A DNA stretch of 64,000 nucleotides from Clostridia bacterium (GTDB taxonomy: Bacteria; Bacillota; Clostridia; Christensenellales; CAG-1252): NCBI GenBank assembly GCA_017444385.1, contig JAFSWQ010000008.1, forward strand, positions 5,004 to 69,003. The letters are read 5' to 3'. Numbering within the stretch: position 1 is the stretch's first letter; each line of letters starts with the position of its first letter. Both the position numbers and the translations under genes were made by a program. Positions 1 through 64,000 of this stretch are shown piece after piece. The notes beneath the pieces were generated by a model, which did not search any database, was not told where the DNA came from, and saw only the letters and a program-made list of their open reading frames with translations.

Positions 1-13
1 TTTGGAGGAACAA

Positions 14-1414
14 ATGAGTAACGAAGAACAAGTAATCAACGCCGTTGATAATCAACAAGAAAACACCGTAGCAAAAGACCTCGTTTTGAATATTAGAGGT
101 ACCGACTACCCCATCTCTTACACGGTAGAGCAAGCGGATAAGTTTACCAAACACTACGTCGTAAAAGTAGACGGCGAGTTTTATAAAGCTTTGGAATTGA
201 GCGCGTACTTCAAGACCAAAGGCAAATATATGATACCCGGTTTCCGTAAAGGCAAAGCCACTATGGCGAGCATCAAAACCCACTACGGCGAGACCGTATT
301 CCTTGACGCCACCATCGACGAGGCTATCGACCAAATCTACAAAGTTATGCTTCGCCCCGTATTCTATGCGGACGGTATGGTTTGCGCCCCCTCGGTAGAC
401 GTTAAGTCGATCAACCTCGGCGAATTCGAATTCTTCTATATCATCACTTCTTACGCGGAAGTTGAAAACGTAGTATATAAAGATCTCGAATACGTTGCCG
501 TCAAAGAAGACAAGTACGTTGAATCCATCGCTCAAGATAAACTTCAATCCGCCCTTGACAAAGCGGGTTATTGGGAAGATATCTCGGATAGAGCGTTGCA
601 AATGAAAGACACCGCCACCATCGACTTCGAAGGTCGTATCGACGGCGAATTGTTCGAAGGCGGTTCCGCCAAAGATACCGAACTCGAAATCGGCTCGGGC
701 AAGTTCATTCCCGGATTCGAAGAGCAACTCGTCGGTATGAATATCGGCGAAACCAAAGATATCAACGTCAGATTCCCCGACGATTACGGCGCGAAAGAGT
801 TTGCGGGCAAGGACGCGGTGTTCACCGTCACTTTGAGCGCAATCAAGGTCAAGAAGACCCCCGAACTCGACGACGAATTCGCGAAAGACGTTAGCGACTT
901 CGACACTTTGGACGAACTCAAAGCCTCCTATCAAAAGGAAGCCGAGGAAGAATCCGCTTCTAAGGCGAAGAAAGAGACCGAGAACAATATCATTGCCGCG
1001 GTTCTTAAAGCCAACGATTCTTACGAATTGCCCGAAAAGGCGGTCAAGGAAATGGCTGAAAAGAGATTCGAAGACTTTGCCGCTTATCTCAAAAACGGCG
1101 GTATGAATATGGATATGTACCTCGGTTATATCGGTCAAACCAAAGAAGATATGATCGAGACCTACAAGAAAGACGTGGAAGCGAGCGAAAAGCGTAACAT
1201 GATCTTGACCGCGGTTATCGAAGCCGAAGGTATCAAGATCGAGGAAGAGGAAGCCGAAGCGAAGATCAAAGAAAACGCCGAGAAAGCGGGCAAGGAATTG
1301 GAAGAGTACAGAAAAGAGATGAAGGGCGACGAACTCGACTACATTTACAATCAACTTCTTTCCGACAAGCTTGTTTCCCGTTTGAAAGAGTTGAACAAAG
1401 CCATCGCCGAATAA
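14..1414 (+). CDS. tig: trigger factor
   Basis: ORF 2..1414. GGAGGA at 4-9, then ATG at 14. IPGFRKGKA ribosome-docking signature and FKBP-like core (GKFIPGFEEQLVGM). tig-clpP-clpX-lon synteny. Confidence 0.9.
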   Translation: MSNEEQVINAVDNQQENTVAKDLVLNIRGTDYPISYTVEQADKFTKHYVVKVDGEFYKALELSAYFKTKGKYMIPGFRKGKATMASIKTHYGETVFLDATIDEAIDQIYKVMLRPVFYADGMVCAPSVDVKSINLGEFEFFYIITSYAEVENVVYKDLEYVAVKEDKYVESIAQDKLQSALDKAGYWEDISDRALQMKDTATIDFEGRIDGELFEGGSAKDTELEIGSGKFIPGFEEQLVGMNIGETKDINVRFPDDYGAKEFAGKDAVFTVTLSAIKVKKTPELDDEFAKDVSDFDTLDELKASYQKEAEEESASKAKKETENNIIAAVLKANDSYELPEKAVKEMAEKRFEDFAAYLKNGGMNMDMYLGYIGQTKEDMIETYKKDVEASEKRNMILTAVIEAEGIKIEEEEAEAKIKENAEKAGKELEEYRKEMKGDELDYIYNQLLSDKLVSRLKELNKAIAE

Positions 1415-1457
1415 CTCGTTTAAAATATATCATCGTTAATGGTGGTTTACCGTATTA

Positions 1458-1691
1458 GGAAGAGATGTTTCGACTTCGCTCAACATGACGAATAAAAAAC
1501 CTCGCGAAGCGAGGCTCGAGCAAACGCAAAACGTTTGCGAGAAAGAGGAATAGGCAAGCAAAAACGAAATCATCGTTAGATGGTGAGTAAAAGCGCAGCC
1601 TATGACGAGTCGAAGGATCCCCTAACCAAGCGTAATTGCTTATATGAGATTCCAAAGCGGAAGAGATGTTTCGACTTCGCTCAACATGACG
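1458..1691 (+). repeat. repeat cluster: A - T1 - A
   Basis: A unit GGAAGAGATGTTTCGACTTCGCTCAACATGACG at 1458-1490 and 1659-1691. T1 module (CCTCGCGAAGCGAGGCTCGAGCAAACG...GTCGAAGGATCCCCTAA) at 1500-1625. Confidence 0.9.
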
Positions 1692-1757
1692 AATAAATAT
1701 AAACCGCTAGTTGCAAACCGCCTACCTCTTAACTCGTTAGTATTTTCGTATAAAATC

Positions 1758-1784
1758 AATATGCGACCTCGTCGGTCGCATATT
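1758..1784 (+). terminator. hairpin downstream of tig and its repeats (weak terminator candidate)
   Basis: ATATGCGACC-TCGTC-GGTCGCATAT 10-bp stem with a poor T-tract. Confidence 0.3.
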
Positions 1785-1833
1785 GTGGCTTAATGCCGCG
1801 AATTATAAAAAATAATCGTATAGGGCGTTCGTT

Positions 1834-1862
1834 TTGCGATTTTCCGTCCTATAATATAGAAT
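1834..1862 (+). promoter_or_regulatory. candidate sigma-A promoter of clpP
   Basis: TTGCGA (1834-1839), 17-nt spacer, TAGAAT (1857-1862), about 25 nt before the clpP ATG. No CtsR box seen. Confidence 0.3.
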
Positions 1863-1886
1863 ATACCTTTTTAATAAGGAGAATTT

Positions 1887-2480
1887 ATGGAAAAAGAAAA
1901 AATGTCTTTTATACCTTACGTTTACGAAGCGAACGGCGTCAATAAAGGCGACTTGTTTTCGAGAATGCTCGACGATAGGATCATCTTTTTGACCGGCGTA
2001 GTAGACAGCGATATGGCTGAACTCGTCATCGCGCAACTATTGTATCTTGAAAGCAAAGATCCCAAAAAGGACGTTTTCCTTTATATCAACAGTCCCGGCG
2101 GCTCGGTAAGCGACGGAATGGCAATTCACGACACTATGCAATATATCAAATGCGACGTGCAAACCATTTGCGTTGGCGAAGCGGCTTCCATGGGCGCGTT
2201 TCTACTTGCTTCGGGCGCGAAAGGCAAACGCTATTGCTTGAAAAACAGCGAAGTTATGATACACCAAGTTTTGAGCGGCTATTCGGGGCAGGCGACCGAC
2301 CTTGAGATCCACACCCGCCACACCTTGCGTATCAAAGAAAGAATGAACAAGCTTCTTTCCGAGTACACCGGTCAACCCTATGAAAAGGTTTGCTTGGACA
2401 CCGAAAGAGACTATTTTATGAACGCCGAAGAAGCGCTCGAATACGGCATTATCGACAAGGTTTTCGAACACAGAGAATAA
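1887..2480 (+). CDS. clpP: ATP-dependent Clp protease proteolytic subunit
   Basis: ORF 1887..2480 with an AAGGAG RBS upstream. Catalytic Ser context [14 protein letters not shown] and His context VMIHQ. Confidence 0.95.
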
Positions 2481-2483
2481 TTT

Positions 2484-3713
2484 ATGGTAGAGAAAGATTT
2501 CAGTTGTTCTTTTTGCGGTAGACCCGAGTCCGTCGCGGGGCAATTAGTCACCGGGAAAAGTAAAAATATCTATATTTGTAGGAATTGCGCCGAGCAAGTC
2601 ATCTCGAGATTAAGGGAATATGACGAAGAACGTATCGGCGTAAACGAGGGAATAAAACTCTTAACGCCTCGTCAAATCAAAAAGAAGTTGGACGAGTATA
2701 TCATCGGTCAGGATATGGCGAAGAAGATCATATCGGTAGCCGTGTATAACCATTATAAGAGGATCCTCAATAATAACGATCCCGACGACGTGGTTTTGGA
2801 AAAGAGTAATATCCTTATGCTCGGACCTACCGGCTCGGGTAAGACCTTGCTCGCAAAGACTCTCGCGGGGATATTGAACGTTCCTTTCGCTGTCGCGGAC
2901 GCGACCACCTTGACCGAGGCGGGCTACGTAGGCGAAGACGTCGAGAATATTTTGCTTAAACTCATTCAAAACGCCGACTTCGACATAGAGAGAGCGGAAA
3001 AAGGTATTATCTATATCGACGAGATCGATAAGATAGCCAAACGCGGCGAGAACGTTTCCATCACCCGCGACGTAAGCGGCGAGGGCGTTCAACAAGCCTT
3101 ATTGAAAATAATCGAAAGCACCACGGCGGACGTTCCCCCGAAAGGCGGAAGAAAACACCCCGAACAAGAGTGCATTCAAATAGACACCACTAATATATTG
3201 TTTATATTCGGCGGCGCGTTCGTAGGGCTTGAAAAGATCATCTCGCAAAGAAAGTTGGAAGGCAATATCGGCTTCGGCGCGTTCGTTGAAAGCGAGGAAA
3301 ACGCCGCGTATTCCCAGCTTATTGCGGAAATGCAACCCGACGACCTTATCAAATTCGGTCTTATCCCCGAGTTCGTCGGCCGCGTGCCCGTCGTAGTTGG
3401 CTTGGATAATTTGAACGAAGAGACGCTTATCCATATTTTGACCGAGCCTAAAAACGCCCTCGTCAAACAGTACGTCAAGTCGTTCAAGATTGACGGCGTA
3501 GAACTTGAATTTACCGAGGACGCCTTAAAAGCGGTCGCTCAAAAAGCCATAGAATTAAAAACGGGCGCGAGAGGATTGAGGAATATTTTAGAGAAGACCC
3601 TTCTCGAAATCAACTTCGATATTCCCGATATGCCCAACGTCGAAAAGGTAATAATCACGAAAGAAGTCATTGAGGGAAAGGAAAAACCCATATTGAGTTA
3701 TCAAAATGAGTAA
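2484..3713 (+). CDS. clpX: ATP-dependent Clp protease ATP-binding subunit ClpX
   Basis: N-terminal C4 zinc ribbon (CSFCG...CRNC), Walker A GPTGSGKT, Walker [10 protein letters not shown]. Confidence 0.95.
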
Positions 3714-3766
3714 TCGAGAAAACGAACGTTAGTTTTCTAATTTTTTGAAGGAATTATTATTAAAAA

Positions 3767-3979
3767 GCACGTATCGAATTGCGGAAACCCGAGCGAAGCG
3801 AGGCTCGAGCAAACGCATAACGTTTGCGAGAAAGAGGAATAGGCAAGCAATAACGAAACCACCGCAGATGGTGAGTAAAAGCGAAGCCTATGACGAGTCG
3901 AAGGATCCCTTAACGCGAAGCATCAAGTATTAATAAAAGTATATGCGGAAGAGATGTTTCGACTTCGCTCAACATGACG
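3767..3979 (+). repeat. repeat cluster: T1 - A
   Basis: T1 at 3767-3922, with a degenerate left end and the tail CCCTTAACGCGAAGCA. A unit at 3947-3979. Confidence 0.9.
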
Positions 3980-4065
3980 AGTCAATATGCCTAATTTGAC
4001 AAGGGAAATTAATCGCAGTTTCAACGAAGAAATTGTTTGATAGCATTACTAATTGGGAAGGAAAA

Positions 4066-6333
4066 ATGAGTAAAGAGTATTTTAAGATTTATTTGGAATA
4101 TAACGAGCCTATTTTCGAGGAACAAATCGTTAACGTTCCCATACTCGATAAATTGAGACTTGCAAACTTTAACGATTTGAGCAAAAACGGAGAATTGTTC
4201 GTTTGCGGTATTTTCGAGTACGAAAAAGAGTATTACGGCACCATTTGCCGCTTGCTTCGTGTAAAACAAAGAGAAGGCGAGGCGTTCTTAAACGTCAAGG
4301 GCGTGGAAAGAGTGAAAATTATCTCTTTTGCTCAATCAAACGACATTTTCGAGTTATCCACCGCTTTGGTAGAGTCGATGACCCCTTCGTTTTATTCGGT
4401 AACGGATAGTTCGGCTTTCGCTACTTCTATTGAAAACTGCAACAAATACATCGAGGAATTGAGAAAGTCCGCCCCCATCGAATTCAGCGACGTCGGCATG
4501 ATACAGGAACTCTATTTCGACGATTGGATAAAAAGAAACAGTCGCATTCTCAAATACGTTTCCCGCGAGCTTTTGTTCGCCGAGAAGAAAGACGAAATAA
4601 GGGCTTCTAAACTTCAAGAAGGTCTAATGATGATGGCGGTCAGCGTCGAACTCGATAAGGATATCGAGAAGACTTTGAGCGACAGTATGAGCAAAGACCA
4701 AAACGACTACATTCTTCGCGAAAAACTGCGTATCATCAATAAAGAACTCTACAATACCGATGGCGATTCCGAGAAATATCGCGAGAAAATCGATAAACTC
4801 AACGCGCCCGACGACGTGAAGCAGGTGCTTATCGACGAGCTTGCGAAGGTTACGGGTATGCAAGTAGGCTCGCCCGAATCCTACGTCGCAAGGAATTACA
4901 TAGACACCGTTTGTTCTTTGCCCTGGGGCGTTTACACCGAAGAAAATCTCACCCTCGAAAACGCGAGAAAGATTCTCGAAGAGGATCATTTCGGTATCGA
5001 AGAGGTCAAAGAGAGAATTATGGAATTTTTGGCGATACATAAACTCGTCAAAGAGAAGAAAGGCAATATCCTTTGCTTCTACGGTCCCCCGGGAACGGGT
5101 AAAACTTCGGTCGTAAAATCCATCGCGAAAGCGTTGGGTAGAAAGTACGTTCGTTTGAGTCTCGGCGGCGTTCACGACGAGGCGGAAATCAGAGGTCACC
5201 GTCGTACCTATATCGGCGCGTTAGCCGGTAAGATTATAACCGGTATCCGCGACGCGGGCTCTATGAACCCCGTATTCCTTATGGACGAGGTGGATAAACT
5301 CTCTGCCGACGCAAAAGGCGACCCCGCAAGCGCGCTACTCGAAGTCCTCGACCCCGAACAAAATAAGGCGTTCAGAGATAACTTTATCGACCTGCCTTTC
5401 GACCTTTCTCAAGTGCTGTTCATCACTACGGCGAACAATATCCAGACCATCGCAAGACCCTTGCTCGACCGTATGGAACTTATCGAAATGAGCAGTTACA
5501 CTATAGAGGAAAAGAAAGAGATCGCTCTCCGTCACCTCATACCCAAGCAACTCAAAGAACACGCCGTTCCCGATAATACCGTGACCTTCACGCCCGAAGC
5601 GGTTGAAGAGATCATCGACGCGTACACGTTGGAAGCGGGCGTTAGAAAGCTCGAACAACTCGTCGCGAGGATTATAAGAAAGATAGCCGTCAAGTACGGC
5701 GACGTTGGGTATCAACCCGTCACCGTCGATAAGGATAGCCTCGTCGGTTATTTGGGCGCGCCCAAACATACCGATAAAGAGATAGCGCCCCCCGAAGTAG
5801 GCGTGATAACCGGGCTTGCGTACACCGAGTACGGCGGCGTAACTATGGAAATGGAATGCGTGTTAACGGCGGGGAAGGGCAACCTTCAACTCACCGGCAA
5901 CTTAGGCGACGTTATGAAAGAGAGCGCGAAAGAGGCGTTCACTTTGGTAAGATCCAAAGCCGAAAAGTACGGGATACCCCAAGAAGCGTTCGAGAAAGAC
6001 GTACATATCAACGCGACCGAGGGCGGCGTCCCCAAAGACGGACCCAGCGCGGGCGTGGCGTTGTCCACCGTGATATTGTCGGCGTTTACGGGGAAGAAGA
6101 TACGCTCGGATATCGCTTTGACCGGCGAAATAACCATTACGGGCAAGGTTCTCGCGATAGGCGGCGTAAAAGAAAAATCTTTGGGCGCGTTGCGTAAAGG
6201 TATCACTACGATAATCCTTCCTTCCGCTAATAAAGCGGACGTCGAAGCGCTTTCCCCTACGATAAAAGACAAGATCAACTATATCTTCGTCGATAGAATC
6301 GAACAAGTCTTCGATAAGATGCTTATCGACTAA
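4066..6333 (+). CDS. lon: Lon protease (LonA type)
   Basis: ORF 4033..6333 starts at TTG. ATG 4066, preceded by GGGAAGGA, is the more likely start. Walker A GPPGTGKTS; Ser-Lys dyad contexts PKDGPSAGVA and GGVKEK. Confidence 0.9.
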   Translation: MSKEYFKIYLEYNEPIFEEQIVNVPILDKLRLANFNDLSKNGELFVCGIFEYEKEYYGTICRLLRVKQREGEAFLNVKGVERVKIISFAQSNDIFELSTALVESMTPSFYSVTDSSAFATSIENCNKYIEELRKSAPIEFSDVGMIQELYFDDWIKRNSRILKYVSRELLFAEKKDEIRASKLQEGLMMMAVSVELDKDIEKTLSDSMSKDQNDYILREKLRIINKELYNTDGDSEKYREKIDKLNAPDDVKQVLIDELAKVTGMQVGSPESYVARNYIDTVCSLPWGVYTEENLTLENARKILEEDHFGIEEVKERIMEFLAIHKLVKEKKGNILCFYGPPGTGKTSVVKSIAKALGRKYVRLSLGGVHDEAEIRGHRRTYIGALAGKIITGIRDAGSMNPVFLMDEVDKLSADAKGDPASALLEVLDPEQNKAFRDNFIDLPFDLSQVLFITTANNIQTIARPLLDRMELIEMSSYTIEEKKEIALRHLIPKQLKEHAVPDNTVTFTPEAVEEIIDAYTLEAGVRKLEQLVARIIRKIAVKYGDVGYQPVTVDKDSLVGYLGAPKHTDKEIAPPEVGVITGLAYTEYGGVTMEMECVLTAGKGNLQLTGNLGDVMKESAKEAFTLVRSKAEKYGIPQEAFEKDVHINATEGGVPKDGPSAGVALSTVILSAFTGKKIRSDIALTGEITITGKVLAIGGVKEKSLGALRKGITTIILPSANKADVEALSPTIKDKINYIFVDRIEQVFDKMLID

Positions 6334-6447
6334 CGTTTCGACTTAATATACCTAAAAGTTGCCTGAATCGAATTCGGCGAAACGCGATTAAAAGCGTCAA
6401 TCGTAATCATTATAATTGCATCAAACCGCCAGTAGCGAAAAGAAAAG

Positions 6448-6533
6448 TACGTCATACTGAGCCTGTCGAAGTATCCCCTAACGCGAAGCAGAAGCGACAA
6501 GGAAGAGATGTTTCGACTTCGCTCAACATGACG
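6448..6533 (+). repeat. short REPIN-like doublet: S - A
   Basis: S unit GTACGTCATACTGAGCCTGTCGAAGTATCCCCTAACGCGAAGCA at 6448-6490. The A unit at 6501-6533 is its imperfect inverted repeat. Confidence 0.9.
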
Positions 6534-6637
6534 AAATAATAAAGTGCGTCTTTGTAAATAACCGTTGTAGAATAACACGCAAAATAATTAGTACAAGTGC
6601 GCATATCTATTATATTACAAACGTTTTGAGGTAAACC

Positions 6638-7234
6638 GTGAAGATAACCAGCGCGAGTTTTATAAAATCGGTGAGCGATACCGCTCTACCCGAATATAAC
6701 AAAGAGATCGCCGTCGTGGGTAGAAGTAACGTCGGCAAGAGTTCTTTTATTAATTTTCTCACCGATAACGGCAAGCTGGCGAGGACTTCTTCCACGCCCG
6801 GACGTACTCGCCTTATCAACTATTTCGACGTAAATAAAGGCGAGTTTACTCTGGTCGATCTTCCCGGTTACGGCTTCGCGAAGGTCTCGAACGACGAAAA
6901 AGAGAAGTGGAAAAAGATAATCGAAAACTACCTGCAAAACAGCAAAAACCTACTCCACGTCTTTATCATCACGGATATAAAAGTCGTCGATTCCCCGCTT
7001 GACTCGCAAATGGTTTATTACCTTAATACCTATAATATTCCATATACGGTCATCGCGAATAAAGCGGACAATATCCCCAAATCGCAAATCCCCAAAAACG
7101 TAAATAAGATCGCCGCCCATTTCGGGCTTGGAATGGGGAATATATACGTCGTTTCCTCGGTCAAAAAGACGGGGAAAGAGAAAGTCCTCGACCGTATCGA
7201 ACAAATACTTTACACGCCGAATAACTTCGAGTAA
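6638..7234 (+). CDS. engB: ribosome biogenesis GTPase YsxC/EngB
   Basis: GTG start with GAGGT upstream. G1 motif GRSNVGKSS, G3 motif DLPGYG. Follows lon, as in Bacillus and Clostridia. Confidence 0.9.
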   Translation: MKITSASFIKSVSDTALPEYNKEIAVVGRSNVGKSSFINFLTDNGKLARTSSTPGRTRLINYFDVNKGEFTLVDLPGYGFAKVSNDEKEKWKKIIENYLQNSKNLLHVFIITDIKVVDSPLDSQMVYYLNTYNIPYTVIANKADNIPKSQIPKNVNKIAAHFGLGMGNIYVVSSVKKTGKEKVLDRIEQILYTPNNFE

Positions 7235-7506
7235 GCGTTAAGGCTTGGATATTTTCGTCGAGCGATTAGATATTATTTAGGTGGATATTGATTGAGATAA
7301 TAATATTTGATATTAGGAAGATAATATTTATAAGGATAATATAATTAGTACAATTTAATAATAAATAGGCGCTGTGAAACGTCCTACGTAAAAGAATATT
7401 TCGGCTTTATTACGCCGCGCGAGATTATGGCAACTAAAAGTTCCTCTTGCGAGCGTGTCGAATTACTCTCTTATTAAGGTAAAACGCTTTCACAGCGCCT
7501 TTTGTC

Positions 7507-8139
7507 TTATTGAGGGAAGAGCGGAAGGTCGAAAAAGCCTTCGCAAACTTCTTGCTGGAATTCTTGGCAAGGCGGGATATAGCAATATCCGTAAGAAGGG
7601 ACGAGAAGTTCCACTTCGGTCACGACCTTGACGATTACCGTCAAACAAATCGTAATAGAGAAAGTCGCATCCGAAACGTAAGAGCCTACCGTGCTAACCG
7701 CGTTCACGACCGCTTCGATATCGGCGGGAATGACCGATGCTTGCGGAATATGTAGAATGAGATCTCTTGAAACCGTAAAGGACGAAACGCCCGTCGCTGT
7801 AGTGCCGTTTGCGTCGGTGAAAACTACGGACAAAGGGACTGAAACGTCGAATTGAACTCTCGAACAACCGGGTTTGTCGGGAATGGGGGTTATAACGAGG
7901 TTGGATATTTCGCCTTTAGACGACGAGCTTATCGCGCTTTGATAGGTAAATGGTTGAGTTACGTCCTCGGGAACGGTGGACGTTAGGGTGATTTGAGTAT
8001 TTGCGAGGGTTTCTTGTCTGATACAAGCGTCGAAAACTTTCTTGACTTGAATACAAACTTTCTCGCACAATCCCGTAGTGGGATTGCCGTTTATAGTTCC
8101 GGGCATTCTGTCCGGTCTGACGTTATTGGAAAAAGCCAT
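7507..8139 (-). CDS. hypothetical protein (beta-rich, Cys-containing; possible sporulation-expressed structural protein)
   Basis: 210-aa ORF with a strong AGGAGG RBS 6 nt before the ATG. A CATATACTA mother-cell-type -10 lies just upstream. I recognise no catalytic motif, so the function is not assigned. Confidence 0.55.
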   Translation of the reverse strand: MAFSNNVRPDRMPGTINGNPTTGLCEKVCIQVKKVFDACIRQETLANTQITLTSTVPEDVTQPFTYQSAISSSSKGEISNLVITPIPDKPGCSRVQFDVSVPLSVVFTDANGTTATGVSSFTVSRDLILHIPQASVIPADIEAVVNAVSTVGSYVSDATFSITICLTVIVKVVTEVELLVPSYGYCYIPPCQEFQQEVCEGFFDLPLFPQ

Positions 8140-8155
8140 AATAATCCTCCTGTTT

Positions 8156-8183
8156 TAGTATATGTTAGAAGGATTGAGAAAGT
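8156..8183 (-). promoter_or_regulatory. candidate mother-cell (sigma-K/sigma-E type) promoter for the 7507..8139 gene
   Basis: The minus strand reads AC - 17 nt - CATATACTA, matching the AC-N16/17-CATAnnnTA pattern, about 20 nt upstream of the ATG. Confidence 0.3.
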
Positions 8184-8216
8184 GAAAGAAAAAGCGTTTG
8201 GTAGACTTAATAGTTA

Positions 8217-8778
8217 TTCCTTTACGAAAACCTTTTGGGTTTTCTCGATTGCTCACCTCGTTCGCGTAAAAATATCAGTACGTAATTCCGACCAACTTCG
8301 AGAAATTACAAATAATAGCACGTCATCTTTAACAGCAAAACCCGAGCGAAGCGAGGCTCGAGCAAACGCTTAACGTTTGCGAGAAAGAGGAATAGGCAAG
8401 CAACAACGAAACCATCGTAGATGGTGAGTAAAAGCGAAGCCTATGACGAGTCGAAGGATCCCCTTAAAAGAGGTAACTATCTTATAAAACTATCTTAAAT
8501 CGGAAGAGATGTTTCGACTACGCTACGCTTCGCTCAACATGACGAGTAAATTATATTAGTACCGTCATAGTGAGAAGGAATAACCCGAGCGAAGCGAGGC
8601 TCGAGCAAACGCAAAACGTTTGCGAGAAAGAGGAATAGGCAAGCAACAACGAAACCATCGTAGATGGTGAGTAAAAGCGAAGCCTATGACGAGTCGAGGG
8701 ATCCCCTAACGCGAAGCAGTGATAATCTTTCATATCGTTCAAATCCGAAGAGACGTTTCGACTACGCTCAACATGACG
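8217..8778 (+). repeat. repeat cluster: T2 fragment(-), degenerate S, then tandem [T1 - A][T1 - A]
   Basis: T2 fragment 8217-8266 (reverse orientation). Degenerate S 8278-8309. T1 8318-8466. A 8502-8544 (with a 9-nt internal duplication). T1 8559-8718. A 8746-8778. Confidence 0.9.
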
Positions 8779-8876
8779 AAAAAACATAAACCTAACTTAC
8801 GATAATGGACAAAATATTAGATTATGCCTAAGCTCAAAAGCGATCAAGGTTTTGACCGCTCAAAAATCCTCGCAGA

Positions 8877-9554
8877 TTACAGTAGCGTAAGCGTAAATTT
8901 GGTCAAGTCGCAAGAGGTGAGGATATAAGGAATATCGTCGATGACGACTTCTTTTTTGTGCGGGCTTTGAAATCCGTGTACGTGCCCGTAGACCACTTTA
9001 TATACGTTATATTCTTTAATTATCTCGGTAAAATCCGAGGATTTGAAATTGTTAAAAGGGGGATAGTGCGTCATCACTATCATTTTTTTGTCGGGGTAGC
9101 GGCGGACGGCGTCGTCGAGAGTTAGCCTCAAACGTAGTTTTTCCCTCTCGAAAATCTTTACGTTTTCCGCGTCGTTTTCTTCGGGAAAATCCCAAAGACG
9201 AGTCCCGCAAACGACGTAATCTTCAACGAGCAAAGAGTCGTTTTGGATGGCTTTGAAGGTAGGGGGAAGGGCGGCTTTGACTTTCGAGATACCCTGCCAC
9301 CAATAATCGTGGTTGCCGCGAATGATAATTTTAGTGCCTTTAAGCGAGTCGAATTCTTTAAGATCTTCCATCGCTTCGGGAATGGTCATCGCCCAAGAGA
9401 GATCGCCGCACAAAAGAACGGTATCGCCGTCTTTGACTTTGGCGATCCAGTCCTCTTTTATCTTATCGACGTAGTTGTCCCATTGACTACCGAAGACGTT
9501 CATGGGTTTGTCGCCTCGGGTAGATAGGTGCAAATCGGATATGGCGTAGATCAT
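8877..9554 (-). CDS. metallophosphoesterase (calcineurin-like phosphohydrolase)
   Basis: Motifs SDLHLS, CGDLSWA, RGNHDYWW, THYPP and YGHVHG, in canonical order. Confidence 0.85.
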   Translation of the reverse strand: MIYAISDLHLSTRGDKPMNVFGSQWDNYVDKIKEDWIAKVKDGDTVLLCGDLSWAMTIPEAMEDLKEFDSLKGTKIIIRGNHDYWWQGISKVKAALPPTFKAIQNDSLLVEDYVVCGTRLWDFPEENDAENVKIFEREKLRLRLTLDDAVRRYPDKKMIVMTHYPPFNNFKSSDFTEIIKEYNVYKVVYGHVHGFQSPHKKEVVIDDIPYILTSCDLTKFTLTLL

Positions 9555-9772
9555 ACTCTCACTCTAACGAAGTATCGTTATTTGTATTATATATTATAAT
9601 TATTTATTGTTCAAGTATTTTTCGATTATTTTGCTTTGCGTTTGGGGAAGAGGGCTACAAGCATTTTCAAAATACGAGATAGTTTATCGTTTTTTTATCG
9701 CGTTTCAGAAAAGTTTTCCTATGGTTTTAGTATTTTTTATAATAATTTTCCTTTGGATATTCGTTAAAAATC

Positions 9773-9839
9773 TGTGGAAAATTGACCTAAAAGGGCGAGT
9801 TATCCACAATTTCAGGGCGAGTTTATCCACTTATCCACA
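9773..9839. promoter_or_regulatory. DnaA-box cluster
   Basis: Perfect TTATCCACA at 9800-9808 and 9831-9839. TTATCCACT at 9823-9831. Reverse TGTGGAAAA at 9773-9781. Two boxes sit inside the direct repeat AGGGCGAGTT(T)ATCCAC. Confidence 0.65.
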
Positions 9840-10080
9840 AAAATCCACTGAATTTTCCGTACAGTACGTTATATCCTATATCGTACGAAACGTACGGCAT
9901 TTTTAAGCTCGCGTACCCCTCTCGACCACGTTCGCCCCCTGTTTGCGACCCTGTACGAAAAATACAAAAATAGCGTATAAATGTTACAAAATTGCCATTT
10001 TCGAGGTAAAAATCGCCCGTTTGGGACACTTTATTAAGAAATCTTAATAATTCAAAACCCCATCAAAACCATTAAAAGGG

Positions 10081-10109
10081 TTGAAAGTGGACGAAAATTG
10101 TGATATTAT
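10081..10109 (+). promoter_or_regulatory. candidate sigma-A promoter of the mraZ/dcw operon
   Basis: TTGAAA (10081-10086), 17-nt spacer, TGaTATTAT extended -10 (10101-10109), 18 nt before the mraZ ATG region. Confidence 0.5.
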
Positions 10110-10126
10110 CTAAATACAGGTGAAAT

Positions 10127-10681
10127 ATGCAAGAATTCTACTATGGAAAATACGAATATATTCTCGATGAGAAAAATCGTTTGAGACTCCCTGCCGAATT
10201 CCGTAATGCGGTCGGTCCTAACGTTGTGATCGGCGAAGGCGACGGAAAGTACCTGTTAGTGTACGGAGCAAACGATTTTAAGGAATTGCAAAGAGAGAAG
10301 TACGATAACTATCAAAAAGATCAATCCTTCGAGAACGAGATGAAATTCAAAGAGTTTTCCACCGGATTCCGCGATTTCAAAAAAGACAACCAAGAAAGAT
10401 TCCTTATTCCCTCCGAGTTGGTGGAATACGCCGAACTCAAATCCGAGGTTTACGTCGTGGGCGGCGTGGGCGGATTGGAAATATGGTCGAAAGAGAATTA
10501 CGAACATCGCTACAACCTATCCTTCGCTCACTCGAAATCCTATGAGATAGAGATGAAGAAAGTGGAAGCCGCAATCGAAATGAAAGTCGAAAGAGAATTC
10601 AGAGAGAAGATGGCTTACCAACGCGCGATGGCGAAAATGGAAGCCCTTTACGGCAAACTCGGCGAGGACGATAAAAAGTAA
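10127..10681 (+). CDS. mraZ: transcriptional regulator MraZ (with a ~40-aa charged C-terminal extension)
   Basis: Two DxxxR motifs (LDEKNRLRLP and KDNQERFLIP). First gene of the dcw cluster, directly followed by rsmH. Confidence 0.85.
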   Translation: MQEFYYGKYEYILDEKNRLRLPAEFRNAVGPNVVIGEGDGKYLLVYGANDFKELQREKYDNYQKDQSFENEMKFKEFSTGFRDFKKDNQERFLIPSELVEYAELKSEVYVVGGVGGLEIWSKENYEHRYNLSFAHSKSYEIEMKKVEAAIEMKVEREFREKMAYQRAMAKMEALYGKLGEDDKK

Positions 10682-10682
10682 A

Positions 10683-11618
10683 ATGAGCGAATTCACACAC
10701 GTACCCGTAATGCTCAACGAAGTGATCGAAGGGCTGAACGTCAAAAAAGACGGCGTATACGTCGACGCGACGGTAGGCGGCGCGGGGCACTCGCTCGAAA
10801 TAGCCAAACGCCTCGACGGCGGAAAGCTATACTGCATAGATAAAGACGAAGACGCCTTGAAAGTCGCGCGAGAAAGACTATCGGGCTACAACGTCGAATT
10901 GATACACGGCGACTTCAAAGAAGTGATACCCACTCTGCCGAAGATGGACGGGTTACTAATGGACTTGGGCGTTTCTTCCTACCAGCTCGACACGGCGGAA
11001 AGAGGATTCAGCTACCGCTTCCAAGCCGACCTCGATATGCGTATGGACGCAAGCAAGGGCGTAACGGCGAAAGAAGTCGTAAACACGTTGTCCGAAAAGG
11101 AATTGACCGAAATATTCTTCAAGTACGGCGAGGACAAGTTCTCTAAACTCATCGCGAGAGCGATCGTTAAAAGAAGAGAATCCGCCCCGATAAATACGAC
11201 TACCGAGCTTTGCGACGTTATCCTTAACGCGATCCCCGCGAAAGCGAGGTACTCGGGAAGCAACCCGTATATGCGAGTCTTCCAAGCCTTGCGGATATAC
11301 GTCAACGGCGAACTCGAAGGATTAAAGGATATAGTAATAAAAGGCGTTGAAAGGCTTAATCCTCAAGGTAGGATATGCGTAATAACCTTCCATTCGCTTG
11401 AAGACAGGGAAGTAAAGACGGCGTTTAAGTACCTCGAACAGGACTGCGTTTGTCCCCCGAATTTCCCCGTTTGCACCTGCAACAAGGTGAGCGAGTTGAA
11501 GATAATCACCAAAAAGCCCATCGTCGCCTCGGAAGAAGAGCTTCGAATAAACTCTCGCGCCGAATGCGCGAAATTGAGAATAGGCGAAAAAAAGGCACTC
11601 ATCAAAAAATATCGGTAA
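10683..11618 (+). CDS. rsmH: 16S rRNA (cytosine1402-N4)-methyltransferase
   Basis: SAM-binding VDATVGGAGHS and DLGVSSYQLD motifs. Position after mraZ. Confidence 0.95.
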   Translation: MSEFTHVPVMLNEVIEGLNVKKDGVYVDATVGGAGHSLEIAKRLDGGKLYCIDKDEDALKVARERLSGYNVELIHGDFKEVIPTLPKMDGLLMDLGVSSYQLDTAERGFSYRFQADLDMRMDASKGVTAKEVVNTLSEKELTEIFFKYGEDKFSKLIARAIVKRRESAPINTTTELCDVILNAIPAKARYSGSNPYMRVFQALRIYVNGELEGLKDIVIKGVERLNPQGRICVITFHSLEDREVKTAFKYLEQDCVCPPNFPVCTCNKVSELKIITKKPIVASEEELRINSRAECAKLRIGEKKALIKKYR

Positions 11619-11644
11619 TAATCGATAGAGGGAGGGAATAAACT

Positions 11645-12301
11645 ATGTTGGCTCAATACGTTGAAACCGAAAGGAACGAAACGACCGGGAATATCGCGGC
11701 GCAGAACGTTGCGGCGCAGAACGTTGCGGCTAATCGCAAACAGGTCGATGTAGTAAACGTCGTACGCGTCGAATGCAGGCAGTACGATACTATGGCTACG
11801 ACCACCCCCGCCCTCGTAAAAGAAAGATTGTGGAATTGCTTAACTAACGGCGTTGAATTGACCAACCGCAAAACCGGCGAAACCGTCTTCGATATCGTGG
11901 AAGAGTTGCGTTTTGAGAGAATGAAAGAGATCATCAAAACAATGCACCTCAACAACCTTAAACGTATCGAAGAGGCGAGAAACCCCGTTGAAACTCACAA
12001 GGTACTCAAACGTTCGAGAATTCCCATTCTCGCCGCGTACGCCTTAATGGTCGTCGTGATAGTGGCGGCTCTCATCGCGGTAGTCCCCGGCACCTCTTGG
12101 GAAGTGAAGAGGTCGGTCAATCTTCAAGCGAATCCGGTTATGAGCGTTTCCGCTTCCAACACGAGCGTCGCTGTCAATACCATAATGACGGAAGAAGGAC
12201 CCGTCGAAGTGGAATTGACCCCATACGCCGAAGACGAAGTCATTGAAACGAATTGGTTCGATAGGTTTTGCGACAAGGTGAGCAAAGTCTTCGGAGGTTG
12301 A
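11645..12301 (+). CDS. FtsL-like single-pass membrane protein (positional assignment)
   Basis: 218-aa ORF with RBS GAGGGAGGG. One TM helix (ILAAYALMVVVIVAALIAVVPG). Occupies the ftsL slot between rsmH and the class B PBP. No sequence-level identification. Confidence 0.5.
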   Translation: MLAQYVETERNETTGNIAAQNVAAQNVAANRKQVDVVNVVRVECRQYDTMATTTPALVKERLWNCLTNGVELTNRKTGETVFDIVEELRFERMKEIIKTMHLNNLKRIEEARNPVETHKVLKRSRIPILAAYALMVVVIVAALIAVVPGTSWEVKRSVNLQANPVMSVSASNTSVAVNTIMTEEGPVEVELTPYAEDEVIETNWFDRFCDKVSKVFGG

Positions 12302-12302
12302 A

Positions 12303-14198
12303 ATGGTTTCTAAAAGCGAATTCATTAAAAGGTTATCGGTATTAAGCATACTGATAACCTTTCTTTTTACCGCGGTAGTCGGTAAACTTTTTTACGTTCA
12401 AATAGTAGAGGGGAAGGATCTTCAAGCGAAAGCCCTCGACCAATGGACGAGGGATATCCCTTACGTCGCCGAAAGAGGAAAGATCGTCGACCGAAACGGC
12501 GTAGTCCTTGCCGCGACGAGTACGACGTACACTTGCTACGTTCGCCCGACCAACCTTAAAAACGCGGAACAAACGGCGAGGGCGATAGCGGAAGCCACCG
12601 CGATAGACTACGAAAAAATCCTTGAAAAGATATCCAAAAAAGGCGCTAGTGAGATAACGGTCGCAAAGAAGATGACGAAAGAACAGGTGAATTACGTCCT
12701 AAATAGCGGCGCGACGGGGGTGTATTTTTCAAAGGACGTATCGAGATATTATCCGTACGGCGACCTCGCGTCGCAAGTAATCGGCTTTACCAATATCGAC
12801 GCGTCCGGGCAGAGCGGGTTAGAACTGTATTACGACAATCTATTGAAAGGGGTGAACGGCTCGGCGCTTACCGAAACCGACATAGTGGGGCGGGAATTGA
12901 ACGAAGCGATATACTATTTGCCCGCAATAGACGGCGCGCAAATTACGACCACCCTCGACAAGAGCATACAGTATTTTGCGGAAAGCGCGGTGGAAGCTGC
13001 CGTAAACGCTCACCAAGCCAAATCGGCGTCCTGTATCGTTATGGATATCACCTCGGGCGGCGTCGCGGCTATGGCGCAATACCCTTCTATTGACCTCAAT
13101 AATATCGACCGCTCTAACCTCGACGAACTATTCGCCGAGAGCAAATTGTGTTCGGTCTGCAACGTGTACGAAACGGGCTCGGTATTCAAAATTATTACGA
13201 TGGCGGCGGCGATAGAAGAGGGCTTGGTTAGCGAAAACGAAACCTTTCAATGCGGTGGTTCGCGGACGATAGACGGTCAAAAGATAAAGTGCTGGAAGAC
13301 CAAGGGGCACGGGCTGCAAACCTTTGCGGAAGGGGTGATGAACAGTTGTAACTGCGTGTTTATGGATCTCGCCCTAAGGCTCGGCAAAGAAAAGTTATAT
13401 AGTTACTACGAAAAATTCAACCTTACCGAAAAGACAGGGTTAGACTTCGCCGGGGAAAGCAAGGGGCTTTTGATCCCCATTGAAAACGTGAAAACGGTGG
13501 ACTTGGCGAGAATGGGTTTCGGTCAAGCGATAGCCGTTACCCCAATCGAACTCGCTTCGGCGGTGTCCGCGATAGTGGGCGGGGGAATATATAAAAAAGC
13601 GCATATTCTCTCGGCGGCGTACGACCCTTCGGGACGCGAGGTGTATTCTAATCAAGAGGAATCCCGCCGAGTAGTGAGCGAGCAAACTTCCTCGTTAGTA
13701 AGGAAACTGCTCTTCGGCGTGGTGGACGGGGGTAGCGGTAAACTCGCGGGAGTGGACGGCTATCACGTGGGCGGCAAGACGGGAACCGCGCAAAAATACC
13801 TTAACGGTAGCATAAACAGAGGGCATTATCTATCCTCGTTCATAGGGTTTACGACGGTGGAAGATCCCAAATACGTCGTGTATTTTTACGTCGACGAACC
13901 CGAAGGGATTTACTACGGCTCGCAAGTAGCCGCGCCTTACGTCGGAGAAATATTCTCGAAGATCCTCTCGTACGAAAAAGTCGAGAAAGCCGAGGTCGAA
14001 GAGCGTACGCCCTTTATTATGCCCGACTTCTACGGCTGGGACTACTTCGACGTCAAGAAAAAAGCCGAGGAACTCGGAATATACCTCGAAGCCGAGGGGG
14101 AGGGGGACGTGGTTATCGAACAATTCCCGCCCGCCAACGCCTCTTGCGACGAAAAATGCGTGCTTTTCATCAAAACCGAAGAGGCGAAAAATAACTAA
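12303..14198 (+). CDS. class B penicillin-binding protein (FtsI/SpoVD/PBP2B family) with a C-terminal PASTA domain
   Basis: N-terminal TM helix. SxxK (GSVFK), SxN (SCN) and KTG (GGKTGTA) motifs. PASTA-like C-terminus (FIMPDFYGWDYFDVKKKAEELGI). Confidence 0.9.
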   Translation: MVSKSEFIKRLSVLSILITFLFTAVVGKLFYVQIVEGKDLQAKALDQWTRDIPYVAERGKIVDRNGVVLAATSTTYTCYVRPTNLKNAEQTARAIAEATAIDYEKILEKISKKGASEITVAKKMTKEQVNYVLNSGATGVYFSKDVSRYYPYGDLASQVIGFTNIDASGQSGLELYYDNLLKGVNGSALTETDIVGRELNEAIYYLPAIDGAQITTTLDKSIQYFAESAVEAAVNAHQAKSASCIVMDITSGGVAAMAQYPSIDLNNIDRSNLDELFAESKLCSVCNVYETGSVFKIITMAAAIEEGLVSENETFQCGGSRTIDGQKIKCWKTKGHGLQTFAEGVMNSCNCVFMDLALRLGKEKLYSYYEKFNLTEKTGLDFAGESKGLLIPIENVKTVDLARMGFGQAIAVTPIELASAVSAIVGGGIYKKAHILSAAYDPSGREVYSNQEESRRVVSEQTSSLVRKLLFGVVDGGSGKLAGVDGYHVGGKTGTAQKYLNGSINRGHYLSSFIGFTTVEDPKYVVYFYVDEPEGIYYGSQVAAPYVGEIFSKILSYEKVEKAEVEERTPFIMPDFYGWDYFDVKKKAEELGIYLEAEGEGDVVIEQFPPANASCDEKCVLFIKTEEAKNN

Positions 14199-14284
14199 TA
14201 ATAGGTAATAACCGCTATTTTCGCCTCGTTAAACTCGAAAGAGAAAAACCGTGCTATGATACGAAAAAATCATAGGAGGTTTTT

Positions 14285-15703
14285 ATGAAACTTTCAAATA
14301 TAAGTAAGGCGGTAAACGGGAAACTTTTCGGCGACGACCTCGAAATAGCGGGGTTAAGCATAGACAGTCGGCTACCGCAAAAGGATAAAATCTTTATATG
14401 TTTTCAAGGAAAGCGAACGAACTCGCAAAAATTCGTACTCGACGCGAAGGCGAACGGCGCAACGGCTATAATCACCGAGAATAAACTCTCCGTCGATATA
14501 CCTCAAATAGTGGTAGGGGACGCGCGAAAAGCGTATTCTCTCGCCGCCGCCGAGTATTACGGATATCCGCAAAAGGATATGAAAATAGTGGCGGTTACGG
14601 GTACGAACGGCAAGACCACGACCGCCTATCTTCTTAAAAAAGTCTTCGACGAGGACGGCAAGAAAGCAGCGTATATAGGCACGCTCTTCGCGGATTACGA
14701 CGGCAAACGCGAAGAAACCTCTTTGACTACACCCGACCCCGACGTGCTTTTCGAGTTGCTCTCTAAAATGAAGCAAGCCAAAGTCGAATACGTCTTCTTG
14801 GAAGCTTCGGCTCACGCGTTGTATCTCAAAAAGCTCGAAAGCATCGTTTTCGACGCCGCCGTACTAACCAACGTCACGCGCGACCACCTCGACTTTTTCG
14901 GGGATATGGAAACCTACGCGGACGCTAAAAAATCTCTATTCACCCAGGAAAGAACCAAACTCGGCATAATCAACGCGGACGATAGGGTGGGGCTTGAAAT
15001 ATTGAAACACGCCGAGATACCCTGCGTTTCTTACGGCTTATTAAATCCCGCCGACGTATTCGCACTCGACGTGGTACACGATCACGGGCTTACCTTTACC
15101 GTCAATATGTGCGACGTTGTGTTTACGATAAGCACCGTGCTTTACGGAAGTTATAACGTGGAAAACGTGCTTGCCGTTTGTACGGTGGCGGGTTATTTCG
15201 GCGTAAAGCCGTCTTCTATTGCCGCCGCGCTCAAAAACGCCGACGTCCCCGGTAGGTTCAACGTTTACGAGAATAAAGGCGTTAAGGCGGTGATAGATTA
15301 CGCGCATACCGCCGACGGCTTGAAAAAGCTACTATTATCCGCTTTGGACATGACGAAAAACCGACTTATTACCGTATTCGGTTGCGGTGGCGAAAGAGAT
15401 AAAGGCAAACGCGCGGCGATGGGGCGAATTGCCGAGAAGTATAGCGATTACGTATTCATAACCAACGATAATCCACGCTCGGAAAACCAATACGAAATAG
15501 CCGCGGCGATAGAGGCGGGAATGCTCGAAGATCGAAAAAAGATCGTATTAGACCGAGAGGAAGCCATAAAGCAAGCGGTGGAAATGGCTGTTGAGGGCGA
15601 CGTGATAGTTATCGCGGGGAAGGGATCCGAGCAATATATGGAAATCGCGGGCGAGAAGATACCCTTTCAAGACGAAGCGGTGCTTAAAAAGTACTTCTTA
15701 TGA
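14285..15703 (+). CDS. murE: UDP-N-acetylmuramoyl-L-alanyl-D-glutamate--2,6-diaminopimelate ligase
   Basis: Mur ligase P-loop GTNGKTTT. A DNPR motif (TNDNPRSE), typical of meso-DAP-adding MurE. Confidence 0.9.
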   Translation: MKLSNISKAVNGKLFGDDLEIAGLSIDSRLPQKDKIFICFQGKRTNSQKFVLDAKANGATAIITENKLSVDIPQIVVGDARKAYSLAAAEYYGYPQKDMKIVAVTGTNGKTTTAYLLKKVFDEDGKKAAYIGTLFADYDGKREETSLTTPDPDVLFELLSKMKQAKVEYVFLEASAHALYLKKLESIVFDAAVLTNVTRDHLDFFGDMETYADAKKSLFTQERTKLGIINADDRVGLEILKHAEIPCVSYGLLNPADVFALDVVHDHGLTFTVNMCDVVFTISTVLYGSYNVENVLAVCTVAGYFGVKPSSIAAALKNADVPGRFNVYENKGVKAVIDYAHTADGLKKLLLSALDMTKNRLITVFGCGGERDKGKRAAMGRIAEKYSDYVFITNDNPRSENQYEIAAAIEAGMLEDRKKIVLDREEAIKQAVEMAVEGDVIVIAGKGSEQYMEIAGEKIPFQDEAVLKKYFL

Positions 15704-16674
15704 GCTACGTTTTTCTTTTAGGGGCGGTTACGACCTTCGCTCTTACGGTGACCTTAATGCCTTTGGTCGTGCATTTCGCTTCGAAAAAAGCCGATCAACC
15801 CATTCTCGAATACGTCGATCAGCATAAGGGCAAATCGGGGACGCCTACGATGGGCGGAATAGGGTTTATTATCCCCGCCGTAGCGGTCACGTTGATATTA
15901 TCACGAAACGGTCTATCATCGGGTAGAGTAGCCGCTCTTACCACGCTCGCCTACGCTATTTTAGGTTTCCTCGACGACTTTTTGAAAGTCAAAAGAAAGG
16001 ATAACGGCGGGTTGTTGCCGTGGCAAAAGATAGTAGGGCAAACACTTGTCGCCGCGATTATGGGTTGGTATTGTTATCGCGTAGGTTTGACAACCCTTCG
16101 ATTTCCTTTTACGTCCGTAACGGTTGACGTCGGCTTATGGATAATTCCCATAGTATCCTTCGTATTTATCGCCATGAGTAACGGCGTAAACCTAACGGAC
16201 GGGTTGGATTGCTTGGCGACCTCTACCGTCGCGGTTTATTCCCTCGTCTTTTCGGTCATTTTGATCGCGTTGAACGCTTATGGAAAAGCCGACTTCGATC
16301 TCGCGTTATTCTCGACGTGTATCCTTTTCGCTCTTATCGGATTTGCGATATTCAACTCGTCGCCGGCAAAGATATTTATGGGGGATACCGGCTCGCTTGC
16401 TCTTGGGGGCGCGGCTGCGGCAATGGGGGTATTCTCGGAAAATATAATAATTTCGGGGATATTAGGCATAACTTTCGTACTCTCCTGCATATCCGTAATT
16501 ATACAGGTCGGCGTTTTCAAACTGCGAAAACGAAGAGTGTTCCTTATGGCGCCTTTCCATCATCATCTTGAAAAGAAGGGTTGGAGCGAACCTCGCATCG
16601 TCGCGTTGTACGTCGCTATGACGGCGATTTGCGGGATTGCTTGCGTCACGGGTACTCTCGGATTTCAAATATAG
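15700..16674 (+). CDS. mraY: phospho-N-acetylmuramoyl-pentapeptide transferase
   Basis: Polytopic membrane protein with NGVNLTDGLDCLA and MGDTGSLALGG motifs. Start overlaps the murE stop. Confidence 0.95.
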   Translation: MSYVFLLGAVTTFALTVTLMPLVVHFASKKADQPILEYVDQHKGKSGTPTMGGIGFIIPAVAVTLILSRNGLSSGRVAALTTLAYAILGFLDDFLKVKRKDNGGLLPWQKIVGQTLVAAIMGWYCYRVGLTTLRFPFTSVTVDVGLWIIPIVSFVFIAMSNGVNLTDGLDCLATSTVAVYSLVFSVILIALNAYGKADFDLALFSTCILFALIGFAIFNSSPAKIFMGDTGSLALGGAAAAMGVFSENIIISGILGITFVLSCISVIIQVGVFKLRKRRVFLMAPFHHHLEKKGWSEPRIVALYVAMTAICGIACVTGTLGFQI

Positions 16675-16681
16675 AGGTGTT

Positions 16682-17908
16682 ATGAGATTAACGGGTAAAA
16701 GGATATTGGTTTGCGGAAACGGTTTGAGCGGTCAAGCCGTTTTTTCAAAAGTAAAAGAGTTAGGCGGCGAGCCTTCGTTTTATACGGGCGGGGATTTTAA
16801 GCGAGAGGAATACGACTTCGCGGTAGTCAGCCCGAGCATATCGAAGAAAGGGGAATTGTATTTTAAGTTTAATTCGTTGGGGCTACCCGCGTATTCGGAA
16901 ATCGACTTCGCGTATTTAATAGAGCCGAGAACTATTATCGCGGTAACGGGGACTAACGGCAAGACCACGACAGTGAGGCTTGTCGAGGGAATGCTTCGAG
17001 AGAGCGGCGTGGACGCGGTTGCGGCGGGTAATATCGGGATACCTCTCACCGCCTCGCGTAAAGCGGGAGTCACGGTGTGCGAAGTCAGTTCGTTTATGCT
17101 CGAACAGTCCTCGTTTTTTCGCGCCGATTATTCGGCGATAACAAATATACGCCCCGACCATCTCGACAGGCACGGGACTTTCGGCGAGTACGACCGATTA
17201 AAGCGAAAATTATTCGCGTTGACTCTTCTCGGCGTTGCTATCCCGAAAGAAAACGACTATACGATAAAGGAAGGTTTGAAACGTGTTACGTATTCAAGAG
17301 AAGAGCGCGCCGACGTTTACGTATCAAACGTCGGGATATACTATAAAAACGAACGGATTATAGACCTTGAGGACGTGAGGATTAAAGGCGTAAGGAACCA
17401 AGAAAATATCTTGGTCGCGCTATCCCTTTGTATCGCATATCGCGGGTACGATGATCGTTACGCCCGTTTTTTAAGAAGTTACGAGGGCGAGCCTTACCGG
17501 ATGGCGTATCGGGGGCGAATAAAAGGAAAGGAAGTTTACAACGACAGCAAAGGGACTAACGTTGCGGCGACAATCGCTGCGATAAACGAATTAAAAAGTA
17601 GCGTCGCGCTTTTGCTCGGCGGTTACGGCAAAAGGGAAGATTACGGCGAATTGTTAGACGAGATGGGATTTGGAAAAGTTTTTTATTGTATCTTCGGCAA
17701 AAATAAAAACGAGATAGCCGAAGAGTGCGAGAAGAGAAAGGTTGGTTATAAGGTTTTTGAGAGCATAGAAAGCGCGCTCGATTACGCGTTTTCCCTTCGA
17801 GTAGATAATATCCTCTTTTCGCCCACGACTTCGAGTTTCGACGAGTTTTCCTCTTACGAAGAGAGAGGGAAGTATTTCGACGAATTGCTTGAAAAGTATA
17901 AATTATGA
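16682..17908 (+). CDS. murD: UDP-N-acetylmuramoylalanine--D-glutamate ligase
   Basis: ORF 16637..17908. The likely start is ATG 16682, after AGAGGTG and past the mraY stop. Rossmann motif VCGNGLSGQA; P-loop GTNGKTTT. Confidence 0.9.
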   Translation: MRLTGKRILVCGNGLSGQAVFSKVKELGGEPSFYTGGDFKREEYDFAVVSPSISKKGELYFKFNSLGLPAYSEIDFAYLIEPRTIIAVTGTNGKTTTVRLVEGMLRESGVDAVAAGNIGIPLTASRKAGVTVCEVSSFMLEQSSFFRADYSAITNIRPDHLDRHGTFGEYDRLKRKLFALTLLGVAIPKENDYTIKEGLKRVTYSREERADVYVSNVGIYYKNERIIDLEDVRIKGVRNQENILVALSLCIAYRGYDDRYARFLRSYEGEPYRMAYRGRIKGKEVYNDSKGTNVAATIAAINELKSSVALLLGGYGKREDYGELLDEMGFGKVFYCIFGKNKNEIAEECEKRKVGYKVFESIESALDYAFSLRVDNILFSPTTSSFDEFSSYEERGKYFDELLEKYKL

Positions 17909-19038
17909 AAGCGTTATCCGTCCCTATAATAAGCAAGAGAAAGGGGCTAACGCGACCCGATAAACTTTCTATAACTCTCGCGTTACTCGTTGCCGCCCTT
18001 TGCGCGTTTTCTCTATTCGTCCTATACAGCGCGAGTTTTTACGCTGCCGAAAAGAACTTCGGCGACGGGCTTTACTATCTTAAAAAACAAGCGTTGGCTA
18101 TGGGGTTAGGGGTAATTACGGCGGTGGTTTTGTCATTCATAAACGCCGAAAAACTCAAAAAAGCGGCTATCCCTTTGCTCGTGGTTTCCTTCGTCCTATT
18201 GGGAATAATCTTTATCCCCGCTTTGGGCGTGGAAAGTTACGGCGCGCGAAGATGGCTGAATTTGGGCTTTATCACCATGCAGCCTTCCGAGGTGAGTAAA
18301 TTCGGGCTGGTTTTCTTCTCGGCGTTCATTATAGATAAGTACAAGACGGACACTCTAAAAGGCGGGTTGCCCATATTGCTCGTAGGAATTGCGATGTGCG
18401 TTTTGTTGCTATTAGAACCCAATATGTCGGTAACCGTCCTCACCGCGACTTTGATGATGGCTATGCTTTTCGCAGGGGGCGTAAAGACGAGGAAATTCGC
18501 ATATATTTTACTACCCTTAATCGCCGGCGCGGTGCTTTTGATTTTGCTCGAACCGTATAGACTTCAAAGGCTTACCGCGTTTATCGATCCGTGGGCGTCA
18601 CCGAAAGGGGAAGGCTATCAACTCATACAGTCCTATTACGCGTTAGGCTCGGGCGGTTGGTTTGGTACGGGTTACTTGAAAGGGCGACAAAAGTATATGT
18701 TTTTACCCTTTGCCGAGTCGGATTTTATCTTTGCGATAGTGGGTGAAGAATTCGGGTTTGTAGGCGCGATATTATTGATAGCGGTTTATATGGCGATAGC
18801 TATTACGGGGTATAAGATAGCCGCGAGGGCGCAAACGCGGTTTCAAGCGGTCTTGGCTTACGGGATATCCTCGGTGATAGTATTGCAAACGCTTATAAAC
18901 GTCGCGGTGGTTTCGGGCAGTATTCCGCCTACCGGGATTCCACTGCCGTTTATGAGTTACGGCGGTAGCTCGCTTGTTTGCTTCCTCTCGTCGATAGGCA
19001 TCCTCGAAAGCGTCGCAAGGAACGGTAGAGCGTTTTGA
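17905..19038 (+). CDS. ftsW: SEDS-family peptidoglycan glycosyltransferase FtsW/SpoVE
   Basis: 10-TM-type protein with a FAESDFIFAIVGEEFGF motif. Follows murD. Confidence 0.9.
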   Translation: MKALSVPIISKRKGLTRPDKLSITLALLVAALCAFSLFVLYSASFYAAEKNFGDGLYYLKKQALAMGLGVITAVVLSFINAEKLKKAAIPLLVVSFVLLGIIFIPALGVESYGARRWLNLGFITMQPSEVSKFGLVFFSAFIIDKYKTDTLKGGLPILLVGIAMCVLLLLEPNMSVTVLTATLMMAMLFAGGVKTRKFAYILLPLIAGAVLLILLEPYRLQRLTAFIDPWASPKGEGYQLIQSYYALGSGGWFGTGYLKGRQKYMFLPFAESDFIFAIVGEEFGFVGAILLIAVYMAIAITGYKIAARAQTRFQAVLAYGISSVIVLQTLINVAVVSGSIPPTGIPLPFMSYGGSSLVCFLSSIGILESVARNGRAF

Positions 19039-19097
19039 TATGGGTGAAATTAAAAACAAAGAAAGCTTTATGTAGAAAAATATAAGTAGTCTAAATC

Positions 19098-19193
19098 GGT
19101 AGAGACGTTTCGACAGGCTCAACTCGTCACGACTTTCGCTTTTTATTCGTTGAGAAAAATTCTCAACTTCATTTTTGCTCGGTCGTTCCTCTT
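19098..19193 (-). repeat. T2 module, partial
   Basis: GGTAGAGACGTTTCGACAGGCTCAACTCGTCACGACTTTCGC...GTTGAGAAAAATTCTCAAC...GCTCGGTCGTTCCTCTT. Matches the first ~95 nt of the full T2 copy at 27323-27462. Confidence 0.85.
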
Positions 19194-19293
19194 GCGAAGT
19201 AAGTTATTATACGAGCTTCAGCGAGTAAGATAATTTGTAAAGTCAAGTGATCAATTTTAGCCATACTAGACCTTTCTATACTATTTTCTTTAT

Positions 19294-19647
19294 GAGCGAA
19301 GCGAATTCCGGAAGTTTGCACCCTTCCGCCATAGGCGGGAGCAAAGGGGGATGGACCGCTTCCGAAGCAGTCTCAAACTGCGACGAAGTGGTGGGGGTTT
19401 TAAGAGAGAGTATCACGTTATTAAGAATCGTAAAATACGAAAGCATTAGGATTTTTAGAGACTAATGTCTTGTACGGAATAAACGTTTTGATATTTTTTT
19501 TGGTAAATTCGGTAATACCGAGTGCTAATTCAAAACCCCCGACCTTCCGTCGAGCTAAAGCTCTTTGGGAACGTCCCCTCCCCCTTTGCCCGCTTGAATC
19601 CCAGATTCTTCACTAAAGGGTGCAAACTTCCGGACTCGCCGAAGCTC
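19294..19647 (+). repeat. L element copy 1 (~354 nt, long imperfect fold-back; possible structured RNA or MITE)
   Basis: About 90% identical to 26898-27249. Arms pair: CCGGAAGTTTGCACCC with GGGTGCAAACTTCCGG, GCAAAGGGGGA with TCCCCCTTTGC, GGGGGTTTT with AAAACCCCC. Local hairpins occur in each arm. Confidence 0.85.
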
Positions 19648-19703
19648 GTGAGATTAAAAAAGACAAAGAAAGTTTTTATGTAAAAAAATAATTAGTCTAA
19701 ATC

Positions 19704-19963
19704 GGTAGAGATGTTTCGACTACGCTCAACATGACGAAAAAATAAGAGTACGTCATCTTTAACAGCAAGCCCGAGCGAAGCGAGGCTCGAGCAAACGCTT
19801 AACGTTTGCGAGAAAGAGGAATAGGCAAGCAACAACGAAACCATTGTAGATGGTGAGTAAAAGCGAAGCCTATGACGAGTCGAGGGATCCCCTAACGCGA
19901 AGCAGCGGTAATCATTTAAGTATTTTTATCGGTAGTGACGTTTCGACTTCGCTCAATATGACG
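19704..19963 (+). repeat. repeat cluster: A - T1 - A
   Basis: A 19704-19736, T1 19748-19904, A 19931-19963. Confidence 0.9.
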
Positions 19964-20028
19964 ATAAAAATAACACTCTTAATAAAAAGTCCGTCATACT
20001 CTCGCCTTGACGAAAATAATATTCAATT

Positions 20029-21270
20029 ATGACGGAAGAATATTTTTTGATAAAGCAAAGCAGAATATGCGGGGAAGTCGTCCCTCAAGGAAGTAAAAAC
20101 GCGGCGTTACCGCTCATCGCCGCTTGCGTGGAATGTCGCGGGCGTTACGTTTTGAGAAACGTTCCCGACATCGAGGACGTCAAAACCCTTATAAAAATTT
20201 TTTCAAATTACGGCGTAAAATTTACCTTTCGTAATAACGAATTGTCGATAGATTCAAGGGAATTGCGCTCTTCGGTCGAGTCAAGCGAAGAAGAAGAGAA
20301 ACTTCGAGCCTCGTCCTACCTTATCGGCGCGATAATTCCCTCTAATAAGCGGCTCGTTCTGTCTCCGCCGGGCGGTTGCAAATTGGGTGATAGACCTCTC
20401 GATATCCACTTCGACGTTTGCCGTAGTTTAGGCGTTACGGTTAGAATAGAGGATAAACTGTATTTCGAGTGGGATCAAGAAGGCTCGCGTAAAATAAACC
20501 TACGATTCCCGTCGGTAGGGGCGACGATAAACGCTATTATGCTCGCCGCTTCCCTCGAAAAAGAAACCCTCATAGTAAACGCCGCGCCCGAGCCCGAAGT
20601 TGACGAGGTGATTTCCTTTTACCGTTTAACGGGCGTAAAGATCGAGAGAGAAGGGGAAAGCATTCTTATTTTCGGCAAAGAAAACAAAAAAGAGATAGTT
20701 TACGCCGTCCCTTTCGATAGGATTGTATGCGGCGATCTAATGCTTTTAGCGGCGGCAACGAAAGGGGAATTGCTCATAAAAGGGGTGGATTTTCAACAAG
20801 AGGCTGCTTTAATCGGTAAATTTTCTCTAACCCCTTGCCAAATAAGGTATTATTATGATAGAATATATATTCGGAATAGTGGGAGAGTCTGCGGTAACGT
20901 AATTACCGCCCCTTATCCGTATTTCCCTACCGATCTTCAAGCCCAATTCGCCGCCGCCTCGGTTGGCTCGGGCGGTAGTTGCCGAATATGCGAACACGTC
21001 TTCGGTTCAAGATTCGCCTATTTCGAAGAACTTGAAAAGATGGGCGCAAAGGGAAAAATAGACGGCAACGAATTGACTCTCGAGAGATCCGCTTTGACGG
21101 GTGCCACCGTGACCGCCAAAGATTTAAGAAGCGGTATGGCGTTAACTATCGCGGGGTTCGCCGCGCGTGGATATACGAAAGTTTACGGTCTTCGTTATTT
21201 GGACAGAGGGTACGAGAATTTAGTTCGAGTCCTCACTTCCATTAACGGGGATATAAAGAGGATAGAATGA
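20029..21270 (+). CDS. murA: UDP-N-acetylglucosamine 1-carboxyvinyltransferase
   Basis: 413 aa. Active-site loop PPGGCKLGDRPLDIH with the catalytic Cys. Confidence 0.85.
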   Translation: MTEEYFLIKQSRICGEVVPQGSKNAALPLIAACVECRGRYVLRNVPDIEDVKTLIKIFSNYGVKFTFRNNELSIDSRELRSSVESSEEEEKLRASSYLIGAIIPSNKRLVLSPPGGCKLGDRPLDIHFDVCRSLGVTVRIEDKLYFEWDQEGSRKINLRFPSVGATINAIMLAASLEKETLIVNAAPEPEVDEVISFYRLTGVKIEREGESILIFGKENKKEIVYAVPFDRIVCGDLMLLAAATKGELLIKGVDFQQEAALIGKFSLTPCQIRYYYDRIYIRNSGRVCGNVITAPYPYFPTDLQAQFAAASVGSGGSCRICEHVFGSRFAYFEELEKMGAKGKIDGNELTLERSALTGATVTAKDLRSGMALTIAGFAARGYTKVYGLRYLDRGYENLVRVLTSINGDIKRIE

Positions 21271-22049
21271 AAGGTAACGGACGAATTATCGTTTTCATAG
21301 CGATCATCGCGGTTATCGTCGTTTTCGTTATATTGAATATGACCGTTTTTACCGTAAAAGACGTTACGGTATTGAATAAGGTCGAATCTCAATCGATAGA
21401 CAAAGACGCGATAATAACCGACTCCGGCATTGATACCGGGGATAATATCTTTTTGCTTTCCGAGAGCAAGATATCCTCGGCGATAGAGAGAAACAACCCC
21501 TACGTCGAAGTGCTTTCCGTCGAACGTTCTTTCCCTAACAAAGTGGTCATACACGTTTCGATGCGTACGCCTTTGATGTCGGTACATATTCAAAATTCAA
21601 ATCTTTACGCGTTGATAGACGCTTCGCTTAAAATTCTCGAAATAGTGGACGATCATGCCGCGCTTTACGAGGCTTCCACCAAAGTCAACGGAATAGAGAT
21701 AACCGATCCCATAGTGGGCGGCGTTCTCTATCAAAGTAACGACGTCAACGGAAGGCTCGCGGATATCGCGTACGTCGCTGAAAAAGAGAGGTTGGAGGGA
21801 AGCGCCTTTTTGAATTTCTTCGAGTCGGTCGCGTTCTCGGGCGAAAACGGAAGCGTGATTTACATTAAGATTCGTTCGGGTGTAACGATATGCCTTAACG
21901 GCGTAAACGATACGCAAACCAAATTACGCTACGCTCTCGAAGAGTACCGAGCGTTAGGCGAACAGTCGTTTAAGAGAAGTAGCGGGTTCATATACTTCAA
22001 CGAGTCGAAAGGCTGGGATTGGTCGGAATCCGATCCTTACGGCGAATAG
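21267..22049 (+). CDS. ftsQ: cell division protein FtsQ/DivIB
   Basis: N-terminal TM helix followed by a POTRA-like segment (FTVKDVTVLN...). Located immediately upstream of ftsA-ftsZ. Confidence 0.75.
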   Translation: MKGNGRIIVFIAIIAVIVVFVILNMTVFTVKDVTVLNKVESQSIDKDAIITDSGIDTGDNIFLLSESKISSAIERNNPYVEVLSVERSFPNKVVIHVSMRTPLMSVHIQNSNLYALIDASLKILEIVDDHAALYEASTKVNGIEITDPIVGGVLYQSNDVNGRLADIAYVAEKERLEGSAFLNFFESVAFSGENGSVIYIKIRSGVTICLNGVNDTQTKLRYALEEYRALGEQSFKRSSGFIYFNESKGWDWSESDPYGE

Positions 22050-22100
22050 AAAGAGGCGTTTATTCTTCGTTCGTCGAAGAGTAACGGGTTAATCCAATAA

Positions 22101-22300
22101 GGGATATTTCGACTTCGTTTCACTTCGCTCAATATGACGATATCTAAACAGTACGTCATACTAAACTAGGAGATCCGAGCGAAGCGAGTATCGAACAAAC
22201 GCAAAGCGGTTGTGAGAAAGAGGAATAGGCAAGCAAAAACGAAATCATTGTAAGATGATAAGTTATAGCGAAGCCTATGACGAGTCGAAGGATCCCCTAA
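22101..22300 (+). repeat. repeat cluster: A - T1
   Basis: A 22101-22139 (variant with an internal duplication and an ATAT/ATAT stem). T1 22151-22300 (diverged copy). Confidence 0.85.
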
Positions 22301-22393
22301 ATAATAATACCTAAAATTATAAAAATTTATAAACAAATTCCGAGCAAAATCTCAAGAAATGCTCTAATTATAATTTAAACTAATGAGGTTGTT

Positions 22394-23530
22394 ATGGCAA
22401 AAGGACACGAATACGCAGTTTTGGACATAGGGTCGCATAAAATGCGTTTGCTCGTCGCGAACAAATGTTACAGCACGTTTTCCGTAAAGGCGGAAGCGCA
22501 GGTCGCCTACGACGGCTACGCTAACGGCAAATGGGTAAACGAGGACTCGGTTCGTAACGCGATAAAAGAAGTGGTCGCAAAGGTAAAAGGAAAGGACGCT
22601 AAAATCAAGAAACTCTACGTCGGCGTTCCCGCGGAATTCTGCACGCATAAAGTGGTTTCCGCGTCCATCCAGTCGATAAAGCGTAAGAAGGTAGAGCAGT
22701 CCGACGTCGACGCGCTCTTTATAACAGGCAATCCTTTCGGGGACGATAAAACGCTCTTGGTCAAAGCGCCCGAATACTTTATGGTCGACAACAGCAAAAA
22801 CCGCTATATAAACGCTTTGGGTCTTCCCACTCAAAGCTTGTCGGGCAGTTTGTGCTACATTGCTACCGAAAACAACTTCGTCGCGTTCATCAACGACGTT
22901 TTGAAGCGTTGCCAGATCAACGAGACCGTGTTCCTTTGTTCGACCTACTCGGAAATGCTCTCGCTCTTCGACGAGAAATCCCGTCAATACGGCGTTCTCT
23001 TGGTGGATTGCGGATATAGAAGCACCTCGGTTTCCATAATGAACGGCGACGGAATTATATTCCTTTGCAGCTTCTCGATAGGGCAAATGCACCTTATCAA
23101 ATGGATAGCGCAAGGCTTGCAAATCCCTTACGAAGTAGCGGCTAAACTCTTCCAAAAGGTGGATTTGAGCCTTAATTCTTCCAGCGAAGCGACCTATTCG
23201 GTGGAAGCCGAAGGCGGAATGATGAGATTTTCCTGCTCTAAAATAATAGAAATGGTTTCTCAATGTATTTCCGTCATATGCAACTACGTTAACAAATCGC
23301 TTGAAAAGTTCAACGATTATAAAATAACTCGTTTGACGATAAACATAACGGGCGACGGCTTACGTTTGAGAGGGATAGAAGCCTGTATGGGTTCTAAACT
23401 CGGCAGAAGCGTTAAAACCGTCGTTCCTATGAAGAACAGTAACTATAATAACGCCGAGTATTCGAGGGCTGTGGGCTTGATCGAACAAGCGCTCGATATG
23501 GACAGCAAGAAAACGTCTTGGATATGGTAA
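22394..23530 (+). CDS. ftsA: cell division protein FtsA (actin-like ATPase)
   Basis: Phosphate-1-like AVLDIGSHKMRLLVA and phosphate-2-like LLVDCGYRSTSVSI. Directly upstream of ftsZ. Confidence 0.85.
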   Translation: MAKGHEYAVLDIGSHKMRLLVANKCYSTFSVKAEAQVAYDGYANGKWVNEDSVRNAIKEVVAKVKGKDAKIKKLYVGVPAEFCTHKVVSASIQSIKRKKVEQSDVDALFITGNPFGDDKTLLVKAPEYFMVDNSKNRYINALGLPTQSLSGSLCYIATENNFVAFINDVLKRCQINETVFLCSTYSEMLSLFDEKSRQYGVLLVDCGYRSTSVSIMNGDGIIFLCSFSIGQMHLIKWIAQGLQIPYEVAAKLFQKVDLSLNSSSEATYSVEAEGGMMRFSCSKIIEMVSQCISVICNYVNKSLEKFNDYKITRLTINITGDGLRLRGIEACMGSKLGRSVKTVVPMKNSNYNNAEYSRAVGLIEQALDMDSKKTSWIW

Positions 23531-23547
23531 TATGGAGGGAGTAGAGT

Positions 23548-24774
23548 ATGTACGACATTGAAGATTTTGAAGTTGAAACAAAGTATGAAAACGGTAACGG
23601 TAAAAGGGTATGCAATATTCTTTTAGTAGGCGTTGGCGGCGGCGGTTGTAACGCCGTTTCGAGATTGATGTATTCGGATATCACTTCGGCGGACTTCGTC
23701 GCGGTTAACACCGACGCGCAAGCGTTGATGGCTATCAAGCATCAAGCCCTCGCTCAAAAACCCAACGTCAAAGTTAAACTCTTGCAAATAGGCAAGCAAC
23801 TCACGGGCGGGCAAGGCGCGGGCGCCGATCCTCAAATGGGTAAAGAAGCGGCGGAAGAGAGCAAAGAGGATATAAGAAATATGCTCACCGGTATTCAACT
23901 TTGCTTTATCGCTTGCGGAATGGGCGGCGGTACCGGTACCGGCGCGGCTCCCGTTATCGCGCGTATCGCTCACGAAATGAATATCCTTACCATCGCGGTA
24001 GTTACCAAGCCTTTCGGTTTCGAGGGCGTACCTCGTATGGAAAACGCCGAAAAGGGTATCGTAGAACTCAATAAATATATCGATTCTTTGATAGTCGTTC
24101 CCAACGATAAATTGGATAGAAAGAGCGTTGCTACCGCATTCGCTCAAGCGGACGACGTTTTGAAGTATTCTATCAAGGGCATCGCCGATTTAATAAGCAA
24201 TCCCTGCCTTATCAACCTCGACTACGCAGACGTATGCAAGATCATGTCCGATCGCGGCTACGCACATATCGGTATCGGTTACGGCGAAGGTCCCGGCCGC
24301 GCTTTGACCGCCGTAAAACAAGCGGTAAAGAACGATATCACCGATACGACCATCTATCACGCGACGAGTATGATAATCTCTTATCAAGCGGGTTCGGATT
24401 TCAATACCGAAGAGATTGACAACGCGACCAACTTGGTACGTAAGGTATTGCAAGACGACGCCGAGATAATCTTCGGCTTGAATATCGATCCCGAACTCGG
24501 CGATACTATGACGGTCACCGTTATTGCGACCGGTTTCAAACCCGCAGGCGCGAAAGATCAACCTTCCCCCGTGAAAGTCGAGCCGGCGCCTCGCCAAGAC
24601 TTTTTCCGTAAAAGCGACTCGTTCAACGCGGCGGACGCGCAAAGAATGATGACCGAGCGTGAAAACTCAACGATCAACGTTCAAGAGCCCGTTTTGAATT
24701 CGGACAATAGAATCGAAGTCGACGATAGTTTGGTACCTTCGTTTATGACCGAGATGAAGAATAAAGACGAGTAA
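23548..24774 (+). CDS. ftsZ: cell division GTPase FtsZ
   Basis: Tubulin signature GMGGGTGTGAAPV, NTDAQAL, and a C-terminal conserved peptide DDSLVPSFM. Confidence 0.97.
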   Translation: MYDIEDFEVETKYENGNGKRVCNILLVGVGGGGCNAVSRLMYSDITSADFVAVNTDAQALMAIKHQALAQKPNVKVKLLQIGKQLTGGQGAGADPQMGKEAAEESKEDIRNMLTGIQLCFIACGMGGGTGTGAAPVIARIAHEMNILTIAVVTKPFGFEGVPRMENAEKGIVELNKYIDSLIVVPNDKLDRKSVATAFAQADDVLKYSIKGIADLISNPCLINLDYADVCKIMSDRGYAHIGIGYGEGPGRALTAVKQAVKNDITDTTIYHATSMIISYQAGSDFNTEEIDNATNLVRKVLQDDAEIIFGLNIDPELGDTMTVTVIATGFKPAGAKDQPSPVKVEPAPRQDFFRKSDSFNAADAQRMMTERENSTINVQEPVLNSDNRIEVDDSLVPSFMTEMKNKDE

Positions 24775-24828
24775 AGTAAATTAACTGCGATTATTCGCAT
24801 TGATTTAATTTGGCTCAAAAATTTTACT

Positions 24829-25092
24829 CGTCATGTTGAGCTTGTCGAAACATCTCTTCCGATTGAGATAATCAAATAAGCAAACACTGCTTCGCGTTAG
24901 GGGATTCCTCGACGATGCTCGGAATGACGGTACTAATATAATTTACTCGTCATGTTGAGCTTGTCGAAACATCTCTTCCAATTTGGAACCTCATATAAGA
25001 GATTACGATTGGTTAGGGGATCCCTCGACGTTGCTCGGGATGACGTACTGATATTTTCTCGTCATGATGAGCGAAGTCGAAACATCTCTTCC
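24829..25092 (-). repeat. repeat cluster in reverse orientation: A - S - A - S - A
   Basis: A 24829-24860, S 24888-24933, A 24948-24979, S 25013-25048, A 25060-25092. All are reverse complements of the forms seen elsewhere. Confidence 0.9.
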
Positions 25093-25186
25093 GGTTGAGA
25101 TAATTAAACAAGCAAAAGGTTTTCGAGAAAGTCGACAAGAAAACGGTTGATAGATTAAATTCTTCCGTTTTCTTTTTTTATTCCCA

Positions 25187-26002
25187 TTGTATCATATCCA
25201 TATGACCGTTGTTATAGAGTACGTCGTATTGGATAACTTTTTGCTTGACTTATTGACTGCGCTTATCGTCGCGGAAATAATGAAGGTTATGAAAGGTTTT
25301 TGCTTTATCTCGGCTTTTACGGGGACTATAACCGCCCTCGTTTACCCGATAATCCCCGATTATTTCATAATTCCGTTCAAAATATTATCCCTTATCGCTT
25401 GCGTTTTGCCGCTTTGTTTCAAAAAAAGGATAAAGAGAAGTTTAGGAATTCTCGCGTTGTACGTCACTATCTCCGCGGTGTTTTCGGGGGTGTTGCAACT
25501 CTTCTTAAACGGTTCGATCAAGGCGGGGGCGTCCTATTATTCGGGCGGTAAAGTCGCGTTGATATCTTTCGCCGTAATAATCGCCTTTTATCTGTTGAAA
25601 CAGTGCGTGGGTTTGATAAAAAACTCTAAAGCGAAAAGCGAACTCGTAAAGATAAGAATAAAGGTAGATAATAAAGAATACGATCTTAAAGGCTTTATCG
25701 ACGGCGGGAATATGAGTAGATATCGAAATAGCGGATTAAACTTTTTATCCAAAGATCTATCCGAAGTGCTATCATTAAAAGAGATAGGTGAAACTACGGT
25801 GGAAACGGTAAACGGCAAAAGTTTGGAAAAGGTTTACGTTATTGACGAATTGAAGATATATAGAGAGGGAAAAGAGCATATATATAGAAACGTAAACGCG
25901 GTAAAGACCGAGCGTGAGTTTATGGACTTCGACGCTTTGTTATCGCGGGACTTCGGCGAGGTGGATAATGATTTTAGCAAGACTCAAGAGATTTTTCATT
26001 AA
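25187..26002 (+). CDS. spoIIGA: sigma-E processing peptidase SpoIIGA
   Basis: Five N-terminal TM helices plus an aspartic-protease-like FIDGGN motif. Directly upstream of and overlapping pro-sigE. The start is ambiguous (ATG 25187 or ATG 25202). Confidence 0.8.
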   Translation: MYHIHMTVVIEYVVLDNFLLDLLTALIVAEIMKVMKGFCFISAFTGTITALVYPIIPDYFIIPFKILSLIACVLPLCFKKRIKRSLGILALYVTISAVFSGVLQLFLNGSIKAGASYYSGGKVALISFAVIIAFYLLKQCVGLIKNSKAKSELVKIRIKVDNKEYDLKGFIDGGNMSRYRNSGLNFLSKDLSEVLSLKEIGETTVETVNGKSLEKVYVIDELKIYREGKEHIYRNVNAVKTEREFMDFDALLSRDFGEVDNDFSKTQEIFH

Positions 26003-26672
26003 GGTTTTTAGGTTATACGATAACCAAACCGATTACGTTTTCGGTATGGCTTTGCCCCAACCTTTAACGAGCGACGAGGAAAAGATGGTTTTGGAAAGAT
26101 TCAAAAAAGGGGACGAGTCGGCTCGAAAGGAACTTATCGAACGCAACTTACGCCTCGTCGTTTATATCGCGAAGAAATTTGATGGTAGCGTTCCCGACAA
26201 TTCCGAACTTGTCTCGATCGGCGCGATGGGGCTTATCAAAGCGGTAAATAACTTCGATCCCGACAAGAATATCAAGCTTGCGACCTTCGCTTCGCGTTGT
26301 ATAGAAAACGAAATACTAATGTATTTGCGTAAGGTAGTGAGAAGGAAGCGTGAAGTCTCTTTGGACGAGCCTATTAATACCGACTTCGAGGGCAACGAAT
26401 TGCTTTTAGGCGACGTTTTAGGCACCGACCCCGACGCAGTGAGTATCGAAGCCGAAAAGAAGTCGGAAATAGAATATTTATATATAAGCCTTCAAAAGCT
26501 CAACTCTCGCGAAAGGCTTATACTTTCTCTTCGCTACGGTCTTGACGGCAAAGAAGAGAAAACTCAAAAAGAGATAGCGGATATGTTGGGTATCTCGCAA
26601 AGTTACATATCCCGCCTCGAAAAGAAAGTCCTTTTGAAGTTAAAGAGAGAATTGGTGAAGTACGTTTGTTAA
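25968..26672 (+). CDS. sigE: RNA polymerase sporulation sigma factor SigE (pro-sigma-E)
   Basis: ORF 25914..26672. The likely start is ATG 25968, after GAGGTGG. Pro-sequence MILARLKRFFIKVF, then ALPQPLTSDEE and IERNLRLVVYIAKKF, RCIENEILMYLR, GISQSYISRLEK. These closely match B. subtilis SigE from memory. Confidence 0.9.
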   Translation: MILARLKRFFIKVFRLYDNQTDYVFGMALPQPLTSDEEKMVLERFKKGDESARKELIERNLRLVVYIAKKFDGSVPDNSELVSIGAMGLIKAVNNFDPDKNIKLATFASRCIENEILMYLRKVVRRKREVSLDEPINTDFEGNELLLGDVLGTDPDAVSIEAEKKSEIEYLYISLQKLNSRERLILSLRYGLDGKEEKTQKEIADMLGISQSYISRLEKKVLLKLKRELVKYVC

Positions 26673-26707
26673 CGTGCGCGGGAAAGGTGACGAATAAACA
26701 ATAAAAG

Positions 26708-26855
26708 CACGTCATTATAAATTGGGAAAACCTCGCGAAGCGACGCTCGAACAAACGCACGCGTTTGTGAGAAAGAGGAATAGGCAAGCAACCACGAAAC
26801 CATCGTTAGACGGTGAGTAAAAGCGAAGCCTATGACGAGTCGAAGTATCCCCTAA
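26708..26855 (+). repeat. T1 module
   Basis: GCACGTCATTATAAATTGGGAAAACCTCGCGAAGCGACGCTCGAACAAACGCACGCGTTTGTGAG...GTCGAAGTATCCCCTAA. A truncated A end lies at 26681-26697. Confidence 0.9.
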
Positions 26856-26897
26856 CAATGAGTATAAAAAATACGTTCTCTCGCCGTAGGCGAAAAT

Positions 26898-27249
26898 GAG
26901 CATAGCGAATTCGAGAAGTTTGCACCCTTCCGCCATAGGCGGGAGCAAAGGGGGATGGACCGCTTCCAAAGCAGTCTTAAACTGCGACGAAGTGGTGGGG
27001 GTTTTAAGAGAGAGTATCACGTTATGAAGAATTGTATAATACGAAAGCATTAGGATTTTTAGGGACGAACGTCTTGTACGGAATAAACGATTCGATATTA
27101 TTCGGAAAATCGGTAAAAACGAGTGCTAATTCAAAACCCCCGACCTTCCGTCGAGCCTTTGGCTCTTTGGGAACGTCCCCTCCCCCTTTGCCCGTTCGAA
27201 TCGCAGATACTTCACTAAAGGGTGCAAACTTTCGGAAGTCGCTACGCTC
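26898..27249 (+). repeat. L element copy 2 (~352 nt)
   Basis: Second copy of the element at 19294-19647, with the same long-range helices. Differences cluster in the apical AT-rich part and in hairpin loops. Confidence 0.85.
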
Positions 27250-27322
27250 GCAGAAAAACGTTTCAAGAGGGCGTATCTACCGTTTCAAATAAAGAATGTT
27301 TCTAAAAATATTTATAAAATGT

Positions 27323-27462
27323 GGAAGAGATATTTCGACAGGCTCAACTCGTCACGACTTTCGTTTTTATTCGTTGAGAAAAATCCTCAACTTCATTTTT
27401 GCTCGGTCGTTCCTCTTTCTCGAAAACCTTTTGGGTTTTCTCGATTGCTCACTTCGTTCGCG
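27323..27462 (-). repeat. T2 module, full length
   Basis: Its reverse complement aligns block-for-block with T1. The shared blocks are CGAGAAAGAGGAA, TGACGAG and GTCGAA. The three helices have different sequences but remain complementary. Confidence 0.85.
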
Positions 27463-27473
27463 TTTTTATAATA

Positions 27474-27863
27474 GCACGTCATCCTGAGCAACGTCGAAGG
27501 ATCCCCTAACGCGAAGCGGTGGTTGCTTATAAGAGTATACAAATCGTAAGAGATGTTTCGACTACGCTCAACATGACGAGTAAAACATTTTAGTACGTCA
27601 TAGTGAGAAGGAAATAACCTCGCGAAGCGAGGGTCGAGCAAACGCTTGCGTTTGTGAGAAAGAGGAATAGGCAAGCAACCACGAAACCATTGTTAGATGG
27701 TGAGTAAAAGCGAAGCCTATGACGAGTCGAGGAATCCCCTAACAAGTGGTAATACACTTATAAAGAACAATTCGGTTGAGATGTTTCGACTACGCTCAAC
27801 ATGACTATTAAAAAGAGATGTTTCGACTACGCTCAACGTGAAGATAAAAAGAGCCGTTTCGAC
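27474..27863 (+). repeat. repeat cluster: S - A - T1 - A - A - partial A
   Basis: S 27474-27517, A 27546-27578, T1 27593-27742, A 27774-27805, A 27813-27843, partial A 27851-27863. Confidence 0.9.
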
Positions 27864-27879
27864 TAATTTAACCGAACGC

Positions 27880-28653
27880 TTAACTCTCTAAATACGCTCT
27901 TAACTTTTTGACCGCGCTGTTTTCAAGGCGGGAAACCTGCGCTTGCGATACGTTGCAGCTTTTGCTAACTTCGCTTTGCGTTTTGCCTTCGTAGTAACGT
28001 AAATCTATTATTTGTCTTTCTTTTTCGTTTAAGGTAGATAGAGCCGCCTCTAAATCGATTCTATCAACCCAATTGCTTTCTTTTTCGGTTTTATCGGCTA
28101 TTTGATCCATAACGAGGACGTCCTCGCCGTCCGAAAAAGCGGGTTCGTAGAGGGATATTGGATCGGATATAGCGTCCAACGCTTCGCAAACGAGGGAAAC
28201 GGGTATGTCTACGTCGGCGGCTATCTCGGTTAGAGTCGGCTCTTTGAGCCCCAACTCGGAAAACTTGTTCCGTGATTGCATCACCTTATACGCGACGTCG
28301 CGCATCTTTCGCGATACCTTTACCGAAGTGTTTTCTCTTAAAAACCTGCGTATCTCGCCGATAATCATAGGTACGGCGTAAGTGGAAAACATAACCCCGT
28401 ATTTTAAGTTGAAATTGTTGTAGGCTTTCGTTAGCCCCAAACACCCCACTTGAAAAACGTCGTCCGCAAGAGAGGGCTGAAAGTCGAACCTGTGAAGAAT
28501 GGAAAGAACTAATCTTTGGTTGCAATACAAAAAGCGTTTTCTCGCTTCGTCGTCACCGTTTTTGGCTCTTGCGATGAGTTCCGATGATTCTTTATTCGAT
28601 AGTTTTGGGATTTTATCGGTATCAACGCCCGATATAAAAACTTTGTAATTCAT
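27880..28653 (-). CDS. sigG: RNA polymerase sporulation sigma factor SigG
   Basis: ISGVDTDKIPKLSN, FSTYAVPMIIGEIRRFLR and VSQAQVSRLE match forespore SigG from memory. SigF cannot be fully excluded. Confidence 0.8.
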   Translation of the reverse strand: MNYKVFISGVDTDKIPKLSNKESSELIARAKNGDDEARKRFLYCNQRLVLSILHRFDFQPSLADDVFQVGCLGLTKAYNNFNLKYGVMFSTYAVPMIIGEIRRFLRENTSVKVSRKMRDVAYKVMQSRNKFSELGLKEPTLTEIAADVDIPVSLVCEALDAISDPISLYEPAFSDGEDVLVMDQIADKTEKESNWVDRIDLEAALSTLNEKERQIIDLRYYEGKTQSEVSKSCNVSQAQVSRLENSAVKKLRAYLES

Positions 28654-28668
28654 TTTTCACCTCTAAAT

Positions 28669-28697
28669 AAGTATCGCCAAATATCGATAAAATATTC
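28669..28697 (-). promoter_or_regulatory. candidate forespore (sigma-F/sigma-G type) promoter of sigG
   Basis: The minus strand reads GAATA - 14 nt - GGCGATACTT, fitting GnATA...GGnnAnAnT / CATnnTA-type forespore promoters. An AGAGGTGA RBS follows. Confidence 0.35.
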
Positions 28698-28726
28698 GGG
28701 GGAATAGTCGCGTGTATATATTTTTA

Positions 28727-29010
28727 GGAAGAGAGGTTTCGACTACAAACGCAGTATTTTTTCATTGAACCACGAATTGTCGTGAGCGGGTTATAGTACG
28801 TAATCCTAAATTGGAAAAACCTCGCGAAGCGAGGCTCGAGCAAACGCAAAACGTTTGAGAGAAAGAGGAATAGGCAAGCAACAACGAAACCATCGTTAGA
28901 TGGTGAGTAAAAGCGAAGCCTATGACGAGTCGAGGGATCCCCTAAAAAGGGGTAATTCAATTATTAAATCACTAATAGGATGAGATGTTTCGACTTCGCT
29001 CAACATGACG
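28727..29010 (+). repeat. repeat cluster: truncated A - T1 - A
   Basis: Truncated A 28727-28746, T1 28796-28945, A 28978-29010. Confidence 0.9.
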
Positions 29011-29136
29011 AAAAAAATTGGCTTATCTATATGAAGAGAAACAGCTGAAAAAGACGTATTATTTTTTATCCAAATAAAATGATTTAATAAGATAAACCCT
29101 TGTAATAAAACGAATTCTTAAACAATATAATCTAAT

Positions 29137-29391
29137 ATGGATATAACTTTTTGCGAATTGAGAAATAAAGACGTAGTGAACGTTTCGGACGGCAAAAAAC
29201 TCGGTAGAATTATAGATTTGAGTATGAGTACTTCGGGTCAGGTTTTGGGGTTGATACTACCCGGCGACAAGTCGGTTTTCAAAACGGTTGTCAACGCGAC
29301 GAGCGTTTTCGTACCGTGGCGTTGTATTTGCAAAATAGGCGACGACGCTATACTTGTTAATATAGAGTCTCGCGGGTTTTTATCTTGCTGA
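29137..29391 (+). CDS. YlmC/YmxH family sporulation protein (PRC-barrel)
   Basis: 84 aa. CELRNKDVVNVSDGKKLGRIIDL is typical of the YlmC/YmxH family. Confidence 0.75.
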   Translation: MDITFCELRNKDVVNVSDGKKLGRIIDLSMSTSGQVLGLILPGDKSVFKTVVNATSVFVPWRCICKIGDDAILVNIESRGFLSC

Positions 29392-29523
29392 AAAACTCGT
29401 GAATAGAATAGCTAACGGTTTATATCGTGTTACCGTACTTTAACAATATCGGCTTTCGATTATTAGTTTAATATCCTTCTATCTATTATAACATCTTTAA
29501 TAATTCATCGACGATTACCTTTT

Positions 29524-29554
29524 TACGACGGCAATACTCCGCCGTAGTTTTTTT
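29524..29554 (+). terminator. intrinsic terminator downstream of ylmC
   Basis: TACGACGG-CAATACT-CCGCCGTA hairpin (one mismatch) followed by a T8 run. Confidence 0.55.
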
Positions 29555-29587
29555 ATAACAATTTATCGAGAAAAAGTATTGATTTTC

Positions 29588-29617
29588 TTGCTAAACCACA
29601 ATATATTGTGGTAGAAT
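29588..29617 (+). promoter_or_regulatory. candidate nrdR promoter
   Basis: TTGCTA (29588-29593), 18-nt spacer, TGgTAGAAT (29609-29617). Confidence 0.5.
29596..29611. promoter_or_regulatory. NrdR box (perfect 16-bp palindrome) within the nrdR promoter spacer
   Basis: CCACAATATATTGTGG matches the NrdR-box consensus acaCwAtATaTwGtgt recalled from comparative genomics. Confidence 0.55.
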
Positions 29618-29634
29618 AATCTCGAGGTGAATAT

Positions 29635-30096
29635 ATGAGATGTAAATATTGCGGTAGTTATAACAGTAAAGTAATAGATAGTAGACTCTCGGACGACGGA
29701 ATGCAGATTAGAAGAAGAAGAGAGTGTACCGATTGCGGCAAGCGTTTCACCACGCACGAAACTATGGAAGATACCCCCGTCTACGTCATCAAGAAAAACG
29801 GCGGCAGGCAGGATTTCGATATATCCAAAGTAAGAGCGGGTATCGTCAAAGCGTGCGAGAAACGCCCCGTTCCCATCGCTAAAATCGACGCGTTGTTAAA
29901 CAATATCGAAAACGAGATACACGGCTCGAATAATAACGAGATTTCCAGCGAAAAGATAGGCAATATGGTAATGATGGGGCTTAAAGATATCGACGACGTC
30001 GCGTACATAAGATACGCGAGCGTGTACAAAGAGTTCAAAGACGTCGATACCTTTATGAAGATAATCTCGGATATCATAACCGACAAACGCGGCTAA
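29635..30096 (+). CDS. nrdR: transcriptional repressor NrdR
   Basis: MRCKYCG...CTDCGKRFTT zinc ribbon followed by an ATP-cone. 153 aa. Confidence 0.95.
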   Translation: MRCKYCGSYNSKVIDSRLSDDGMQIRRRRECTDCGKRFTTHETMEDTPVYVIKKNGGRQDFDISKVRAGIVKACEKRPVPIAKIDALLNNIENEIHGSNNNEISSEKIGNMVMMGLKDIDDVAYIRYASVYKEFKDVDTFMKIISDIITDKRG

Positions 30097-30099
30097 GGT

Positions 30100-30924
30100 A
30101 TGGCGAACGATTATTTGACGCGGAAAATACAAAAAAACGGCGCGTTATCCAAGGTCTTATCTTTGAGTTATCCCGAATTCCCGTATAACCTTTTGATGAA
30201 GTTGCTAAGGAAAAAGGACGTCTTTCTTAACGGGAAAAGGGTAGCGGACGCGTCGGCGGAAGTCGGCGACGAAGTGCGGATTTTTATTAAACCCAACGCT
30301 ATAAACTTAAAAACGCTTTTTATAAACGAGGATATCCTCGCGGTCTACAAGCCCAAAGGGGTAAGTAGCGACGGCGAGTATTCTTTTGCGTCATTGGTTG
30401 CTTTCGTCTATGAAAACGCCGTACTTTTGCATAGATTAGATACCAATACCGACGGCATTTTATTGTTCGCTCTTAATCCTCGCGCCGAGGAGCTACTATT
30501 ATACGCGATGATGAAAGGGGAAGTGATAAAAGAGTATAGGGCGGTGGTTTACGGCGAGGCTCGATTCAAAAACGCGACGTTAACGAATTACCTTTTGAAA
30601 GACTCGAAAGCGGGTAAAGTGAAGATTTACGATAACCACGTTAAAAACGCCGAGAAGGTCACGTTAGAAGCCACTACCATTTCGATTAAAGACGGGCTTT
30701 CCACTTTGAAAGTGATAATTCACGGCGGTAAAACCCACCAAATAAGAGCGCAACTCGCGGCAAACGGCTATTTTATCATAGGCGACGGTAAGTATGGGGA
30801 CGATAGAATAAACCGCCTTTACGGCAAAAAAAGTCAAGAGCTTACCGCCGTCAAAGTGACTTTCGCCTTATCGAACGATCCGCTCAACTTAAACGGCATA
30901 GTGATAACTCTCGACGATAATTGA
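30100..30924 (+). CDS. RluA-family pseudouridine synthase (S4-like N-terminus)
   Basis: Catalytic motif HRLDTNTDGILLFA. GKTHQIRAQL motif. Confidence 0.85.
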   Translation: MANDYLTRKIQKNGALSKVLSLSYPEFPYNLLMKLLRKKDVFLNGKRVADASAEVGDEVRIFIKPNAINLKTLFINEDILAVYKPKGVSSDGEYSFASLVAFVYENAVLLHRLDTNTDGILLFALNPRAEELLLYAMMKGEVIKEYRAVVYGEARFKNATLTNYLLKDSKAGKVKIYDNHVKNAEKVTLEATTISIKDGLSTLKVIIHGGKTHQIRAQLAANGYFIIGDGKYGDDRINRLYGKKSQELTAVKVTFALSNDPLNLNGIVITLDDN

Positions 30925-31118
30925 CAAGAACGTTCAATCAAAATACGTTATTATAATTATCTCCATCTAAAAACAATATTTATTCGTTATAAATAAAAAG
31001 GGTTATTTCGCTTTATCAAAAAGACGAAGAATAATTGTTTCGTCAAATTGATCGGAGTGTAAGAGCAGAAATATCCCAATAAATTTACTATTTTATTCTT
31101 GATTTCTTTTTTAGAAGA

Positions 31119-31796
31119 TTAAAGATCGGTTCCCGTCGTAATAAGGTGGTTTTTAAGTTTAAGAAGAGCCTTTTTCTCAATGCGGGAAACGTAAGAGCGC
31201 GAGATATTCATCTTAGTCGCGATTTCTCTTTGATGCCTTTTTTCCACGCCGAAAAGACCGTATCGCAAAACGATGACCGCGTATTCGCGTTTGGTGAGCG
31301 AAGCCTTCATCGCCTTCTTTAATTCGGTCGTCAAAACTTCGTTTTCAAGCGACTCGGAAACGCTGTAATTCTCGTCCGAAAGGGTGTCCGAAAGGGATAT
31401 CTCGTTGCCTTCTTTGTCCGAGCCTATCGTCATAAAAAGGGATACGTTCCTCGCGTTTTTCTTGTTTGCGCGAAGATACATTAGTATCTCGTTCACGATG
31501 CATTTAGCGGCGTAGGTGGAAAACCTAACGTTTTTATCCGCGTCGAAAGTGTTTACCGCTTTGATAAGTCCGATTGACCCCACGCTTATCAATTCGTCTT
31601 GGTCGGAAGAGGGGTAACGCTTCGCGATATGTACCACAAGCCGCATATTGTGCGCGACCAGTTCGTTTTGCGCTTCCTTGTCACCGCGTTTCATTCTCTC
31701 GAAAAGGCTTTTTTCGTCGCTTTTTTCAAGAGGGGTAAGGAAACCGTTCCCTTCGGCTAACGGAGAGAAAAAAGGTTTTAAGTCGATAATTGTCAT
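31119..31796 (-). CDS. sigK: RNA polymerase sporulation sigma factor SigK (uninterrupted, with pro-sequence)
   Basis: HNMRLVVHIAKRY, KCIVNEILMYLRA, DKEGNEISLSDTLSDEN and ISRSYVSRIEKKAL resemble B. subtilis SigK from memory. No obvious SD sequence upstream. Confidence 0.75.
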   Translation of the reverse strand: MTIIDLKPFFSPLAEGNGFLTPLEKSDEKSLFERMKRGDKEAQNELVAHNMRLVVHIAKRYPSSDQDELISVGSIGLIKAVNTFDADKNVRFSTYAAKCIVNEILMYLRANKKNARNVSLFMTIGSDKEGNEISLSDTLSDENYSVSESLENEVLTTELKKAMKASLTKREYAVIVLRYGLFGVEKRHQREIATKMNISRSYVSRIEKKALLKLKNHLITTGTDL

Positions 31797-31849
31797 AATA
31801 AAGTATATTCGCGATTTTTGTCTTTGTTGTTTGTCCCTCTATATTTCGC

Positions 31850-31878
31850 TTGAAATTTTTTGAAGAGCGTGGTAAAAT
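31850..31878 (+). promoter_or_regulatory. candidate rnpB promoter
   Basis: TTGAAA (31850-31855), 17 nt, TGgTAAAAT (31870-31878). The predicted transcription start is about 31885, which equals the start of the P1 helix. Confidence 0.55.
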
Positions 31879-31884
31879 AAAAAG

Positions 31885-32197
31885 GCAAGTCAACCAGGCG
31901 ATCGCACGCAAGTGAGGAAAGTCCGAGCACCACAGGACGAGAGCGCCGGCTAACTACCGGTGGAGGCGACTTCAAGGAAAGTGCAACAGAAATATACCGC
32001 GGAAACGCAAGGGTGGAAAGGCGAGGTAAGAGCTCACCGCTTGAAAGGTAACTTTCGAGGCAATGTAAACCCCGCTCGGTGCAAGTAAGGGAGGCTAAAG
32101 CTGTCCGCCACTCCCGAATACGCTAGAACCTATCGGTAACGATAGGTCAAGAAAGATGACCGCCAAATACAGAACTCGGCTTATAGATTGGTCTTGC
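31885..32197 (+). ncRNA. rnpB: RNase P RNA, bacterial type A
   Basis: P4 strands GAGGAAAGTCCGAGC (31913-) and ACAGAACTCGGCTTAT (32170-). Type A blocks AGTGCAACAGAAA, GGTAAGAGCTCACCGC and GTAAACCCCGCTCGGTGCAAG. 5' GCAAG pairs with 3' CTTGC (P1). A promoter and a terminator flank it. Confidence 0.92.
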
Positions 32198-32202
32198 AAA
32201 AA

Positions 32203-32228
32203 TCGCGAACTCGCTTCGCGGTTTTTTT
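32203..32228 (+). terminator. intrinsic terminator of rnpB
   Basis: CGCGAA-CTCGC-TTCGCG hairpin followed by a T7 run. Confidence 0.6.
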
Positions 32229-32290
32229 ATGTGAAAGTCTATGCTTTTTATATTTGAAAAATAATTGTATATGATAATTCTTTTCAAAGC

Positions 32291-32304
32291 GGAAGAGACG
32301 TTTC
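32291..32304 (+). repeat. truncated A-unit remnant
   Basis: GGAAGAGACGTTTC matches the first 14 nt of the A unit, after which similarity ends. Confidence 0.4.
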
Positions 32305-32377
32305 AAAGTGGGAAAACAAAAAATAAACGGTAAAAGAAAGCGAATACTCACCCCGTCGACTCGTCAATAATCGAATT

Positions 32378-35300
32378 ATGATATACGCGATTATTGTGCT
32401 TTCAACGGCGACGGTGGTTTTCGGTATTTGCGCGGTTATATTCAAAAACGCCTATCCCGTAGTTTTCGAGAACTTTGAGCGGCTCGTCGAGGGGATAAAG
32501 ACGGTCGAGCGAGGGGGTAGGGGGCTAAATCTCTCTAAATACCGCCGAATCCTTAAAAACGCTCAAAAGTCGATTTCCGCAAAAGATCGTAAGGATACGT
32601 ATTCCTTTGAAAAATGGATAGTCGATAACTATTTCGTGGTTTACGAGGCGTTGAAACGGGTGAATTTACGCTCTCTTCCGCACGTTCAAGGCGTGCCGCG
32701 GGTGTATTTGATCGCCGAATTCTTCGTCGCAAACGAGATGGGCAAGGCGGAAAACTTCATATCCTTCGTTAAAGATTTGGAAAGGACGGTTAGCCTCGAT
32801 TTCAGCGAGATAGTCGCTCTGCCTACCGCGTTAAAAATAGCGGAAGCCGTAGCGGTCGTCACTGCCGCCGAATATTCTTTGCGATTCGATAAAGAAAAAC
32901 GCGAGCTTTCGGGAAAAGAGAGTTTGAACGATAAAACTCCTTCTTACGTTTCCTTTTACGCGGAAAAGTACGAAGTGGAAGATAGCTTTTTATCATTCGT
33001 AAGAGAGGCGAAAGAGTCCTTCGTTTCCTTGCAAATTTACTTGGAACGTAAAACGAGCGTAGCCGTCGAGAATATCAAAAACGTTTATAAAGTATCGGTT
33101 TTAAGGACGTATGAAACGCTTTGCTCTTCTAACTCTCAACTTAAAAACACGGATAATTACGATGATCTCTCTCGCCCCACGCAAATAGAGTATTTACGCA
33201 GGATAAGCGAGATATCGAACGCGCTGAACGTCCCCGAATCCGCCGTTTGCGAGTCGGCTATATTTTTATCGCGCAGCTTGAAAGAGGACGTGAGCCGAGT
33301 ATTGTTCGACAAGAAACTCTTGAAAAACTATATCGAAAAGGGCAAAATCAAACGCGAGAAAAACCGTAAGAAGCCCGTATATATCGCTCTCGTTTTCATT
33401 CTTGCGGGTGTTATCGGCTTGTCGCCTCTAACTCTCTCACGAACGCTACTCGATATAGTATTTTCCATCGTCCTATTTATATGTTCGATAAAGCCTATGG
33501 AACTACTTTTGAAACGGCTCTTTTCTCTTGCGAAAAAGCCGCCCGTGTTCGCTATGGGGTACAAGAAAGTACCCGAAAACGCCGAAACCGTCGTGGTTGT
33601 GCCTATCTACGTCAGCGGGGAAGAGGGTTTGAAATCGGGATACGAAAAGATACGCGCGCTATCGTTCAACACCTCGGACGAAAGGGTGCAATACTGTTTG
33701 CTCGTCGACCTGCCTAAAAGCCGTGAAGAGAAGACCACGCTCGACGAAACTCTATTAACTTACGCCAAAACCCTATTCGAGAAGGACGATAGGGTAATTG
33801 TCTACGTCCGCAAAAAGAGCGAGGAAGACGGCGTTTTCTTGGGAAAAGAGAGGAAAAGGGGCGCGCTACTTGACTTTTTCGAGAGCGAGATAAGCGGCAA
33901 TACGGACAAGTTTCTTTATTGCAGTAAGAAACTTACGGGCGCGAAATTCGCGGTGATTTTGGACGAGGATAACGAGATCTTACCCGATACGATATTGAAT
34001 TCAATTAACACCTTTTTGCACCCTTACAACGCGGATTACGATCTATTGAGTTACGGCGCGAAGATAAATAAATATTCCATCACGACCATATATTCGAAGA
34101 GGTACTCGGAAGACGGAAGCGTGGATTGCTACCCCTGTTACAACGACTTTTACGCGGACGTTTTCGGCGAGGCTGTGTTCTGCGGTAAGGGTATAATCAA
34201 GATATCTTCCTTCTATCGAAAGGTTTTGGACGCGTTCCCCGAAAAGCGTATTTTAAGCCACGATATAATAGAGGGCGCAACCGCGAAATGCGGTAGTTTA
34301 CGGCAAAGTATCTTCGAGGACGCCCCTCAAAACTTCAAAGCCGACGTCACGCGAACCTTTCGCTGGCAAAGAGGGGACGTTTTATTGCTACCTTATCTCT
34401 CTCGCCGCGTAATAGACGCGAATAACGAAAAAAGAAGCAACAATATAAGCGGAATTTATAAGCTTATAATTCTTGTAAACGGATTAGAGCCAATAAGAAA
34501 TACCCTACTGCTTGCGTTGGCGTTTTTAGCGTGTTTCGCAAAAGCCTATCACCTATTAGGCTTCCTCGCGCTATCCACCTCGCTGCCTTTTTTAATCGAC
34601 GGTTTGAGGTCGCTGAAATTCGGCAAGGTGAGGTTAAGATATATTTTACGCGATTTGGGTAGGCTATTTTCTCACGCTTTCGAACGCTTTTTCTTTCTGC
34701 CGTTTTATGCGGTAGAGGGGGCGAGAGTTTTCTTTTCCACGATATTCGGCTCGGCGTTTTCAAAGAAGTCATTGATAAATTGGACGCCTTATAAGAACAC
34801 GCAAAAGAAAAACGGACTACTCGCTTACGTGCGCCTTTTCGCGCCGAGCAAAGTGGTAATGTCTATATTGGGCGTATTGTCTTTCGACCCCTACTTTTTG
34901 GCGTTCGCCGCGGTGTACGTTTTGTACGCTTTTATAGTCTACAAAGGGGGTACGATAGGGATAAAACACGACGAAAGAGAGCAGACCACATTAAAAGAAG
35001 TCGGGAAAGCCACTTTCGACTTTTTCGCTAAAACCCTCGTCAACGACCTACCGCGTGACAATATTCAGATTTCGCCTAAAACCAAACAAACGTTTATGAC
35101 GAGCCCCACCGACGTAGGCTTTTATCTAATGTCTTTGGTATGCGGTGTAGAGCTTGGGTATATTTCAGCTAAAATCGCCGACGAAAGAATAGAAAAAACG
35201 CTAACTCGCCTCGATTCGCTCGAAAAGTATCGCGGTCACCTCTATAATTGGTACGACGTTGAAACCCTTAAACCCCTACCGCCCAAACGCATTTCTTCCG

Positions 35301-38300
35301 CCGATAGCGGGAATTTTACGGCGTGTATGACGGTGGTAAGAGAGTATTTTAAGCGGAAAGGGGACGAAAAACGCGCGCTAGGAGTGAAATCCTACCTCTC
35401 CCCCGATTATTCGTTTTTATTCGATAACGATAAACGTTTATTGAATATCGCATACTACGTCGACGAGAATAGGGCGGAAGGCGTTTACGATATTTTCGAG
35501 AGCGAAGCGCGCCTTGCGTACTACGTCGCAATTTCGTTAGGGATTCCGAGCGAGGCGTGGTTTAACCTCGGTAGAAGTTTTATAAAGGACTACGGAAACA
35601 CGCGTTTGAGTTGGGGCGGCTCGCTTTTCGAGTACCTTATGCCCTCGATTTTCCTCAAACCGCCATTTTATTCTATGCAATATAAGTCCGAGCGAAACGC
35701 TTTTTATATCCATAAAAAGAAAACGGGGCTTTGGGGCGCTTCGGAAAGTTGTTTCAATGCGTTCGACGCCGAAACTCGCTATAAATACGAACTTCACGGT
35801 AACGGAAAATTGTCGATGAAGTACGACCTTATTGAAACAGTTTATTCGCCGTATTCTGCGTGTCTTTGCCTGCCTTACTCAAGGGGCGAAGTGGGGGAAG
35901 TTTTAAGGGAATATATCTCTTTGGGCGGATTTACCGAACGAGGTTTAGTCGAGAGTTGGGACGGTAAAAAAATCGACGTTTATATGACTCACCATCAAGG
36001 AATGATACTCGCCGCTATTACGAATTACCTGTGCGATGACGCGGTGAGCGAACTCTTTTTCGCAGCCGACGAGATGAGGGCGTTGAGGCTAATTAACGCC
36101 GAGCCGTACGAAAGAGCGTCGGGTTATTTGAAGAATTACAAGCGTAAAGAATACGCCGAAAAATCCCTTCCCAAAGTGTACGGCGATAACCTTTCCCCGT
36201 ACGCAACTTTGCTTACCGACGGCGCGTTCTCTTCGTTTAACACCGCCGACGGGGAAAGCCGAATATCTCTAAATAACCTGCTTTTATCCCCCGTTTACGA
36301 TAACCCGAATAGGTTGAGCGGGCGTTCCCTCGTCTTTGAAAAAGGCGGTGTGAAGTACGACCCGTTATCAAGTTGTTCGGTGATTTTGGGCGGGGATTCC
36401 TTCGAGAGAATAGGCGAAGAAGCCAAAGAAAAAGTCAAACTTATACCCGAAACGAGAGGGGAAATAAGACGTATAAGGATAAAGGGGAAGTCGGACGAGC
36501 GAATAGACCTTTCTTATTACTTCGACGTTTGCTTGCAAACCCCCGACGAAACCCATTCCCATCGTGGGTTTTACGACCTTTTCGTGACGAGCAAAGTAAG
36601 CGAGAATTATGCGGTTTATAGGCGGAAAAACCTCGATAACGTCGCGGTCATAGTAAAGGTTATTGGGCTTGACGATCTCGCGATAAATACGAATAAGCAA
36701 AACGTATTAGAGCGCAATAATACCTTTTTAGAAAGTCGGCTAACCGTTTCTAACGACAAATACCCCTCGTCGGGGGACGTCGTTTTCCCGTGTTTCGCGT
36801 GTAAGGGAGGCGTGGATATAAAGGAAAACGAAGAGAAAGACGTTTATATTTTGACTGTCTTTGCCGAAACTATCGACGAGTGCGAGCGAATAGCCGAGAG
36901 GTACGACGAAGAACGCTTAAAGTATTCGTTCGATCTGTTCGACGTGGATAAAAGCAATATAATTAAGGAAACCATAGCCGAAAACTTCTCGAAAGAGGGC
37001 GCGGAATTATTATATAAAATATTCAAAACGCCGTTTAGCGAGGACTACTTGATAGACGATAAATTCGACGGAAAATACAGAATACTTTATTCGCGTAAGA
37101 AGTCTTCTTCGACTATAGAAGAAGCGTTGACTGCGGTCGCCTCGTTGAAATATCTATCTTTCCCCGCCGTATTGCACACTGTCGAACCCATTATAAAAGG
37201 ATTGCCTGTCGAGATCTCTAACGAGATAAGCGGATCGTTTTATTATTCTTTCGGCGAAGAGGTGGAAAGGCGGGTTAAAATCCCCGTACGCAAACTACCA
37301 AAACAGCGCGGTAAACGCGAAGGGTTGTTTAGCGGCGAGGGGTACGTACGAGAGGGCGCTTACGAAGTGGAATCCAAGGGCGAAAACACGCTACGCCCCT
37401 ATTCCAACGTGATCTGCGATAAGAGCGTAGGTGCGATCGTCACCGAAAACGGCGGCGGGTTTTCCTTCGCGGATAACTCAAGAGGAAGGAAGTTTACCGA
37501 GTGGTATAACGACGTATTTCTCGACACGCCTTCCGAGGACGTTTTGATTTATATAAACGGTCGTTTTTATCGCTTGAATTCTTCCTCGTCGGTTTGTACT
37601 CACTACGCCGAAAAGACCGAATTCGTTGCGACTATCGAGGGAATAAGGTTCGCGCTTTCGATCTATTGCGAAAACGGAAGGATAGTAAAATGCGTAAAAG
37701 CGTTGGGCAAAAACGCTCGTTTTTGCGTTATATTCGGCTACCGTTTTTCTCTTGATTGGAAGGAATCCCGCGCAGTGTATTGCAAGGAAAAGGATTTGGG
37801 GCGAATGGTTTTATTCAATAAAGAAAGTAAAATGCAAGCGGTTTTGACTCTCACCGACGGCGTGCCTTTCGCCGGGGAAAGTAACCTTTTGAAAGCCTTA
37901 AAAGGCGAGCCTTTCGGGTTTAGCGGGGGATATTTCGGGCTATACGTTTTCGGCTTGTCTTGCGAGAATAAAATATCGAGTTACGTTTGCGGTTTGTACA
38001 AAAAGGAATTCAAAAGCGGTAAAAAGAAAACGAACGAAACCTATCTGAAAACCAACGACGCATACCTTGATTTGCTGTTCAACGATTGGCTTTATAAGCA
38101 GTTTTACGATTGTCGCTTTCTCTCTCGCGCGTCATTCTATCAATGCGGCGGCGGTTACGGGTTTCGCGATCAGTTACAAGACTCTCTCGCCCTTTTATAT
38201 TCGAGCGAGGAAACCGTCCTAAATCATATCCTCGACTGTTGTTCTCATCAGTACGTCGAGGGGGACGTAATGCACTGGTGGCACCCGCCGCGCACGGGGG

Positions 38301-39490
38301 TTAGGTCGCTAAACGCCGACGATAGATTTTTCCTTTGTTACGTCACCTCTAAATATATCGACAAAACGGGGGACGCGGGAATCCTCAACCGCAAAACCCC
38401 GTTTATAACGAGCGAACCGCTAAAAGAGGGCGAGATATCCCGCTACGAAATACCCACCCTAAAAAGAAGTTCGGAAAGCGTCAGAGAACACCTCAAACGC
38501 GCTCTTCTTTCGGGGCTTGACTTCGGCGAACACGACCTACTCAAAGTCCACGGCGGCGACTGGAACGACGGACTTGATAGGATAGGCGTTATGGGTAGAG
38601 GGGAAAGCGTATGGTTATCCGAATTCGCCTATCTCACCGTCGTAAAGTGCCTTGATTATTTCGACGGGGAAACCAAAAACCTCCTTCTTAACGCTTTAAG
38701 CCGCTTAAAAAAGGGGATAAACAAGGCGTTTTTCGGGGATAGGTTCATAGCCTATTACGACGACGAGGGCAATCCCGTGGGGCATAAGGACGGCGAAGAA
38801 TGTTCGTTATACCTTCTAACGCAGGCGTTCGCGCCTCTTTCTTCGGCGGTGGAAGAGGAAGTTTGCTTTGCGGCGATAAATACGGCGAAGAAACTCTACG
38901 ACGCGGAAAAACGCATATTGAAATTGTTTTATCCGCCTTTCAAAGAGAGTAGTAAATACGGATATATCGGCGATTATCCCTCGGGCGTCAGGGAAAACGG
39001 CGGGCAGTACACGCACGCCGCGGTATGGTACGCGCGCGCTCTTTTCGATTTGGGGTTAAACGACGAAGGTTACGAGATAATATCCTCGATAAATCCCCTT
39101 AAACGCTGTTCGGACGAGAGGGAAACCGAACGCTACAAAGGAGAGCCTTACGTTTTACCGGCGGACGTTTATTCGACGGGCGAATGCGGTTGGACTTGGT
39201 ACACGGGTAGCGCGGCTTGGTACTACGTCACGGTCGTTGAGAGTATGCTAGGCGTTACTTTCGACCACGGTAAAATCAAGTTCAGACCTCGACTTCCGTC
39301 ATCTATGGACGAAGCTTTTCTTCGCTTGAAACTCAAAGATACCGTGCATTTAATTACGATAAAAAAATCGATAGTAAATAAGCTCACCGTGAACGGCGTA
39401 GAGTATAAAAAAGAGTATTTTCAGCCTGAAAAACGAGAGGGCGAGGTCAATATAGTGGTGGAATATAAAGAAAAAGAAAAGAATATTTGA
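32378..39490 (+). CDS. giant multidomain glucan synthase/phosphorylase-like protein (GT84-type cyclic beta-1,2-glucan synthase N-terminal/middle part plus a GH94-type phosphorylase C-terminus)
   Basis: Single 2370-aa ORF with several TM helices (aa 1-25, ~340-380, ~700-860). GT-A-like ILDEDNE and FRWQRGD motifs. C-terminal HGGDWNDGLD and ENGGQYTHAAVWY motifs, recalled from GH94 cellobiose/chitobiose phosphorylases. Confidence 0.7.
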   Translation: MIYAIIVLSTATVVFGICAVIFKNAYPVVFENFERLVEGIKTVERGGRGLNLSKYRRILKNAQKSISAKDRKDTYSFEKWIVDNYFVVYEALKRVNLRSLPHVQGVPRVYLIAEFFVANEMGKAENFISFVKDLERTVSLDFSEIVALPTALKIAEAVAVVTAAEYSLRFDKEKRELSGKESLNDKTPSYVSFYAEKYEVEDSFLSFVREAKESFVSLQIYLERKTSVAVENIKNVYKVSVLRTYETLCSSNSQLKNTDNYDDLSRPTQIEYLRRISEISNALNVPESAVCESAIFLSRSLKEDVSRVLFDKKLLKNYIEKGKIKREKNRKKPVYIALVFILAGVIGLSPLTLSRTLLDIVFSIVLFICSIKPMELLLKRLFSLAKKPPVFAMGYKKVPENAETVVVVPIYVSGEEGLKSGYEKIRALSFNTSDERVQYCLLVDLPKSREEKTTLDETLLTYAKTLFEKDDRVIVYVRKKSEEDGVFLGKERKRGALLDFFESEISGNTDKFLYCSKKLTGAKFAVILDEDNEILPDTILNSINTFLHPYNADYDLLSYGAKINKYSITTIYSKRYSEDGSVDCYPCYNDFYADVFGEAVFCGKGIIKISSFYRKVLDAFPEKRILSHDIIEGATAKCGSLRQSIFEDAPQNFKADVTRTFRWQRGDVLLLPYLSRRVIDANNEKRSNNISGIYKLIILVNGLEPIRNTLLLALAFLACFAKAYHLLGFLALSTSLPFLIDGLRSLKFGKVRLRYILRDLGRLFSHAFERFFFLPFYAVEGARVFFSTIFGSAFSKKSLINWTPYKNTQKKNGLLAYVRLFAPSKVVMSILGVLSFDPYFLAFAAVYVLYAFIVYKGGTIGIKHDEREQTTLKEVGKATFDFFAKTLVNDLPRDNIQISPKTKQTFMTSPTDVGFYLMSLVCGVELGYISAKIADERIEKTLTRLDSLEKYRGHLYNWYDVETLKPLPPKRISSADSGNFTACMTVVREYFKRKGDEKRALGVKSYLSPDYSFLFDNDKRLLNIAYYVDENRAEGVYDIFESEARLAYYVAISLGIPSEAWFNLGRSFIKDYGNTRLSWGGSLFEYLMPSIFLKPPFYSMQYKSERNAFYIHKKKTGLWGASESCFNAFDAETRYKYELHGNGKLSMKYDLIETVYSPYSACLCLPYSRGEVGEVLREYISLGGFTERGLVESWDGKKIDVYMTHHQGMILAAITNYLCDDAVSELFFAADEMRALRLINAEPYERASGYLKNYKRKEYAEKSLPKVYGDNLSPYATLLTDGAFSSFNTADGESRISLNNLLLSPVYDNPNRLSGRSLVFEKGGVKYDPLSSCSVILGGDSFERIGEEAKEKVKLIPETRGEIRRIRIKGKSDERIDLSYYFDVCLQTPDETHSHRGFYDLFVTSKVSENYAVYRRKNLDNVAVIVKVIGLDDLAINTNKQNVLERNNTFLESRLTVSNDKYPSSGDVVFPCFACKGGVDIKENEEKDVYILTVFAETIDECERIAERYDEERLKYSFDLFDVDKSNIIKETIAENFSKEGAELLYKIFKTPFSEDYLIDDKFDGKYRILYSRKKSSSTIEEALTAVASLKYLSFPAVLHTVEPIIKGLPVEISNEISGSFYYSFGEEVERRVKIPVRKLPKQRGKREGLFSGEGYVREGAYEVESKGENTLRPYSNVICDKSVGAIVTENGGGFSFADNSRGRKFTEWYNDVFLDTPSEDVLIYINGRFYRLNSSSSVCTHYAEKTEFVATIEGIRFALSIYCENGRIVKCVKALGKNARFCVIFGYRFSLDWKESRAVYCKEKDLGRMVLFNKESKMQAVLTLTDGVPFAGESNLLKALKGEPFGFSGGYFGLYVFGLSCENKISSYVCGLYKKEFKSGKKKTNETYLKTNDAYLDLLFNDWLYKQFYDCRFLSRASFYQCGGGYGFRDQLQDSLALLYSSEETVLNHILDCCSHQYVEGDVMHWWHPPRTGVRSLNADDRFFLCYVTSKYIDKTGDAGILNRKTPFITSEPLKEGEISRYEIPTLKRSSESVREHLKRALLSGLDFGEHDLLKVHGGDWNDGLDRIGVMGRGESVWLSEFAYLTVVKCLDYFDGETKNLLLNALSRLKKGINKAFFGDRFIAYYDDEGNPVGHKDGEECSLYLLTQAFAPLSSAVEEEVCFAAINTAKKLYDAEKRILKLFYPPFKESSKYGYIGDYPSGVRENGGQYTHAAVWYARALFDLGLNDEGYEIISSINPLKRCSDERETERYKGEPYVLPADVYSTGECGWTWYTGSAAWYYVTVVESMLGVTFDHGKIKFRPRLPSSMDEAFLRLKLKDTVHLITIKKSIVNKLTVNGVEYKKEYFQPEKREGEVNIVVEYKEKEKNI

Positions 39491-39547
39491 TAAACTAAAA
39501 TATATCCCTTTACAAAAAAAGGCAAAAATGGTAAAATCTCTATTACG

Positions 39548-40837
39548 ATGGATCTATTTGATTTTGCGGAACGTAAGGATAATAAACCCCTTGCCGATAG
39601 GCTTCGTCCCACCTCTTTCGATAATTTCGTGGGACAAAAGCACCTCGTGGGCGCGGGTAGTTTGTTGAGAAGGGCTATAACCGCCGACAGGCTCGGCAGT
39701 TGTATTTTTTACGGTCCGCCGGGTACGGGTAAAACCACTTTGGCTAACATAATCGCAAATCAAACGAGTTCCTATTTCGCCAAATTGAACGCGGTCACCT
39801 CGGGTGTTGCGGACGCTAAAGCGATAATCGAAAAGGCGGTCGAGAATAAAAAACTCTACGGACGAAAAACATATCTTTTGCTCGACGAGTGCCACCGTTG
39901 GAATAAGGCGCAAAGCGATTGCGTGTTGGGCGCTATAGAGAGCGGGGATATAATTTTCGTAGGCTCAACCACCGAAAATCCCTATACCTCTATGACCAAG
40001 GCTATCGTTTCGCGTTGTAGAATTTTCGAATTCCGCAAACTTTCAGAGGACGATATCGTCGTCGCTCTCAAAAACGCGCTTGTTTCCGATAAAGGTCTAT
40101 TAGAGTACAACGTAACTTGCGACGACAAAGTTTTACGTCATTTCGCTTGGGCGGCGGGCGGCGACCTTCGCTCCGCATTGAACGCGTTGGAACTCGCCGT
40201 ACTCACCACCGAGCCCGACAAAGACGGCAAAATAATCGTTGATATGGAAACCGCCGAGCAGTCCATACAGCAACCCTCGCTGTCTGTTGACGAAAGTTTG
40301 TATTACGATATGATCTCGGCGTTTATAAAGAGTATGAGAGGCTCGGACGCGGACGCCGCGCTCTTTTGGTCGGAAAGGCTTATTCAAGCGGGTTGCGATC
40401 CTTTGCTTATCCTTCGCCGCGTTATGATACACGCTTCGGAAGACGTGGGCATGGCGGATCCCCGCGCCCTCGTGGTCGCCACGAGCGCTATGACGGCGTT
40501 CACTCATTTAGGGCTTCCCGAAGGCCGTATTCCTATGGCGGAAGCGATAATCTACGTTGCGGAAGCGAGCAAATCCAATTCGGTGGTCACCGCGCTTGAA
40601 AGGGCGGAAAAGTCGGCGAAAGCGCACGCGGCGTCAGCCGTACCCTTACCGTTACGCGACGTCAATTACAAAACAGAAGAGATCAAGGGCTATAAATATC
40701 CTCATTCTTACGGCGGTTGGGTGGAACAGCAATACTTGCCCGACGAAGCTAAGGACGACGTTTACTACGAGCCTTCCGATAACGGATATGAAAAGACGCT
40801 CGTTAGAGCGAAAGTGATAAAAGGTAATAAAGGATGA
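39548..40837 (+). CDS. rarA: replication-associated recombination protein A (AAA+ ATPase)
   Basis: LRPTSFDNFVGQKHL, Walker A GPPGTGKTTLA, Walker B LLLDECHRWNK. Confidence 0.9.
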   Translation: MDLFDFAERKDNKPLADRLRPTSFDNFVGQKHLVGAGSLLRRAITADRLGSCIFYGPPGTGKTTLANIIANQTSSYFAKLNAVTSGVADAKAIIEKAVENKKLYGRKTYLLLDECHRWNKAQSDCVLGAIESGDIIFVGSTTENPYTSMTKAIVSRCRIFEFRKLSEDDIVVALKNALVSDKGLLEYNVTCDDKVLRHFAWAAGGDLRSALNALELAVLTTEPDKDGKIIVDMETAEQSIQQPSLSVDESLYYDMISAFIKSMRGSDADAALFWSERLIQAGCDPLLILRRVMIHASEDVGMADPRALVVATSAMTAFTHLGLPEGRIPMAEAIIYVAEASKSNSVVTALERAEKSAKAHAASAVPLPLRDVNYKTEEIKGYKYPHSYGGWVEQQYLPDEAKDDVYYEPSDNGYEKTLVRAKVIKGNKG

Positions 40838-41247
40838 AAAGAATTCTCGCTATCGACTACGGCGAAGTGCGTATCGGTTTCGCGTATAGCGATACGCTGG
40901 GTATTTCGGCAAATCCGCTCGAAACCTACAAAGCCAAGCACACCGATCAAGACTTCGAGTACATAAGAGATATCGTCAAAAAGTTAGATATAGGCAAGAT
41001 AGTTTTCGGTCTTCCTTTGAATATGGACGGCACCGAGGGCGATAGGGTGATAAAAACCCGCGAGTTTGCCGAGAAACTCGCAGAGTACGTTAGTGTGCCA
41101 TTCGATTGGCAGGACGAAAGGCTCTCGTCGGTCACGGCGGAAGACGCGCTTATAGAGCAGGGCGTAAGGCGTGAAAAAAGAAAAAACGTCATCGACAAGG
41201 TGGCGGCGGTAGTTATATTAAGGTCTTATTTGGATAGGACGAATTAA
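40834..41247 (+). CDS. ruvX: putative pre-16S rRNA nuclease / Holliday junction resolvase-like YqgF
   Basis: ILAIDYGEVRIGFAYSD N-terminus, 137 aa. Followed by DUF1292, as in Bacillus yrrK-yrzB. Confidence 0.85.
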   Translation: MKRILAIDYGEVRIGFAYSDTLGISANPLETYKAKHTDQDFEYIRDIVKKLDIGKIVFGLPLNMDGTEGDRVIKTREFAEKLAEYVSVPFDWQDERLSSVTAEDALIEQGVRREKRKNVIDKVAAVVILRSYLDRTN

Positions 41248-41257
41248 GGAGGTAATT

Positions 41258-41626
41258 ATGATAGATACCGGTAAGAATAAAGAAGAGTTCTACGACGACG
41301 AAATAGACGTGGTAAATATACCCGACGAATCGGGCAAAGAAGTGCCTTTTGAGATCGTTAAGGTCATTAGATTCGAGGATAAGGATTACGCTATCCTTCA
41401 TCCGTTGGAACATTACAAAGGTCTCGACGACGATTCTTGCGCCATTTGCGAAATGGTTATGGACGCGGACGGCGAGTCGGTCAACCTCATTCCCGAAGAC
41501 GACGACGATATTTGCGACAGCGTTTACGCTTTGTACGTGGAATGGGCGACCATGCAGGGAAGTTGCAGCGGTAATTGCGAGGGTTGCTCGGGATGCGACG
41601 ATCCCGACGATCCCGAAGACAAATAA
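41258..41626 (+). CDS. DUF1292 (YrzB-like) protein with a Cys-rich acidic tail
   Basis: The acidic small-protein pattern DESGKEVPFEIV...FEDKDYAILHP is typical of DUF1292. Extra C-terminus CSGNCEGCSGCDDPDDPEDK. Confidence 0.7.
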   Translation: MIDTGKNKEEFYDDEIDVVNIPDESGKEVPFEIVKVIRFEDKDYAILHPLEHYKGLDDDSCAICEMVMDADGESVNLIPEDDDDICDSVYALYVEWATMQGSCSGNCEGCSGCDDPDDPEDK

Positions 41627-41650
41627 TAAATTATTGATAAGGGGTGAAAT

Positions 41651-42121
41651 ATGTCCAAAGTAAAATGCGGTCAATGCGATAAAAAATATCCGTCCGGATA
41701 TAACTTCTGCCCTCATTGCGGGAATCCTCTCGCGGGGGAAGAAGCGGTCGAATACTTAAAAGAGAGCGATTTTCCTTTTTCGACGGGCTTCGAGATCATG
41801 ATGGTTCGCGGAAATATTCCCTGGATAGGTTCGCTACATAATTGCAAGGATCCTAACGTAAGGTTGCCCGAAGAATACGATTGCAGAAGAGTTAAGGGCA
41901 TAGCGCACGACGCTTTCAGTAAAACCAACGTCAAGAGCGTTTATATACCCGTTACGTATAAGTTTATCGGACAGGACGCTTTTTTCTCTTGTAAAAAATT
42001 GGATACGATAGTTTACGGCGGCAGCAAAAGCCAATGGAAGCGCCTTTTTAAAAAGGACGGCTGGTGCAACGGCTCGTCTTTCGTGGTCGTTTGTAAAGAC
42101 GGTATTATCCGTTATTGTTAG
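41651..42121 (+). CDS. zinc-ribbon plus BspA-type leucine-rich-repeat (LRR_5-like) protein
   Basis: N-terminal KCGQCDKK...CPHCGNPL zinc ribbon. IAHDAFSKTNVKSVYIP...IGQDAFFSCKKLDTIVY LRR pattern. Paralog of the next gene. Confidence 0.7.
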   Translation: MSKVKCGQCDKKYPSGYNFCPHCGNPLAGEEAVEYLKESDFPFSTGFEIMMVRGNIPWIGSLHNCKDPNVRLPEEYDCRRVKGIAHDAFSKTNVKSVYIPVTYKFIGQDAFFSCKKLDTIVYGGSKSQWKRLFKKDGWCNGSSFVVVCKDGIIRYC

Positions 42122-42132
42122 AAAGGTGAGTT

Positions 42133-42603
42133 ATGCCTTTAATAAAATGCGTAGATTGTAAAAAGAAAATATCTTCGTCCGCCGAGAAGTGCCCCTTTTG
42201 CGGTTGTCCCGTTTCGGTCGTAAAAGATAATACCCCCTCGGATAAATTGAAGAAATCTCTCGAACCTTCAAGAGGGCTTCAATTCGCTTTGATAAAAGGT
42301 AGATATTTCGTAACGGGGTTAGGCTCGTGCGAAGATACCGACGTGGTCATTCCTTCCGAACACGACTGTAAAAAGGTCGTCGCAATCGCGGATAACGCGT
42401 TTAGATTCGCGGAGATAACGAGCGTTTATATCCCCAAATCTATCGTAAGGATCGGCTATTGCGCGTTCGAGGGTTGCCACGAATTGAAGAAGATAATTTA
42501 CGAAGGCAGTAAAGCGAGTTGGGGCTGTATCCGTCGCGACGAGTATTGGTGCTATAACTCTTCTTTCGACCTCGTTTGCAAAAACGCTACCTTGCACTTC
42601 TAA
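42133..42603 (+). CDS. zinc-ribbon plus BspA-type leucine-rich-repeat (LRR_5-like) protein
   Basis: KCVDCKKK...CPFCGCPV zinc ribbon. IADNAFRFAEITSVYIP...IGYCAFEGCHELKKIIY. Same 156-aa length and architecture as 41651..42121. Confidence 0.7.
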   Translation: MPLIKCVDCKKKISSSAEKCPFCGCPVSVVKDNTPSDKLKKSLEPSRGLQFALIKGRYFVTGLGSCEDTDVVIPSEHDCKKVVAIADNAFRFAEITSVYIPKSIVRIGYCAFEGCHELKKIIYEGSKASWGCIRRDEYWCYNSSFDLVCKNATLHF

Positions 42604-42656
42604 ACCTTGCACTTCAAAAAAGATTGAAAATCGGTTGAAATTTTGCGATTAAACGT

Positions 42657-42685
42657 TTGCCAAACGCAATTTTCTATGATATTAT
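42657..42685 (+). promoter_or_regulatory. candidate rpsB promoter, followed by a ~95-nt structured leader
   Basis: TTGCCA (42657-42662), 17 nt, TGaTATTAT (42677-42685). The leader has CCGCGTA...TATGCGG pairing around an inner GC-rich hairpin, which may be an S2 autoregulatory leader. Confidence 0.45.
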
Positions 42686-42782
42686 TTATAAAGATTAAAA
42701 ATAGCACCGCGTATTAGCCTCGACTGTTGCCACTGGTTGTAGGGGCGTTGTATGCGGGAAGATTAAACAGGAGGAATTAAAA

Positions 42783-43556
42783 ATGGCAGTAGTAACAATG
42801 AAGTCTTTGCTTGAAGCGGGCGTTCACTTCGGTCACCAAACTCGTAGTTGGAACCCCAAAATGGCTAAGTACATCTTCACCGCTCGTAACGGAGTACACA
42901 TCATCAACCTCGAAAACACCGTGGTTGAGATCGAAAAAGCGTACGCTTTCGTTATGAACACGATCAAGGATCGCAAGGACGCGACCGTTCTCTTCGTAGG
43001 TACCAAGAAACAAGCTCACGAGGCTATCAAATCCGAAGCCACTCGTTGCGGTATGTTCTATATCAACGAAAGATGGTTGGGCGGCTTGCTCACCAACTTC
43101 AAAACCATCAAGACCCGTATCGACAGACTTAACAGCATCAACGCTAAGGAAGCGAGCGGCGAGTTGAATCTTCTCACCAAGAAGGAAGCGGCTCTTCTTA
43201 TCAAAGAACGCGACGAACTCGAAAAGAACTTGGGCGGTATCAAGACCATGACCAGACTTCCCGATATCATCTTCGTTATCGATATCGAAAAGGAACACCT
43301 CGCGGTCGAAGAAGGTCGTAAACTCGGTATACCCATCGTAGCACTCGTTGATACGAAGTGTAATCCCGACTTGGTCGATTACGTTATCCCCGGCAACGAC
43401 GACGCTATCCGCGCGGTCAAGCTCATCACCGCAACCATCGCTAACGCGGTCATCGAAGGACGCGACGGCGTTCAATTCGAAGTTTCCGACGAGGACGACG
43501 AAGAAGTTTCGGAAGAAGTTCTTGAAGAAAGCGAAAACAAAGACGACGAAGAGTAA
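42783..43556 (+). CDS. rpsB: 30S ribosomal protein S2
   Basis: [20 protein letters not shown]-terminus, with an acidic C-terminal tail. rpsB-tsf-pyrH-frr synteny. Confidence 0.97.
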
Positions 43557-43571
43557 TTTGGAGGAATTATT

Positions 43572-44228
43572 ATGGCATTCACCGTTAAAGATATTGCAGA
43601 ATTAAAAGAAAAAACCGGAGTAGGTCTCTCGGATTGTAAGAAAGCGTTGGTAGAAGCCGACGGCGATATGGAAAAAGCTATCGAGATCCTTCGTAAGAAA
43701 GGTATGGCTTCCGCTAAAAAGAAAGAAGGCAGAGTAGCCGCCGAAGGTATCGTTGACAGCTATATTCACATGGGCGGTAAAATCGGCGTTTTGGTCGAAG
43801 TTAACTGCGAAACCGACTTCGTCGCTCGTAACGACAATTTCAGAGCGTTCGTTCACGACGTAGCCCTTCAAATCGCTGCTTCCAGCCCCGTTTACGTTGC
43901 TGAAGAAGACGTCCCCGCCGACGTTCTCGAGCATGAAAAAGAGATTTTGAGAGAGCAAGCCAGAAACGAAGGCAAGCCCGAAAAGATCATCGAGAGAATG
44001 GTAGAAGGCAGAGTTAAAAAGTTCTACGAAGATTTCGTTCTTTTGGATCAAGCGTTCGTTAAAGATCCTTCCATCACCATCAAGGATTATCTTAACAACA
44101 CCATTCAATCCACCGGCGAAAAGGTCACCATCAGACGTTTCTGCCGTTTCGCAATGGGCGAAGGTATCGAGAAGAAAGTCGACACCACGATGGACGAGAT
44201 TCAAAGCGCTCTCGACCAAGTTAAATAA
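43572..44228 (+). CDS. tsf: translation elongation factor Ts (short form)
   Basis: ELKEKTGVGLSDCKKALVEADGDMEKAIEILRKKG UBA-like N-terminus. Confidence 0.95.
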   Translation: MAFTVKDIAELKEKTGVGLSDCKKALVEADGDMEKAIEILRKKGMASAKKKEGRVAAEGIVDSYIHMGGKIGVLVEVNCETDFVARNDNFRAFVHDVALQIAASSPVYVAEEDVPADVLEHEKEILREQARNEGKPEKIIERMVEGRVKKFYEDFVLLDQAFVKDPSITIKDYLNNTIQSTGEKVTIRRFCRFAMGEGIEKKVDTTMDEIQSALDQVK

Positions 44229-44238
44229 TTTCAATTAC

Positions 44239-44270
44239 GAAAGGCTGTGATTTGCAGCCTTTCATTTTAT
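44239..44270 (+). terminator. intrinsic terminator after tsf
   Basis: GAAAGGCTG-TGATTTG-CAGCCTTTC 9-bp stem followed by ATTTTAT. Confidence 0.6.
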
Positions 44271-44286
44271 ACTTACGGATATTATT

Positions 44287-44991
44287 ATGGAAAAAGCAGT
44301 CTATAAAAGAGTATTGATTAAAATAAGCGGCGAAGCGTTATCCAAAGACGGTAATCCCTTGGACGACGGCATCATCGCGGGCGTCGTCTCTCAAATCAAG
44401 AAGATAAGAGAGATGGGCGTTGAAGTTGGTATCGTCATAGGCGGCGGCAACTTCTGGCGCGGTAGACAAGGCAAATCTATGGATCGCTCGACAGCCGACC
44501 ATATGGGTATGCTCGCCACCGTAATCAACGCGTTGGCGCTTCAAGACGCCTTCGAAAAAGAGGGTTTGCAAACCCGCGTTATGACCGCCCTTGAAATTGC
44601 GAGAGTAGCCGAGCCTTACATCCAAAGACGCGCGGTTCGCCATCTCGAAAAGGGTAGAGTGGTCATATTCGCTTGCGGAACGGGTAACCCGTACTTCTCG
44701 ACCGACACAGGCGCGGCGTTGAGAGCCAACGAGATAGGCGCGGAAGTAATGCTTCTCGCCAAAAACGTCGACGCGGTTTATACCGCCGATCCCAAGAAAG
44801 ATCCCAACGCGAAGCGCATAACCGATATGCCTTATATAGACCTTTTGGCGCACAACCTCACGGTTATGGACGCCGCCGCGGTGAGCTTGTGTATGGAAAA
44901 CAAACTGCCCGTATTAGTGTTCGGTCTTAACGTCGAAGACGGTATCGTCAAAGCCTGCAAAGGCGAAAACCTCGGCACGCTTATCCATTAA
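44287..44991 (+). CDS. pyrH: UMP kinase
   Basis: KRVLIKISGEAL and IVIGGGNFWRG motifs. Confidence 0.95.
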   Translation: MEKAVYKRVLIKISGEALSKDGNPLDDGIIAGVVSQIKKIREMGVEVGIVIGGGNFWRGRQGKSMDRSTADHMGMLATVINALALQDAFEKEGLQTRVMTALEIARVAEPYIQRRAVRHLEKGRVVIFACGTGNPYFSTDTGAALRANEIGAEVMLLAKNVDAVYTADPKKDPNAKRITDMPYIDLLAHNLTVMDAAAVSLCMENKLPVLVFGLNVEDGIVKACKGENLGTLIH

Positions 44992-45022
44992 ACCCGCTTT
45001 TAAGCATAATTTTTCAACCGAA

Positions 45023-45047
45023 AGTCCCTATATTAGGGGCTTTTTTT
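45023..45047 (+). terminator. intrinsic terminator after pyrH
   Basis: AGTCCCTA-TAT-TAGGGGCT stem (one U-G pair) followed by a T7 run. Confidence 0.7.
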
Positions 45048-45053
45048 ATAGAG

Positions 45054-45240
45054 AATAACGGCGTATTTAAAACGAATCACACCTTATTTAAAACGAATCA
45101 CGCCGTATTTAAAAGAATAACTGCGTATTTAAAACGAATCACGACTTGTTTAATAGATTCACAACTTGTTTGAAAAGTATCACGACATATTTATAAAGAA
45201 TCACGCCGTATTTAAAAAATCACGTCGTATTTATAAAAAA
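45054..45240 (+). repeat. nine tandem direct repeats of ~21 bp (iteron-like array)
   Basis: Units start at 45054, 45075, 45096, 45116, 45137, 45157, 45178, 45199 and 45218. Consensus AATCACGNCGTATTTAAAACG, containing the ACGnCGT mini-palindrome. No spacers. Confidence 0.9.
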
Positions 45241-45281
45241 CAAAACCCAATTATGTCGTTATAACCTCTATTCTTCTTTTT

Positions 45282-45375
45282 CGTCATCCTGAGCTTGTCG
45301 AAGGATCTCAATCCGACTTAAAAGAATTGCGCTTCGGGTTAGGGAATGTTTCGACTACGCTCAACGTGACGGTAC
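45282..45375. repeat. inverted S / hybrid S-A doublet
   Basis: S(+) CGTCATCCTGAGCTTGTCGAAGGATC at 45282-45307. The reverse-oriented unit at 45329-45375 combines the A-type stem (GTT/AAC) with the S-type tail CCCTAACCCGAAGCGC. Confidence 0.85.
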
Positions 45376-45479
45376 AAAACGTTTCATTCATCTTTAAGAA
45401 TCCTACCTCTTGAAAAGTAATCAAATATTTGATTTATACGCATTTAGAATTTTGCTTATTATAAAAAAGTAAAAAATTC

Positions 45480-45508
45480 TTGAATTCTATTATATTTTTT
45501 GTTATAAT
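45480..45508 (+). promoter_or_regulatory. candidate frr promoter
   Basis: TTGAAT (45480-45485), 17 nt, TGtTATAAT (45500-45508). Confidence 0.55.
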
Positions 45509-45549
45509 GTAAAAGTATAATTATATACAATTTATAATCGAGGTGAATT

Positions 45550-46125
45550 ATGGATTACGAAATTATGGAAGTACTCGAACTATTTGACGAATACGAAACT
45601 CAAATGAAGAAAGCGATAGACTCTTACGTAGCCGCCCTTATGGAAATCCGCGCGGGCAGAGCCAACCCCCATCTTCTCGATAAGATAAAGGTCAACGCTT
45701 ACGGCGTGGACAGCCCTTTGAAATCGGTCGCCAATATCAACGTAGCCGAGGCAAGACTTATCGTTATCACCGTATGGGATCCTTCTTTGCTCAAAACCGT
45801 TGAGAAAGCCATTCTCGATTCCAATATCGGCATAACCCCAAATAACGACGGTAGAGTTATTCGTTTGGTATTCCCCGAACTTACCCAAGAGAGAAGACTT
45901 CAACTCGTCAAAGAGATCAAGGTCGGCTGCGAAAATACCAAAGTACAATTGAGAAACGCTCGTCGAGACGCTAACGAACTTTGCAAGAAATTGAAAAAGA
46001 ACAACGTCATCACCGAAGACGACGAAAAAGACATTCTCAAAGAGATAGACAAACTTCTCGCCGACAACGTTGCTAAGGTCGACGTTATCTGCAAGGAAAA
46101 AGAAAACGAAGTTACCAGTGTCTAA
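45550..46125 (+). CDS. frr: ribosome recycling factor
   Basis: IRAGRANPHLLD, ITPNNDGRVIRL and QLRNARRDAN motifs. Confidence 0.95.
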   Translation: MDYEIMEVLELFDEYETQMKKAIDSYVAALMEIRAGRANPHLLDKIKVNAYGVDSPLKSVANINVAEARLIVITVWDPSLLKTVEKAILDSNIGITPNNDGRVIRLVFPELTQERRLQLVKEIKVGCENTKVQLRNARRDANELCKKLKKNNVITEDDEKDILKEIDKLLADNVAKVDVICKEKENEVTSV

Positions 46126-46303
46126 TAGTCTTATAGGTTTAAGTTTAAGGGAAGCCGAGAGGATATTGACCGAGAAGGGCATAAGCTATACGGTCGTCAA
46201 TTCCACGGGTTCCCGGGACGAATTGGTGGTCAAAGTAGGGAAGGACTACGCGTTGTACGTTTATCCTTTTCTTCTCGACCCCGCGAGAAAAGAAAATGAG
46301 TGA
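46118..46303 (+). CDS. possible small PASTA-like protein (61 aa, GTG start)
   Basis: Part of ORF 46070..46303. After the frr stop it reads VSNSLIGLSLREAERILTEKGISYTVV, which resembles a single PASTA repeat. The RBS is weak, and the ORF overlaps the frr end and the cdsA start. Confidence 0.3.
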   Translation: MSNSLIGLSLREAERILTEKGISYTVVNSTGSRDELVVKVGKDYALYVYPFLLDPARKENE

Positions 46304-47201
46304 AGGCTTAAAAAGATTTATTACGGGCGTCGTACTATTGGGGATATTGTTTTTCTTCCTCTTGTATTTAAGGACGTTGGCTATATGGACGGTCGATATT
46401 TTGGTTATGGCGTTTTTGGGCGTGGGTATGTTCGAAATGTATCGCGCGACGAAATTGCAGCAAAAACCCATTATCGCGCCGCTTGTGACCTTCTTCGTCA
46501 TAGTTTATCCTCTATGGTGGTTTTTGAGAGATATCGGCGTCCTTATCGCTTTATCGCTATCCATCATCGAGGCGTTGACGATATTTACGTTTGCTCTCAC
46601 GGACGGGGAAGATAAAAAGGTTCAAAAATACGACTTGCACGACTTGGGCGTTACCCTTTTGACGCTTATCTATCCCGGCTTATTCGTCGCGATGTTTATG
46701 TCGGTCAACTACCATGCGGGCGACCTTCTCGCTATCCTTATGATGCTCATCGTTCCTTTAATGGACGACGCTTGCGCGTATTTCGTCGGCTCGAAATTCG
46801 GCAAACATAAGCTCATTCCCGCTATATCCCCAAAAAAGTCGGTTGAAGGGCTTTTCGGCGGTATCGCGGGCGGCATTTTAGCGCAAGCGATAATATTCCT
46901 TCTTTTCGAAGTGTTCGGCGTATTCAGCGGTTGGAATAACGTTTTAGTCCCCTCGATAAGTGATAAACTCTACGTTTCCATACCTATTTATATGGTCCTC
47001 GCGCTCATTTTGGTAGCCGCGGATTTCGCGGGGGACTTGGTCGCGAGCCGTATAAAACGTATAGTTGGTATTAAGGACTACGGCAAGATATTCCCCGGTC
47101 ACGGCGGCGTTATGGATAGGTTGGACAGCCTCATATTCGCAATGCCCGTCGTGTACGTGTTCTTTACTTTTTGTAGAGAATTCGGCTTGTTGTATCAATG
47201 A
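46296..47201 (+). CDS. cdsA: phosphatidate cytidylyltransferase
   Basis: Polytopic membrane protein. C-terminal signature SRIKRIVGIKDYGKIFPGHGGVMDRLDS. Confidence 0.9.
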   Translation: MSEGLKRFITGVVLLGILFFFLLYLRTLAIWTVDILVMAFLGVGMFEMYRATKLQQKPIIAPLVTFFVIVYPLWWFLRDIGVLIALSLSIIEALTIFTFALTDGEDKKVQKYDLHDLGVTLLTLIYPGLFVAMFMSVNYHAGDLLAILMMLIVPLMDDACAYFVGSKFGKHKLIPAISPKKSVEGLFGGIAGGILAQAIIFLLFEVFGVFSGWNNVLVPSISDKLYVSIPIYMVLALILVAADFAGDLVASRIKRIVGIKDYGKIFPGHGGVMDRLDSLIFAMPVVYVFFTFCREFGLLYQ

Positions 47202-48283
47202 AAAAGGTAGTCGTTTTAGGCTCTACCGGCTCTATCGGCAGGCAAACTCTCGAAGTCGTAAAGGAGTTGAAGTACGAAGTCGTAGGCTTGGGTTGCAATA
47301 AAAACGTCGACCTACTAAAAACGCAGCTAAAAGAATTCGGCTGCGAAGTAGGCGCGGCTATCGTCAGCGGCGACGGGTTGTTTGGCGGGTTAGACGCTTA
47401 TACCGACCTCGTTAAAAGCCTTGATTTCGATATTCTTGTTGCCGCGGCAAGCGGATTATCCTCTTTGAAAGCCGTCTTGTACGCTCTCGAAAAGGGCAAG
47501 CGCGTGGCTCTCGCTAACAAAGAAATAGCGGTTTGCGCGGGGGGATTATTAGTAGAAGCCGCGAAAAAAGGCGAACTTATCCCCGTAGACAGCGAACATT
47601 CCGCTATATTCCAGTGCTTACAAGCGGGCAAAGAGATAAAGAGCGTTACCATTACTTGTTCGGGCGGCGCGTTAAGGGATATGCCTATTGAAAAATTGCC
47701 TTACGCCACGGTAGAGGACGCTTTGCGCCATCCCAATTGGTCGATGGGGGATAAAATTACCGTCGACTGCGCGACTATGGCTAACAAGGCTTTCGAGGTG
47801 GTGGAAGCGGCGACATTATTCGATATCCCTTACGAGAAAATAAAGGTGACGATCCATAAAGAGAGCCTTACGCACGGTTTCGTTACCTTCGTTGACGGCT
47901 CTATAATATCGCAGGTTTCCCGCCCCGATATGCGCACCCCCATTCGTTACGCGCTTACCTATCCCAATAGGTCGAATATAGACGATGATTTCGATCTAAT
48001 TGGCAAGACGATGACTTTTTCGGATTACGACGAAAAGCGTTATCCCTTATTTAAGAAGATAGTCGAAGGGTCAAAGCGTAGCGCCGCGTCTTCCGCTTTT
48101 ATCGCGGGATTAGACGAAGGTGCGGTCGGTCGATTCTTGAAAGGTGATATAAATTACTTAAATTTGCATAGAATTATTACTGCGGGCGTAGAAAACGCCC
48201 CAAAAGGAAATATAACCACCGCGGACGAGGCTCGCGCGTACTACGACGAGGGCGTAAACTTCGCGAAGGGTTACAAGGTGTAA
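47198..48283 (+). CDS. dxr: 1-deoxy-D-xylulose 5-phosphate reductoisomerase
   Basis: VLGSTGSIGRQTL NADPH motif, LANKE, and DSEHSAIFQC. Confidence 0.95.
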   Translation: MKKVVVLGSTGSIGRQTLEVVKELKYEVVGLGCNKNVDLLKTQLKEFGCEVGAAIVSGDGLFGGLDAYTDLVKSLDFDILVAAASGLSSLKAVLYALEKGKRVALANKEIAVCAGGLLVEAAKKGELIPVDSEHSAIFQCLQAGKEIKSVTITCSGGALRDMPIEKLPYATVEDALRHPNWSMGDKITVDCATMANKAFEVVEAATLFDIPYEKIKVTIHKESLTHGFVTFVDGSIISQVSRPDMRTPIRYALTYPNRSNIDDDFDLIGKTMTFSDYDEKRYPLFKKIVEGSKRSAASSAFIAGLDEGAVGRFLKGDINYLNLHRIITAGVENAPKGNITTADEARAYYDEGVNFAKGYKV

Positions 48284-48284
48284 A

Positions 48285-49430
48285 ATGGCATTATTAGGTT
48301 CGGTACAAAGCGTATTCAGTACCATTGGTTATATAATCGTCGCGTTACTTACGCTGATGGTGATGATAGTTATCCACGAATTCGGTCATTACGTCGTGGG
48401 TAAGATTTTGAAATTCAAGATCAACGAATTCGCGATAGGTTTCGGCCCCCCGATCCTTCGCTTTATGATGAAGAGCGGGGAATATTTCAGTATTCGCCCC
48501 ATACCTTTGGGCGGTTTTTGCGCGTTTGAAGGCGAGGACGGCGAGAGCGCGGTCGAGGGTAGCTTTAACTCTATGGCGCCCTGGAAGAGAATACTCGTTC
48601 TTATCGCCGGCGTGACCTTCAATATTATATCCGCGTTTTTGGTTATGGGCATAGTTTTCTCGGCATACGGCTATGCGCTTCCTCAAGTGAGGTCGCTTTA
48701 CGAGTCGACCGATCCCGCCTACGTCCATACGTTAAAGGAAAACGACGTTATTATCAAACTCGACGGCAAAAACGTTTATAGCCTCGTCGACTTTAATATA
48801 GGTTCTATCATATCCAAAGCGGATAAAGAGGAAATACCCGCCGTTATTTATCGCGACGGCGAGGTCATAGAGGTAACCGTAAGACCCGGCGAATTCAAAT
48901 ATCCCGTCTACGCCGACGACGCGTACAACGAAGACGGCTCTTTGAAAGAGGACGCCGTACCTACCGAATACTCGACCTATTCGGGTTTGGGTATAGTATC
49001 GCAAGTGTACTTCTATAAATTCGATTTCTTTACGTCTTTATGGCGCGGGATAGTCTATTGCGGGCAAATTATCGTATTTTTATTCCAGACGATAGGCGGC
49101 TTGTTCACGGGCGCGGTTGCCGTAAAAGGCGCGCTCGGCGGTCCTATAACCACGGTTTCGGTCATCGCGAGTTCGATTTCGATAAGCGGCTTCCGCGGAG
49201 TGCTAACCTTGCTCGGTATGATGAGCGCGAACGTCGCGATATTCAATATATTGCCTTTGCCCGCCCTCGACGGTAGTAAAGTCCTATTCGTTATAATCGA
49301 ATGGATTAGAGGTAAGCCGATAAACCGCAAGGTAGAAGCTATCATATCCACCGTTGGACTTATTTTGTTATTCAGCATGACGATAATCTTCGATATCGTC
49401 AATTTAGGCTGGATAGCGTCATTGTTCTAA
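48285..49430 (+). CDS. rseP: RIP metalloprotease RseP/RasP (site-2 protease, PDZ-containing)
   Basis: HEFGHY zinc motif in TM1. NILPLPALDGS motif. Central PDZ-like segment. Confidence 0.9.
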   Translation: MALLGSVQSVFSTIGYIIVALLTLMVMIVIHEFGHYVVGKILKFKINEFAIGFGPPILRFMMKSGEYFSIRPIPLGGFCAFEGEDGESAVEGSFNSMAPWKRILVLIAGVTFNIISAFLVMGIVFSAYGYALPQVRSLYESTDPAYVHTLKENDVIIKLDGKNVYSLVDFNIGSIISKADKEEIPAVIYRDGEVIEVTVRPGEFKYPVYADDAYNEDGSLKEDAVPTEYSTYSGLGIVSQVYFYKFDFFTSLWRGIVYCGQIIVFLFQTIGGLFTGAVAVKGALGGPITTVSVIASSISISGFRGVLTLLGMMSANVAIFNILPLPALDGSKVLFVIIEWIRGKPINRKVEAIISTVGLILLFSMTIIFDIVNLGWIASLF

Positions 49431-49431
49431 A

Positions 49432-50469
49432 ATGAGTAGAGAAGTCAAGATAGGGAAAGTTTCAATAGGTAATAATAAAATACCCGTCGTGCAAACCATG
49501 ACCAACGTCGATACTGCCGACGGGGTTTTGCTTTTGAAGGAAATTCAAAGGCTGTCTTCGGCGGGCGCAGAGATAATAAGAGCTTCGGTGAACACCGAGG
49601 ACGCGTTGAAAGGTTTCGCTTACGCTTGCCGTAATACCGACGTGCCACTCGTTGCGGATATACATTTCGACTATCAGCTCGCCATCGGCGCGGCGAAAGC
49701 GGGGGCGGCGAAAATAAGAATAAATCCCGGTAATATCGGATCGCAAGAGAGAGTAAAAGAGGTCGTATCCGCTTGCCGTGACTACGGCGCGGCTATAAGA
49801 GTGGGCGTTAATAAAGGCTCGTTAGACGTTGACCTCGTCGAAAAGTACGGCAAAACCCCCGAGGCTATCGTGGAAAGCGCGATGAGGCAGGTCGAAAGAA
49901 TTGAGCGTTACGGCTTTACCGACCTCGTTATCTCGGTCAAGTCGAGCGACGTTTCGGAAACGGTAGAGAGTTATAGGCTTTTGAGCAAGTCTACCGACTA
50001 CCCCTTGCATTTAGGGGTTACCGAGGCGGGAGGCGGCGACCTCGCGCTTATAAAGTCCTCGATAGGTATCGGCTCGCTTTTACTCTCGGGTATCGGCGAT
50101 ACGATAAGGGTATCGTTAAGCGACGATCCTATTTCGGAAGTCTACGCGGCGAAGAATATTTTAAGAGCGTTGGGAATTGACAAAAACTTCGTCAACGTGA
50201 TAAGTTGCCCCACTTGCGCGAGGACTTCTATCGACGTTATAGGGTTAGCCGAGAGGATAAGAAAAGCGACGATAAACGTAAATAAACCCCTTAAAGTCGC
50301 GATAATGGGCTGCGTCGTAAACGGATTAGGGGAAGGCGAAGACGCGGATATCGGCGTTGCGGGCGGAAAAGATAAGAGCGTAATCTTCTCGAAAGGCGTG
50401 AAGATTGCCACTATCGATAACGCGGATATAGAAAAAACGATTTTGGAATTAATTAACGAGCGTATATAA
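49432..50469 (+). CDS. ispG: 4-hydroxy-3-methylbut-2-en-1-yl diphosphate synthase
   Basis: VPLVADIHFDY, HLGVTEAGG, and Fe-S cysteines in SCPTCAR and MGCVVNGLGE. Confidence 0.95.
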   Translation: MSREVKIGKVSIGNNKIPVVQTMTNVDTADGVLLLKEIQRLSSAGAEIIRASVNTEDALKGFAYACRNTDVPLVADIHFDYQLAIGAAKAGAAKIRINPGNIGSQERVKEVVSACRDYGAAIRVGVNKGSLDVDLVEKYGKTPEAIVESAMRQVERIERYGFTDLVISVKSSDVSETVESYRLLSKSTDYPLHLGVTEAGGGDLALIKSSIGIGSLLLSGIGDTIRVSLSDDPISEVYAAKNILRALGIDKNFVNVISCPTCARTSIDVIGLAERIRKATINVNKPLKVAIMGCVVNGLGEGEDADIGVAGGKDKSVIFSKGVKIATIDNADIEKTILELINERI

Positions 50470-50632
50470 ACCATACAATAAAGAAAGGTTCTTTATATAA
50501 AACAAGCAAAAAGCAAGCTTAACGAAAAGCAAACGAAAGGAAAATCAAACCTAACGAATAGTAAAAAGTAAAACAACCTACCGAATAGCAAATCTAACTA
50601 AACGCGTTTTAGTAATGACGAATTGGTGAAAA

Positions 50633-52129
50633 ATGGACGATTTTTTAATACGATTCAACGAAGCCACGAATAACAAATACTCCTATTTGCGTATTAAGCG
50701 AGTGGATATCTTCAAGAGCGAGCGCAAGGCTTGTATCTATTTTTACGTTCCCGAAAAGATATACGAAAGAGGTTTCGATAACACCGTCCAAAAAGAACTC
50801 GGAAAGTTTTGCCAAAAGATCGCGCGTAATATGAAGTGCGAGTTTTACTTCGAAAGGTTGCTCGTTTCCGAGAGTATTTGTAAGGAAAACGTGGAAGAGT
50901 TTTGCCTCTCGCGTTATCCTTTTTTGACTTCCTCTATAAACGCCGACTGTATTAAGGTAGAGATTCGGGACGAGATCAAGGTTTTCATCACGATAGAAGA
51001 GGACGTTTTCAACGTGATAGAGCAGTCGGATTTCGCCGAGAAACTCGTTTACTATCTTCAAGAAACCTATATTTTACCCACTTCGATAGAGTTTAACGTG
51101 GTTAAAAAGGGCGTTATCAAAATCGAAACCGAAGAACTCGGCGTCAAAACCAAAAAGACCGTGCCCATAAAAGGATTCGAGTATCTTTGCGGCGTGAACG
51201 CCAAGACGATTAACTTCCCCGTATTCATCGACTCGGTTAAAAGAGCGGCGGATAACGCCACAATTTGCGGCGTAGTCGACGAGTATCATTTCAAGGAAAA
51301 CGAGAAGCCCGAAGACGAGAATAAATTTTACAGGAAGTATTCCTATCGTTTGGTTTTGAACGACCTTACCGAAAAAATGACGGTTTATTTTTCCACTAAC
51401 GACGAAAAATGTCCTTTGAAAGACGTAACGGTAGGGAAGGAAATTTTGGCGAGAGGCAAGATACTTTATAGCGTCATTAAAGGCGCGTTCGTTATGTACG
51501 CGAAGAGCGTTTACACCTGTAAATTGGACGTTGAGAAGATAAAGGAAGCGATAAAGCCTCTACCCCCGCCCGAAACCATGGAGAAAGAACCGGAGCCTTA
51601 CGTCGGCGGTGACTTTTTGCTTGAACAACGCCTTGAAGATCTCGATAAAGAGTACGAACCCAAAGAATTCGACGCGGTGTTTTTCGCTTATAATTTAGTG
51701 AACCCGAAATCGTTCAGCCCGTGGGAAATCACCATGCTTTCTTTTGAAAAGGGTAAATGCAAAGAAGTTTATAATACGTTCGTGAGAACTTCGAATATCG
51801 AAGCGATAGATCCCGAATTCAAAGCTAAGGTTAACGTCGCTAAACGCCTATCAGACCTTGTCGGCGATATATTATGCTTCACGAAAGGCAAGCAGTTTAT
51901 ATGTCAAAATCCCTCGTTCGTCGTCCCCGAAATAGCCGCTTTATGCAAGCCGCAAAGATACGAATTCGCCCCCGAGGCTTTCGACGCGGATAAAATAGGT
52001 ATGAAGGTCAGCAAAGGCGAACAGGATTTACGCAAAAACCTCAAACTTCACGGAATAGCCTTGAAGAGCGAAAGAACCTACGACCTCGCTATCGCAATGG
52101 CAAAACTCTATTTGAAAGTATTGAAGTAA
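50633..52129 (+). CDS. PolC N-terminal-like protein (N-domains plus OB-like plus degenerate exonuclease-like domain; no PHP or polymerase core)
   Basis: 498-aa ORF in the slot where Firmicutes usually carry polC (after rseP, before rimP-nusA). IKRVDIFKSERKACIYFYVP resembles the PolC N-domain. ATICGVVDEYHF...MTVYFS is OB-like. ERTYDLAIAMAKLYLKVLK resembles the PolC ExoIII motif HRAIYDTEATAYLLLKML. The ExoI acidic residues are absent (FDAVFFAYNLVNP). Comparison from memory only. Confidence 0.45.
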   Translation: MDDFLIRFNEATNNKYSYLRIKRVDIFKSERKACIYFYVPEKIYERGFDNTVQKELGKFCQKIARNMKCEFYFERLLVSESICKENVEEFCLSRYPFLTSSINADCIKVEIRDEIKVFITIEEDVFNVIEQSDFAEKLVYYLQETYILPTSIEFNVVKKGVIKIETEELGVKTKKTVPIKGFEYLCGVNAKTINFPVFIDSVKRAADNATICGVVDEYHFKENEKPEDENKFYRKYSYRLVLNDLTEKMTVYFSTNDEKCPLKDVTVGKEILARGKILYSVIKGAFVMYAKSVYTCKLDVEKIKEAIKPLPPPETMEKEPEPYVGGDFLLEQRLEDLDKEYEPKEFDAVFFAYNLVNPKSFSPWEITMLSFEKGKCKEVYNTFVRTSNIEAIDPEFKAKVNVAKRLSDLVGDILCFTKGKQFICQNPSFVVPEIAALCKPQRYEFAPEAFDADKIGMKVSKGEQDLRKNLKLHGIALKSERTYDLAIAMAKLYLKVLK

Positions 52130-52175
52130 AAGAGAAGCGTTTGTAAAATTTTTTCCAAAACATATATTAAAATGA

Positions 52176-52204
52176 TTGCTAAAAGTAAATAATAGTTATA
52201 TAAT
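52176..52204 (+). promoter_or_regulatory. candidate promoter of the rimP-nusA-infB operon
   Basis: TTGCTA (52176-52181), 17 nt, TATAAT (52199-52204). Confidence 0.5.
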
Positions 52205-52243
52205 AATATTGCAAACTGAAATTATCGCGTTAAGCGGTGTTTG

Positions 52244-52272
52244 GTGAGCCCATTCGGGCTCACTTTATTATT
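52244..52272 (+). terminator. terminator-like hairpin in the rimP-nusA leader (possible attenuator)
   Basis: GTGAGCCC-ATTC-GGGCTCAC 8-bp stem followed by TTTATTATT. Located between the promoter and the rimP RBS. Confidence 0.45.
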
Positions 52273-52306
52273 AAATAGGCGCGTTTATCGCGCAAAGGAG
52301 GCGAAT

Positions 52307-52771
52307 ATGGCCGACGTAAAACAAAGAGCCGAACAAGCTACCAAAGACGCTATCGAAGCGTTGGGTTACGAGATAGTCGAAGTGACCTATAAAAAAGAAT
52401 TCGGCACCCCCACTTTGACCTTCTTCGTCGACGTCGATAGAGAGGGCGGAATAAACCTCGACGATTGCGAGAAGATAAGCAGAACCATCGACCCCATTCT
52501 CGATAAGGAGGACGTTACCGACGGAGTAGCGTACAACCTCAACGTTTCAAGCCCCGGCCTCGACCGTCCTTTGAAAACCGAGAGAGACTTTCGCAAGCAT
52601 CTCGAAAAAGAAATAGAGATCGGCTTCTACGCCCCTTATCAAGGCAAGAAGAAGATCGAGCGCGTTTTGGTCGCCTGGAACGACGAAACGATAACCGTAT
52701 CGGACGGTAAAAATCAAGAAACTATTGATAGGAAACTTATTTCCATCATCAAACCTGTAATAAAATTTTAA
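52307..52771 (+). CDS. rimP: ribosome maturation factor RimP
   Basis: ORF 52241..52771. AAGGAGG RBS, then ATG 52307. LGYEIVEVTY...LTFFVD pattern. Directly upstream of nusA. Confidence 0.9.
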   Translation: MADVKQRAEQATKDAIEALGYEIVEVTYKKEFGTPTLTFFVDVDREGGINLDDCEKISRTIDPILDKEDVTDGVAYNLNVSSPGLDRPLKTERDFRKHLEKEIEIGFYAPYQGKKKIERVLVAWNDETITVSDGKNQETIDRKLISIIKPVIKF

Positions 52772-52789
52772 CGAAATCACGGAGGAATT

Positions 52790-53887
52790 ATGCAAAGTAA
52801 AGAATTTTTTGCCGCATTGGACGAATTGGAACAACAAAGACGTATAGATAGAGATACGTTTATTCAAAGTTTGGAATCCGGTCTTGCTTCCGCTTACAAG
52901 AAAGAAGAAGCTGAAAACAAGGAAGCGGGCGACGCTTTTCACGTTCGTATCAAATTGAACTATGAAAAACACGAGATCAAAGTCGTTGCTTTTAAGAGAG
53001 TCATCGAAGACGATGAGAAAGAGGCGGACGGAGATATTTGTTTAAGCGAAGCGAAAAAAATCAAGGCTTCCGCGAAAGTAGGCGACGAAATAATGACGAG
53101 AGAAATTCAATCCAAGCAATTCTCCCGTATCGCGGCGCAAACCGCTAAACAAGTCGTAACTCAAAGATTAAACGACGCCAAGAAAGCCCAAATCTTCGAC
53201 GAAATGAACGACAAAGAAGGCGAGATCCTTCCCGCTATCATTCGTAAGATCGAGCCTAACGCGGTGTTCGTCGAGATAGTTTCCACCCAAATGGAAGGCA
53301 TTATGGGTTTGACCGATCAAATCAAAGGCGAAAAGTACAACGTCGGCGATATCATTAAGGTTTACGTCAAAAAGTTGAAGAAGTCCTCTTACGGCAACGC
53401 GCAAGTTATGGTTTCGCGCGCGAACGTGAACTTCGTCAAGCGTTTGTTCGAGAACGAAGTGCCCGAAATCAAAAGCGGCGTAGTCGTTATCAAAAAGATC
53501 GTTCGCGAAGCGGGTTACAGAACCAAAATCGCGGTTAGCAGCACCGATCTCGCGGTCGACCCCGTAGGCGCGTGCATAGGTCCTAAGGGCAGCCGTATCA
53601 ACGCCATCGTCAAGGAATTGAACGGCGAAAGAATCGACGTTATCGAGTGGTCGTCCGATCCCTTACAATATATCGCTAACGCTTTGAGCCCCGCGAAAGC
53701 CGCTCTCGTCCAAGTCAACGACGGCGCGTATTCCGCGAAGGTGTTCGTAAAAGACGATATCCTCTCTTTAGCTATCGGTAGAGACGGTCAAAACGCTCGT
53801 CTTGCCGCTAAATTGACCGAATGGAAAATAGACGTCAAGCCTTTGAGCGAATGCGATATCATTCCCGAAGGAGACGGCGATATTTGA
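52790..53887 (+). CDS. nusA: transcription termination/antitermination factor NusA
   Basis: S1 domain followed by two KH domains (GACIGPKGSRI; AIGRDGQNARLA). Confidence 0.95.
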   Translation: MQSKEFFAALDELEQQRRIDRDTFIQSLESGLASAYKKEEAENKEAGDAFHVRIKLNYEKHEIKVVAFKRVIEDDEKEADGDICLSEAKKIKASAKVGDEIMTREIQSKQFSRIAAQTAKQVVTQRLNDAKKAQIFDEMNDKEGEILPAIIRKIEPNAVFVEIVSTQMEGIMGLTDQIKGEKYNVGDIIKVYVKKLKKSSYGNAQVMVSRANVNFVKRLFENEVPEIKSGVVVIKKIVREAGYRTKIAVSSTDLAVDPVGACIGPKGSRINAIVKELNGERIDVIEWSSDPLQYIANALSPAKAALVQVNDGAYSAKVFVKDDILSLAIGRDGQNARLAAKLTEWKIDVKPLSECDIIPEGDGDI

Positions 53888-54141
53888 TGATATCTTTAAG
53901 AGTTTGCGCGGTATGTCATAAAAAAGCGCCGAAAGAGGAGTTTTTAAGAGTCGTTCGAGTCGGCGACGAATATGTGGTCGACCTTACCTACAAGGTAAAC
54001 GGTCGGGGCGCGTATATCTGTCGAGAAGGGGGCTGCGTCGAGTCCGCAAAAAAGAAGAACGCCCTAAAACGCTCGTTCAAAGCGTTCGTTCCCGACGAGG
54101 CGTACGAGGAGTTAGCGAAGTATGGTAAACCAAAAGATTAG
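53887..54141 (+). CDS. ylxR: YlxR/RnpM family RNA-binding protein (DUF448)
   Basis: ATG 53887 overlaps the nusA TGA. RVCAVCHKK...VNGRGAYIC motif. Confidence 0.85.
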   Translation: MISLRVCAVCHKKAPKEEFLRVVRVGDEYVVDLTYKVNGRGAYICREGGCVESAKKKNALKRSFKAFVPDEAYEELAKYGKPKD

Positions 54142-54427
54142 ATCTTATTTCGGCTTTGCCGTTCGCTCGGGCGCAATAGTATACGGCGCCGATACGATAC
54201 TTCGTTCGACTAAGAGGCCGCACCTCGTAGCGATAAGCGAAGACATAAACGAAACCGCCGCAAAAAGGTTAACGAAATATTGTGAAAACAAGTCTATTAA
54301 ATTATTAGTCTTCTTAAAAGGCGAGATCGCGGATCTCGTACATAGAGAAAACTGCAAATGCGCGGGTATCTTGGATAAGAACTTGGCGTCTGCTATAATA
54401 ACACAACGTAATGAATTGCCAAATTAG
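54122..54427 (+). CDS. ylxQ: L7Ae/YlxQ family RNA-binding protein
   Basis: 101 aa between ylxR and infB. The GFAVRSGAIVYGADT pattern is typical of YlxQ. Confidence 0.8.
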   Translation: MVNQKIRSYFGFAVRSGAIVYGADTILRSTKRPHLVAISEDINETAAKRLTKYCENKSIKLLVFLKGEIADLVHRENCKCAGILDKNLASAIITQRNELPN

Positions 54428-54444
54428 AAAAAAAGGAGCGTTTG

Positions 54445-57117
54445 ATGAGTAATAAAAAAGAAAATCTTGATAATTTAAGCCAACTTTTCGAATTGGATGA
54501 AAATCAATTAAAAGGATTGACGCAAAAGATCAAAGAGTCTAAAAAGAACGTTACTCTTATGATCGGTAGATTGAACGACATCAAGCAAAAGATTGAGGAC
54601 GCGAGGAGAGAGGAAGAAGAAAGAGCCAAAGCCCTTGCGGAAGAAAAGCTCAAAGAAAAAGAAAAGGAAAAGCAAATCAAGGAAGAGACCGTAGTCGAAG
54701 AGGCTACGGAAGTCTTGGTTGAAGATAAGCCCGCCGAAGAAGAGAAGAAGGAAGAAACGGCGAATGTCGAAGAAGTCGTCGCGACCGAAACCGCGCCCGA
54801 AATAGAAGCGACGAAGGAAGCGGAAAAAGAGAAAGAGTCCGAAGATAAACCCGAAGAAGCGACGTTAGAGGCGACCGAGAAGACCGAAGAAAAGGAAAAG
54901 GAAAGCGAAAAACCCAAGAAAGAGCCTACCATCGTCAACGGCGCCGAACTTCCCAGCAACTTGGAAAAGTACAGAGCGAAAGGCGTAGTAGAGCCCCGTA
55001 TCTTCGTACCCCAACCCGATAAGAGAAAGGCGCAAAAGCAACAAGACAAGGCCGCTCGCCCTCAACAACAACAAAGACCCGGTCAAGCGGGTAAACAACA
55101 ACCTACCCCCGGCACCACTTTCGTGCCTTACGGCGGCAGTCAAGGCGGCAAAGACCAAAGAGGTAAGGGCGGCAAGCAAAAATTCGACCCCAGAAACAAC
55201 AACGGCGAAGATAAGAGAAGCAACAACAAACGTAATCTTATCCGCGACGCGAGAGAGGAAGGCGAACTTTCGGACGGCGAAGTAGCGAGAAGATTTAAGC
55301 TTCGCAAAGGCAGAGGTTCTTCCGACGGTCCCGTCGTGCATATCGACCACGCCGTAGTCGAGACCGATCCCGTACCCATTAAGGTATTGAGCGAAAAGAT
55401 AGGACGCCCCGCTACCGAAATAATCAAAGCGTTGATAAACTTGGGATTCTTCAAGACCGCGAATGACAGTATCGACTTCAACACCGCAGAACTCGTTTGT
55501 ATGTCTTTGGACGTTACCCTTGAACTCAAACTCGCGCAAACCAACGAGGATAAGTTCGAGGAATTGATGAAAGAAGAAGAGGTCGATCCCTCTCAACTCG
55601 TCAAGCGCGCGCCCATCGTCACGATTATGGGCCACGTCGACCACGGTAAAACCACCCTTTTGGACTACATTAGAAAAGCCAACGTCGCTAAAGGCGAGGC
55701 AGGCGGCATTACCCAACATATCGGCGCTTATACCATTAGACTTCACGGCGACAAGATAACCTTTATCGACACTCCCGGTCACGAAGCGTTTACCACGATG
55801 AGAGCGAGAGGCGCGATGGTTACCGATATCGCGATAATCGTAGTAGCGGCGGACGACTCTATAATGCCTCAAACCGTAGAGGCTATCAACCACGCGAAAG
55901 CGGCGGGCGTACCCATAATCGTCGCTATCAACAAGATAGACCGCCCCGGCGCGAATATCGAAAAAGTCAAAGCCGACCTCACCAAATACGACCTCGTATG
56001 CGAGGATTACGGCGGCGATATAACCTGCGTTCCCATTTCCGCAAAACTCGGTACGGGCGTTGACGAATTGCTCGACGATATCCTTATGTACGCGGATATG
56101 CTCAACCTCAACGCAAATCCCAAAGCGAAAGCCAAAGGTACGATTTTGGAAGCAAGACTCGACAACAACGTGGGCGCGGTAGCGACGGTACTCGTTCAAA
56201 ACGGTACGTTGAAAGTGGGCGACAACCTTGTAGCGGGTAGTTCGACCTGTAAAGTCAAGACCATGTTCGACGATAAGAAAGCGCAACTCAAACAAGCGGG
56301 ACCTTCCATTCCCGTTCAAGTTTTGGGCTTCGACACCGTTCCTAACGCGGGCGACCAAATATTAGTCGTAGACGAGAAGTTTGCGAGAAGCATCGCGGAA
56401 GAGAGAAGGATAAAAGAAAGAGAAGAGCGTATCAACAAACCCGCTTCCTCTTTGAGCGACGTAGTACGTCAAATGACCGAAGGCAAACTCAAAGAACTCA
56501 ATATCATATTGAAGTGCGACGTTCAGGGTTCGGTCGAAGCGTTGTCTTCCGAACTCGTTAAGCTTTCCAACAACGAAGTCAAAGTCAATATCGTCCATAG
56601 CGGCGTTGGCGCGGTAAACGCGAGCGACGTATCGTTAGCGGAAGCGTCAGCAAAATCCCCCGACGCAAACAAGTCGGCTGTAATAATCATAGCGTTCAAC
56701 GTCCGTCCCGACCAAAATGCGAAAGCGGCGGCTGCGGCGGCTGAATTGGAAATTAAGACCTATAACGTAATTTACGAAGCGATAGAAGATATCCAAGCGG
56801 CTCTCAAAGGTATGCTTGCGCCGAAGTTCAGAGAGAAAGTCATCGGTTCAGCGGAAGTCAGAAGCATATTCAAGATCAAGGGCGTTGGCACTATTGCGGG
56901 TTGTTACGTTACCGACGGTAAATTGGATCGTAACGCGAAAGTACGTTTATATCGTCAAGACGTATCCGTATATAACGGCGCGATAGCGTCCTTGAAACGT
57001 TTGAAAGACGACGTTAAGGAAGTAGTGCAAGGATACGAATGCGGTATCGGTATCGAGAAATTCAACGATATCAAAGAGGGCGACGTTATCGAGTGTTACG
57101 TAATGGAACAAGAATAA
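54445..57117 (+). CDS. infB: translation initiation factor IF-2
   Basis: ORF starts at 54442 (TTG). ATG 54445 lies 6 nt after AAAGGAG. E/K- and Q-rich N-terminal region. G-domain motifs GHVDHGKTTLLD, DTPGHEAF, NKID. Confidence 0.95.
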   Translation: MSNKKENLDNLSQLFELDENQLKGLTQKIKESKKNVTLMIGRLNDIKQKIEDARREEEERAKALAEEKLKEKEKEKQIKEETVVEEATEVLVEDKPAEEEKKEETANVEEVVATETAPEIEATKEAEKEKESEDKPEEATLEATEKTEEKEKESEKPKKEPTIVNGAELPSNLEKYRAKGVVEPRIFVPQPDKRKAQKQQDKAARPQQQQRPGQAGKQQPTPGTTFVPYGGSQGGKDQRGKGGKQKFDPRNNNGEDKRSNNKRNLIRDAREEGELSDGEVARRFKLRKGRGSSDGPVVHIDHAVVETDPVPIKVLSEKIGRPATEIIKALINLGFFKTANDSIDFNTAELVCMSLDVTLELKLAQTNEDKFEELMKEEEVDPSQLVKRAPIVTIMGHVDHGKTTLLDYIRKANVAKGEAGGITQHIGAYTIRLHGDKITFIDTPGHEAFTTMRARGAMVTDIAIIVVAADDSIMPQTVEAINHAKAAGVPIIVAINKIDRPGANIEKVKADLTKYDLVCEDYGGDITCVPISAKLGTGVDELLDDILMYADMLNLNANPKAKAKGTILEARLDNNVGAVATVLVQNGTLKVGDNLVAGSSTCKVKTMFDDKKAQLKQAGPSIPVQVLGFDTVPNAGDQILVVDEKFARSIAEERRIKEREERINKPASSLSDVVRQMTEGKLKELNIILKCDVQGSVEALSSELVKLSNNEVKVNIVHSGVGAVNASDVSLAEASAKSPDANKSAVIIIAFNVRPDQNAKAAAAAAELEIKTYNVIYEAIEDIQAALKGMLAPKFREKVIGSAEVRSIFKIKGVGTIAGCYVTDGKLDRNAKVRLYRQDVSVYNGAIASLKRLKDDVKEVVQGYECGIGIEKFNDIKEGDVIECYVMEQE

Positions 57118-57118
57118 T

Positions 57119-57499
57119 ATGCCAAATATTGACAGAGTAAACAGCGAATTAGCAAAACAAATCGGCCTCATTATCGACCGTAAAATCAAAGATCCTCGCG
57201 TGCAGGGTATGCTCACCGTGACCGCGGTACGCACCACGCCCGACCTCAAATACGCAAAGGTTTACGTCAGCTACTACGGGGACGAGGATAAGAGAGATCA
57301 AACTTTCAGCGCGTTGAATAATTGCGCGGGTTTCGTCCGTAACGAGTTAAAGAGCGTAGTCAAGTTGAGACTTATACCCACTTTGACGTTTATCTACGAC
57401 GATACCGCTCTTTATGCGGCGGAAATGAGCAAACTTATAGACAAAGCGAAATCCACTATGGTTTATTTCGAAGACGATGAACAAACGGATCCTCAATGA
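57119..57499 (+). CDS. rbfA: ribosome-binding factor A
   Basis: RVNSELAKQIGLII...DPRV and VTAVRTTPDLKYAKVYV, typical of RbfA. Confidence 0.9.
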   Translation: MPNIDRVNSELAKQIGLIIDRKIKDPRVQGMLTVTAVRTTPDLKYAKVYVSYYGDEDKRDQTFSALNNCAGFVRNELKSVVKLRLIPTLTFIYDDTALYAAEMSKLIDKAKSTMVYFEDDEQTDPQ

Positions 57500-58433
57500 A
57501 GTCGTAAATAAAATAAAGAAAGCCGAAAGAATCGCGGTTGTAACGCACATTTTACCCGACGGCGACGCCGTCGGGAGCGCTCTTTCTCTGTGGCGAGTGC
57601 TTACGAAAGCGGGTAAGAAGTGCGACTGTCTTTGTGATAGCGAACTTCCCAATTCGGTTAAAGGGCTTCCTTTTGAAGAGCATTATAACATACAAACCCT
57701 TAACGAATACGATCTCGCCATTTCGGTCGATTTGAGCGACGTCGTAAGGGCGGGGAAGTACGCCTATCTTTTCGACGGCAAGAATTGTATTTCTATTGAT
57801 CATCATAAAGGGCGCACGCCCTTTTCAGCGCTTGACCTCGTCGATTATCGCTCGTCAAACTGCGAGATAATGCTCGAATTATATTTAGAGGCTTTCGCCG
57901 AATATATCGACAAAGACGTGGCGACCTTGCTTTACGTCGGTCTCGTCACCGATACGGGCGGTTTCGCTTACGAATACGTGGACGCTCGTTCGCACGTTTG
58001 CGCCGAAAAACTGTTTTCTTACGGTATAGACGCAAGTTTTCTTTACCGCAAATACTACCTTGAAAGACCTTTGAACGTAGTCAAGATGCACGCCTACGTT
58101 GTTTCACACTGTATTTACGAATTGGACGACGAATTGGCTATTCTCGTGTTTTCTAGAGAGGTTTTGGACAAATTCCACGGCGACATCACCGATACTTCCT
58201 CTGCGATTAGTACGGTAGTGAACGCAATAGAGGTCAAAGTGGGTATTTCCATAACCGAAGTAGAAACTAATAAATATAAAGTGAGTTTGAGAAGTAAAGG
58301 CGCAGTCGACGTCAACGCGGTTGCGGCTGCATTCGGTGGGGGCGGTCACGTCAACGCTTCGGGTTGCAGGCTTCAAGGCGAACTCGGCATAGTAATAGAC
58401 AAACTCGTTTTCGAAGTATCAAAATATCTATGA
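57477..58433 (+). CDS. nrnA: DHH/DHHA1 phosphoesterase (NrnA-like oligoribonuclease/pAp phosphatase)
   Basis: DGDAVGS, DHH (SIDHHK) and GGGHVNASG motifs. Confidence 0.75.
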   Translation: MNKRILNEVVNKIKKAERIAVVTHILPDGDAVGSALSLWRVLTKAGKKCDCLCDSELPNSVKGLPFEEHYNIQTLNEYDLAISVDLSDVVRAGKYAYLFDGKNCISIDHHKGRTPFSALDLVDYRSSNCEIMLELYLEAFAEYIDKDVATLLYVGLVTDTGGFAYEYVDARSHVCAEKLFSYGIDASFLYRKYYLERPLNVVKMHAYVVSHCIYELDDELAILVFSREVLDKFHGDITDTSSAISTVVNAIEVKVGISITEVETNKYKVSLRSKGAVDVNAVAAAFGGGGHVNASGCRLQGELGIVIDKLVFEVSKYL

Positions 58434-60184
58434 ACGGATTTTACAACGTATTGAAACCCACGGGGTACACGTCTTCGGACGTCGTTATTAAGCTTCGCGG
58501 GATAATACGCGCCCAAACGGGACTTAAAGTCAAGTGCGGGCATTTGGGAACTCTCGACCCCGGCGGATCGGGAGTTTTACCTATCGCCGTAGGCGTAGCC
58601 ACCAAACTATTCGACGAACTGGGCGGTTCTAAAAAGATATACAGAGCGCAGGCGACTTTAGGCGTAGAAACCGATACGTTAGATTCTTACGGCAACGTTT
58701 TACGCGAAATAGATACAAAGGATATTCCCGTTTTGAGCGAAGAGAAAATCATCGAGGTTTTTAAGTCTTTCATCGGCGTTCAGGAACAATTACCACCGAA
58801 GTATTCCGCTAAAAGTATCGACGGTAAACGCGCCTACGATCTCGCAAGGAAAGGGGTCGATTTCGAAGTAAAAACCCAAAAGATAGAGATATTCGACGTT
58901 AAGTTATTGAGCTACGAAGAAAATAGGATTACCTTCGATCTTACCTGTTCGGGCGGGACTTACGTTCGCTCATTCGTGAGGGATTTAGGTGAAAAACTCG
59001 GCGCGCCCGCATATATGTCCTACATAATAAGGCTTAAAAGCGCGGGCTTCGATATAGAAAACGCCGTTACGTTAGAAGAGATAGAAAGCGACTTAAATAG
59101 CGGTTTCATCTCTCTTGAAAACTACGCGAAGACTCTACCGTCAATTAATATAAACGACCATAAAAAAGAGTTCGGCGTTGGAGGCGAAATACCTTGCGAA
59201 TACGAGGGGCTCGTCGGCATATACGCGGATAGATTCATAGGAATAGGGAAGGGCGAAGAAGGCTTCTTGAAAAGAGCGGCTATTCCCGACGAAGAGGTTT
59301 TGAATGTGGAAGAATTCGATAAAACCATCTTTCCGCAAAAGATAAGCCTCGCGTTAGGGTACTTCGACGCGATGCATTTAGGTCACGCAAAAATAATAAA
59401 GGAATTGAAGTCCACCCACGGAATACCCGCTATATTTACCTTAAAAGGCAGTATCAACGACTACAACAAGAATTACGGCGACCTTTATTCGTTCGAAGAT
59501 AGGACGAATTCGTATTTCTCCGCGGGCGTTAAAAAAATATTCTACGAGGAAGTGACCGAGGATTTTATGAATACCGAGCCGAAGGATTTTCTCGATCTTC
59601 TTACCGAGAATATCAACGTGGGCGCGTTCGTTTGCGGCGGCGATTATACCTTCGGCAAGAAAGCCTCGGGCGACGTTGAGTTTTTAAGGGCGTACGCCGG
59701 AAGTAAAGGAATTGAACTAAAAGTCGTCGATATATTAACGATAGACGGCGAAAAGATAAGCAGTCGTTCGATAAAAGAGGCTATCAAAAGCGGTGACGTC
59801 GAAAAGGCGAATTCGCTTTTAGGTTACGTTTATTCGGTTAGAGGTAAAGTGGTTTCGGGGCGTAAAGAGGGTAGAAGAATTGGTTATCCCACCGTCAACG
59901 TCAATTTAGACCGCTCGCTCGTCACACTTAAAGAAGGCGTTTATCATACTAAAACCCGTATAAAAGGCGAGTATTACGATTGCGTAACGAACGTCGGCGC
60001 TCACCCCACGTTCGAGGACGAAAATTTCAATGCGGAAACACATATTATCGGTTATGAAGGCGACCTTTACGGCAAAACCATAAAGATCGAGTTTATAAAG
60101 TACTTAAGAGGGATAAAGAAATTTACGTCGGCAGCAGAACTCAAAAAACAAATCGCAAAAGATATTGAGGAGATAAAAAAATGA
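58430..60184 (+). CDS. fused tRNA pseudouridine(55) synthase TruB / bifunctional riboflavin kinase-FMN adenylyltransferase RibF
   Basis: ORF 58364..60184. ATG 58430 overlaps the nrnA TGA. N-terminal TruB motif GHLGTLDPGGSGVLP. From about aa 300, RibF FAD-synthetase motif ALGYFDAMHLGH and riboflavin kinase motif GRKEGRRIGYPTVN. No stop between the halves. Confidence 0.85.
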   Translation: MNGFYNVLKPTGYTSSDVVIKLRGIIRAQTGLKVKCGHLGTLDPGGSGVLPIAVGVATKLFDELGGSKKIYRAQATLGVETDTLDSYGNVLREIDTKDIPVLSEEKIIEVFKSFIGVQEQLPPKYSAKSIDGKRAYDLARKGVDFEVKTQKIEIFDVKLLSYEENRITFDLTCSGGTYVRSFVRDLGEKLGAPAYMSYIIRLKSAGFDIENAVTLEEIESDLNSGFISLENYAKTLPSININDHKKEFGVGGEIPCEYEGLVGIYADRFIGIGKGEEGFLKRAAIPDEEVLNVEEFDKTIFPQKISLALGYFDAMHLGHAKIIKELKSTHGIPAIFTLKGSINDYNKNYGDLYSFEDRTNSYFSAGVKKIFYEEVTEDFMNTEPKDFLDLLTENINVGAFVCGGDYTFGKKASGDVEFLRAYAGSKGIELKVVDILTIDGEKISSRSIKEAIKSGDVEKANSLLGYVYSVRGKVVSGRKEGRRIGYPTVNVNLDRSLVTLKEGVYHTKTRIKGEYYDCVTNVGAHPTFEDENFNAETHIIGYEGDLYGKTIKIEFIKYLRGIKKFTSAAELKKQIAKDIEEIKK

Positions 60185-61044
60185 ACGAGATTAAATTCGG
60201 ACCATCGGGTAGCGACCTCGCTTTTTACGAACTCGGTTATGAAAGTACTACGCAAATGCCCGAGTACGTCGAAAGCCTCGGGCTTGATTGCTTCGAGTAT
60301 TCGTTTGGTAAAGGCGTTAGAATAAGCGCGGCTACCGCCGAGAAAATCGGGGAAGCGTTCAAAGAGAGAAATATCGAGATAAGCGTTCACGCGCCTTATT
60401 TTATCAATCTTTCCAATCCCGACCCCGAAAAGATAAACAATTCCTTCGGGTATTTGACCGCCTCGATGGACGCATTATTGCTTATGGGCGGTAAGCGAGT
60501 GGTGTTCCACCCCGGCTCTATGCTCAAACTCACGAGAGAGGAAGCGTATTCGCTTATGATGAAGAACGCCGAAGGATTCCTACCCATTCTCAACCAAGAC
60601 AGATACGACGGTTTATACGTTTGCCCCGAAACGATGGGTAAAGTAAATCAAATGGGTACGGTCGACGAGATAGCGGATATTTGTAGGCTCAGCGATAAAT
60701 TTTTGCCTTGCGTGGATTTCGGGCACGTCAACGCGAGAGAGCAGGGCGTCTTAAAAACCCGAGACGACTATCAGCGAATAATAGATACCTTATCAAATAA
60801 ACTCACCGATTTTCAAGTTAAGAATATGCACGTGCATTTTTCCAAGATCGAATACGGCGCAAAGGGCGAGATAAAGCACCTTACTTTCGAGGATACCGTT
60901 TACGGCCCCGAGTTCGAGCCTCTTGCCGAAGTCTTGGTCAAGAATTCGCTTACCCCATATATCGTTTCCGAGTCCGACGGGACGCAAGGCAAGGACGCGA
61001 AATATATGAAATCGGTCTATAATAGTATAAAAAACGCCAAGTAA
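60181..61044 (+). CDS. endonuclease IV-like TIM-barrel protein (xylose isomerase-like fold)
   Basis: HAPYFINLSNP, RVVFHPGS and VDFGHVNA resemble the Nfo-family metal-binding blocks. Confidence 0.6.
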   Translation: MNEIKFGPSGSDLAFYELGYESTTQMPEYVESLGLDCFEYSFGKGVRISAATAEKIGEAFKERNIEISVHAPYFINLSNPDPEKINNSFGYLTASMDALLLMGGKRVVFHPGSMLKLTREEAYSLMMKNAEGFLPILNQDRYDGLYVCPETMGKVNQMGTVDEIADICRLSDKFLPCVDFGHVNAREQGVLKTRDDYQRIIDTLSNKLTDFQVKNMHVHFSKIEYGAKGEIKHLTFEDTVYGPEFEPLAEVLVKNSLTPYIVSESDGTQGKDAKYMKSVYNSIKNAK

Positions 61045-61106
61045 ATTAAAATAATACTTGCAAAATTACTTATATTATTATATAATTTTAATTAAGGACT
61101 ACGAAA

Positions 61107-62165
61107 ATGAACGCTTTAACTTTACGCGAATTGGTGAATAAATGCAACGTGGACGCCCTCTTGTTGACGTCTTATTCGAATTGCTCTTATTACGCGAAGT
61201 ATATGAACCCCGAGTGTTCAATACTTGCGACCAAGAACGAAGTCTGGTATTTTACCGACGATAGATATTTAGAAGAAGCGCGCAAGATAGTCCCGGCGGA
61301 CTATAAACTCGTTTCTTGTAGAAATACGGACTATAAAAAGATATACGAAACCGTCGATTTCGGTTCTATCAAGACGATAGGTATCGACGACGTAAAGTTC
61401 GCGGATTATTTAGCGATGCGCAATACGTTTTACGGCGTTGACATTTTTGACTTTCAAGCCGCGATATCCGCGCCTCGCGCGGTAAAGACCGAAGAAGAGA
61501 TCGCTTTGATCGCTAAAGCCGCTCATTGTAACGACGTAGCGTTTGAAAATCTTCTCGGGCAAGTTAAAGAAGGAATGACCGAGTTGGAACTCGCTTACCT
61601 ACTTCAATACGAGTATATAAAAGCGGGCGGCGAAGGTATAGCGTTCGACACGATAAGCGTATTCGGCGAGCATACCGCATATCCTCACGGTCACCCCGGT
61701 CATACGAAGTTGAAATACGGCGATTGCGTTACGCTTGACTTCGGCACAAAGTACGGCGGATACTGCTCGGATATAACGAGGAATTTCTGTTTCGGGAAGC
61801 CCGATCCCGAATACGTAAGATGCTATCAAGCGGTTTTGGAAGCAAACAAAGCGGGTATCGACGCGGTTGAAGTCGGCAAGGCTTGCAAAGACGTCGACAA
61901 GGTCGCTCGCGACGTATTGAAAAAGTACGATCTTGACAAATACTTCACCCACTCGCTAGGTCACGGCGTAGGCATAGATATCCACGAATTTCCTTATCTA
62001 TCGCCCAAAAGCAACGACGTATTCAAGGAAAACCAAGTGTACACGGTTGAACCCGGCATATACATAAACGGCAAATTCGGCATACGCATTGAGGATTTAT
62101 TGACCGTCAAAAACGGTCGTTCCAATCTGCTCAGCCGTTGTAATAAAGAATTGATAATTTTATAG
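61107..62165 (+). CDS. pepP: M24-family Xaa-Pro aminopeptidase
   Basis: [33 protein letters not shown] and IRIEDL metal-ligand blocks. Upstream of efp, as in Bacillus. Confidence 0.9.
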
Positions 62166-62175
62166 GAGGCTATAT

Positions 62176-62742
62176 ATGGGATTTATTTTAGCAGGTGATT
62201 TTAGAAAAGGCGTCACTTTTGAATTTGAAGGAAACGTAATGGTTATAGTCGATTTCCAACACGTTAAACCCGGCAAGGGCGCGGCTTTCGTCCGTACCAA
62301 AATCAAAAACGTTATGACGGGTAGCGTACTTGAAAAGACTTTCAACCCCACCGATAAATTTGAGACCGCAATGATCGAGCGTAAACAAATGCAATACAGC
62401 TACACGGACGGCGAATTCTACTACTTTATGGACAACGAGACCTACGACATCATTCCTTTGAATTACGAACAATGTCAAGACGCTCTTAACTTCATCGTAG
62501 AACAAAGCAACGTCACCGTTTCTTTCTACAAGGGAAAAGCCTTCTTGGTAGAGCCCGAAACCTTCGTTACCTTGCTCATCACCGTTTGCGAACCCGCCGT
62601 CAGAGGCAACACCGCCACCCCCGGCACCAAGCCCGCGACTTTGGAAACCGGATTCAAGATCCAAGTTCCTATGTTCGTTAACGAAGGCGAGAGAATCCGC
62701 GTAGATACCCGTACCGGTACCTATTTGGAGCGCGCCGACTAA
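62176..62742 (+). CDS. efp: translation elongation factor P
   Basis: [17 protein letters not shown] loop. 188 aa. Confidence 0.97.
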
Positions 62743-62886
62743 TAGTTAAGGCTACTCAGCGGGTTGTTCGGATTAACTATGGAAAGCGGTTTGCGCCGCT
62801 TCCCGACAACCATTATTTCGAACCAATCCACATAATGATAATGCGTTTATACGACTTATGATCCCCGTAGTCGTACGAGTAGATAA

Positions 62887-62918
62887 AGAGGCTACGAAAT
62901 TTTGTCAGCCTCTTTTTT
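62887..62918 (+). terminator. intrinsic terminator downstream of efp
   Basis: AGAGGCT - 13-nt loop - AGCCTCT followed by a T6 run. Confidence 0.55.
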
Positions 62919-62989
62919 CGTAAACAATAGAATTAGCGAGCGTTTGAAACGAATTCGCAAAAATGAACTTGATTATTACGTGGATTTGA

Positions 62990-63363
62990 GTACGTCATCC
63001 TGAGCCTGTCGAAGGATCCCCTAACGCGAAGCAACGTTTACAAGGAAGAGATGTTTCGACTACTCTCAACATGACGAAAATAGGTTTATAGTACGTCATC
63101 CCGAGCATCGTCGAGGGATCCCCTATCAAGAGGTAACTATTACTTTCTATGCTTTATTCGGAAGAGATGTTTCGACTACGCTCAACATGACGAATAAATA
63201 GAAGAAAGTCATACTTAACAACAAAAATCCGAGCGAAGCGAGGCTCGAGTAAACGCACAGTGTTTGCGAGAAAGAGGAATAGACAAGCAAAAACTAAATC
63301 ATCGTGAGATGATAAGTAAAAGCGAAGTCTATGACGAGTCGAGGGATCCCCTAACGCGAAGCA
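62990..63363 (+). repeat. repeat cluster: S - A - S - A - T1
   Basis: S 62990-63033, A 63044-63076, S 63091-63125, A 63170-63202, T1 63218-63363 (copy carrying compensatory stem changes). Confidence 0.9.
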
Positions 63364-63421
63364 ACGAACAACTATTTCAAACGGTATATCTTAATTATAA
63401 ACGACCAAAATAGAGGTAATT

Positions 63422-64000
63422 ATGTCTAAACTCATTTTAATTGACGGTAACAGCATAGTAAACAGAGCGTTTTACGCTATGCCAAACCTCACGTCCTCGA
63501 AAGGAATATGCACGGGTGGTATTTTCGGATTTATAAAAATGCTATCCAAACTCGTCAAAGAAGAGAAGCCCACCCATTTAGCCGTTGCGTTCGATCTTAA
63601 AGCGCCTACTTTCAGGCACTTAAAATACGCCGACTATAAAGCGGGCAGAAGACCTATGCCCGAGGAACTCGTTCAGCAAATACCCTTATTAAAAGAGTTA
63701 CTCAAAAAGATGGGCGTAAAGACCTTCGAACTCGCCGGCTATGAAGCGGACGATATTTTAGGCACGCTTTCCGACAAAGTGAGTTTCCCCTCTATAATCG
63801 TATCGGGCGATAAAGACGTGCTGCAACTAGTCAGCGACAAATGCACGGTTTATCACACCAAAAAAGGTATAAGCGAGATAATAAAATACACTCCCGATTA
63901 TCTCAAAACCGAGAATATAAGCTATCCCTCGTTGATAACCGATTTGAAGGGATTGATGGGCGATTCGAGCGACAATATCAAAGGCGTTAAAGGCGTAGGC
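63422..64000 (+). CDS. polA: DNA polymerase I, 5'-3' exonuclease domain (partial; continues past the window end)
   Basis: AGAGG RBS, then ATG 63422. LILIDGNSIVNRAFYA, AVAFDLKAPTFRH and GYEADDILGT. Open to the window end. Confidence 0.85.
   Translation, partial: MSKLILIDGNSIVNRAFYAMPNLTSSKGICTGGIFGFIKMLSKLVKEEKPTHLAVAFDLKAPTFRHLKYADYKAGRRPMPEELVQQIPLLKELLKKMGVKTFELAGYEADDILGTLSDKVSFPSIIVSGDKDVLQLVSDKCTVYHTKKGISEIIKYTPDYLKTENISYPSLITDLKGLMGDSSDNIKGVKGVG

Follow-up and report, generated by a model that had tools for sequence, protein, structure and literature searches.

The stretch of DNA analyzed here (the window, 64 kb) comes from an uncultured spore-forming Clostridia bacterium and carries its repeats in a region of housekeeping genes. 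It contains 22 A units, 7 to 8 S units, 10 T1 modules (all on the plus strand), 3 T2 pieces (1 full and 2 partial, from repeat families D11, D17, and D20), and 2 L elements. Repeat DNA totals 4,045 bp, or 6.3% of the window; of the 9,049 bp that lie between genes, it takes up 45%. The features are as follows.

1458..1492, minus: A unit, tig-clpP gap; canonical hairpin with CGTC head, read on the minus strand
1497..1637, plus: T1 module lacking the 5' S half; three-hairpin core, then S 3' half and tail
1659..1693, minus: A unit; assemblies L126 and L127 carry an extra 128-bp S-A doublet after it, at position 1698
3767..3925, plus: T1 module, clpX-lon gap
3947..3981, minus: A unit (A consensus match and nhmmer profile)
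6448..6493, plus: S unit, lon-engB gap; stem ACT/AGT, tail CCCTAACGCGAAGCA
6501..6535, minus: A unit, in a heads-outward doublet with the S unit at 6448..6493
8213..8301, plus: partial T2 piece, gap between two minus-strand genes; family D11
8320..8478, plus: T1 module
8502..8546, minus: A unit with small internal duplication CTACGCTACGCTTCGC
8563..8721, plus: T1 module; assembly L125 has an extra 336-bp T2-T1-A block within the array
8747..8780, minus: A unit (A consensus match and nhmmer profile)
19098..19193, plus: degenerate A unit and first half of T2, ftsW-murA gap; families D17 and D20
19292..19640, plus: L element, 349 nt, near-palindromic, with 18-bp terminal inverted repeats CCGGAAGTTTGCACCCTT
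19704..19738, minus: A unit (A consensus match and nhmmer profile)
19749..19907, plus: T1 module
19931..19965, minus: A unit (hairpin scan and nhmmer profile)
22099..22141, minus: degenerate A unit, ftsQ-ftsA gap
22153..22312, plus: T1 module, the most diverged copy, with compensatory stem changes
24827..25092, minus: A-S-A-S-A array, ftsZ-spoIIGA gap, the only inverted array; family D7; A units at 24827-24860, 24946-24979, and 25058-25092, S units at 24885-24929 and 25012-25047
26709..26867, plus: T1 module, sigE-sigG gap
26896..27243, plus: L element, second copy
27323..27470, plus: T2 module, the only full copy, starting with a degenerate A-like unit; families D11, D17, and D20
27476..27580, plus: S-A doublet; S at 27476-27519 on plus, A at 27547-27580 with its hairpin on minus
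27596..27754, plus: T1 module
27778..27865, minus: tandem A units, 2.4 copies with a 37-nt period
28727..29012, plus: partial A (28727-28746), T1 (28798-28957), and A (28980-29012); divergent gap beside minus-strand sigG
45282..45371, plus: diverged doublet, pyrH-frr gap, tails exchanged between S and A compared with the usual arrangement; left hairpin 45283-45307 on plus with S-like stem CCT/AGG, right hairpin 45345-45370 on minus with A-like stem GTT/AAC
62991..63194, plus: two consecutive S-A doublets, efp-polA gap; S 62991-63036, A 63044-63078, S 63092-63135, A 63160-63194
63207..63366, plus: T1 module with compensatory changes in two stems

The first-pass annotation had placed none of the units inside a coding sequence, which agrees with an overlap of 0 bp with called CDS; the repeats are confined to 11 gaps, however, and not to the 13 that it counted. 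Its ten T1, three T2, and two L copies were recovered unchanged, whereas its approximately 20 A units become 22, its 8 to 9 S units become 7 to 8, and its coverage of about 7% is corrected to 6.3%. The A and S counts come from nhmmer profile models, a check that it had proposed, applied to the window: 22 A units at an E value of <0.01 (19 written on the plus strand and 3 on the minus strand; 3 partial) and 7 to 8 full S units. With up to 3 mismatches, the A consensus has 11 matches in the window compared to 0 expected from shuffles, and a fuzzy scan found 25 complete hairpins of 25 to 26 nt in 64 kb compared to 0 to 1 in mononucleotide shuffles. Approximately 17 kb of readable flanks contained 2 further doublets, bringing the part of the genome covered to about 81 kb. 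The suspicion that the arrays are assembly artifacts is countered by the same arrays, at 99.9 to 100% identity, in contigs of at least 7 independent assemblies. In Rfam, only RNase P reached the gathering score; the best match to a repeat was AaHKsRNA41, at 21 bits against a cutoff of 97.

One hairpin type underlies the A and S units

The A unit had been described as the inverted repeat of S, and the two do share the core GTCAT-NNN-GAGC-N2-3-GTCGA-N'N'N'-ATC; rather than separate families, though, both are sub-types of a single hairpin type, with different stems and tails. The hairpin, common to S and to reverse-complemented A, is about 26 nt long and reads CGTC-AT-NNN-GAGC-(2-3 nt)-GTCGA-N'N'N'-AT-C. 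The A sub-type has the stem GTT/AAC, the loop GAA or GTA, and the tail TCTTCC, and the S sub-type has the stem CCT, CCC, TCC, or ACT and the tail given above for the lon-engB copy. Five Watson-Crick pairs are followed by the conserved GAGC...GTCGA segment, which probably forms tandem G-A pairs and a GC-clamped triloop. The NNN triplets are perfectly complementary in 22 of the 25 window hairpins, with several different triplets represented; strict matches from other genomes, 151 in all, show complementary triplets in 132 cases and use more than 10 triplets. The loop triplet is G-N-A in 141 of those 151 matches; GNA triloops give very stable DNA mini-hairpins. Of the 24 window hairpins with an intact GTC head, 23 have a C before GTCAT (the CGTC tag), and a T takes its place in 107 of 118 metagenome hairpins (the TGTC tag). 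Among the 25 window hairpins, 20 keep GTC-AT...AT-C intact and 5 each have a substitution in one AT dinucleotide. Nearest-neighbor energy models do not predict stability for a single hairpin (z about 0); the evidence for it is the covariation.

In all S-A and T1-A pairs, the CGTC heads point outward and the S stems differ from the A stems. A doublet consists of one S and one A joined tail-to-tail over 90 to 130 bp, as in a REPIN, and S-A doublets have a folding z of about -3.3 on both strands. Doublets, half-units, T1, T2, and L are concatenated into mosaics. The inverted doublets and variable unit order bear out the earlier reading of REP doublets shuffled into BIME- or BOX-like mosaics; the comparison with REPINs holds for the inverted doublets but not for the tag, which is CGTC with AT first pairs and not the RAYT-associated GTAG. 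Ten of the 11 clusters are oriented alike, on the strand of positive GC skew, and since this bias persists beside minus-strand genes, orientation goes with the chromosome strand rather than with local transcription.

The T1 module has the look of an S hairpin split into halves by an insert of about 125 nt. Its core is nearly invariant and its flanks are variable, with 3 compensatory pairs and a G-U wobble pattern favoring the plus (mostly sense) strand. The two L copies (19292-19640 and 26896-27243) differ at 41 of 354 aligned columns and evolve without compensation, 17 of 21 affected pairs being broken; the left flank of L includes the hairpin-core-like sequence ATGAGCGAAGCGAAT. With L considered as a possible MITE derived from a resident insertion sequence, no parent insertion sequence was found in the window, and L had no match in plasmids.

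A probable recent gain of the repeats, with variation within the population

In the two nearest relatives, which share the gene order and have a ClpX with 77% identity, about 47 kb of syntenic loci contain no hairpins. Their tig-clpP gap is 22 to 37 bp, compared to 472 bp in the host, and clpX/lon and lon/engB overlap in the relatives, whereas the host has gaps of 352 and 304 bp. From these hairpin-free loci and their short or overlapping junctions, the repeats look to have been gained in the host lineage. The first-pass annotation had suggested comparing strains for presence or absence, and assemblies of the same population (about 99.9 to 100% identical) do differ by whole units, namely an S-A doublet of 128 bp and a T2-T1-A block of 336 bp. 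Recombination between direct A units can account for these polymorphisms with no need for transposition.

The hairpin core is also present across many bacterial phyla, and the motif itself is thus no novelty of the host genome. What is particular to the host lineage is the burst of copies together with the T1, T2, and L modules, whose sequences had no match found outside it. The window repeats fit a lineage-specific expansion of the CGTC/TGTC-tagged REP superfamily defined by Di Nocera, De Gregorio, and Rocco (2013, BMC Genomics 14:522; PMC3733652), which includes the neisserial dRS3 as a CGTC-1 repeat. As described in that survey, CGTC-tagged REPs share with the window hairpins an unpaired 5' CGTC/TGTC tag, A-T at the first two stem pairs, and a short unpaired tail, and they likewise occur mostly as inverted dimers, often heterodimers, that are extragenic and lack a flanking transposase. 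The four published CGTC families have 8- to 9-bp stems and 4- to 5-nt loops, whereas the window hairpin has 5 pairs, apparently a variant geometry. Hosts named in the survey are Proteobacteria, Chlorobi, Bacteroidetes, Spirochaetes, and Thermotogae, with no mention of Firmicutes. The survey also states that CGTC-tagged REPs seem to have no transposase dedicated to them and that no RAYT or IS200 gene was flanked by CGTC units in any species examined (PMC3733652). The doubt that the units belong to a described family with a known mobilizing enzyme therefore applies only in its first half: the superfamily is described, but no dedicated transposase is reported for it in that survey.

A GIY-YIG gene recurs beside the hairpins in other genomes

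The earlier statement that the 64 kb encode no RAYT or other transposase held up: no called gene in the window had a Pfam match to a transposase or RAYT, and unassigned open reading frames had none in NCBIfam. Neither the window nor its roughly 17 kb of readable flanks contained a RAYT (Y1 HUH) gene flanked by window-type REPs, or genes for a GIY-YIG or other nuclease or a transposase; tblastn likewise gave no GIY-YIG match in the window. The first-pass annotation had proposed searching for a RAYT or another mobilizing gene; other genomes point to a further candidate, a small GIY-YIG nuclease. Among 120 loci selected by their hairpins, the only recurrent nuclease-type neighbor was a GIY-YIG gene (5 loci, within 100 bp in 4). 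In the reverse search, 80 metagenome loci chosen by the GIY-YIG gene alone had 68 hairpins within 150 bp of the gene (23.3 kb of sequence) compared to 12 beyond 1 kb (138 kb), a 33-fold enrichment (Poisson P of about 4e-77). The 68 hairpins lie a median of 24 nt upstream and 20 nt downstream of the gene, with plus-strand hairpins favored upstream (23:8) and minus-strand hairpins downstream (29:8), i.e., with heads outward.

The hairpin-flanked proteins, of about 90 to 100 amino acids, match only the GIY-YIG catalytic domain (PF01541) in Pfam and, among structures, resemble UPF0213/YhbQ (1zg2, E value of 4e-15; 1ywl, 8e-10) and more weakly SLX1 (7cq2, 6e-5); the window encodes no such protein. 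None of the papers listed for GIY-YIG in combination with repeats links the UPF0213/YhbQ family to repeat elements. Two identical GIY-YIG proteins were each found in one conserved context across many samples, so the gene does not behave as a multicopy insertion sequence. This fixed context matches the behavior of RAYTs and also fits an ordinary resident gene, and the gene could target the hairpins rather than move them.

Origin of the hairpin arrays

We consider it probable, with moderate confidence, that the window records a lineage-specific expansion of CGTC-tagged REP hairpins moved in trans, with a GIY-YIG nuclease as the candidate enzyme. The hairpins would function as structures of single-stranded DNA that are exposed at the replication fork, would be recognized by shape and by conserved loop and tag bases, and would be copied or moved by an enzyme whose gene lies elsewhere in the genome; the arrays would then grow and shrink through recombination between units. 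A small UPF0213/Slx1-like GIY-YIG nuclease is the best candidate because its gene in other genomes sits between two hairpins, much as REPs bracket a RAYT. The GIY-YIG enzymes belong to the hydrolytic nucleases and none is known to transpose DNA, so copying by such an enzyme would need host repair or replication. A broader proposal, conceivable but somewhat doubtful, is that UPF0213/Slx1-like GIY-YIG proteins are the missing cognate enzymes of CGTC/TGTC-tagged REPs, a second partnership of the REPIN-RAYT type built on another nuclease fold across many phyla, with the window arrays as non-autonomous offspring.

A Y1 HUH transposase (RAYT or IS200/IS605-like) encoded elsewhere could instead read the CGTC hairpins as single-stranded DNA, as for GTAG REPs. 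The hairpin, 5' tetranucleotide tag, inverted doublets, and strand bias are the architecture of RAYT/IS200/IS605 systems, but the same survey found no RAYT or IS200 gene flanked by CGTC units in the species it examined (PMC3733652), and no Y1-like family recurs beside the hairpins in the 120 hairpin-selected loci. An IS608 TnpA probe also had no match in the loci examined, a weak argument given an approximate query sequence and the divergence of RAYTs. We judge this enzyme unlikely. It is similarly improbable that the units are now immobile structures used by the host (mRNA 3'-end stabilizers, processing sites, insulators separating genes of an operon, or protein-binding sites) and spread by duplication and recombination only. 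Most units lie directly downstream of codirectional genes, T1 has a nearly invariant core with compensatory pairs and a plus-strand wobble bias, unequal recombination could produce the polymorphisms seen, and such roles are recorded for published REPs (PMC3733652). None of the units, however, has a plus-strand terminator-like match; orientation is kept beside minus-strand genes; the relatives do with 22- to 37-bp or overlapping junctions; and the spread of the core over many phyla, its stem covarying freely, requires some means of dispersal.

The association of gene and hairpin would say nothing about what multiplies the hairpins if these were landing pads, into which a free-standing GIY-YIG homing-endonuclease-like gene, or IS110-type or other elements, insert. 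IS110-family elements and a Neisseria filamentous phage do target REP or dRS3 hairpins, the GIY-YIG genes lie exactly at the doublet-spacer position, T1 is like an insert splitting an S hairpin, and L has the core-like sequence in its left flank. The small proteins nevertheless match only the catalytic domain in Pfam, and identical genes occupy one fixed context and not many doublets, which leaves landing pads a quite unlikely explanation.

For the favored expansion in trans, hairpin-first and gene-first searches converge on one specific candidate enzyme. CGTC-tagged REPs are widespread, and the window offers a recent, dense burst of them in a Firmicute. The repeat-free state of the nearest relatives and the varying copy number in the population make it well suited as a natural system for observing the process. 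A GIY-YIG partnership, if real, would provide an explanation for an extensive class of intergenic DNA in bacteria, show where many spurious "hypothetical proteins" translated from hairpins come from, and supply a hairpin-specific nuclease of possible practical use; should it fail, the locus is still a clean repeat invasion that splits the formerly overlapping clpX/lon/engB.

Relation to other repeat systems

Like the REPIN-RAYT system (GTAG REPs of Pseudomonas and Enterobacteria), the window has non-autonomous inverted doublets of about 100 bp that are intergenic, strand biased, and carried in vertically inherited genomes, and the candidate GIY-YIG gene of other genomes resembles a RAYT in being single copy and bracketed by the same hairpins. 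The differences are the CGTC tag in place of GTAG, the lack of any Y1 transposase among the genes found, and the GIY-YIG fold of the gene between the hairpins. NIMEs (RS units flanked by dRS3), enterobacterial BIMEs, and pneumococcal BOX elements are hairpin mosaics as well, in which short hairpin units alternate with modules of 50 to 150 bp, in variable order and number. T1, T2, and L set the window arrays apart, their sequences having no match found outside the host lineage.

Census of the repeats

The intergenic DNA of the window carries a dense family of hairpin repeats of the CGTC-tagged REP kind, arranged in heads-outward doublets and mosaics and absent from the syntenic DNA of the nearest relatives. 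A 33-nt consensus of the A sub-type matched the window 11 times at three or fewer mismatches and shuffled sequences not once. Profile searches recovered 22 A units (19 written on the plus strand and 3 on the minus strand), 7 to 8 complete S units, ten T1 modules, all on the plus strand, two copies of L, and one full and two partial copies of T2. The family reported in the first-pass annotation is therefore real; its ten T1, three T2 and two L elements stand, and its counts of about 20 A and 8 to 9 S units become 22 and 7 to 8. The repeats total 4,045 bp, which is 6.3% of the window rather than about 7% and 45% of the 9,049 intergenic bp, and lie in 11 gaps rather than 13. As had been stated, no unit overlaps a called CDS, and Pfam matches agree with the gene names assigned (tig, clpP, clpX, lon, the mur/fts cluster, spoIIGA, sigE, sigG, and efp). 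Self-comparison of the window marked about 7 kb as repeated, with protein paralogy forming part of that signal. The arrays recur at 99.9 to 100% identity in contigs of at least seven independent assemblies, which disposes of an assembly artefact, an explanation that had been considered.

Hairpin and doublet anatomy

The A sub-type, read on the opposite strand, and the S sub-type share a single hairpin core, C-GTC-AT-NNN-GAGC-(2-3 nt)-GTCGA-N'N'N'-AT-C, confirming that A is the inverted counterpart of S.

Sub-types of the hairpin repeat
A: stem GTT/AAC; loop GAA or GTA; tail TCTTCC
S: stems CCT/AGG, CCC/GGG, TCC/GGA, ACT/AGT; loops CT, TT, AAC, ATC; tail CCCTAACGCGAAGCA

The stem triplets are exact complements in 22 of 25 window hairpins. 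In all S-A and T1-A pairs the CGTC heads point outward and the tails inward, with 31 to 48 nt between the hairpins. The stems of S and A partners always differ, so that a doublet consists of two small hairpins and forms no single perfect long palindrome. A lone hairpin is not rated as stable by standard energy rules (z about 0), whereas a doublet is, in the form of one long hairpin with imperfect pairing (z about -3.3); it is the within-unit covariation that argues for the importance of the small hairpins. One orientation is shared by 10 of 11 clusters, including those adjacent to genes on the minus strand (7507-9554 and 27880-28653), and GC skew is positive on nearly the whole plus strand of the window. 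Unit orientation thus tracks the chromosome strand rather than local transcription. Taken together, the covariation, the GNA loops described below, and this strand bias suggest that the hairpins act as single-stranded DNA. No plus-strand terminator-like match was found at any unit and promoter-like matches were no higher than background, which removes intrinsic terminators and promoters as candidate roles.

Distribution of the hairpin and relation to described repeats

The hairpin core is not confined to the window. A strict core pattern found at least 120 matches in species-representative genomes, and the matches listed included Bacteroidota, Verrucomicrobiota, Chloroflexota, Planctomycetota, Acidobacteriota, candidate-phyla-radiation lineages, Alphaproteobacteria, and several Clostridia/Christensenellales MAGs. 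Among these listed matches from other genomes, inverted pairs 45 to 60 bp apart were frequent, stems were perfectly complementary in 132 of 151 with more than 10 different triplets, and the loop triplet was G-N-A (GAA, GCA, GGA, or GTA) in 141 of 151. DNA of the form d(GCGNAGC) folds into exceptionally stable mini-hairpins, and by analogy the G-N-A loops hint at a single-stranded DNA role. The exact hairpin strings did not occur in the literature searched, which lacked most subscription journals.

CGTC-tagged REPs, according to the paper that defines them (Di Nocera et al. 2013, PMC3733652), have CGTC or TGTC at the terminus, A-T as stem positions 1 and 2, and short tails; they are extragenic, mostly inverted dimers and often heterodimers, and "apparently lack a dedicated transposase." The four families described there have 8- to 9-bp stems and 4- to 5-nt loops, the neisserial dRS3 repeat is identified as CGTC-1, and Firmicutes go unmentioned in the paper. 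The window units share the tag, the A-T pairs, the tails, the inverted dimers, and the extragenic location but depart from the published stem and loop geometry, and are therefore classed as a variant inside this superfamily rather than among GTAG REPINs. The earlier REPIN-like reading holds for the inverted doublets and mosaics and not for the kind of REP; a described superfamily does fit, although it was published without a dedicated transposase. The mosaic organization of the arrays is similar to that of neisserial NIMEs, to which the dRS3 repeat belongs, and resembles that of BIMEs and BOX elements.

Two side observations concern the hairpins. At window positions 6390-6566, both strands gave weak matches (19 to 21 bits against a cut-off of 97) to the Rfam model AaHKsRNA41 (Aggregatibacter sRNA 41), because the model consensus itself resembles two similar hairpins, GCTGAGC...CGAAGCATC, in inverted orientation; the annotated "sRNA" may itself be the transcript of a doublet of broadly such repeats. 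In three of the loci selected for hairpins (L019, L066, and L047, from three genomes), members of an ORF cluster adjoin or overlap the hairpins, and those in L019 and L066 resemble MutY or EndoIII-family glycosylases; REPs in or near repair genes are remarked on by Di Nocera et al. (PMC3733652).

T1, T2, and L modules

T1 is an S-type unit split into a 5' half (CGTCAT-NNN...) and a 3' half (GTCGA-NNN-ATCCCC...) by a core of about 125 nt that contains three hairpins and is near-invariant over the ten copies, with variable flanks. Compensatory changes occur at three core pairs. By our own count, core mismatches read on the plus strand comprise 7 G-T wobbles and 4 broken pairs, and those read on the minus strand are mostly breaks. 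The L element, 349 nt long and nearly palindromic, ends in 18-bp terminal inverted repeats and has a very stable predicted fold of -149.5 kcal/mol (z = -9.5). Its two copies differ at 41 positions; of the 21 pairs affected, 17 are broken, with no compensation. Despite the z score, this speaks against a conserved structured RNA and for a palindromic, MITE-like element in decay, with the little power that two copies afford.

When all modules were compared by BLAST with about 200 loci from other genomes, the hairpin core alone matched, and T1, T2, and L did not. Plasmid collections held no match to L, phage collections none to T1-A, and a scan of viral contigs none to the A unit. A protein search with a 111-aa ORF spanning L and T1 returned only itself, so these modules are unseen elsewhere as called ORFs. 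No Rfam family covered A, S, T1, T2, or L at the gathering score or at E <= 5.

Probable gain in this lineage and variation in the population

Even the closest ClpX homologues in a set of 5.8 billion proteins share just 77% identity, which marks a poorly sampled Clostridia lineage. Gene order is kept in both closest relatives, and neither contains hairpins over about 47 kb of syntenic DNA.

Intergenic junctions in the window and in its two nearest relatives
tig-clpP: relatives 22-37 bp; window 472 bp
clpX-lon: relatives, genes overlap by a few bases; window 352 bp (3714-4065)
lon-engB: relatives, genes overlap by a few bases; window 304 bp (6334-6637)

The comparison of orthologous gaps called for by the first-pass annotation thus found the repeats in the window and in neither relative, and the simplest reading is that they were gained in the window's lineage. 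Since clpX/lon and lon/engB overlap in the relatives (L213 and L215) and are apart here, insertions would have split once-overlapping genes, and new starts would have been needed.

The repeats are also polymorphic within the population, as the suggested strain comparison revealed. Two assemblies of the window's own population (L126 and L127) carry one extra whole 128-bp S-A doublet after position 1698, including 23 nt missing from the window, and a third (L125) carries an additional 336-bp T2-T1-A block near 8.5 kb. Sequence around both differences is otherwise about 99.9 to 100% identical.

A candidate mobilizing enzyme

No transposase, Y1/HUH, or GIY-YIG gene was found in the window, in agreement with the earlier statement that none is encoded there; nothing in it can move the repeats, and we infer mobilization in trans. 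In 120 listed hairpin-selected loci, the sole recurrent nuclease-type neighbor was a GIY-YIG protein of about 90 to 100 aa, whose gene was present in five, within 100 bp in four of these, and bracketed by hairpins on both sides. In a converse test of 80 metagenome loci picked solely for encoding the GIY-YIG protein, generic CGTC-type hairpins numbered 68 at 150 bp or less from the gene (23.3 kb of sequence) versus 12 beyond 1 kb (138 kb), a 33-fold enrichment (Poisson P about 4e-77). Hairpins were on the plus strand upstream (23:8) and the minus strand downstream (29:8), so that their heads face outward from the gene, at median distances of 24 nt and 20 nt, respectively. At least one correctly oriented hairpin was present in 37 of the 80 loci and both in 16; variants missed by the strict definition occur in others, one being the 37-bp inverted repeat of L224 described below. 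The flanking versions include GAGC-GNA-GCGA, GAGC-GNA-GTCGA, and GACC-GAA-GGGAG, and perfect palindromes beside some of the genes resemble neisserial dRS3 (CGTC-1). Nearest-neighbor agreement between the GIY-YIG tree and hairpin loop/stem types was 17 of 21 versus about 9 expected, uncorrected for phylogeny. The proteins match PF01541; among solved structures they match 1zg2 and 1ywl, both UPF0213, and less strongly SLX1, which is a structure-specific endonuclease.

Identical GIY-YIG proteins keep one conserved context across many samples, which is not how a multi-copy IS behaves; in this respect the gene resembles RAYTs, acting as a resident, single-copy gene. Among the papers listed in searches pairing GIY-YIG with repeats, in literature lacking most subscription journals, none links GIY-YIG proteins to REP-like repeats. 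This nuclease is put forward tentatively as the candidate cognate enzyme of the hairpins, an assignment that is possible but somewhat doubtful. One rival is that a Y1 transposase encoded at a distance moves the units; none was found near hairpins in the hairpin-selected loci, which is a weak negative. Another is that a host function and recombination alone account for the arrays: both copy-number differences in the population are bounded by direct A units, so that recombination between A units could explain them, as could insertion. The hairpins might also be targets rather than passengers. For the question of CGTC-REP mobility, the GIY-YIG nuclease offers a specific candidate enzyme, and the repeats of this lineage offer a system in nature for testing it.

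Three further observations touch on these genes. T1 and L are not GIY-YIG gene remnants, with nothing below E = 0.2 by tblastn. In the GIY-YIG locus L224, a 37-bp inverted repeat, perfect and starting TGTCATTTCGAC, brackets the gene (at about 2885-2925 and about 3380-3420). This gives the locus the outline of an IS, but in several samples the identical gene keeps a single, fixed context. In L067 (a Sphingobacteriales MAG), six degenerate plus-strand hairpin units (1259-1555) lie upstream of the gene, and five of them (1424-1555) stand in head-to-tail tandem at a period of 26 to 27 nt.

Other features of the window

No tRNA or tmRNA was found in the window. Other features are as follows.

41651-42121 and 42133-42603: tandem paralogous 156-aa genes with zinc ribbon and weak BspA-type LRR matches
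45042-45239, between pyrH and frr: about 9.4 tandem copies of a 21-nt unit, consensus TTTAAAAAGAATCACGACGTA, 75% matches
50633-52129 (+), between ispG and rimP: 498-aa ORF
31886-32200 (+): class A RNase P RNA, 245 bits
32378-39490 (+): 2,370-aa protein with GH94 (cellobiose or cyclic-glucan phosphorylase-type) domains

The 156-aa paralogues are the source of some of the self-similarity signal and stand outside the repeat family. The 21-nt array lies just upstream of the S-A doublet of that gap and has no relation to the hairpin family; it may be iteron-like or serve in protein binding. The 498-aa ORF matched no Pfam or NCBIfam family; several assemblies include it among their called genes. The GH94 protein gene lies directly downstream of the RNase P RNA.

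Follow-up and report, generated by a model that had tools for sequence, protein, structure and literature searches.

A gene-less fold-back of a gut Clostridia chromosome probably belongs to a family of hairpin-armed cassettes tied to DUF559 genes

Among the described systems closest to the element analysed here are the bacterial MITEs, which include Correia, RUP and Nezha and the bcr1-type repeats of the Bacillus cereus group, and the REPIN/RAYT, BIME and boxC mosaic repeats of enterobacteria, which are inverted doublets of a hairpin-forming unit. Vsr-like EDxHD homing endonucleases such as I-Bth0305I are found free-standing or associated with introns or inteins (PMC2677866, PMC3239194). The element, which we call L, shares features with each of these; an earlier note, made from the DNA letters, had described it as a fold-back present twice, about 90% identical, and possibly a large structured RNA.

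The window, that is, the whole 64-kb stretch analysed, is bacterial chromosome of ~45% GC with genes mostly on the + strand. Its FtsZ is at most ~52% identical to GTDB representatives, the nearest being uncultured gut Clostridia (Christensenellales or Caccovivens-like), and the public runs containing window sequence are ruminant gut metagenomes. The duplication is real: copies A (19294-19647) and B (26898-27249), 352-354 nt long, share 90.7% identity over 344 nt. Copy A is flanked by ftsW and a murA-type gene, copy B by sigE and a convergent sigma-factor gene; both sites belong to a spore-former's dcw/sporulation cluster. The ~1-kb intergenic gaps of the window are packed with further dispersed repeat modules, two of which (D14 and D15) accompany both copies of L. 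One public assembly has a 111-aa ORF called across copy B.

Every helix and hairpin listed in the earlier note was found again at the two copies. The outer long-range helix, TCCGGAAGTTTGCACCCTT/AAGGGTGCAAACTTCCGGA, is 19 bp long and perfect in copy A (19307-19325 with 19616-19634); it is weaker in copy B (84% over 32 nt, with G.G and A.C mismatches and one G.T), where the damage falls in the outer part of this longest helix. Further in are the long-range helices GCAAAGGGGGA/TCCCCCTTTGC (19341-19351 with 19579-19589) and GGGGGTTTT/AAAACCCCC (19393-19401 with 19532-19540), and among them lie the local hairpins CCGCC-ATA-GGCGG, ACCGCTTC/GAAGTGGT (with a G.T pair) around GCAGT-CTCAA-ACTGC, and GAGC-TAAA-GCTC. 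The apical centre is AT-rich, as described, and spans ~120-130 nt. The motif GGGTGCAAACTT occurs four times against 0.12 expected, and the element folds with a minimum free energy of -154.7 kcal/mol (z = -9.6 against shuffled sequence); folding of the opposite strand is just as favourable (-149.0, z = -9.8). Every reading frame is interrupted by indels between the copies, leaving L without a conserved ORF. One unit, present twice in inverted orientation, makes up both arms, which are homologous over their whole ~115-125 nt, the left arm aligning end to end with the reverse complement of the right. The local hairpins, which had been called arm-specific, thus exist but are not peculiar to an arm, since both arms hold hairpins at equivalent positions (H1, H2 and H3 below). 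The features of the two copies are as follows.

19294..19401, + strand: left unit of copy A, sense, outer to inner (unit HMM match 19294-19406, E 2e-17)
19296-19302, + strand: GCGAAGC mini-hairpin motif; outer tip of the A left unit is GAGCGAAGCGA
19312-19325, + strand: A left block a, AAGTTTGCACCCTT
19326-19338, + strand: A left H1, CCGCC-ATA-GGCGG
19341-19351, + strand: A left block b, GCAAAGGGGGA
19355-19362 and 19385-19392, + strand: A left H2, 5' strand ACCGCTTC and 3' strand GAAGTGGT
19364-19367, 19368-19380 and 19381-19384, + strand: A left GAAG, H3 CAGT-CTCAA-ACTG and CGAC
19393-19401, + strand: A left inner end, GGGGGTTTT
19402..19531, no strand: AT-rich centre of copy A, no conserved ORF
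19532..19647, - strand: right unit of copy A (unit HMM match 19649-19527 on the minus strand, E 8e-13)
19532-19540, + strand letters: A right AAAACCCCC
19541-19548 with 19568-19575, + strand letters: A right H2, GACCTTCC with GGAACGTC
19549-19552, 19553-19562 and 19563-19567, + strand letters: A right GTCG, H3 AGC-TAAA-GCT and CTTTG
19579-19589 and 19596-19608, + strand letters: A right TCCCCCTTTGC and H1 GAATC-CCA-GATTC
19616-19634 and 19644-19647, + strand letters: A right AAGGGTGCAAACTTCCGGA and outer tip ending in GCTC
26898..27005, + strand: left unit of copy B (unit HMM match 26896-27010, E 4e-18)
26898-26901, 26916-26927, 26930-26942 and 26945-26955, + strand: B left GAGC, AAGTTTGCACCC, H1 and GCAAAGGGGGA
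26959-26966 with 26989-26996, and 26997-27005, + strand: B left H2, and GGGGGTTTT
27006..27132, no strand: AT-rich centre of copy B, 91% identical to that of A over the first 93 nt
27133..27249, - strand: right unit of copy B (unit HMM match 27249-27128 on the minus strand, E 3e-14)
27133-27141, 27181-27191, 27220-27231 and 27246-27249, + strand letters: B right AAAACCCCC, TCCCCCTTTGC, GGGTGCAAACTT and GCTC

In the right unit of copy B, H3 is AGCC-TTT-GGCT, its stem retained with letters that differ from those of copy A; H1 there is GAATC-GCA-GATAC, in which a private A at 27209 breaks one pair, all other contigs covering this position having T.

Relatives of L were reached through the abundant neighbouring module D3 (GTTTCGACTWCGCTCAACATGAC), which served as bait for 237 fetched loci. 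An L profile search with nhmmer gave weak repeated matches among these loci, only in contigs of the JGI metagenome Ga0256405; blastn of the arms against ~3 Mb of the fetched loci gave no match, the family being so diverged that only the nhmmer profile finds it. A unit HMM, built in three rounds, recovered 39 homologous units in nine loci of this one metagenome (E down to 1e-32) and all four window arms (E 1e-12 to 1e-18). Other routes returned no relative: the exact two-helix pattern AAGTTTGCACCC..GCAAAGGGGGA had 0 matches in GTDB genomes, JGI metagenomes and IMG/VR; protein-database searches with spurious ORFs called across the arms found the query itself or nothing; FtsA synteny gave none; and FtsZ synteny gave 80 loci, all at or below 52% identity and none with L or the modules D1, D2 or D3.

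The ~115-nt unit consists of the conserved blocks GTTTGCACCCTT, GCAAAGGGGG, AAAG, CGAC and GGGGGTTTT with three variable hairpins between them. From its outer to its inner end it runs from the tip GAGCGAAGCG.. through the block GTT(T/G)GCACCCTT, H1 and the block (A/G)G(G/C)AAAGGGGG to the 8-nt 5' strand of H2, C-AAAG, H3, CGAC, the 3' strand of H2 and GGGGGTTTT, so that H2 encloses H3. The main layout is a + unit, a centre and a - unit with inner ends facing; we counted 14 such inverted pairs, 12 in Ga0256405 and two in the window, with centres of 66 to 534 nt. Those of Ga0256405 fall at 66-79 nt (seven pairs), 163-164 nt (two), 277 nt (one) and 466/534 nt (two), and those of the two window pairs at 117-120 nt; the right half of the copy A centre (TGTACGG..CGTTTTGAT..TTTTTTTGG) aligns weakly by nhmmer with the centre of the metagenome fold-backs whose centres are ~163 nt (L283 5002-5383). 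Units occur in both orientations, and there are also back-to-back, apparently solo and partial ones. Each fold-back has an intergenic gap to itself, the surrounding DNA being ordinary and gene-dense.

The branch hairpins prove to be truly conserved as structures. H1, H2 and H3 each exist in at least six unrelated sequence versions, every one of them self-complementary; for H2 these include ATTTTGCA/TGCAAAAT, TCTGCGCA/TGCGGAGA, ATTGCCAC/GTGGGAAT and ATTTTATC/GATAAAAT in the metagenome, and ACCGCTTC/GAAGTGGT (left) and GACGTTCC/GGAAGGTC (right) in the window. Across 22 distinct homologous units analysed with RNAalifold, 15 of 21 pairs are retained through compensated double changes, which represent few independent covariation events since there are about six variant classes. 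The named unit structure leaves 95.0% of cells paired against 69.7% in shuffles, none of 500 of which reach that value, and its covariation score is 0.686 against 0.212 in shuffles and 0.06-0.15 with slid partners. H2, whose register was set by eye and agreed with RNAalifold, is 100% paired, with double changes at seven of seven pairs. Covariation of local hairpins fits DNA hairpins equally well.

The long-range helices behave differently from the hairpins: none of their 104 pairs shows a double change between A and B. They lack covariation because they are made of blocks that do not vary in any unit of the family and that pair only through the inverted placement of two units: each of the three long-range helices is an invariant block of one unit facing its counterpart in the other. 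The two arms of one element are less alike (identity 0.65) than arms compared across elements (0.73), and in none of 11 fold-backs do the two arms agree in their H2 variant, an outcome with a chance of ~0.06 for the nine metagenome pairs under the observed variant frequencies. Since an element usually combines two different arm variants, everything between the blocks folds locally, just as the earlier note had drawn it. Heterotypic arms may also avoid the instability of long perfect palindromes. The G.T pair in ACCGCTTC/GAAGTGGT, read in the earlier note as a G-U pair, is present; it is no evidence for RNA, since the equivalent position 4 of H2 is mostly G.G in the homologous helices (three metagenome variants and the window right arm, with T-A in two others).

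How abundant such arms are can be read from run X2, in which single-copy flanks have a depth of ~8x. The AT-rich centre stands at ~20x in exactly two variants, those of A and B, or about 2 genome equivalents, while the left-arm type reaches 40-100x and the right-arm type 200-300x; these are contig word depths to which related strains may contribute, so the copy numbers are approximate. Arm-type sequence is thus roughly 6 to 35 times as abundant as single-copy sequence, and the centre is known only from copies A and B. Goat-gut runs contain L-type reads, including the centre, at ~95-97% identity. We considered the 33-nt core at 19316-19348 as a CRISPR repeat and rejected the idea because its alternative flanks are identical between samples; an IS end was ruled out, there being no consistent internal sequence past the inner arm boundary.

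With respect to mobility, L is short and non-coding, with terminal inverted repeats and many dispersed copies, as MITEs are; the earlier note took too narrow a view in its premise that terminal inverted repeats are all a MITE normally has. We found no target-site duplication at either window copy and no consistent one in nine metagenome fold-backs, whose boundaries are uncertain because their ends run into further hairpin modules. Nor did we see a precise-excision joint in six runs, at low coverage and with no close relative genome; run X12 holds both junctions of copy B, and the 'skips' in run contigs join other repeat modules and are not empty sites. Relatives with the same arms and a gene do exist, the gene encoding a DUF559 protein, which is no known transposase.

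Two members with long centres, L235:720-1423 and L235:7991-8772, hold a 126-aa ORF between their arms. Its product matches Pfam DUF559 (PF04480) at E 8.8e-22, and its nearest PDB entry is 3HRL, an 'endonuclease-like protein' (E 1e-14); by eye, the protein at L235 8226-8606 contains the motif ..LDFY..IELDGGQH.. and a D..E-x-D arrangement in ..LDFYAPSIKLSIELDGGQH... Read by eye, the gene may also possess its own promoter within the cassette centre. Starting some 40 nt before the ATG, the cassettes match at ~97% over the gene and the complete downstream arm; outside the outer end of that arm their flanks are unrelated, and their upstream arms have the common blocks with other H1, H2 and H3 variants. 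These two, which are near-identical and so count as one event, are the only gene-bearing members with full L-type arms that we saw; with them, the 14 pairs of this arm family divide into two gene-bearing and 12 gene-less fold-backs. The closest GTDB relatives of the protein, at 60-62% identity in two other genomes, are likewise flanked by L-type units: at L321 (60%) minimal units surround the DUF559 gene, and at L373 (62%) a sense unit lies directly upstream of it. These loci add independent, weaker support for the link between arms and gene.

The association extends beyond this family. An inverted repeat of at least 40 bits between the locus's own upstream and downstream flanks was found at 39 of 71 DUF559 loci from many phyla, against 4 of 71 for mismatched flank pairs, and in the bracketing arms a G-run again follows G/C hairpins. 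Commonly, the two arms of such a cassette have one hairpin in common; the second differs between arms yet is self-complementary in each. Where local pairs have changed on both sides between arms, 25 of 35 still pair, compared with 44% of random column pairs. In E. coli, G-rich hairpin repeats lie in the flank of the DUF559 gene ycjD, which was considered as an example of a bracketed gene and rejected, since it is not bracketed. The 64-kb window contains no DUF559 homologue, and no other nuclease or transposase among its annotated ORFs. In a limited literature search on DUF559 we found no account of bracketing repeats or mobility, and on that search the fold-back arrangement of L is apparently undescribed.

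The reading we prefer, to which we give roughly a 60% chance, is that L is a gene-less member of a family of selfish fold-back cassettes acting at the DNA level, whose arms are cis sites and whose full-length form encodes DUF559. Two units inverted around an AT-rich centre would produce the fold-back; the arms would act in cis as DNA sites, recognition probably being of their extruded or single-stranded hairpin form, and would serve a selfish cassette with a ~126-aa Vsr/restriction-endonuclease-like DUF559 gene in the centre of its full-length members. L would then be a MITE-like non-autonomous derivative or a decayed copy that has lasted between genes of the dcw/sporulation cluster, its transcription being either passive or driven from its own AT-rich centre. 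We infer that DUF559 acts on the arms, and by what route copies spread, taking the role of DUF559 from the position of its gene alone. A broader version, which we hold tentatively and consider less probable, is that DUF559 cassettes are a widespread selfish element not described so far, in which a ~120-aa Vsr-fold nuclease would act on the hairpin arms to copy the element, leaving behind numerous gene-less fold-backs like L; here the arms might be seen by the nuclease as extruded or single-stranded hairpins marked by GCGAAGC-type mini-hairpins and the conserved H2 mismatch.

The alternative that survives best reverses the relation between arms and gene. The fold-backs would be the primary repeats, spreading or being kept up in some other way; DUF559, as a free-standing homing endonuclease, would cut the gene-less centre and its gene would copy itself in by repair, with the conserved arms as homology, making L an unoccupied homing site and not a deletion derivative. 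That gene-less fold-backs far outnumber gene-bearing ones, 12 to two, agrees with this, as does the similarity of the two L235 cassettes through gene and downstream arm beside differing upstream variants, which resembles a conversion tract; deletion and recombination among copies would, however, give the same pattern. Vsr-like nucleases are an established homing-endonuclease family (PMC2677866, PMC3239194), and DUF559 genes of different phyla are bracketed by inverted repeats specific to their taxon, but the published EDxHD family is not DUF559 and is not described with bracketing repeats, and the putative nuclease has no known cleavage site. The multiplication of the gene-less fold-backs is also left unexplained, and we regard a homing site as unlikely.

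Less probable again is a role of the unit or fold-back at the RNA level, as an inward terminator or insulator, an mRNA stabiliser or, by analogy with HEARO/omega-RNA and IscB, a partner RNA of DUF559. H1 to H3 covary, as such a role would predict; the unit, read from outer to inner end, finishes in a hairpin followed by GGGGGTTTT and was flagged as terminator-like in both copies; and the window's other repeat families are strongly biased in orientation with transcription. L-B-type sequence was also found in RNA, as the earlier note had proposed to check: in one metatranscriptome, X7, a 263-nt contig covering the centre and right arm (26988-27236) has a depth of 8.4, about the level of ftsZ (ftsA/ftsZ, 2-15), from unstranded contigs with DNA carry-over possible. 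The depth of murD, ftsW, murA, ftsQ, spoIIGA and sigE is 0 in this run, so that L is present in RNA independently of its silent neighbours.

Against a role in RNA, the units of every fold-back lie on opposite strands, so that one transcript holds one sense and one antisense unit, and the long helices never vary. L has no strand specificity, both strands folding alike, units occurring in both orientations and mismatches being balanced: among 39 bracketed cassettes oriented by their gene, arm-to-arm transition mismatches comprise 54 G.U (sense) and 56 A.C (p = 0.92), and these counts are balanced in every L-family element too. Position 4 of H2, as noted, is usually G.G. Many loops are C-GAA-G, and the heptamer GCGAAGC forms the outer tip of L; it occurs 45 times in the window against 15 +/- 3.5, a threefold over-representation mostly within repeat modules. 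GCGNAGC is an extraordinarily stable DNA mini-hairpin, found at single-stranded DNA origins and in a phage promoter hairpin (PMC13037366). The failure of the earlier note to match L to any RNA family it knew was borne out: at the gathering threshold, Rfam matches the window only in the class A RNase P RNA (31886-32200), relaxing the cutoff to E 10 over 19000-20100 brought up nothing credible, and 13 related loci gave 0 matches.

The fold-back with a conserved multi-helix design is thus upheld from the copies and the homologous units, whereas the suggestion of a single large structured RNA, as opposed to a repeat or mobile-element derivative, is not supported, given the invariant helices, heterotypic arms, lack of strand bias and DUF559 relatives; L is most likely not a stand-alone structured RNA gene. 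A trivial local duplication or chance palindrome within the dcw/sporulation region, with no family behind it, would fit the presence of only two full copies with this centre and of D14 and D15 beside both, but is contradicted by the arm depth (40-300x against 8x), the goat-gut reads at ~95-97%, the 39-unit family in another metagenome and the folding z of about -9.6, and is highly improbable.

L and its relatives are a fold-back family whose arms carry covarying hairpins and which is tied to DUF559, a very common bacterial domain without assigned function; of the DUF559 genes sampled from different phyla, over half are bracketed by inverted repeats of their own. If DUF559 acts on the arms, this would be a new route of intragenomic spread, would account for many spurious small ORFs and assembly breaks in gut MAGs, and would offer a handle on a domain found even in E. 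coli K-12. Were DUF559 cassettes indeed widespread selfish elements, the domain, from E. coli (ycjD) to gut Clostridia, would gain a function and a class of intergenic repeats would be explained. Annotators should mask L and its relatives as repeats and not call them as genes.

Compared with known systems, L resembles MITEs in being small, non-coding, dispersed and intergenic, with inverted ends that fold back as single-stranded DNA or RNA, in often being transcribed, and in having a longer relative with the same ends that carries a gene. It differs in its arms, which are not short terminal inverted repeats but ~115 nt long and rich in hairpins with covarying stems, the two arms usually being different variants; no target-site duplication was found, and the gene of its relatives is DUF559/Vsr-like rather than a DDE, HUH or recombinase transposase. 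With REPIN/RAYT, BIME and boxC repeats it shares mosaic modules in intergenic gaps and a few-copy gene flanked by the same repeats, but its units exceed REPs in length by a factor of 3 to 5, contain G-runs and three hairpins and require no GTAG-type signature, and the gene is DUF559 and not a Y1 HUH transposase, which places L outside the RAYT systems. In the EDxHD family, too, a small gene for a Vsr-fold nuclease behaves as a selfish insert and has hairpins close by; unlike the L cassettes, this family is not DUF559, targets protein-coding genes, introns and inteins, and has not been described with long bracketing inverted repeats or gene-less derivatives. OLE, GOLLD, ROOL and HEARO/omega-RNA are similar in length (~350 nt), in their several helices, in local covariation and in presence in RNA, and HEARO also in its association with a nuclease gene; L, in contrast, is two opposite-strand copies of one unit with invariant long helices and no strand bias, in a multi-copy, mosaic family without an Rfam match. 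L therefore departs from MITEs in target-site duplication and transposase, from REPIN/RAYT in its gene, and from every Rfam family, and in its workings comes closest to a MITE or a fold-back of REPIN type joined to a small nuclease gene.

The D1/D2 modules, dispersed repeats of about 145 nt that all lie on the (+) strand of the window, share a start, GAGCGAAGCGA, with L, the fold-back element of about 352 nt that is present as copy A (19294-19647) and copy B (26898-27249). The module pair D15-D14, found beside each of these copies, is a diverged reverse-complement copy of D1/D2, so that L is flanked by inverted D2-type modules at both loci; the polarity of this arrangement is opposite between the two.

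Dispersed repeat modules (window coordinates)
1495-1637, 3788-3934, 8337-8730, 19770-19916, 22170-22312, 26725-26876, 27612-27763, 28815-28965, 63224-63366; (+); D1/D2 modules
19098-19193, 27323-27417; D15-D14 pairs
19702-19745; D3 copy
1456, 3945, 6499, 27544, 63158; D3 copies, examples
24814-25112; (-); three D3 copies

Direct repeats of 63 nt at 19052-19114 and 19658-19720 delimit a 606-nt unit around copy A. When window 19052-19995 was compared with a 1022-nt ENA contig (L003), the contig was found to start with the 3′ end of L and the next spacer (19631-19714), fused to position 19098 onwards, a joint that points to this unit being arranged in tandem or closed into a circle. The joint may be an artefact, as the contig terminates at its opposite end in Illumina adaptor sequence.

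Within copy A, a 33-nt core at 19316-19348, GTTTGCACCCTTCCGCC(A/T)TAGGCGGGAGCAAAG, recurs in further contigs, where it can carry alternative flanks (..GCGACCGTCTCA ahead, AGAGGGGACACGCCCAAAGGGCGACCGTAG behind) that differ from those in the window and are conserved among samples, which points to another related module. The heptamer GCGAAGC occurs 45 times in the whole window, versus 15 ± 3.5 expected; 34 of these occurrences are on the (+) strand, and nearly all lie within repeat modules. GCGAAGC is a stable DNA mini-hairpin motif.

The D3 module, GAGATGTTTCGACTWCGCTCAACATGACG, has 19 copies in the window (16 on the (+) and 3 on the (-) strand). Its exact 23-nt core is present in genomes of many phyla; among the matches listed in two collection scans, the taxa include Clostridia, Bacteroidota, Dehalococcoidia, Verrucomicrobiota, Saccharibacteria, Treponemataceae and others. 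D3 immediately adjoins one type of fold-back end in the Ga0256405 family, the metagenomic homologues of the L arms.

In metatranscriptome X7, the D10/D9 modules that adjoin copy B (27440-27553) are covered at depths of 95 and 40, a level that nothing else in the region approaches. A 111-aa 'gene' called on the (-) strand in a public metagenome assembly (L001 6970-7305, corresponding to window 26715-27050) takes in the left arm of copy B together with a D1/D2 module; it is a spurious ORF.

Elsewhere in the window, a 21-nt unit, TTTAAAAAGAATCACGACGTA, is tandemly arrayed at 45045-45238 (9.4 copies, 75% matches), with a pyrH-like amino-acid-kinase gene on one side and frr on the other. The RNase P RNA gene (31886-32200) is closely followed downstream by a 2370-aa ORF (32378-39490). 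This ORF combines a glucoamylase-like domain with GH94 catalytic and supersandwich domains (cellobiose/chitobiose phosphorylase-type). Two more sigma-70-family genes are found downstream of spoIIGA-sigE:

27880-28653; (-); sigma-70-family gene, convergent with sigE
31119-31796; (-); sigma-70-family gene

The usual sigE-sigG order is co-directional, in contrast to the convergent placement of the first of these.

Full-length relatives of L carry a gene for DUF559, a Vsr-like endonuclease domain, between their arms. We found no bracketing of the E. coli K-12 DUF559 gene ycjD (L401, NC_000913.3); its 3′ flank holds G-rich hairpin repeats (ACCCTCTCCCCAGAGGGGCGAGGGG; L401 3217-3241 and 3396-3420), which resemble enterobacterial boxC repeats and have the same style as the arms that DUF559 cassettes carry in other phyla.

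What the first reader, a model, noticed from the sequence alone, without database searches (positions are those of the whole stretch)
27323..27742. T1 and T2 modules share single-stranded blocks but have three fully re-coded helices, which indicates a selected fold
The reverse complement of T2 (27323-27462) aligns with T1 (for example 27593-27742 or 8318-8466). T1 reads CTCG-AG-CAAACG-loop-CGTTTG-CGAG-AAAGAGGAA-TAGGC-AAGCAACAACGAA-ACCATC-GTA-GATGGT-GAGTAAAAGCGAA-GCCTA-TGACGAG-TCGAAGG. T2 reads TCG-AG-AAAACC-CAAAA-GGTTTT-CGAG-AAAGAGGAA-CGAC-CGAGCAAAAATGAA-GTTGAG-GATTTTTC-CTCAAC-GAATAAAAACGAAA-GTCG-TGACGAG-TTGAGCCTGTCGAA. The helix pairs change as follows: CAAACG/CGTTTG becomes AAAACC/GGTTTT, TAGGC/GCCTA becomes CGAC/GTCG, and ACCATC/GATGGT becomes GTTGAG/CTCAAC. 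Each keeps complementarity, while the junction sequences (CGAGAAAGAGGAA, TGACGAG) are unchanged. This pattern is expected for a functional structured nucleic acid of about 125 nt with a three-helix architecture. It is not expected for neutral repeat decay. I do not recognise it as any RNA family I know.
Basis: seen in the sequence. Interest (0 to 1): 0.85.

Follow-up and report, generated by a model that had tools for sequence, protein, structure and literature searches.

The report
Overgrown REP-type hairpin repeat, two subfamilies
T1 and T2 are two diverged versions of one ~130-base non-coding repeat whose hairpins have been kept by compensating mutations, but it is built from, and always attached to, a widespread class of small bacterial hairpin repeats (CGTC-tagged REPs), so it is best read as a new, unusually elaborate REP-type repeat and not as a stand-alone RNA gene.

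Summary
T2, read on the minus strand, is homologous to T1. A covariance model built from T1 copies alone finds T2 at 82-90 bits. On 12 T1 and 2 full T2 copies, 93% of cells pair and 16 base pairs change on both sides.

- P1 is only partly re-coded (2 of 7 pairs).
- A fourth covarying hairpin (HP0) lies upstream.
- Three or four tandem G.A mismatches sit inside the helices.

The module matches no Rfam family. It was not found in GTDB genomes, JGI metagenomes, viral contigs, plasmids, phages or the nearest relatives.

The context changes the reading. Every copy sits in mosaic arrays of CGTC-tagged REP hairpins, a superfamily that my scan found in many phyla. The "unchanged junctions" are largely REP parts. 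TGACGAG(T) is the complement of the REP tag and also ends every S-type REP. AAGAGGA parallels the purine tail beside S. CGAG-A closes HP1.

T1/T2 therefore look like hypertrophied REP dimers in two subfamilies with alternative complementary stems, which is a known REP property. Copy number varies between strains by whole units.

I cannot settle whether the fold acts as single-stranded DNA or as RNA. I lean towards DNA. Verdict: a new variant of a known kind, of moderate interest.

The parts
27347..27463 (-). T2 module, full copy. HP0 is 27447-27461, HP1 27418-27444, purine linker AAGAGGAA 27410-27417, HP2 27355-27409 (P3 27373-27391), tag block TGACGAGT 27347-27354.
   Evidence: A T1-only model scores it at 82.5 bits. 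Coordinates of the parts come from alignment A5.
27323..27348 (-). S-type CGTC-REP body (GGAAGAGATATTTCGACAGGCTCAAC on the + strand) fused directly to the 3' end of T2. Its own tag is replaced by the T2 tag block.
   Evidence: Read from the sequence. BLAST to module S. The same junction is seen in the second full T2 copy in L119.
27477..27506 (+). 'Short' CGTC-tagged REP: CGTC-AT-CCT-GA-GC-AACG-TC-GA-AGG-AT-CCCC.
   Evidence: The same hairpin type is found in at least 120 loci of many phyla.
27548..27580 (-). S-type CGTC-REP. On the minus strand it reads CTCGTCAT-GTT-GA-GC-GTAG-TC-GA-AAC-AT-CTCTT.
27596..27601 (+). CGTCAT tag ('H') upstream of T1. It is the inverted partner of the ATGACG at the 3' end of T1.
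27618..27727 (+). T1 module. HP0 is 27618-27632, HP1 27634-27659, linker 27660-27667, HP2 27668-27719 (P3 27686-27701), tag block TGACGAGT 27720-27727. It is followed by a REP 3' half, CGAGGAATCCCC, to 27739.
26729..26858 (+). T1 copy downstream of sigE.
   Evidence: 148.9 bits.
8340..8712 (+). Two T1 copies (8340-8469 and 8583-8712) with an S REP between them. They lie between two minus-strand genes. The strain variant L119 carries an extra T2+T1 unit here.
8189..8260 (-). Truncated T2 copy, HP0+HP1 half only.
19105..19228 (-). Truncated T2 copy, linker+HP2+tag half, fused to an S body.
   Evidence: 34.9 bits. 97.7% identical to T2 over 86 nt.
1498..1628 (+). T1 copy (tig-clpP spacer). It has no H tag and directly follows an S REP.
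3787..3916 (+). T1 copy (clpX-lon spacer).
19769..19898 (+). T1 copy (ftsW-murA spacer).
22173..22303 (+). T1 copy (ftsQ-ftsA spacer), the most diverged T1.
28818..28948 (+). T1 copy (divergent sigG / PRC-barrel spacer).
63227..63357 (+). T1 copy (efp-polA spacer). It carries compensated pairs G-C to A-U in P2a and C-G to U-A in P3.

Best explanation
T1 and T2 are two subfamilies (about 60-65% identical) of one ~130-nt non-coding module. The module is a hypertrophied derivative of CGTC-tagged REP hairpins. It lives only inside BIME-like REP arrays in the intergenic regions of this uncultured spore-forming Clostridia genome.

Anatomy on the purine-rich strand:
- HP0: a REP-core mini-hairpin, CC-[G.A/A.G or U-A/C-G]-GC-GAA-GC-GA-GG.
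- HP1: 2 bp, a tandem G.A, 7 bp, and a 4-5 nt loop.
- The linker AAGAGGA.
- HP2: a long interrupted arm made of P2a, P2b, P2c, a tandem G.A and P3.
- The block (A)TGACGAGT, followed by a REP body.

HP2 with its flanks has the same layout as the S-type REP: purine tail, a stem beginning A-T, then the tag complement ATGACGAG. With the CGTCAT tag upstream, a T1 unit has the outline of a REP dimer with its tags on the outside.

Shown:
- The intrastrand pairing is under selection.
- The purine-rich strand is the folding strand, because G.A tandems and GNA loops become pyrimidine mismatches on the other strand.
- Copies are gained and lost as whole units.

Inferred: the module spreads and persists like REP/BIME elements. 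The fold is needed in a single-stranded state. Most likely this is single-stranded DNA on the lagging-strand template, serving as substrate for a trans-acting REP-mobilising activity (a Y1/HUH-type or still unknown enzyme), with unequal recombination changing array length. Where the module is co-transcribed, the same hairpins would also act as RNA structures, as a secondary effect.
For: Homology and selected fold.

HP0:
- It covaries: C-G to G-C and G-C to A-U.
- Its tandem G.A is replaced by U-A/C-G in 4 of 12 T1 copies.

REP context:
- There are 18 GTCAT-NNN-GAGC-loop-CGAA hairpins in the window against 0 expected.
- The same hairpin occurs in at least 120 loci from many phyla, where about 3 would be expected by chance (my arithmetic).
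- It fits the described CGTC REP superfamily: tag, A-T-first stems, dimers with tags outside, no known transposase (PMC3733652).

Shared tag: ATGACGAR occurs 33 times against 5 expected, at the ends of both S and T1.

Dispersed-repeat behaviour:
- 12 T1 and 4 T2 copies lie in about 90 kb.
- Core identity is 91% while the flanking 40 nt are 56-58% identical, against 49% for shuffled sequence.
- Two truncated half-copies exist.
- Whole-unit indels of 128 nt and 336 nt distinguish strains.
- The module was not detected in the relatives' loci, and the orthologous spacers are compact where the contigs extend.

Lean towards DNA:
- All 12 T1 copies are on the + strand, the G-rich strand, taken here to be the lagging-strand template. 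This includes the three copies between minus-strand genes.
- The REP core GCGNAGC is the extraordinarily stable DNA mini-hairpin, whose RNA counterpart is much weaker (PMC13037366). That heptamer occurs 45 times against 15 expected.
- No consistent promoter or terminator flanks the sense strand.
Against: - No Y1/HUH transposase or any other mobile-element gene was seen in the ~95 kb I could read. The literature reports no dedicated enzyme for CGTC REPs.
- No clean insertion or empty-site pair was found. Both polymorphisms are explained by recombination between repeated units, or by assembly collapse.
- T2 is always on the opposite strand to T1. I explain this by which partner of the REP dimer carries it, but it weakens a simple lagging-strand argument.
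- Among T1 copies, G.U cells (7) outnumber A.C cells (2). Eight of 12 T1 copies lie downstream of co-oriented genes. Both points also fit an RNA role.
- HP2 is far outside REP dimensions.
- The internal purine loops of HP2 are conserved between T1 and T2 with no REP counterpart. They hint at a specific ligand or partner that this explanation does not name.
Confidence: 0.55

Rival explanations
1. The module is a cis-acting structured RNA domain. It would be co-transcribed in operon spacers and UTRs, and its hairpin array would protect or process mRNA (a REP/BIME-like exonuclease barrier, or a bcr1- or BOX-like RNA). Its conserved purine loops, including the SD-like GAGG in the linker, would bind a protein or the 30S subunit.
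For: - The features are strand-specific.
- G.U cells (7) outnumber A.C cells (2) among T1 copies.
- RNA folding z-scores are -2.8 to -3.9 for T1.
- Eight of 12 T1 copies lie 3' of co-oriented genes.
- The two full T2 copies (27337 in the window and the L119 copy) and the truncated copy at 8189 are sense to minus-strand genes.
- A weak promoter-like site lies just upstream of the T2 sense strand, 27497 to 27468, minus strand.
- REPs and bcr1 are reported to be transcribed and to show compensatory change.
Against: - Three T1 copies lie antisense between minus-strand genes, and one T2 copy (19105) is antisense inside the dcw operon.
- There is no conserved promoter and no terminator.
- The GNA triloop cores are DNA-optimal and weak as RNA.
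- T2 folds with only z = -1.7 as RNA.
- A module confined to one species and not detected in the relatives' loci is unlike a housekeeping regulatory RNA.
Confidence: 0.28
2. The module is a single-stranded-DNA signal on the lagging-strand template. It would be a chromosomal analogue of phage and plasmid single-strand initiation or origin signals (G4-type ssi, sso), multi-hairpin ssDNA of similar size that recruits primase or RNA polymerase, or resists SSB coating.
For: - All 12 T1 copies are on the + strand, taken to be the lagging-strand template.
- The module has three hairpin arms over ~130 nt and contains 2-3 GCGAAGC mini-hairpin heptamers per unit.
- Mini-hairpins occur at ssDNA priming sites and bind SSB poorly (PMC13037366).
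Against: - T2 has the opposite orientation in 4 of 4 copies.
- There is no similarity to plasmid or phage DNA.
- A chromosome has no known need for such signals.
- Copy number is polymorphic and the module was not detected in the relatives' loci.
Confidence: 0.07
3. The module is a small self-cleaving ribozyme or another catalytic or ligand-binding RNA carried by a repeat. The alternative long-range pairing GGCUCG/CGAGUC would give a three-way junction.
For: - The MFE of most T1 copies closes a three-way junction with junction strands of 1, 12 and 3 nt.
- Invariant purine blocks are typical of catalytic cores.
Against: - There is no Rfam hit even at E up to 10.
- The closing helix is not maintained: T1_22173, T1_27616, T1_26729 and T2 all break it without compensation.
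- The two alternatives differ by only about 2 kcal/mol.
- The 'core' blocks are explained as REP tag and tail motifs.
Confidence: 0.03
4. There is no selected function. T1 and T2 would be decaying copies whose hairpins were swapped as blocks by recombination or template switching, so that complementarity comes for free.
For: - P3 could be exchanged as a unit.
- The arrays are clearly recombinogenic.
Against: - The two strands of P2a are about 45 nt apart, flank conserved loops, and all four pairs are re-coded.
- Independent compensated pairs occur within T1: A-U at 16/34 twice, A-U at 50/98, and U-A at 66/82.
- The core is 91% identical while the flanks are near random.
Confidence: 0.05

Closest known systems
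CGTC-tagged REP superfamily (Di Nocera, De Gregorio and Rocco 2013, PMC3733652), which includes Neisseria dRS3 and Rickettsia RPE-4/RPE-6
   Same: - An unpaired CGTC tag next to a stem that starts A-T, T-A.
- A short tail.
- Dimers with the tags outside.
- Intergenic location.
- Subfamilies with alternative complementary stems.
- No associated transposase.

The S and 'short' modules fit all of these. The 3' block of T is the tag, and its HP2 stem starts A-T next to the tag.
   Different: - REPs are 20-40 nt with stems of 8-9 bp and loops of 4-5 nt. The T module is ~130 nt with three arms, interior loops and a 51-55 nt HP2.
- The window's REPs carry tandem G.A mismatches.
- The purine-rich loops of T lie on the strand opposite to the tag-bearing strand of HP2.
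BIMEs of E. coli (mosaics of REPs with other conserved motifs) and REPIN/RAYT systems
   Same: - Arrays of alternately oriented REPs are interleaved with other conserved modules.
- The number of units is variable.
- The fold is a single-strand hairpin.
- The orientation logic is that of elements acting on the lagging-strand template.
   Different: - BIME extra motifs are short, and some bind IHF. None is a 130-nt covarying multi-hairpin.
- REPIN arms pair with each other, whereas here each arm folds on itself.
- No RAYT gene was seen.
bcr1 of the Bacillus cereus group and pneumococcal BOX elements (reviewed in PMC3184786)
   Same: - Firmicute intergenic repeats of about 100-300 nt.
- A modular or double stem-loop architecture.
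- Compensatory changes that keep the structure.
- Lineage-specific bursts.
   Different: - bcr1 has 5-bp target duplications and MITE-like behaviour.
- BOX has boxA/B/C modules and a candidate IS for mobilisation.
- There is no sequence or tag similarity to T1/T2.
- Transcription is shown for those elements and not for this one.
Mini-hairpin DNA d(GCGNAGC) (Hirao and colleagues, PMC13037366)
   Same: - HP0 and the REP cores contain exactly this heptamer.
- It recurs on the 3' strand of HP2 and after the tail.
- Its only substitution in the HP2 copy is at the free N position (T1_1498, GCGCAGC).
   Different: That work concerns isolated oligonucleotides and phage origin hairpins. No link to REP families or to a larger module has been described, as far as I could find.

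Membership tests
CGTC-tagged REP superfamily (applied to the S and 'short' modules) | Unpaired CGTC (or TGTC/CCTC) tag at one end of the hairpin | tested here: met
   18 GTCAT-led hairpins in the window. The base before GTCAT is C in S (TCGTCATGTT) and in 'short' (ACGTCATCC).
CGTC-tagged REP superfamily (applied to the S and 'short' modules) | Stem of 8-9 positions whose first two pairs are A-T and T-A; loop of 4-5 nt; short unpaired tail | tested here: met
   ATCCT-GA-GC / GC-GA-AGGAT and ATGTT-GA-G / C-GA-AACAT, with loops of 3-6 nt and tails CCCC / CTC. Two of the stem positions are G.A mismatches, not Watson-Crick pairs.
CGTC-tagged REP superfamily (applied to the S and 'short' modules) | Mostly dimers with the tags outside; intergenic; no flanking transposase | tested here: met
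   'Short'(+) ... S(-) pairs at 27477-27580, 62994-63077 and others. All lie in intergenic spacers. No transposase domain was seen in the gene lists.
CGTC-tagged REP superfamily (applied to the T module itself) | Tag plus an A-T-first stem | tested here: met
   The reverse complement of the T1 3' end reads CTCGTCAT-AGGC..GCCT-AT-TCC. For T2 it reads CTCGTCAC-GAC..GTC-GT-TCC. The same 8-mer ATGACGAR ends S and T1.
CGTC-tagged REP superfamily (applied to the T module itself) | Size of 20-40 nt; a simple stem of 8-9 bp and a loop of 4-5 nt | tested here: not met
   The T module is ~110-130 nt with three arms. HP2 alone is 51-55 nt with interior loops. It is therefore a derivative, not a REP in the strict sense.
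REPIN/RAYT system | Two inverted REPs whose arms pair with each other, plus a single-copy Y1 transposase (RAYT) flanked by the same REPs | tested here: inconclusive
   The arms (S versus 'short', HP1 versus HP2) are not mutually complementary. No PF01797-type gene occurs in ~95 kb. The rest of the genome could not be read.
MITE | Terminal inverted repeats of 15-30 bp and target-site duplications | tested here: not met
   Only a 6-7 nt inverted CGTCAT/ATGACG pair is present, and it is missing in T1_1498 and degenerate in T1_3787. No flanking direct repeats were seen.
Any Rfam 15 family, including self-cleaving ribozymes, T-box, and IS605/HEARO-type RNAs | A covariance-model match | tested here: not met
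   The only gathering-level hit in the window is RNase P. Nothing relevant appears at E up to 10 over 26600-27900, or at E up to 1 over 19040-20030.
Protein-coding sequence | An open frame with codon-like conservation | tested here: not met
   Stops occur in all three + frames. The two open minus-strand frames shift between copies. Helix positions change in pairs, not at third codon positions. No protein in 5.8 billion matches any frame.
ssi/sso single-strand origins of phages and plasmids | Orientation-dependent ssDNA priming activity; conserved RS_B / CS-6 motifs (ssoA) | not testable with these tools
   Only the size, the multi-hairpin layout and the mini-hairpin motifs are alike. There is no plasmid or phage similarity.

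The most novel reading that the evidence does not exclude
The T module is a functional single-stranded nucleic-acid device and not just a passenger. One example: it is the enlarged recognition or processing substrate of the still unidentified machinery that spreads CGTC-type REPs, which have no known transposase. Another: it is a new protein-binding or catalytic RNA whose conserved pseudo-symmetric purine loops (AGCAAMAAYGAA / GARUAAAARCGAA) form a specific binding site.
Probability: 0.12. Interest if true: 0.75.

Novelty: new variant of a known kind. Interest (0 to 1): 0.42.

Why it matters
CGTC-tagged REPs are spread over many phyla, and nobody knows how they move or what they do. This genome shows that such hairpins can be elaborated into a 130-nt, three-arm module that keeps the REP tag and tail. 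The module has split into two subfamilies, and every helix has been re-coded by compensating changes. That gives a larger and more information-rich handle than a 25-nt hairpin for two open questions. The first is whether REP-type folds are selected as single-stranded DNA or as RNA. The second is what recognises them. On the practical side, the module explains contig breaks and spurious ORFs in assemblies of this lineage.

Tried and rejected
Searches for relatives that found nothing:
- Three pattern scans of GTDB species genomes returned only coding or rRNA chance hits. Each was checked by reading the sequence or by the covariance model.
- One JGI metagenome scan gave two chance hits.
- One viral scan gave none.
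- blastn against plasmids and phages gave none.
- The covariance model run on 120 REP-bearing loci of other phyla gave none.

Spurious-ORF trick: six-frame peptides of T1 and T2 were searched against 5.8 billion proteins to reach other contigs. No hits.

Relatives reached through FtsZ homologues at 62-75% identity show the same gene order, compact spacers and no T module.

Hypotheses considered and dropped:
- Hammerhead-like reading of CUAUGACGAG: C3 is missing and stem II is implausible.
- K-turn reading of the G.A tandems: there is no 3-nt bulge.
- A closing helix CGUCAU/AUGACG around T1: it is absent in T2 and in T1_1498.
- The three-way-junction helix GGCUCG/CGAGUC: it is broken without compensation in four sequences and is energetically equivalent to the local pairing.
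- A linker pseudoknot with downstream pyrimidines: possible only in T2.
- A conserved promoter upstream of T1: none.
- Literature search by sequence or peptide strings of the REP: nothing.
Full report
**Setting**

The window is chromosomal DNA of an uncultured, spore-forming member of the Clostridia.
- It carries tig-clpP-clpX-lon, the dcw cluster, ftsA-ftsZ, spoIIGA-sigE, sigG, sigK-like, nrdR, RNase P RNA (31886-32200), a 2370-aa GH94 protein, rpsB-tsf-pyrH-frr, and nusA-infB to efp.
- GC skew is positive throughout and nearly all genes are on the + strand. I therefore take the + strand to be the leading-strand sequence, which makes it the lagging-strand template.
- The source contigs are ENA and Logan metagenome assemblies of several samples, 99.9-100% identical to the window.
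- No transposase, integrase or reverse transcriptase appears in the ~95 kb I could read.

**Checking the observation**

- T1 cores lie at 1498-1628, 3787-3916, 8340-8469, 8583-8712, 19769-19898, 22173-22303, 26729-26858, 27616-27745, 28818-28948 and 63227-63357. All are on the + strand.
- T2 is full-length at 27330-27463 and truncated at 19105-19228 and 8189-8260. All are on the - strand.
- Neighbouring DNA of the same organism adds two T1 copies and one full T2 copy (L119).
- A covariance model built from the 12 T1 copies alone finds the two full T2 copies at 82.5 and 90.3 bits. The homology is therefore not a matter of eye.
No shuffle reaches this, and slid controls pair at 27-46%.
- T1 and T2 are identical at 18/44 paired positions and at 40/55 unpaired non-loop positions, p = 0.002.
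- P2a and P3 are completely re-coded. P1 changes at 2 of 7 pairs.
- Independent compensations also occur among T1 copies: G-C to A-U in HP1 twice, with a G.U intermediate; G-C to A-U in P2a; and C-G to U-A in P3, with a U.G intermediate.

**Refined anatomy**

In 4 of 12 T1 copies the 5' GA is UC, which turns the tandem G.A/A.G into U-A/C-G. In T2 two other pairs are compensated (C-G to G-C, G-C to A-U).
- *HP2.* It continues inside P2a with a 2-bp P2b. Then comes a 2-bp P2c, which covaries C-G to U-A in T2. Another tandem G.A follows, and then P3.
- *Total.* Counting all of this, 16 pairs covary and 93% of cells pair.
- *Folding strand.* The G.A tandems and GNA loops exist only on the purine-rich strand, so that strand is the folding strand.
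- *Alternative closing helix.* A long-range helix (GGCUCG/CGAGUC) would close a three-way junction. It is within 2 kcal/mol of the local pairing, but it is broken without compensation in four sequences.

**What surrounds it**

Every copy is embedded in arrays of two small hairpins.
- 'Short' is CGTC-AT-CCT-GA-GC-loop-TC-GA-AGG-AT-CCCC on the + strand.
- 'S' is the same design with stem ATGTT/AACAT, mostly on the - strand.
- There are 18 such hairpins in the window against none expected.
- The 'short' version is not private to this genome. By my arithmetic about 3 would be expected by chance. The hits come from Acidobacteriota, Chloroflexota, Bacteroidota, Clostridia, Planctomycetota, Patescibacteria, Cyanobacteria, Proteobacteria and others, often as inverted pairs. 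The loops are mostly GNAG.
- Rfam has no family for it.
- It fits the CGTC-tagged REP superfamily of Di Nocera et al. 2013. That description includes an unpaired CGTC tag, stems that begin with A-T pairs and loops of 4-5 nt. It also includes a short tail, dimers with the tags outside, subfamilies with alternative complementary stems, and no associated transposase.

**Reinterpreting the 'unchanged junctions'**

- ATGACGAR occurs 33 times in the window against 5 expected. It lies at the end of every S copy and at the 3' end of every T1. So TGACGAG(T) is the complement of the REP tag.
- Read side by side:
  - S = GGAAGAG|AT-GTT..AAC-AT|GACGAGT
  - T1 HP2 = AAGAGGA|AT-AGGC..GCCT-AT|GACGAGT
  - T2 HP2 = AAGAGGA|AC-GAC..GTC-GT|GACGAGT
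- HP2 therefore occupies the place of a REP body, with a much expanded interior. HP0 is a REP core, and HP1 is a REP-like hairpin with an extended stem.
- With the CGTCAT tag that precedes most T1 copies, a T1 unit has the outline of a REP dimer with its tags outside.
- T1 sits on the '+' partner of the dimer and T2 on the '-' partner (S). This explains their opposite strands.
- The parts with no REP counterpart are the purine loops of HP2. AGCAAMAAYGAA and GARUAAAARCGAA resemble each other.

**Behaviour as a repeat**

- T1 cores are 91% identical on average. The 40 nt on either side are 56-58% identical, against 49% for shuffled sequence.
- Two T2 copies are complementary halves.
- Between assemblies of the same organism, a 128-nt unit (tail + spacer + S + short) and a 336-nt unit (spacer + S + T2 + T1) are present or absent. 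Each is bounded by long identical repeats. This looks like unequal recombination, or possibly assembly collapse.
- The closest relatives I could reach (FtsZ 62-75% identical) have no T module in the loci fetched. Those whose contigs extend past ftsZ (L116, L124) keep the gene order with spacers of 30-125 nt where the window has 1.2 kb.
- No family member turned up in GTDB species genomes, JGI metagenomes, viral contigs, plasmids or phages.

**DNA or RNA?**

This is not settled.

For DNA:
- All 12 T1 copies lie on the strand I take to be the lagging-strand template. This includes the three copies between minus-strand genes.
- The REP core GCGNAGC is the extraordinarily stable DNA mini-hairpin. 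Its RNA counterpart is much weaker, and it occurs at ssDNA priming sites (PMC13037366). The heptamer is three-fold enriched here.
- DNA-parameter folding reproduces the arms.
- There is no consistent promoter or terminator on the sense strand.

For RNA:
- G.U cells outnumber A.C cells, 7 to 2, among T1 copies, although three of the seven may be one event.
- Most T1 copies follow co-oriented genes.
- REPs and bcr1 are reported to be transcribed.

I lean towards a single-stranded-DNA role with RNA effects as a by-product, but only weakly.

**Comparison and verdict**

- The S and 'short' hairpins are members of the CGTC REP superfamily.
- The T module shares the family's tag, tail and A-T-first stem but fails its size and shape criteria. 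I therefore file it as a derivative: a hypertrophied REP dimer inside a BIME-like mosaic. It is not a REP proper, a MITE (no long TIRs and no target duplication), a REPIN (the arms do not pair and no RAYT was seen) or any Rfam family.
- Compensatory change between subfamilies is known for REPs and for bcr1.
- This is a new variant of a known kind and is moderately interesting. The interest lies mainly in the fact that it enlarges a mysterious, very widespread hairpin into something big enough to study.

Noticed in passing
window 26896-27249 and 19296-19634: A second repeat family ('E344'). Two + strand copies are 91% identical, with three nested long-range inverted repeats. The RNA MFE is -149.5 kcal/mol, z = -9.2. 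There is no Rfam hit. The element is bounded by REP-like GAGCGAAGCGAA motifs, and each copy lies within 100 nt of a T2 copy. It is a candidate large structured repeat or MITE.
   Followed up: partly
L127-L246 (120 loci of many phyla); window 27477-27506 and others: The CGTC/GTCAT-tagged REP hairpin is near-identical across distant phyla. Its centre is the heptamer GCGNAGC (83 of 153 loops read GNAG), which is the 'extraordinarily stable DNA mini-hairpin' of Hirao. The REP paper I read does not mention this link.
   Followed up: partly
L120 9613-9740 versus L119/window 1610; L119 16580-16915 versus window 8465: Assemblies of the same organism from different samples differ by whole repeat units of 128 nt and 336 nt, the latter carrying a full T2 and a T1. 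The cause could be unequal recombination or assembly collapse.
   Followed up: yes
window 24828-25131: One REP array (three S and two 'short'-type hairpins) has the opposite orientation to all the others and carries no T module.
   Followed up: no
window 27468-27497, minus strand: A promoter-like site (TCGACG-18-TG-TATTAT) is formed by the 'short' REP and the linker. It points into the sense strand of T2. The same linker precedes the T2 copy in L119. It matches 9 of 12 consensus positions only.
   Followed up: no
L113 11440-11656: The nearest long-contig relative (FtsZ 73% identical) ends, just after ftsZ, in a different hairpin repeat (units of ..ATATAACTT-GC-loop-GC-AAATATAACT..). All three of its assemblies break there. 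This suggests that related lineages each have their own repeat families.
   Followed up: no
window 27880-28653 (-), also L116 and L124: sigG is encoded on the strand opposite to spoIIGA-sigE, and a sigK-like gene is also inverted. The arrangement is conserved in the relatives.
   Followed up: no
window 26715-27050 (-), 27393-27674 (-): Gene callers place ORFs of 93-111 aa across T1 and E344 on the minus strand, where two frames of T1 are open. They have no homologues and no domains, so they are almost certainly spurious.
   Followed up: yes
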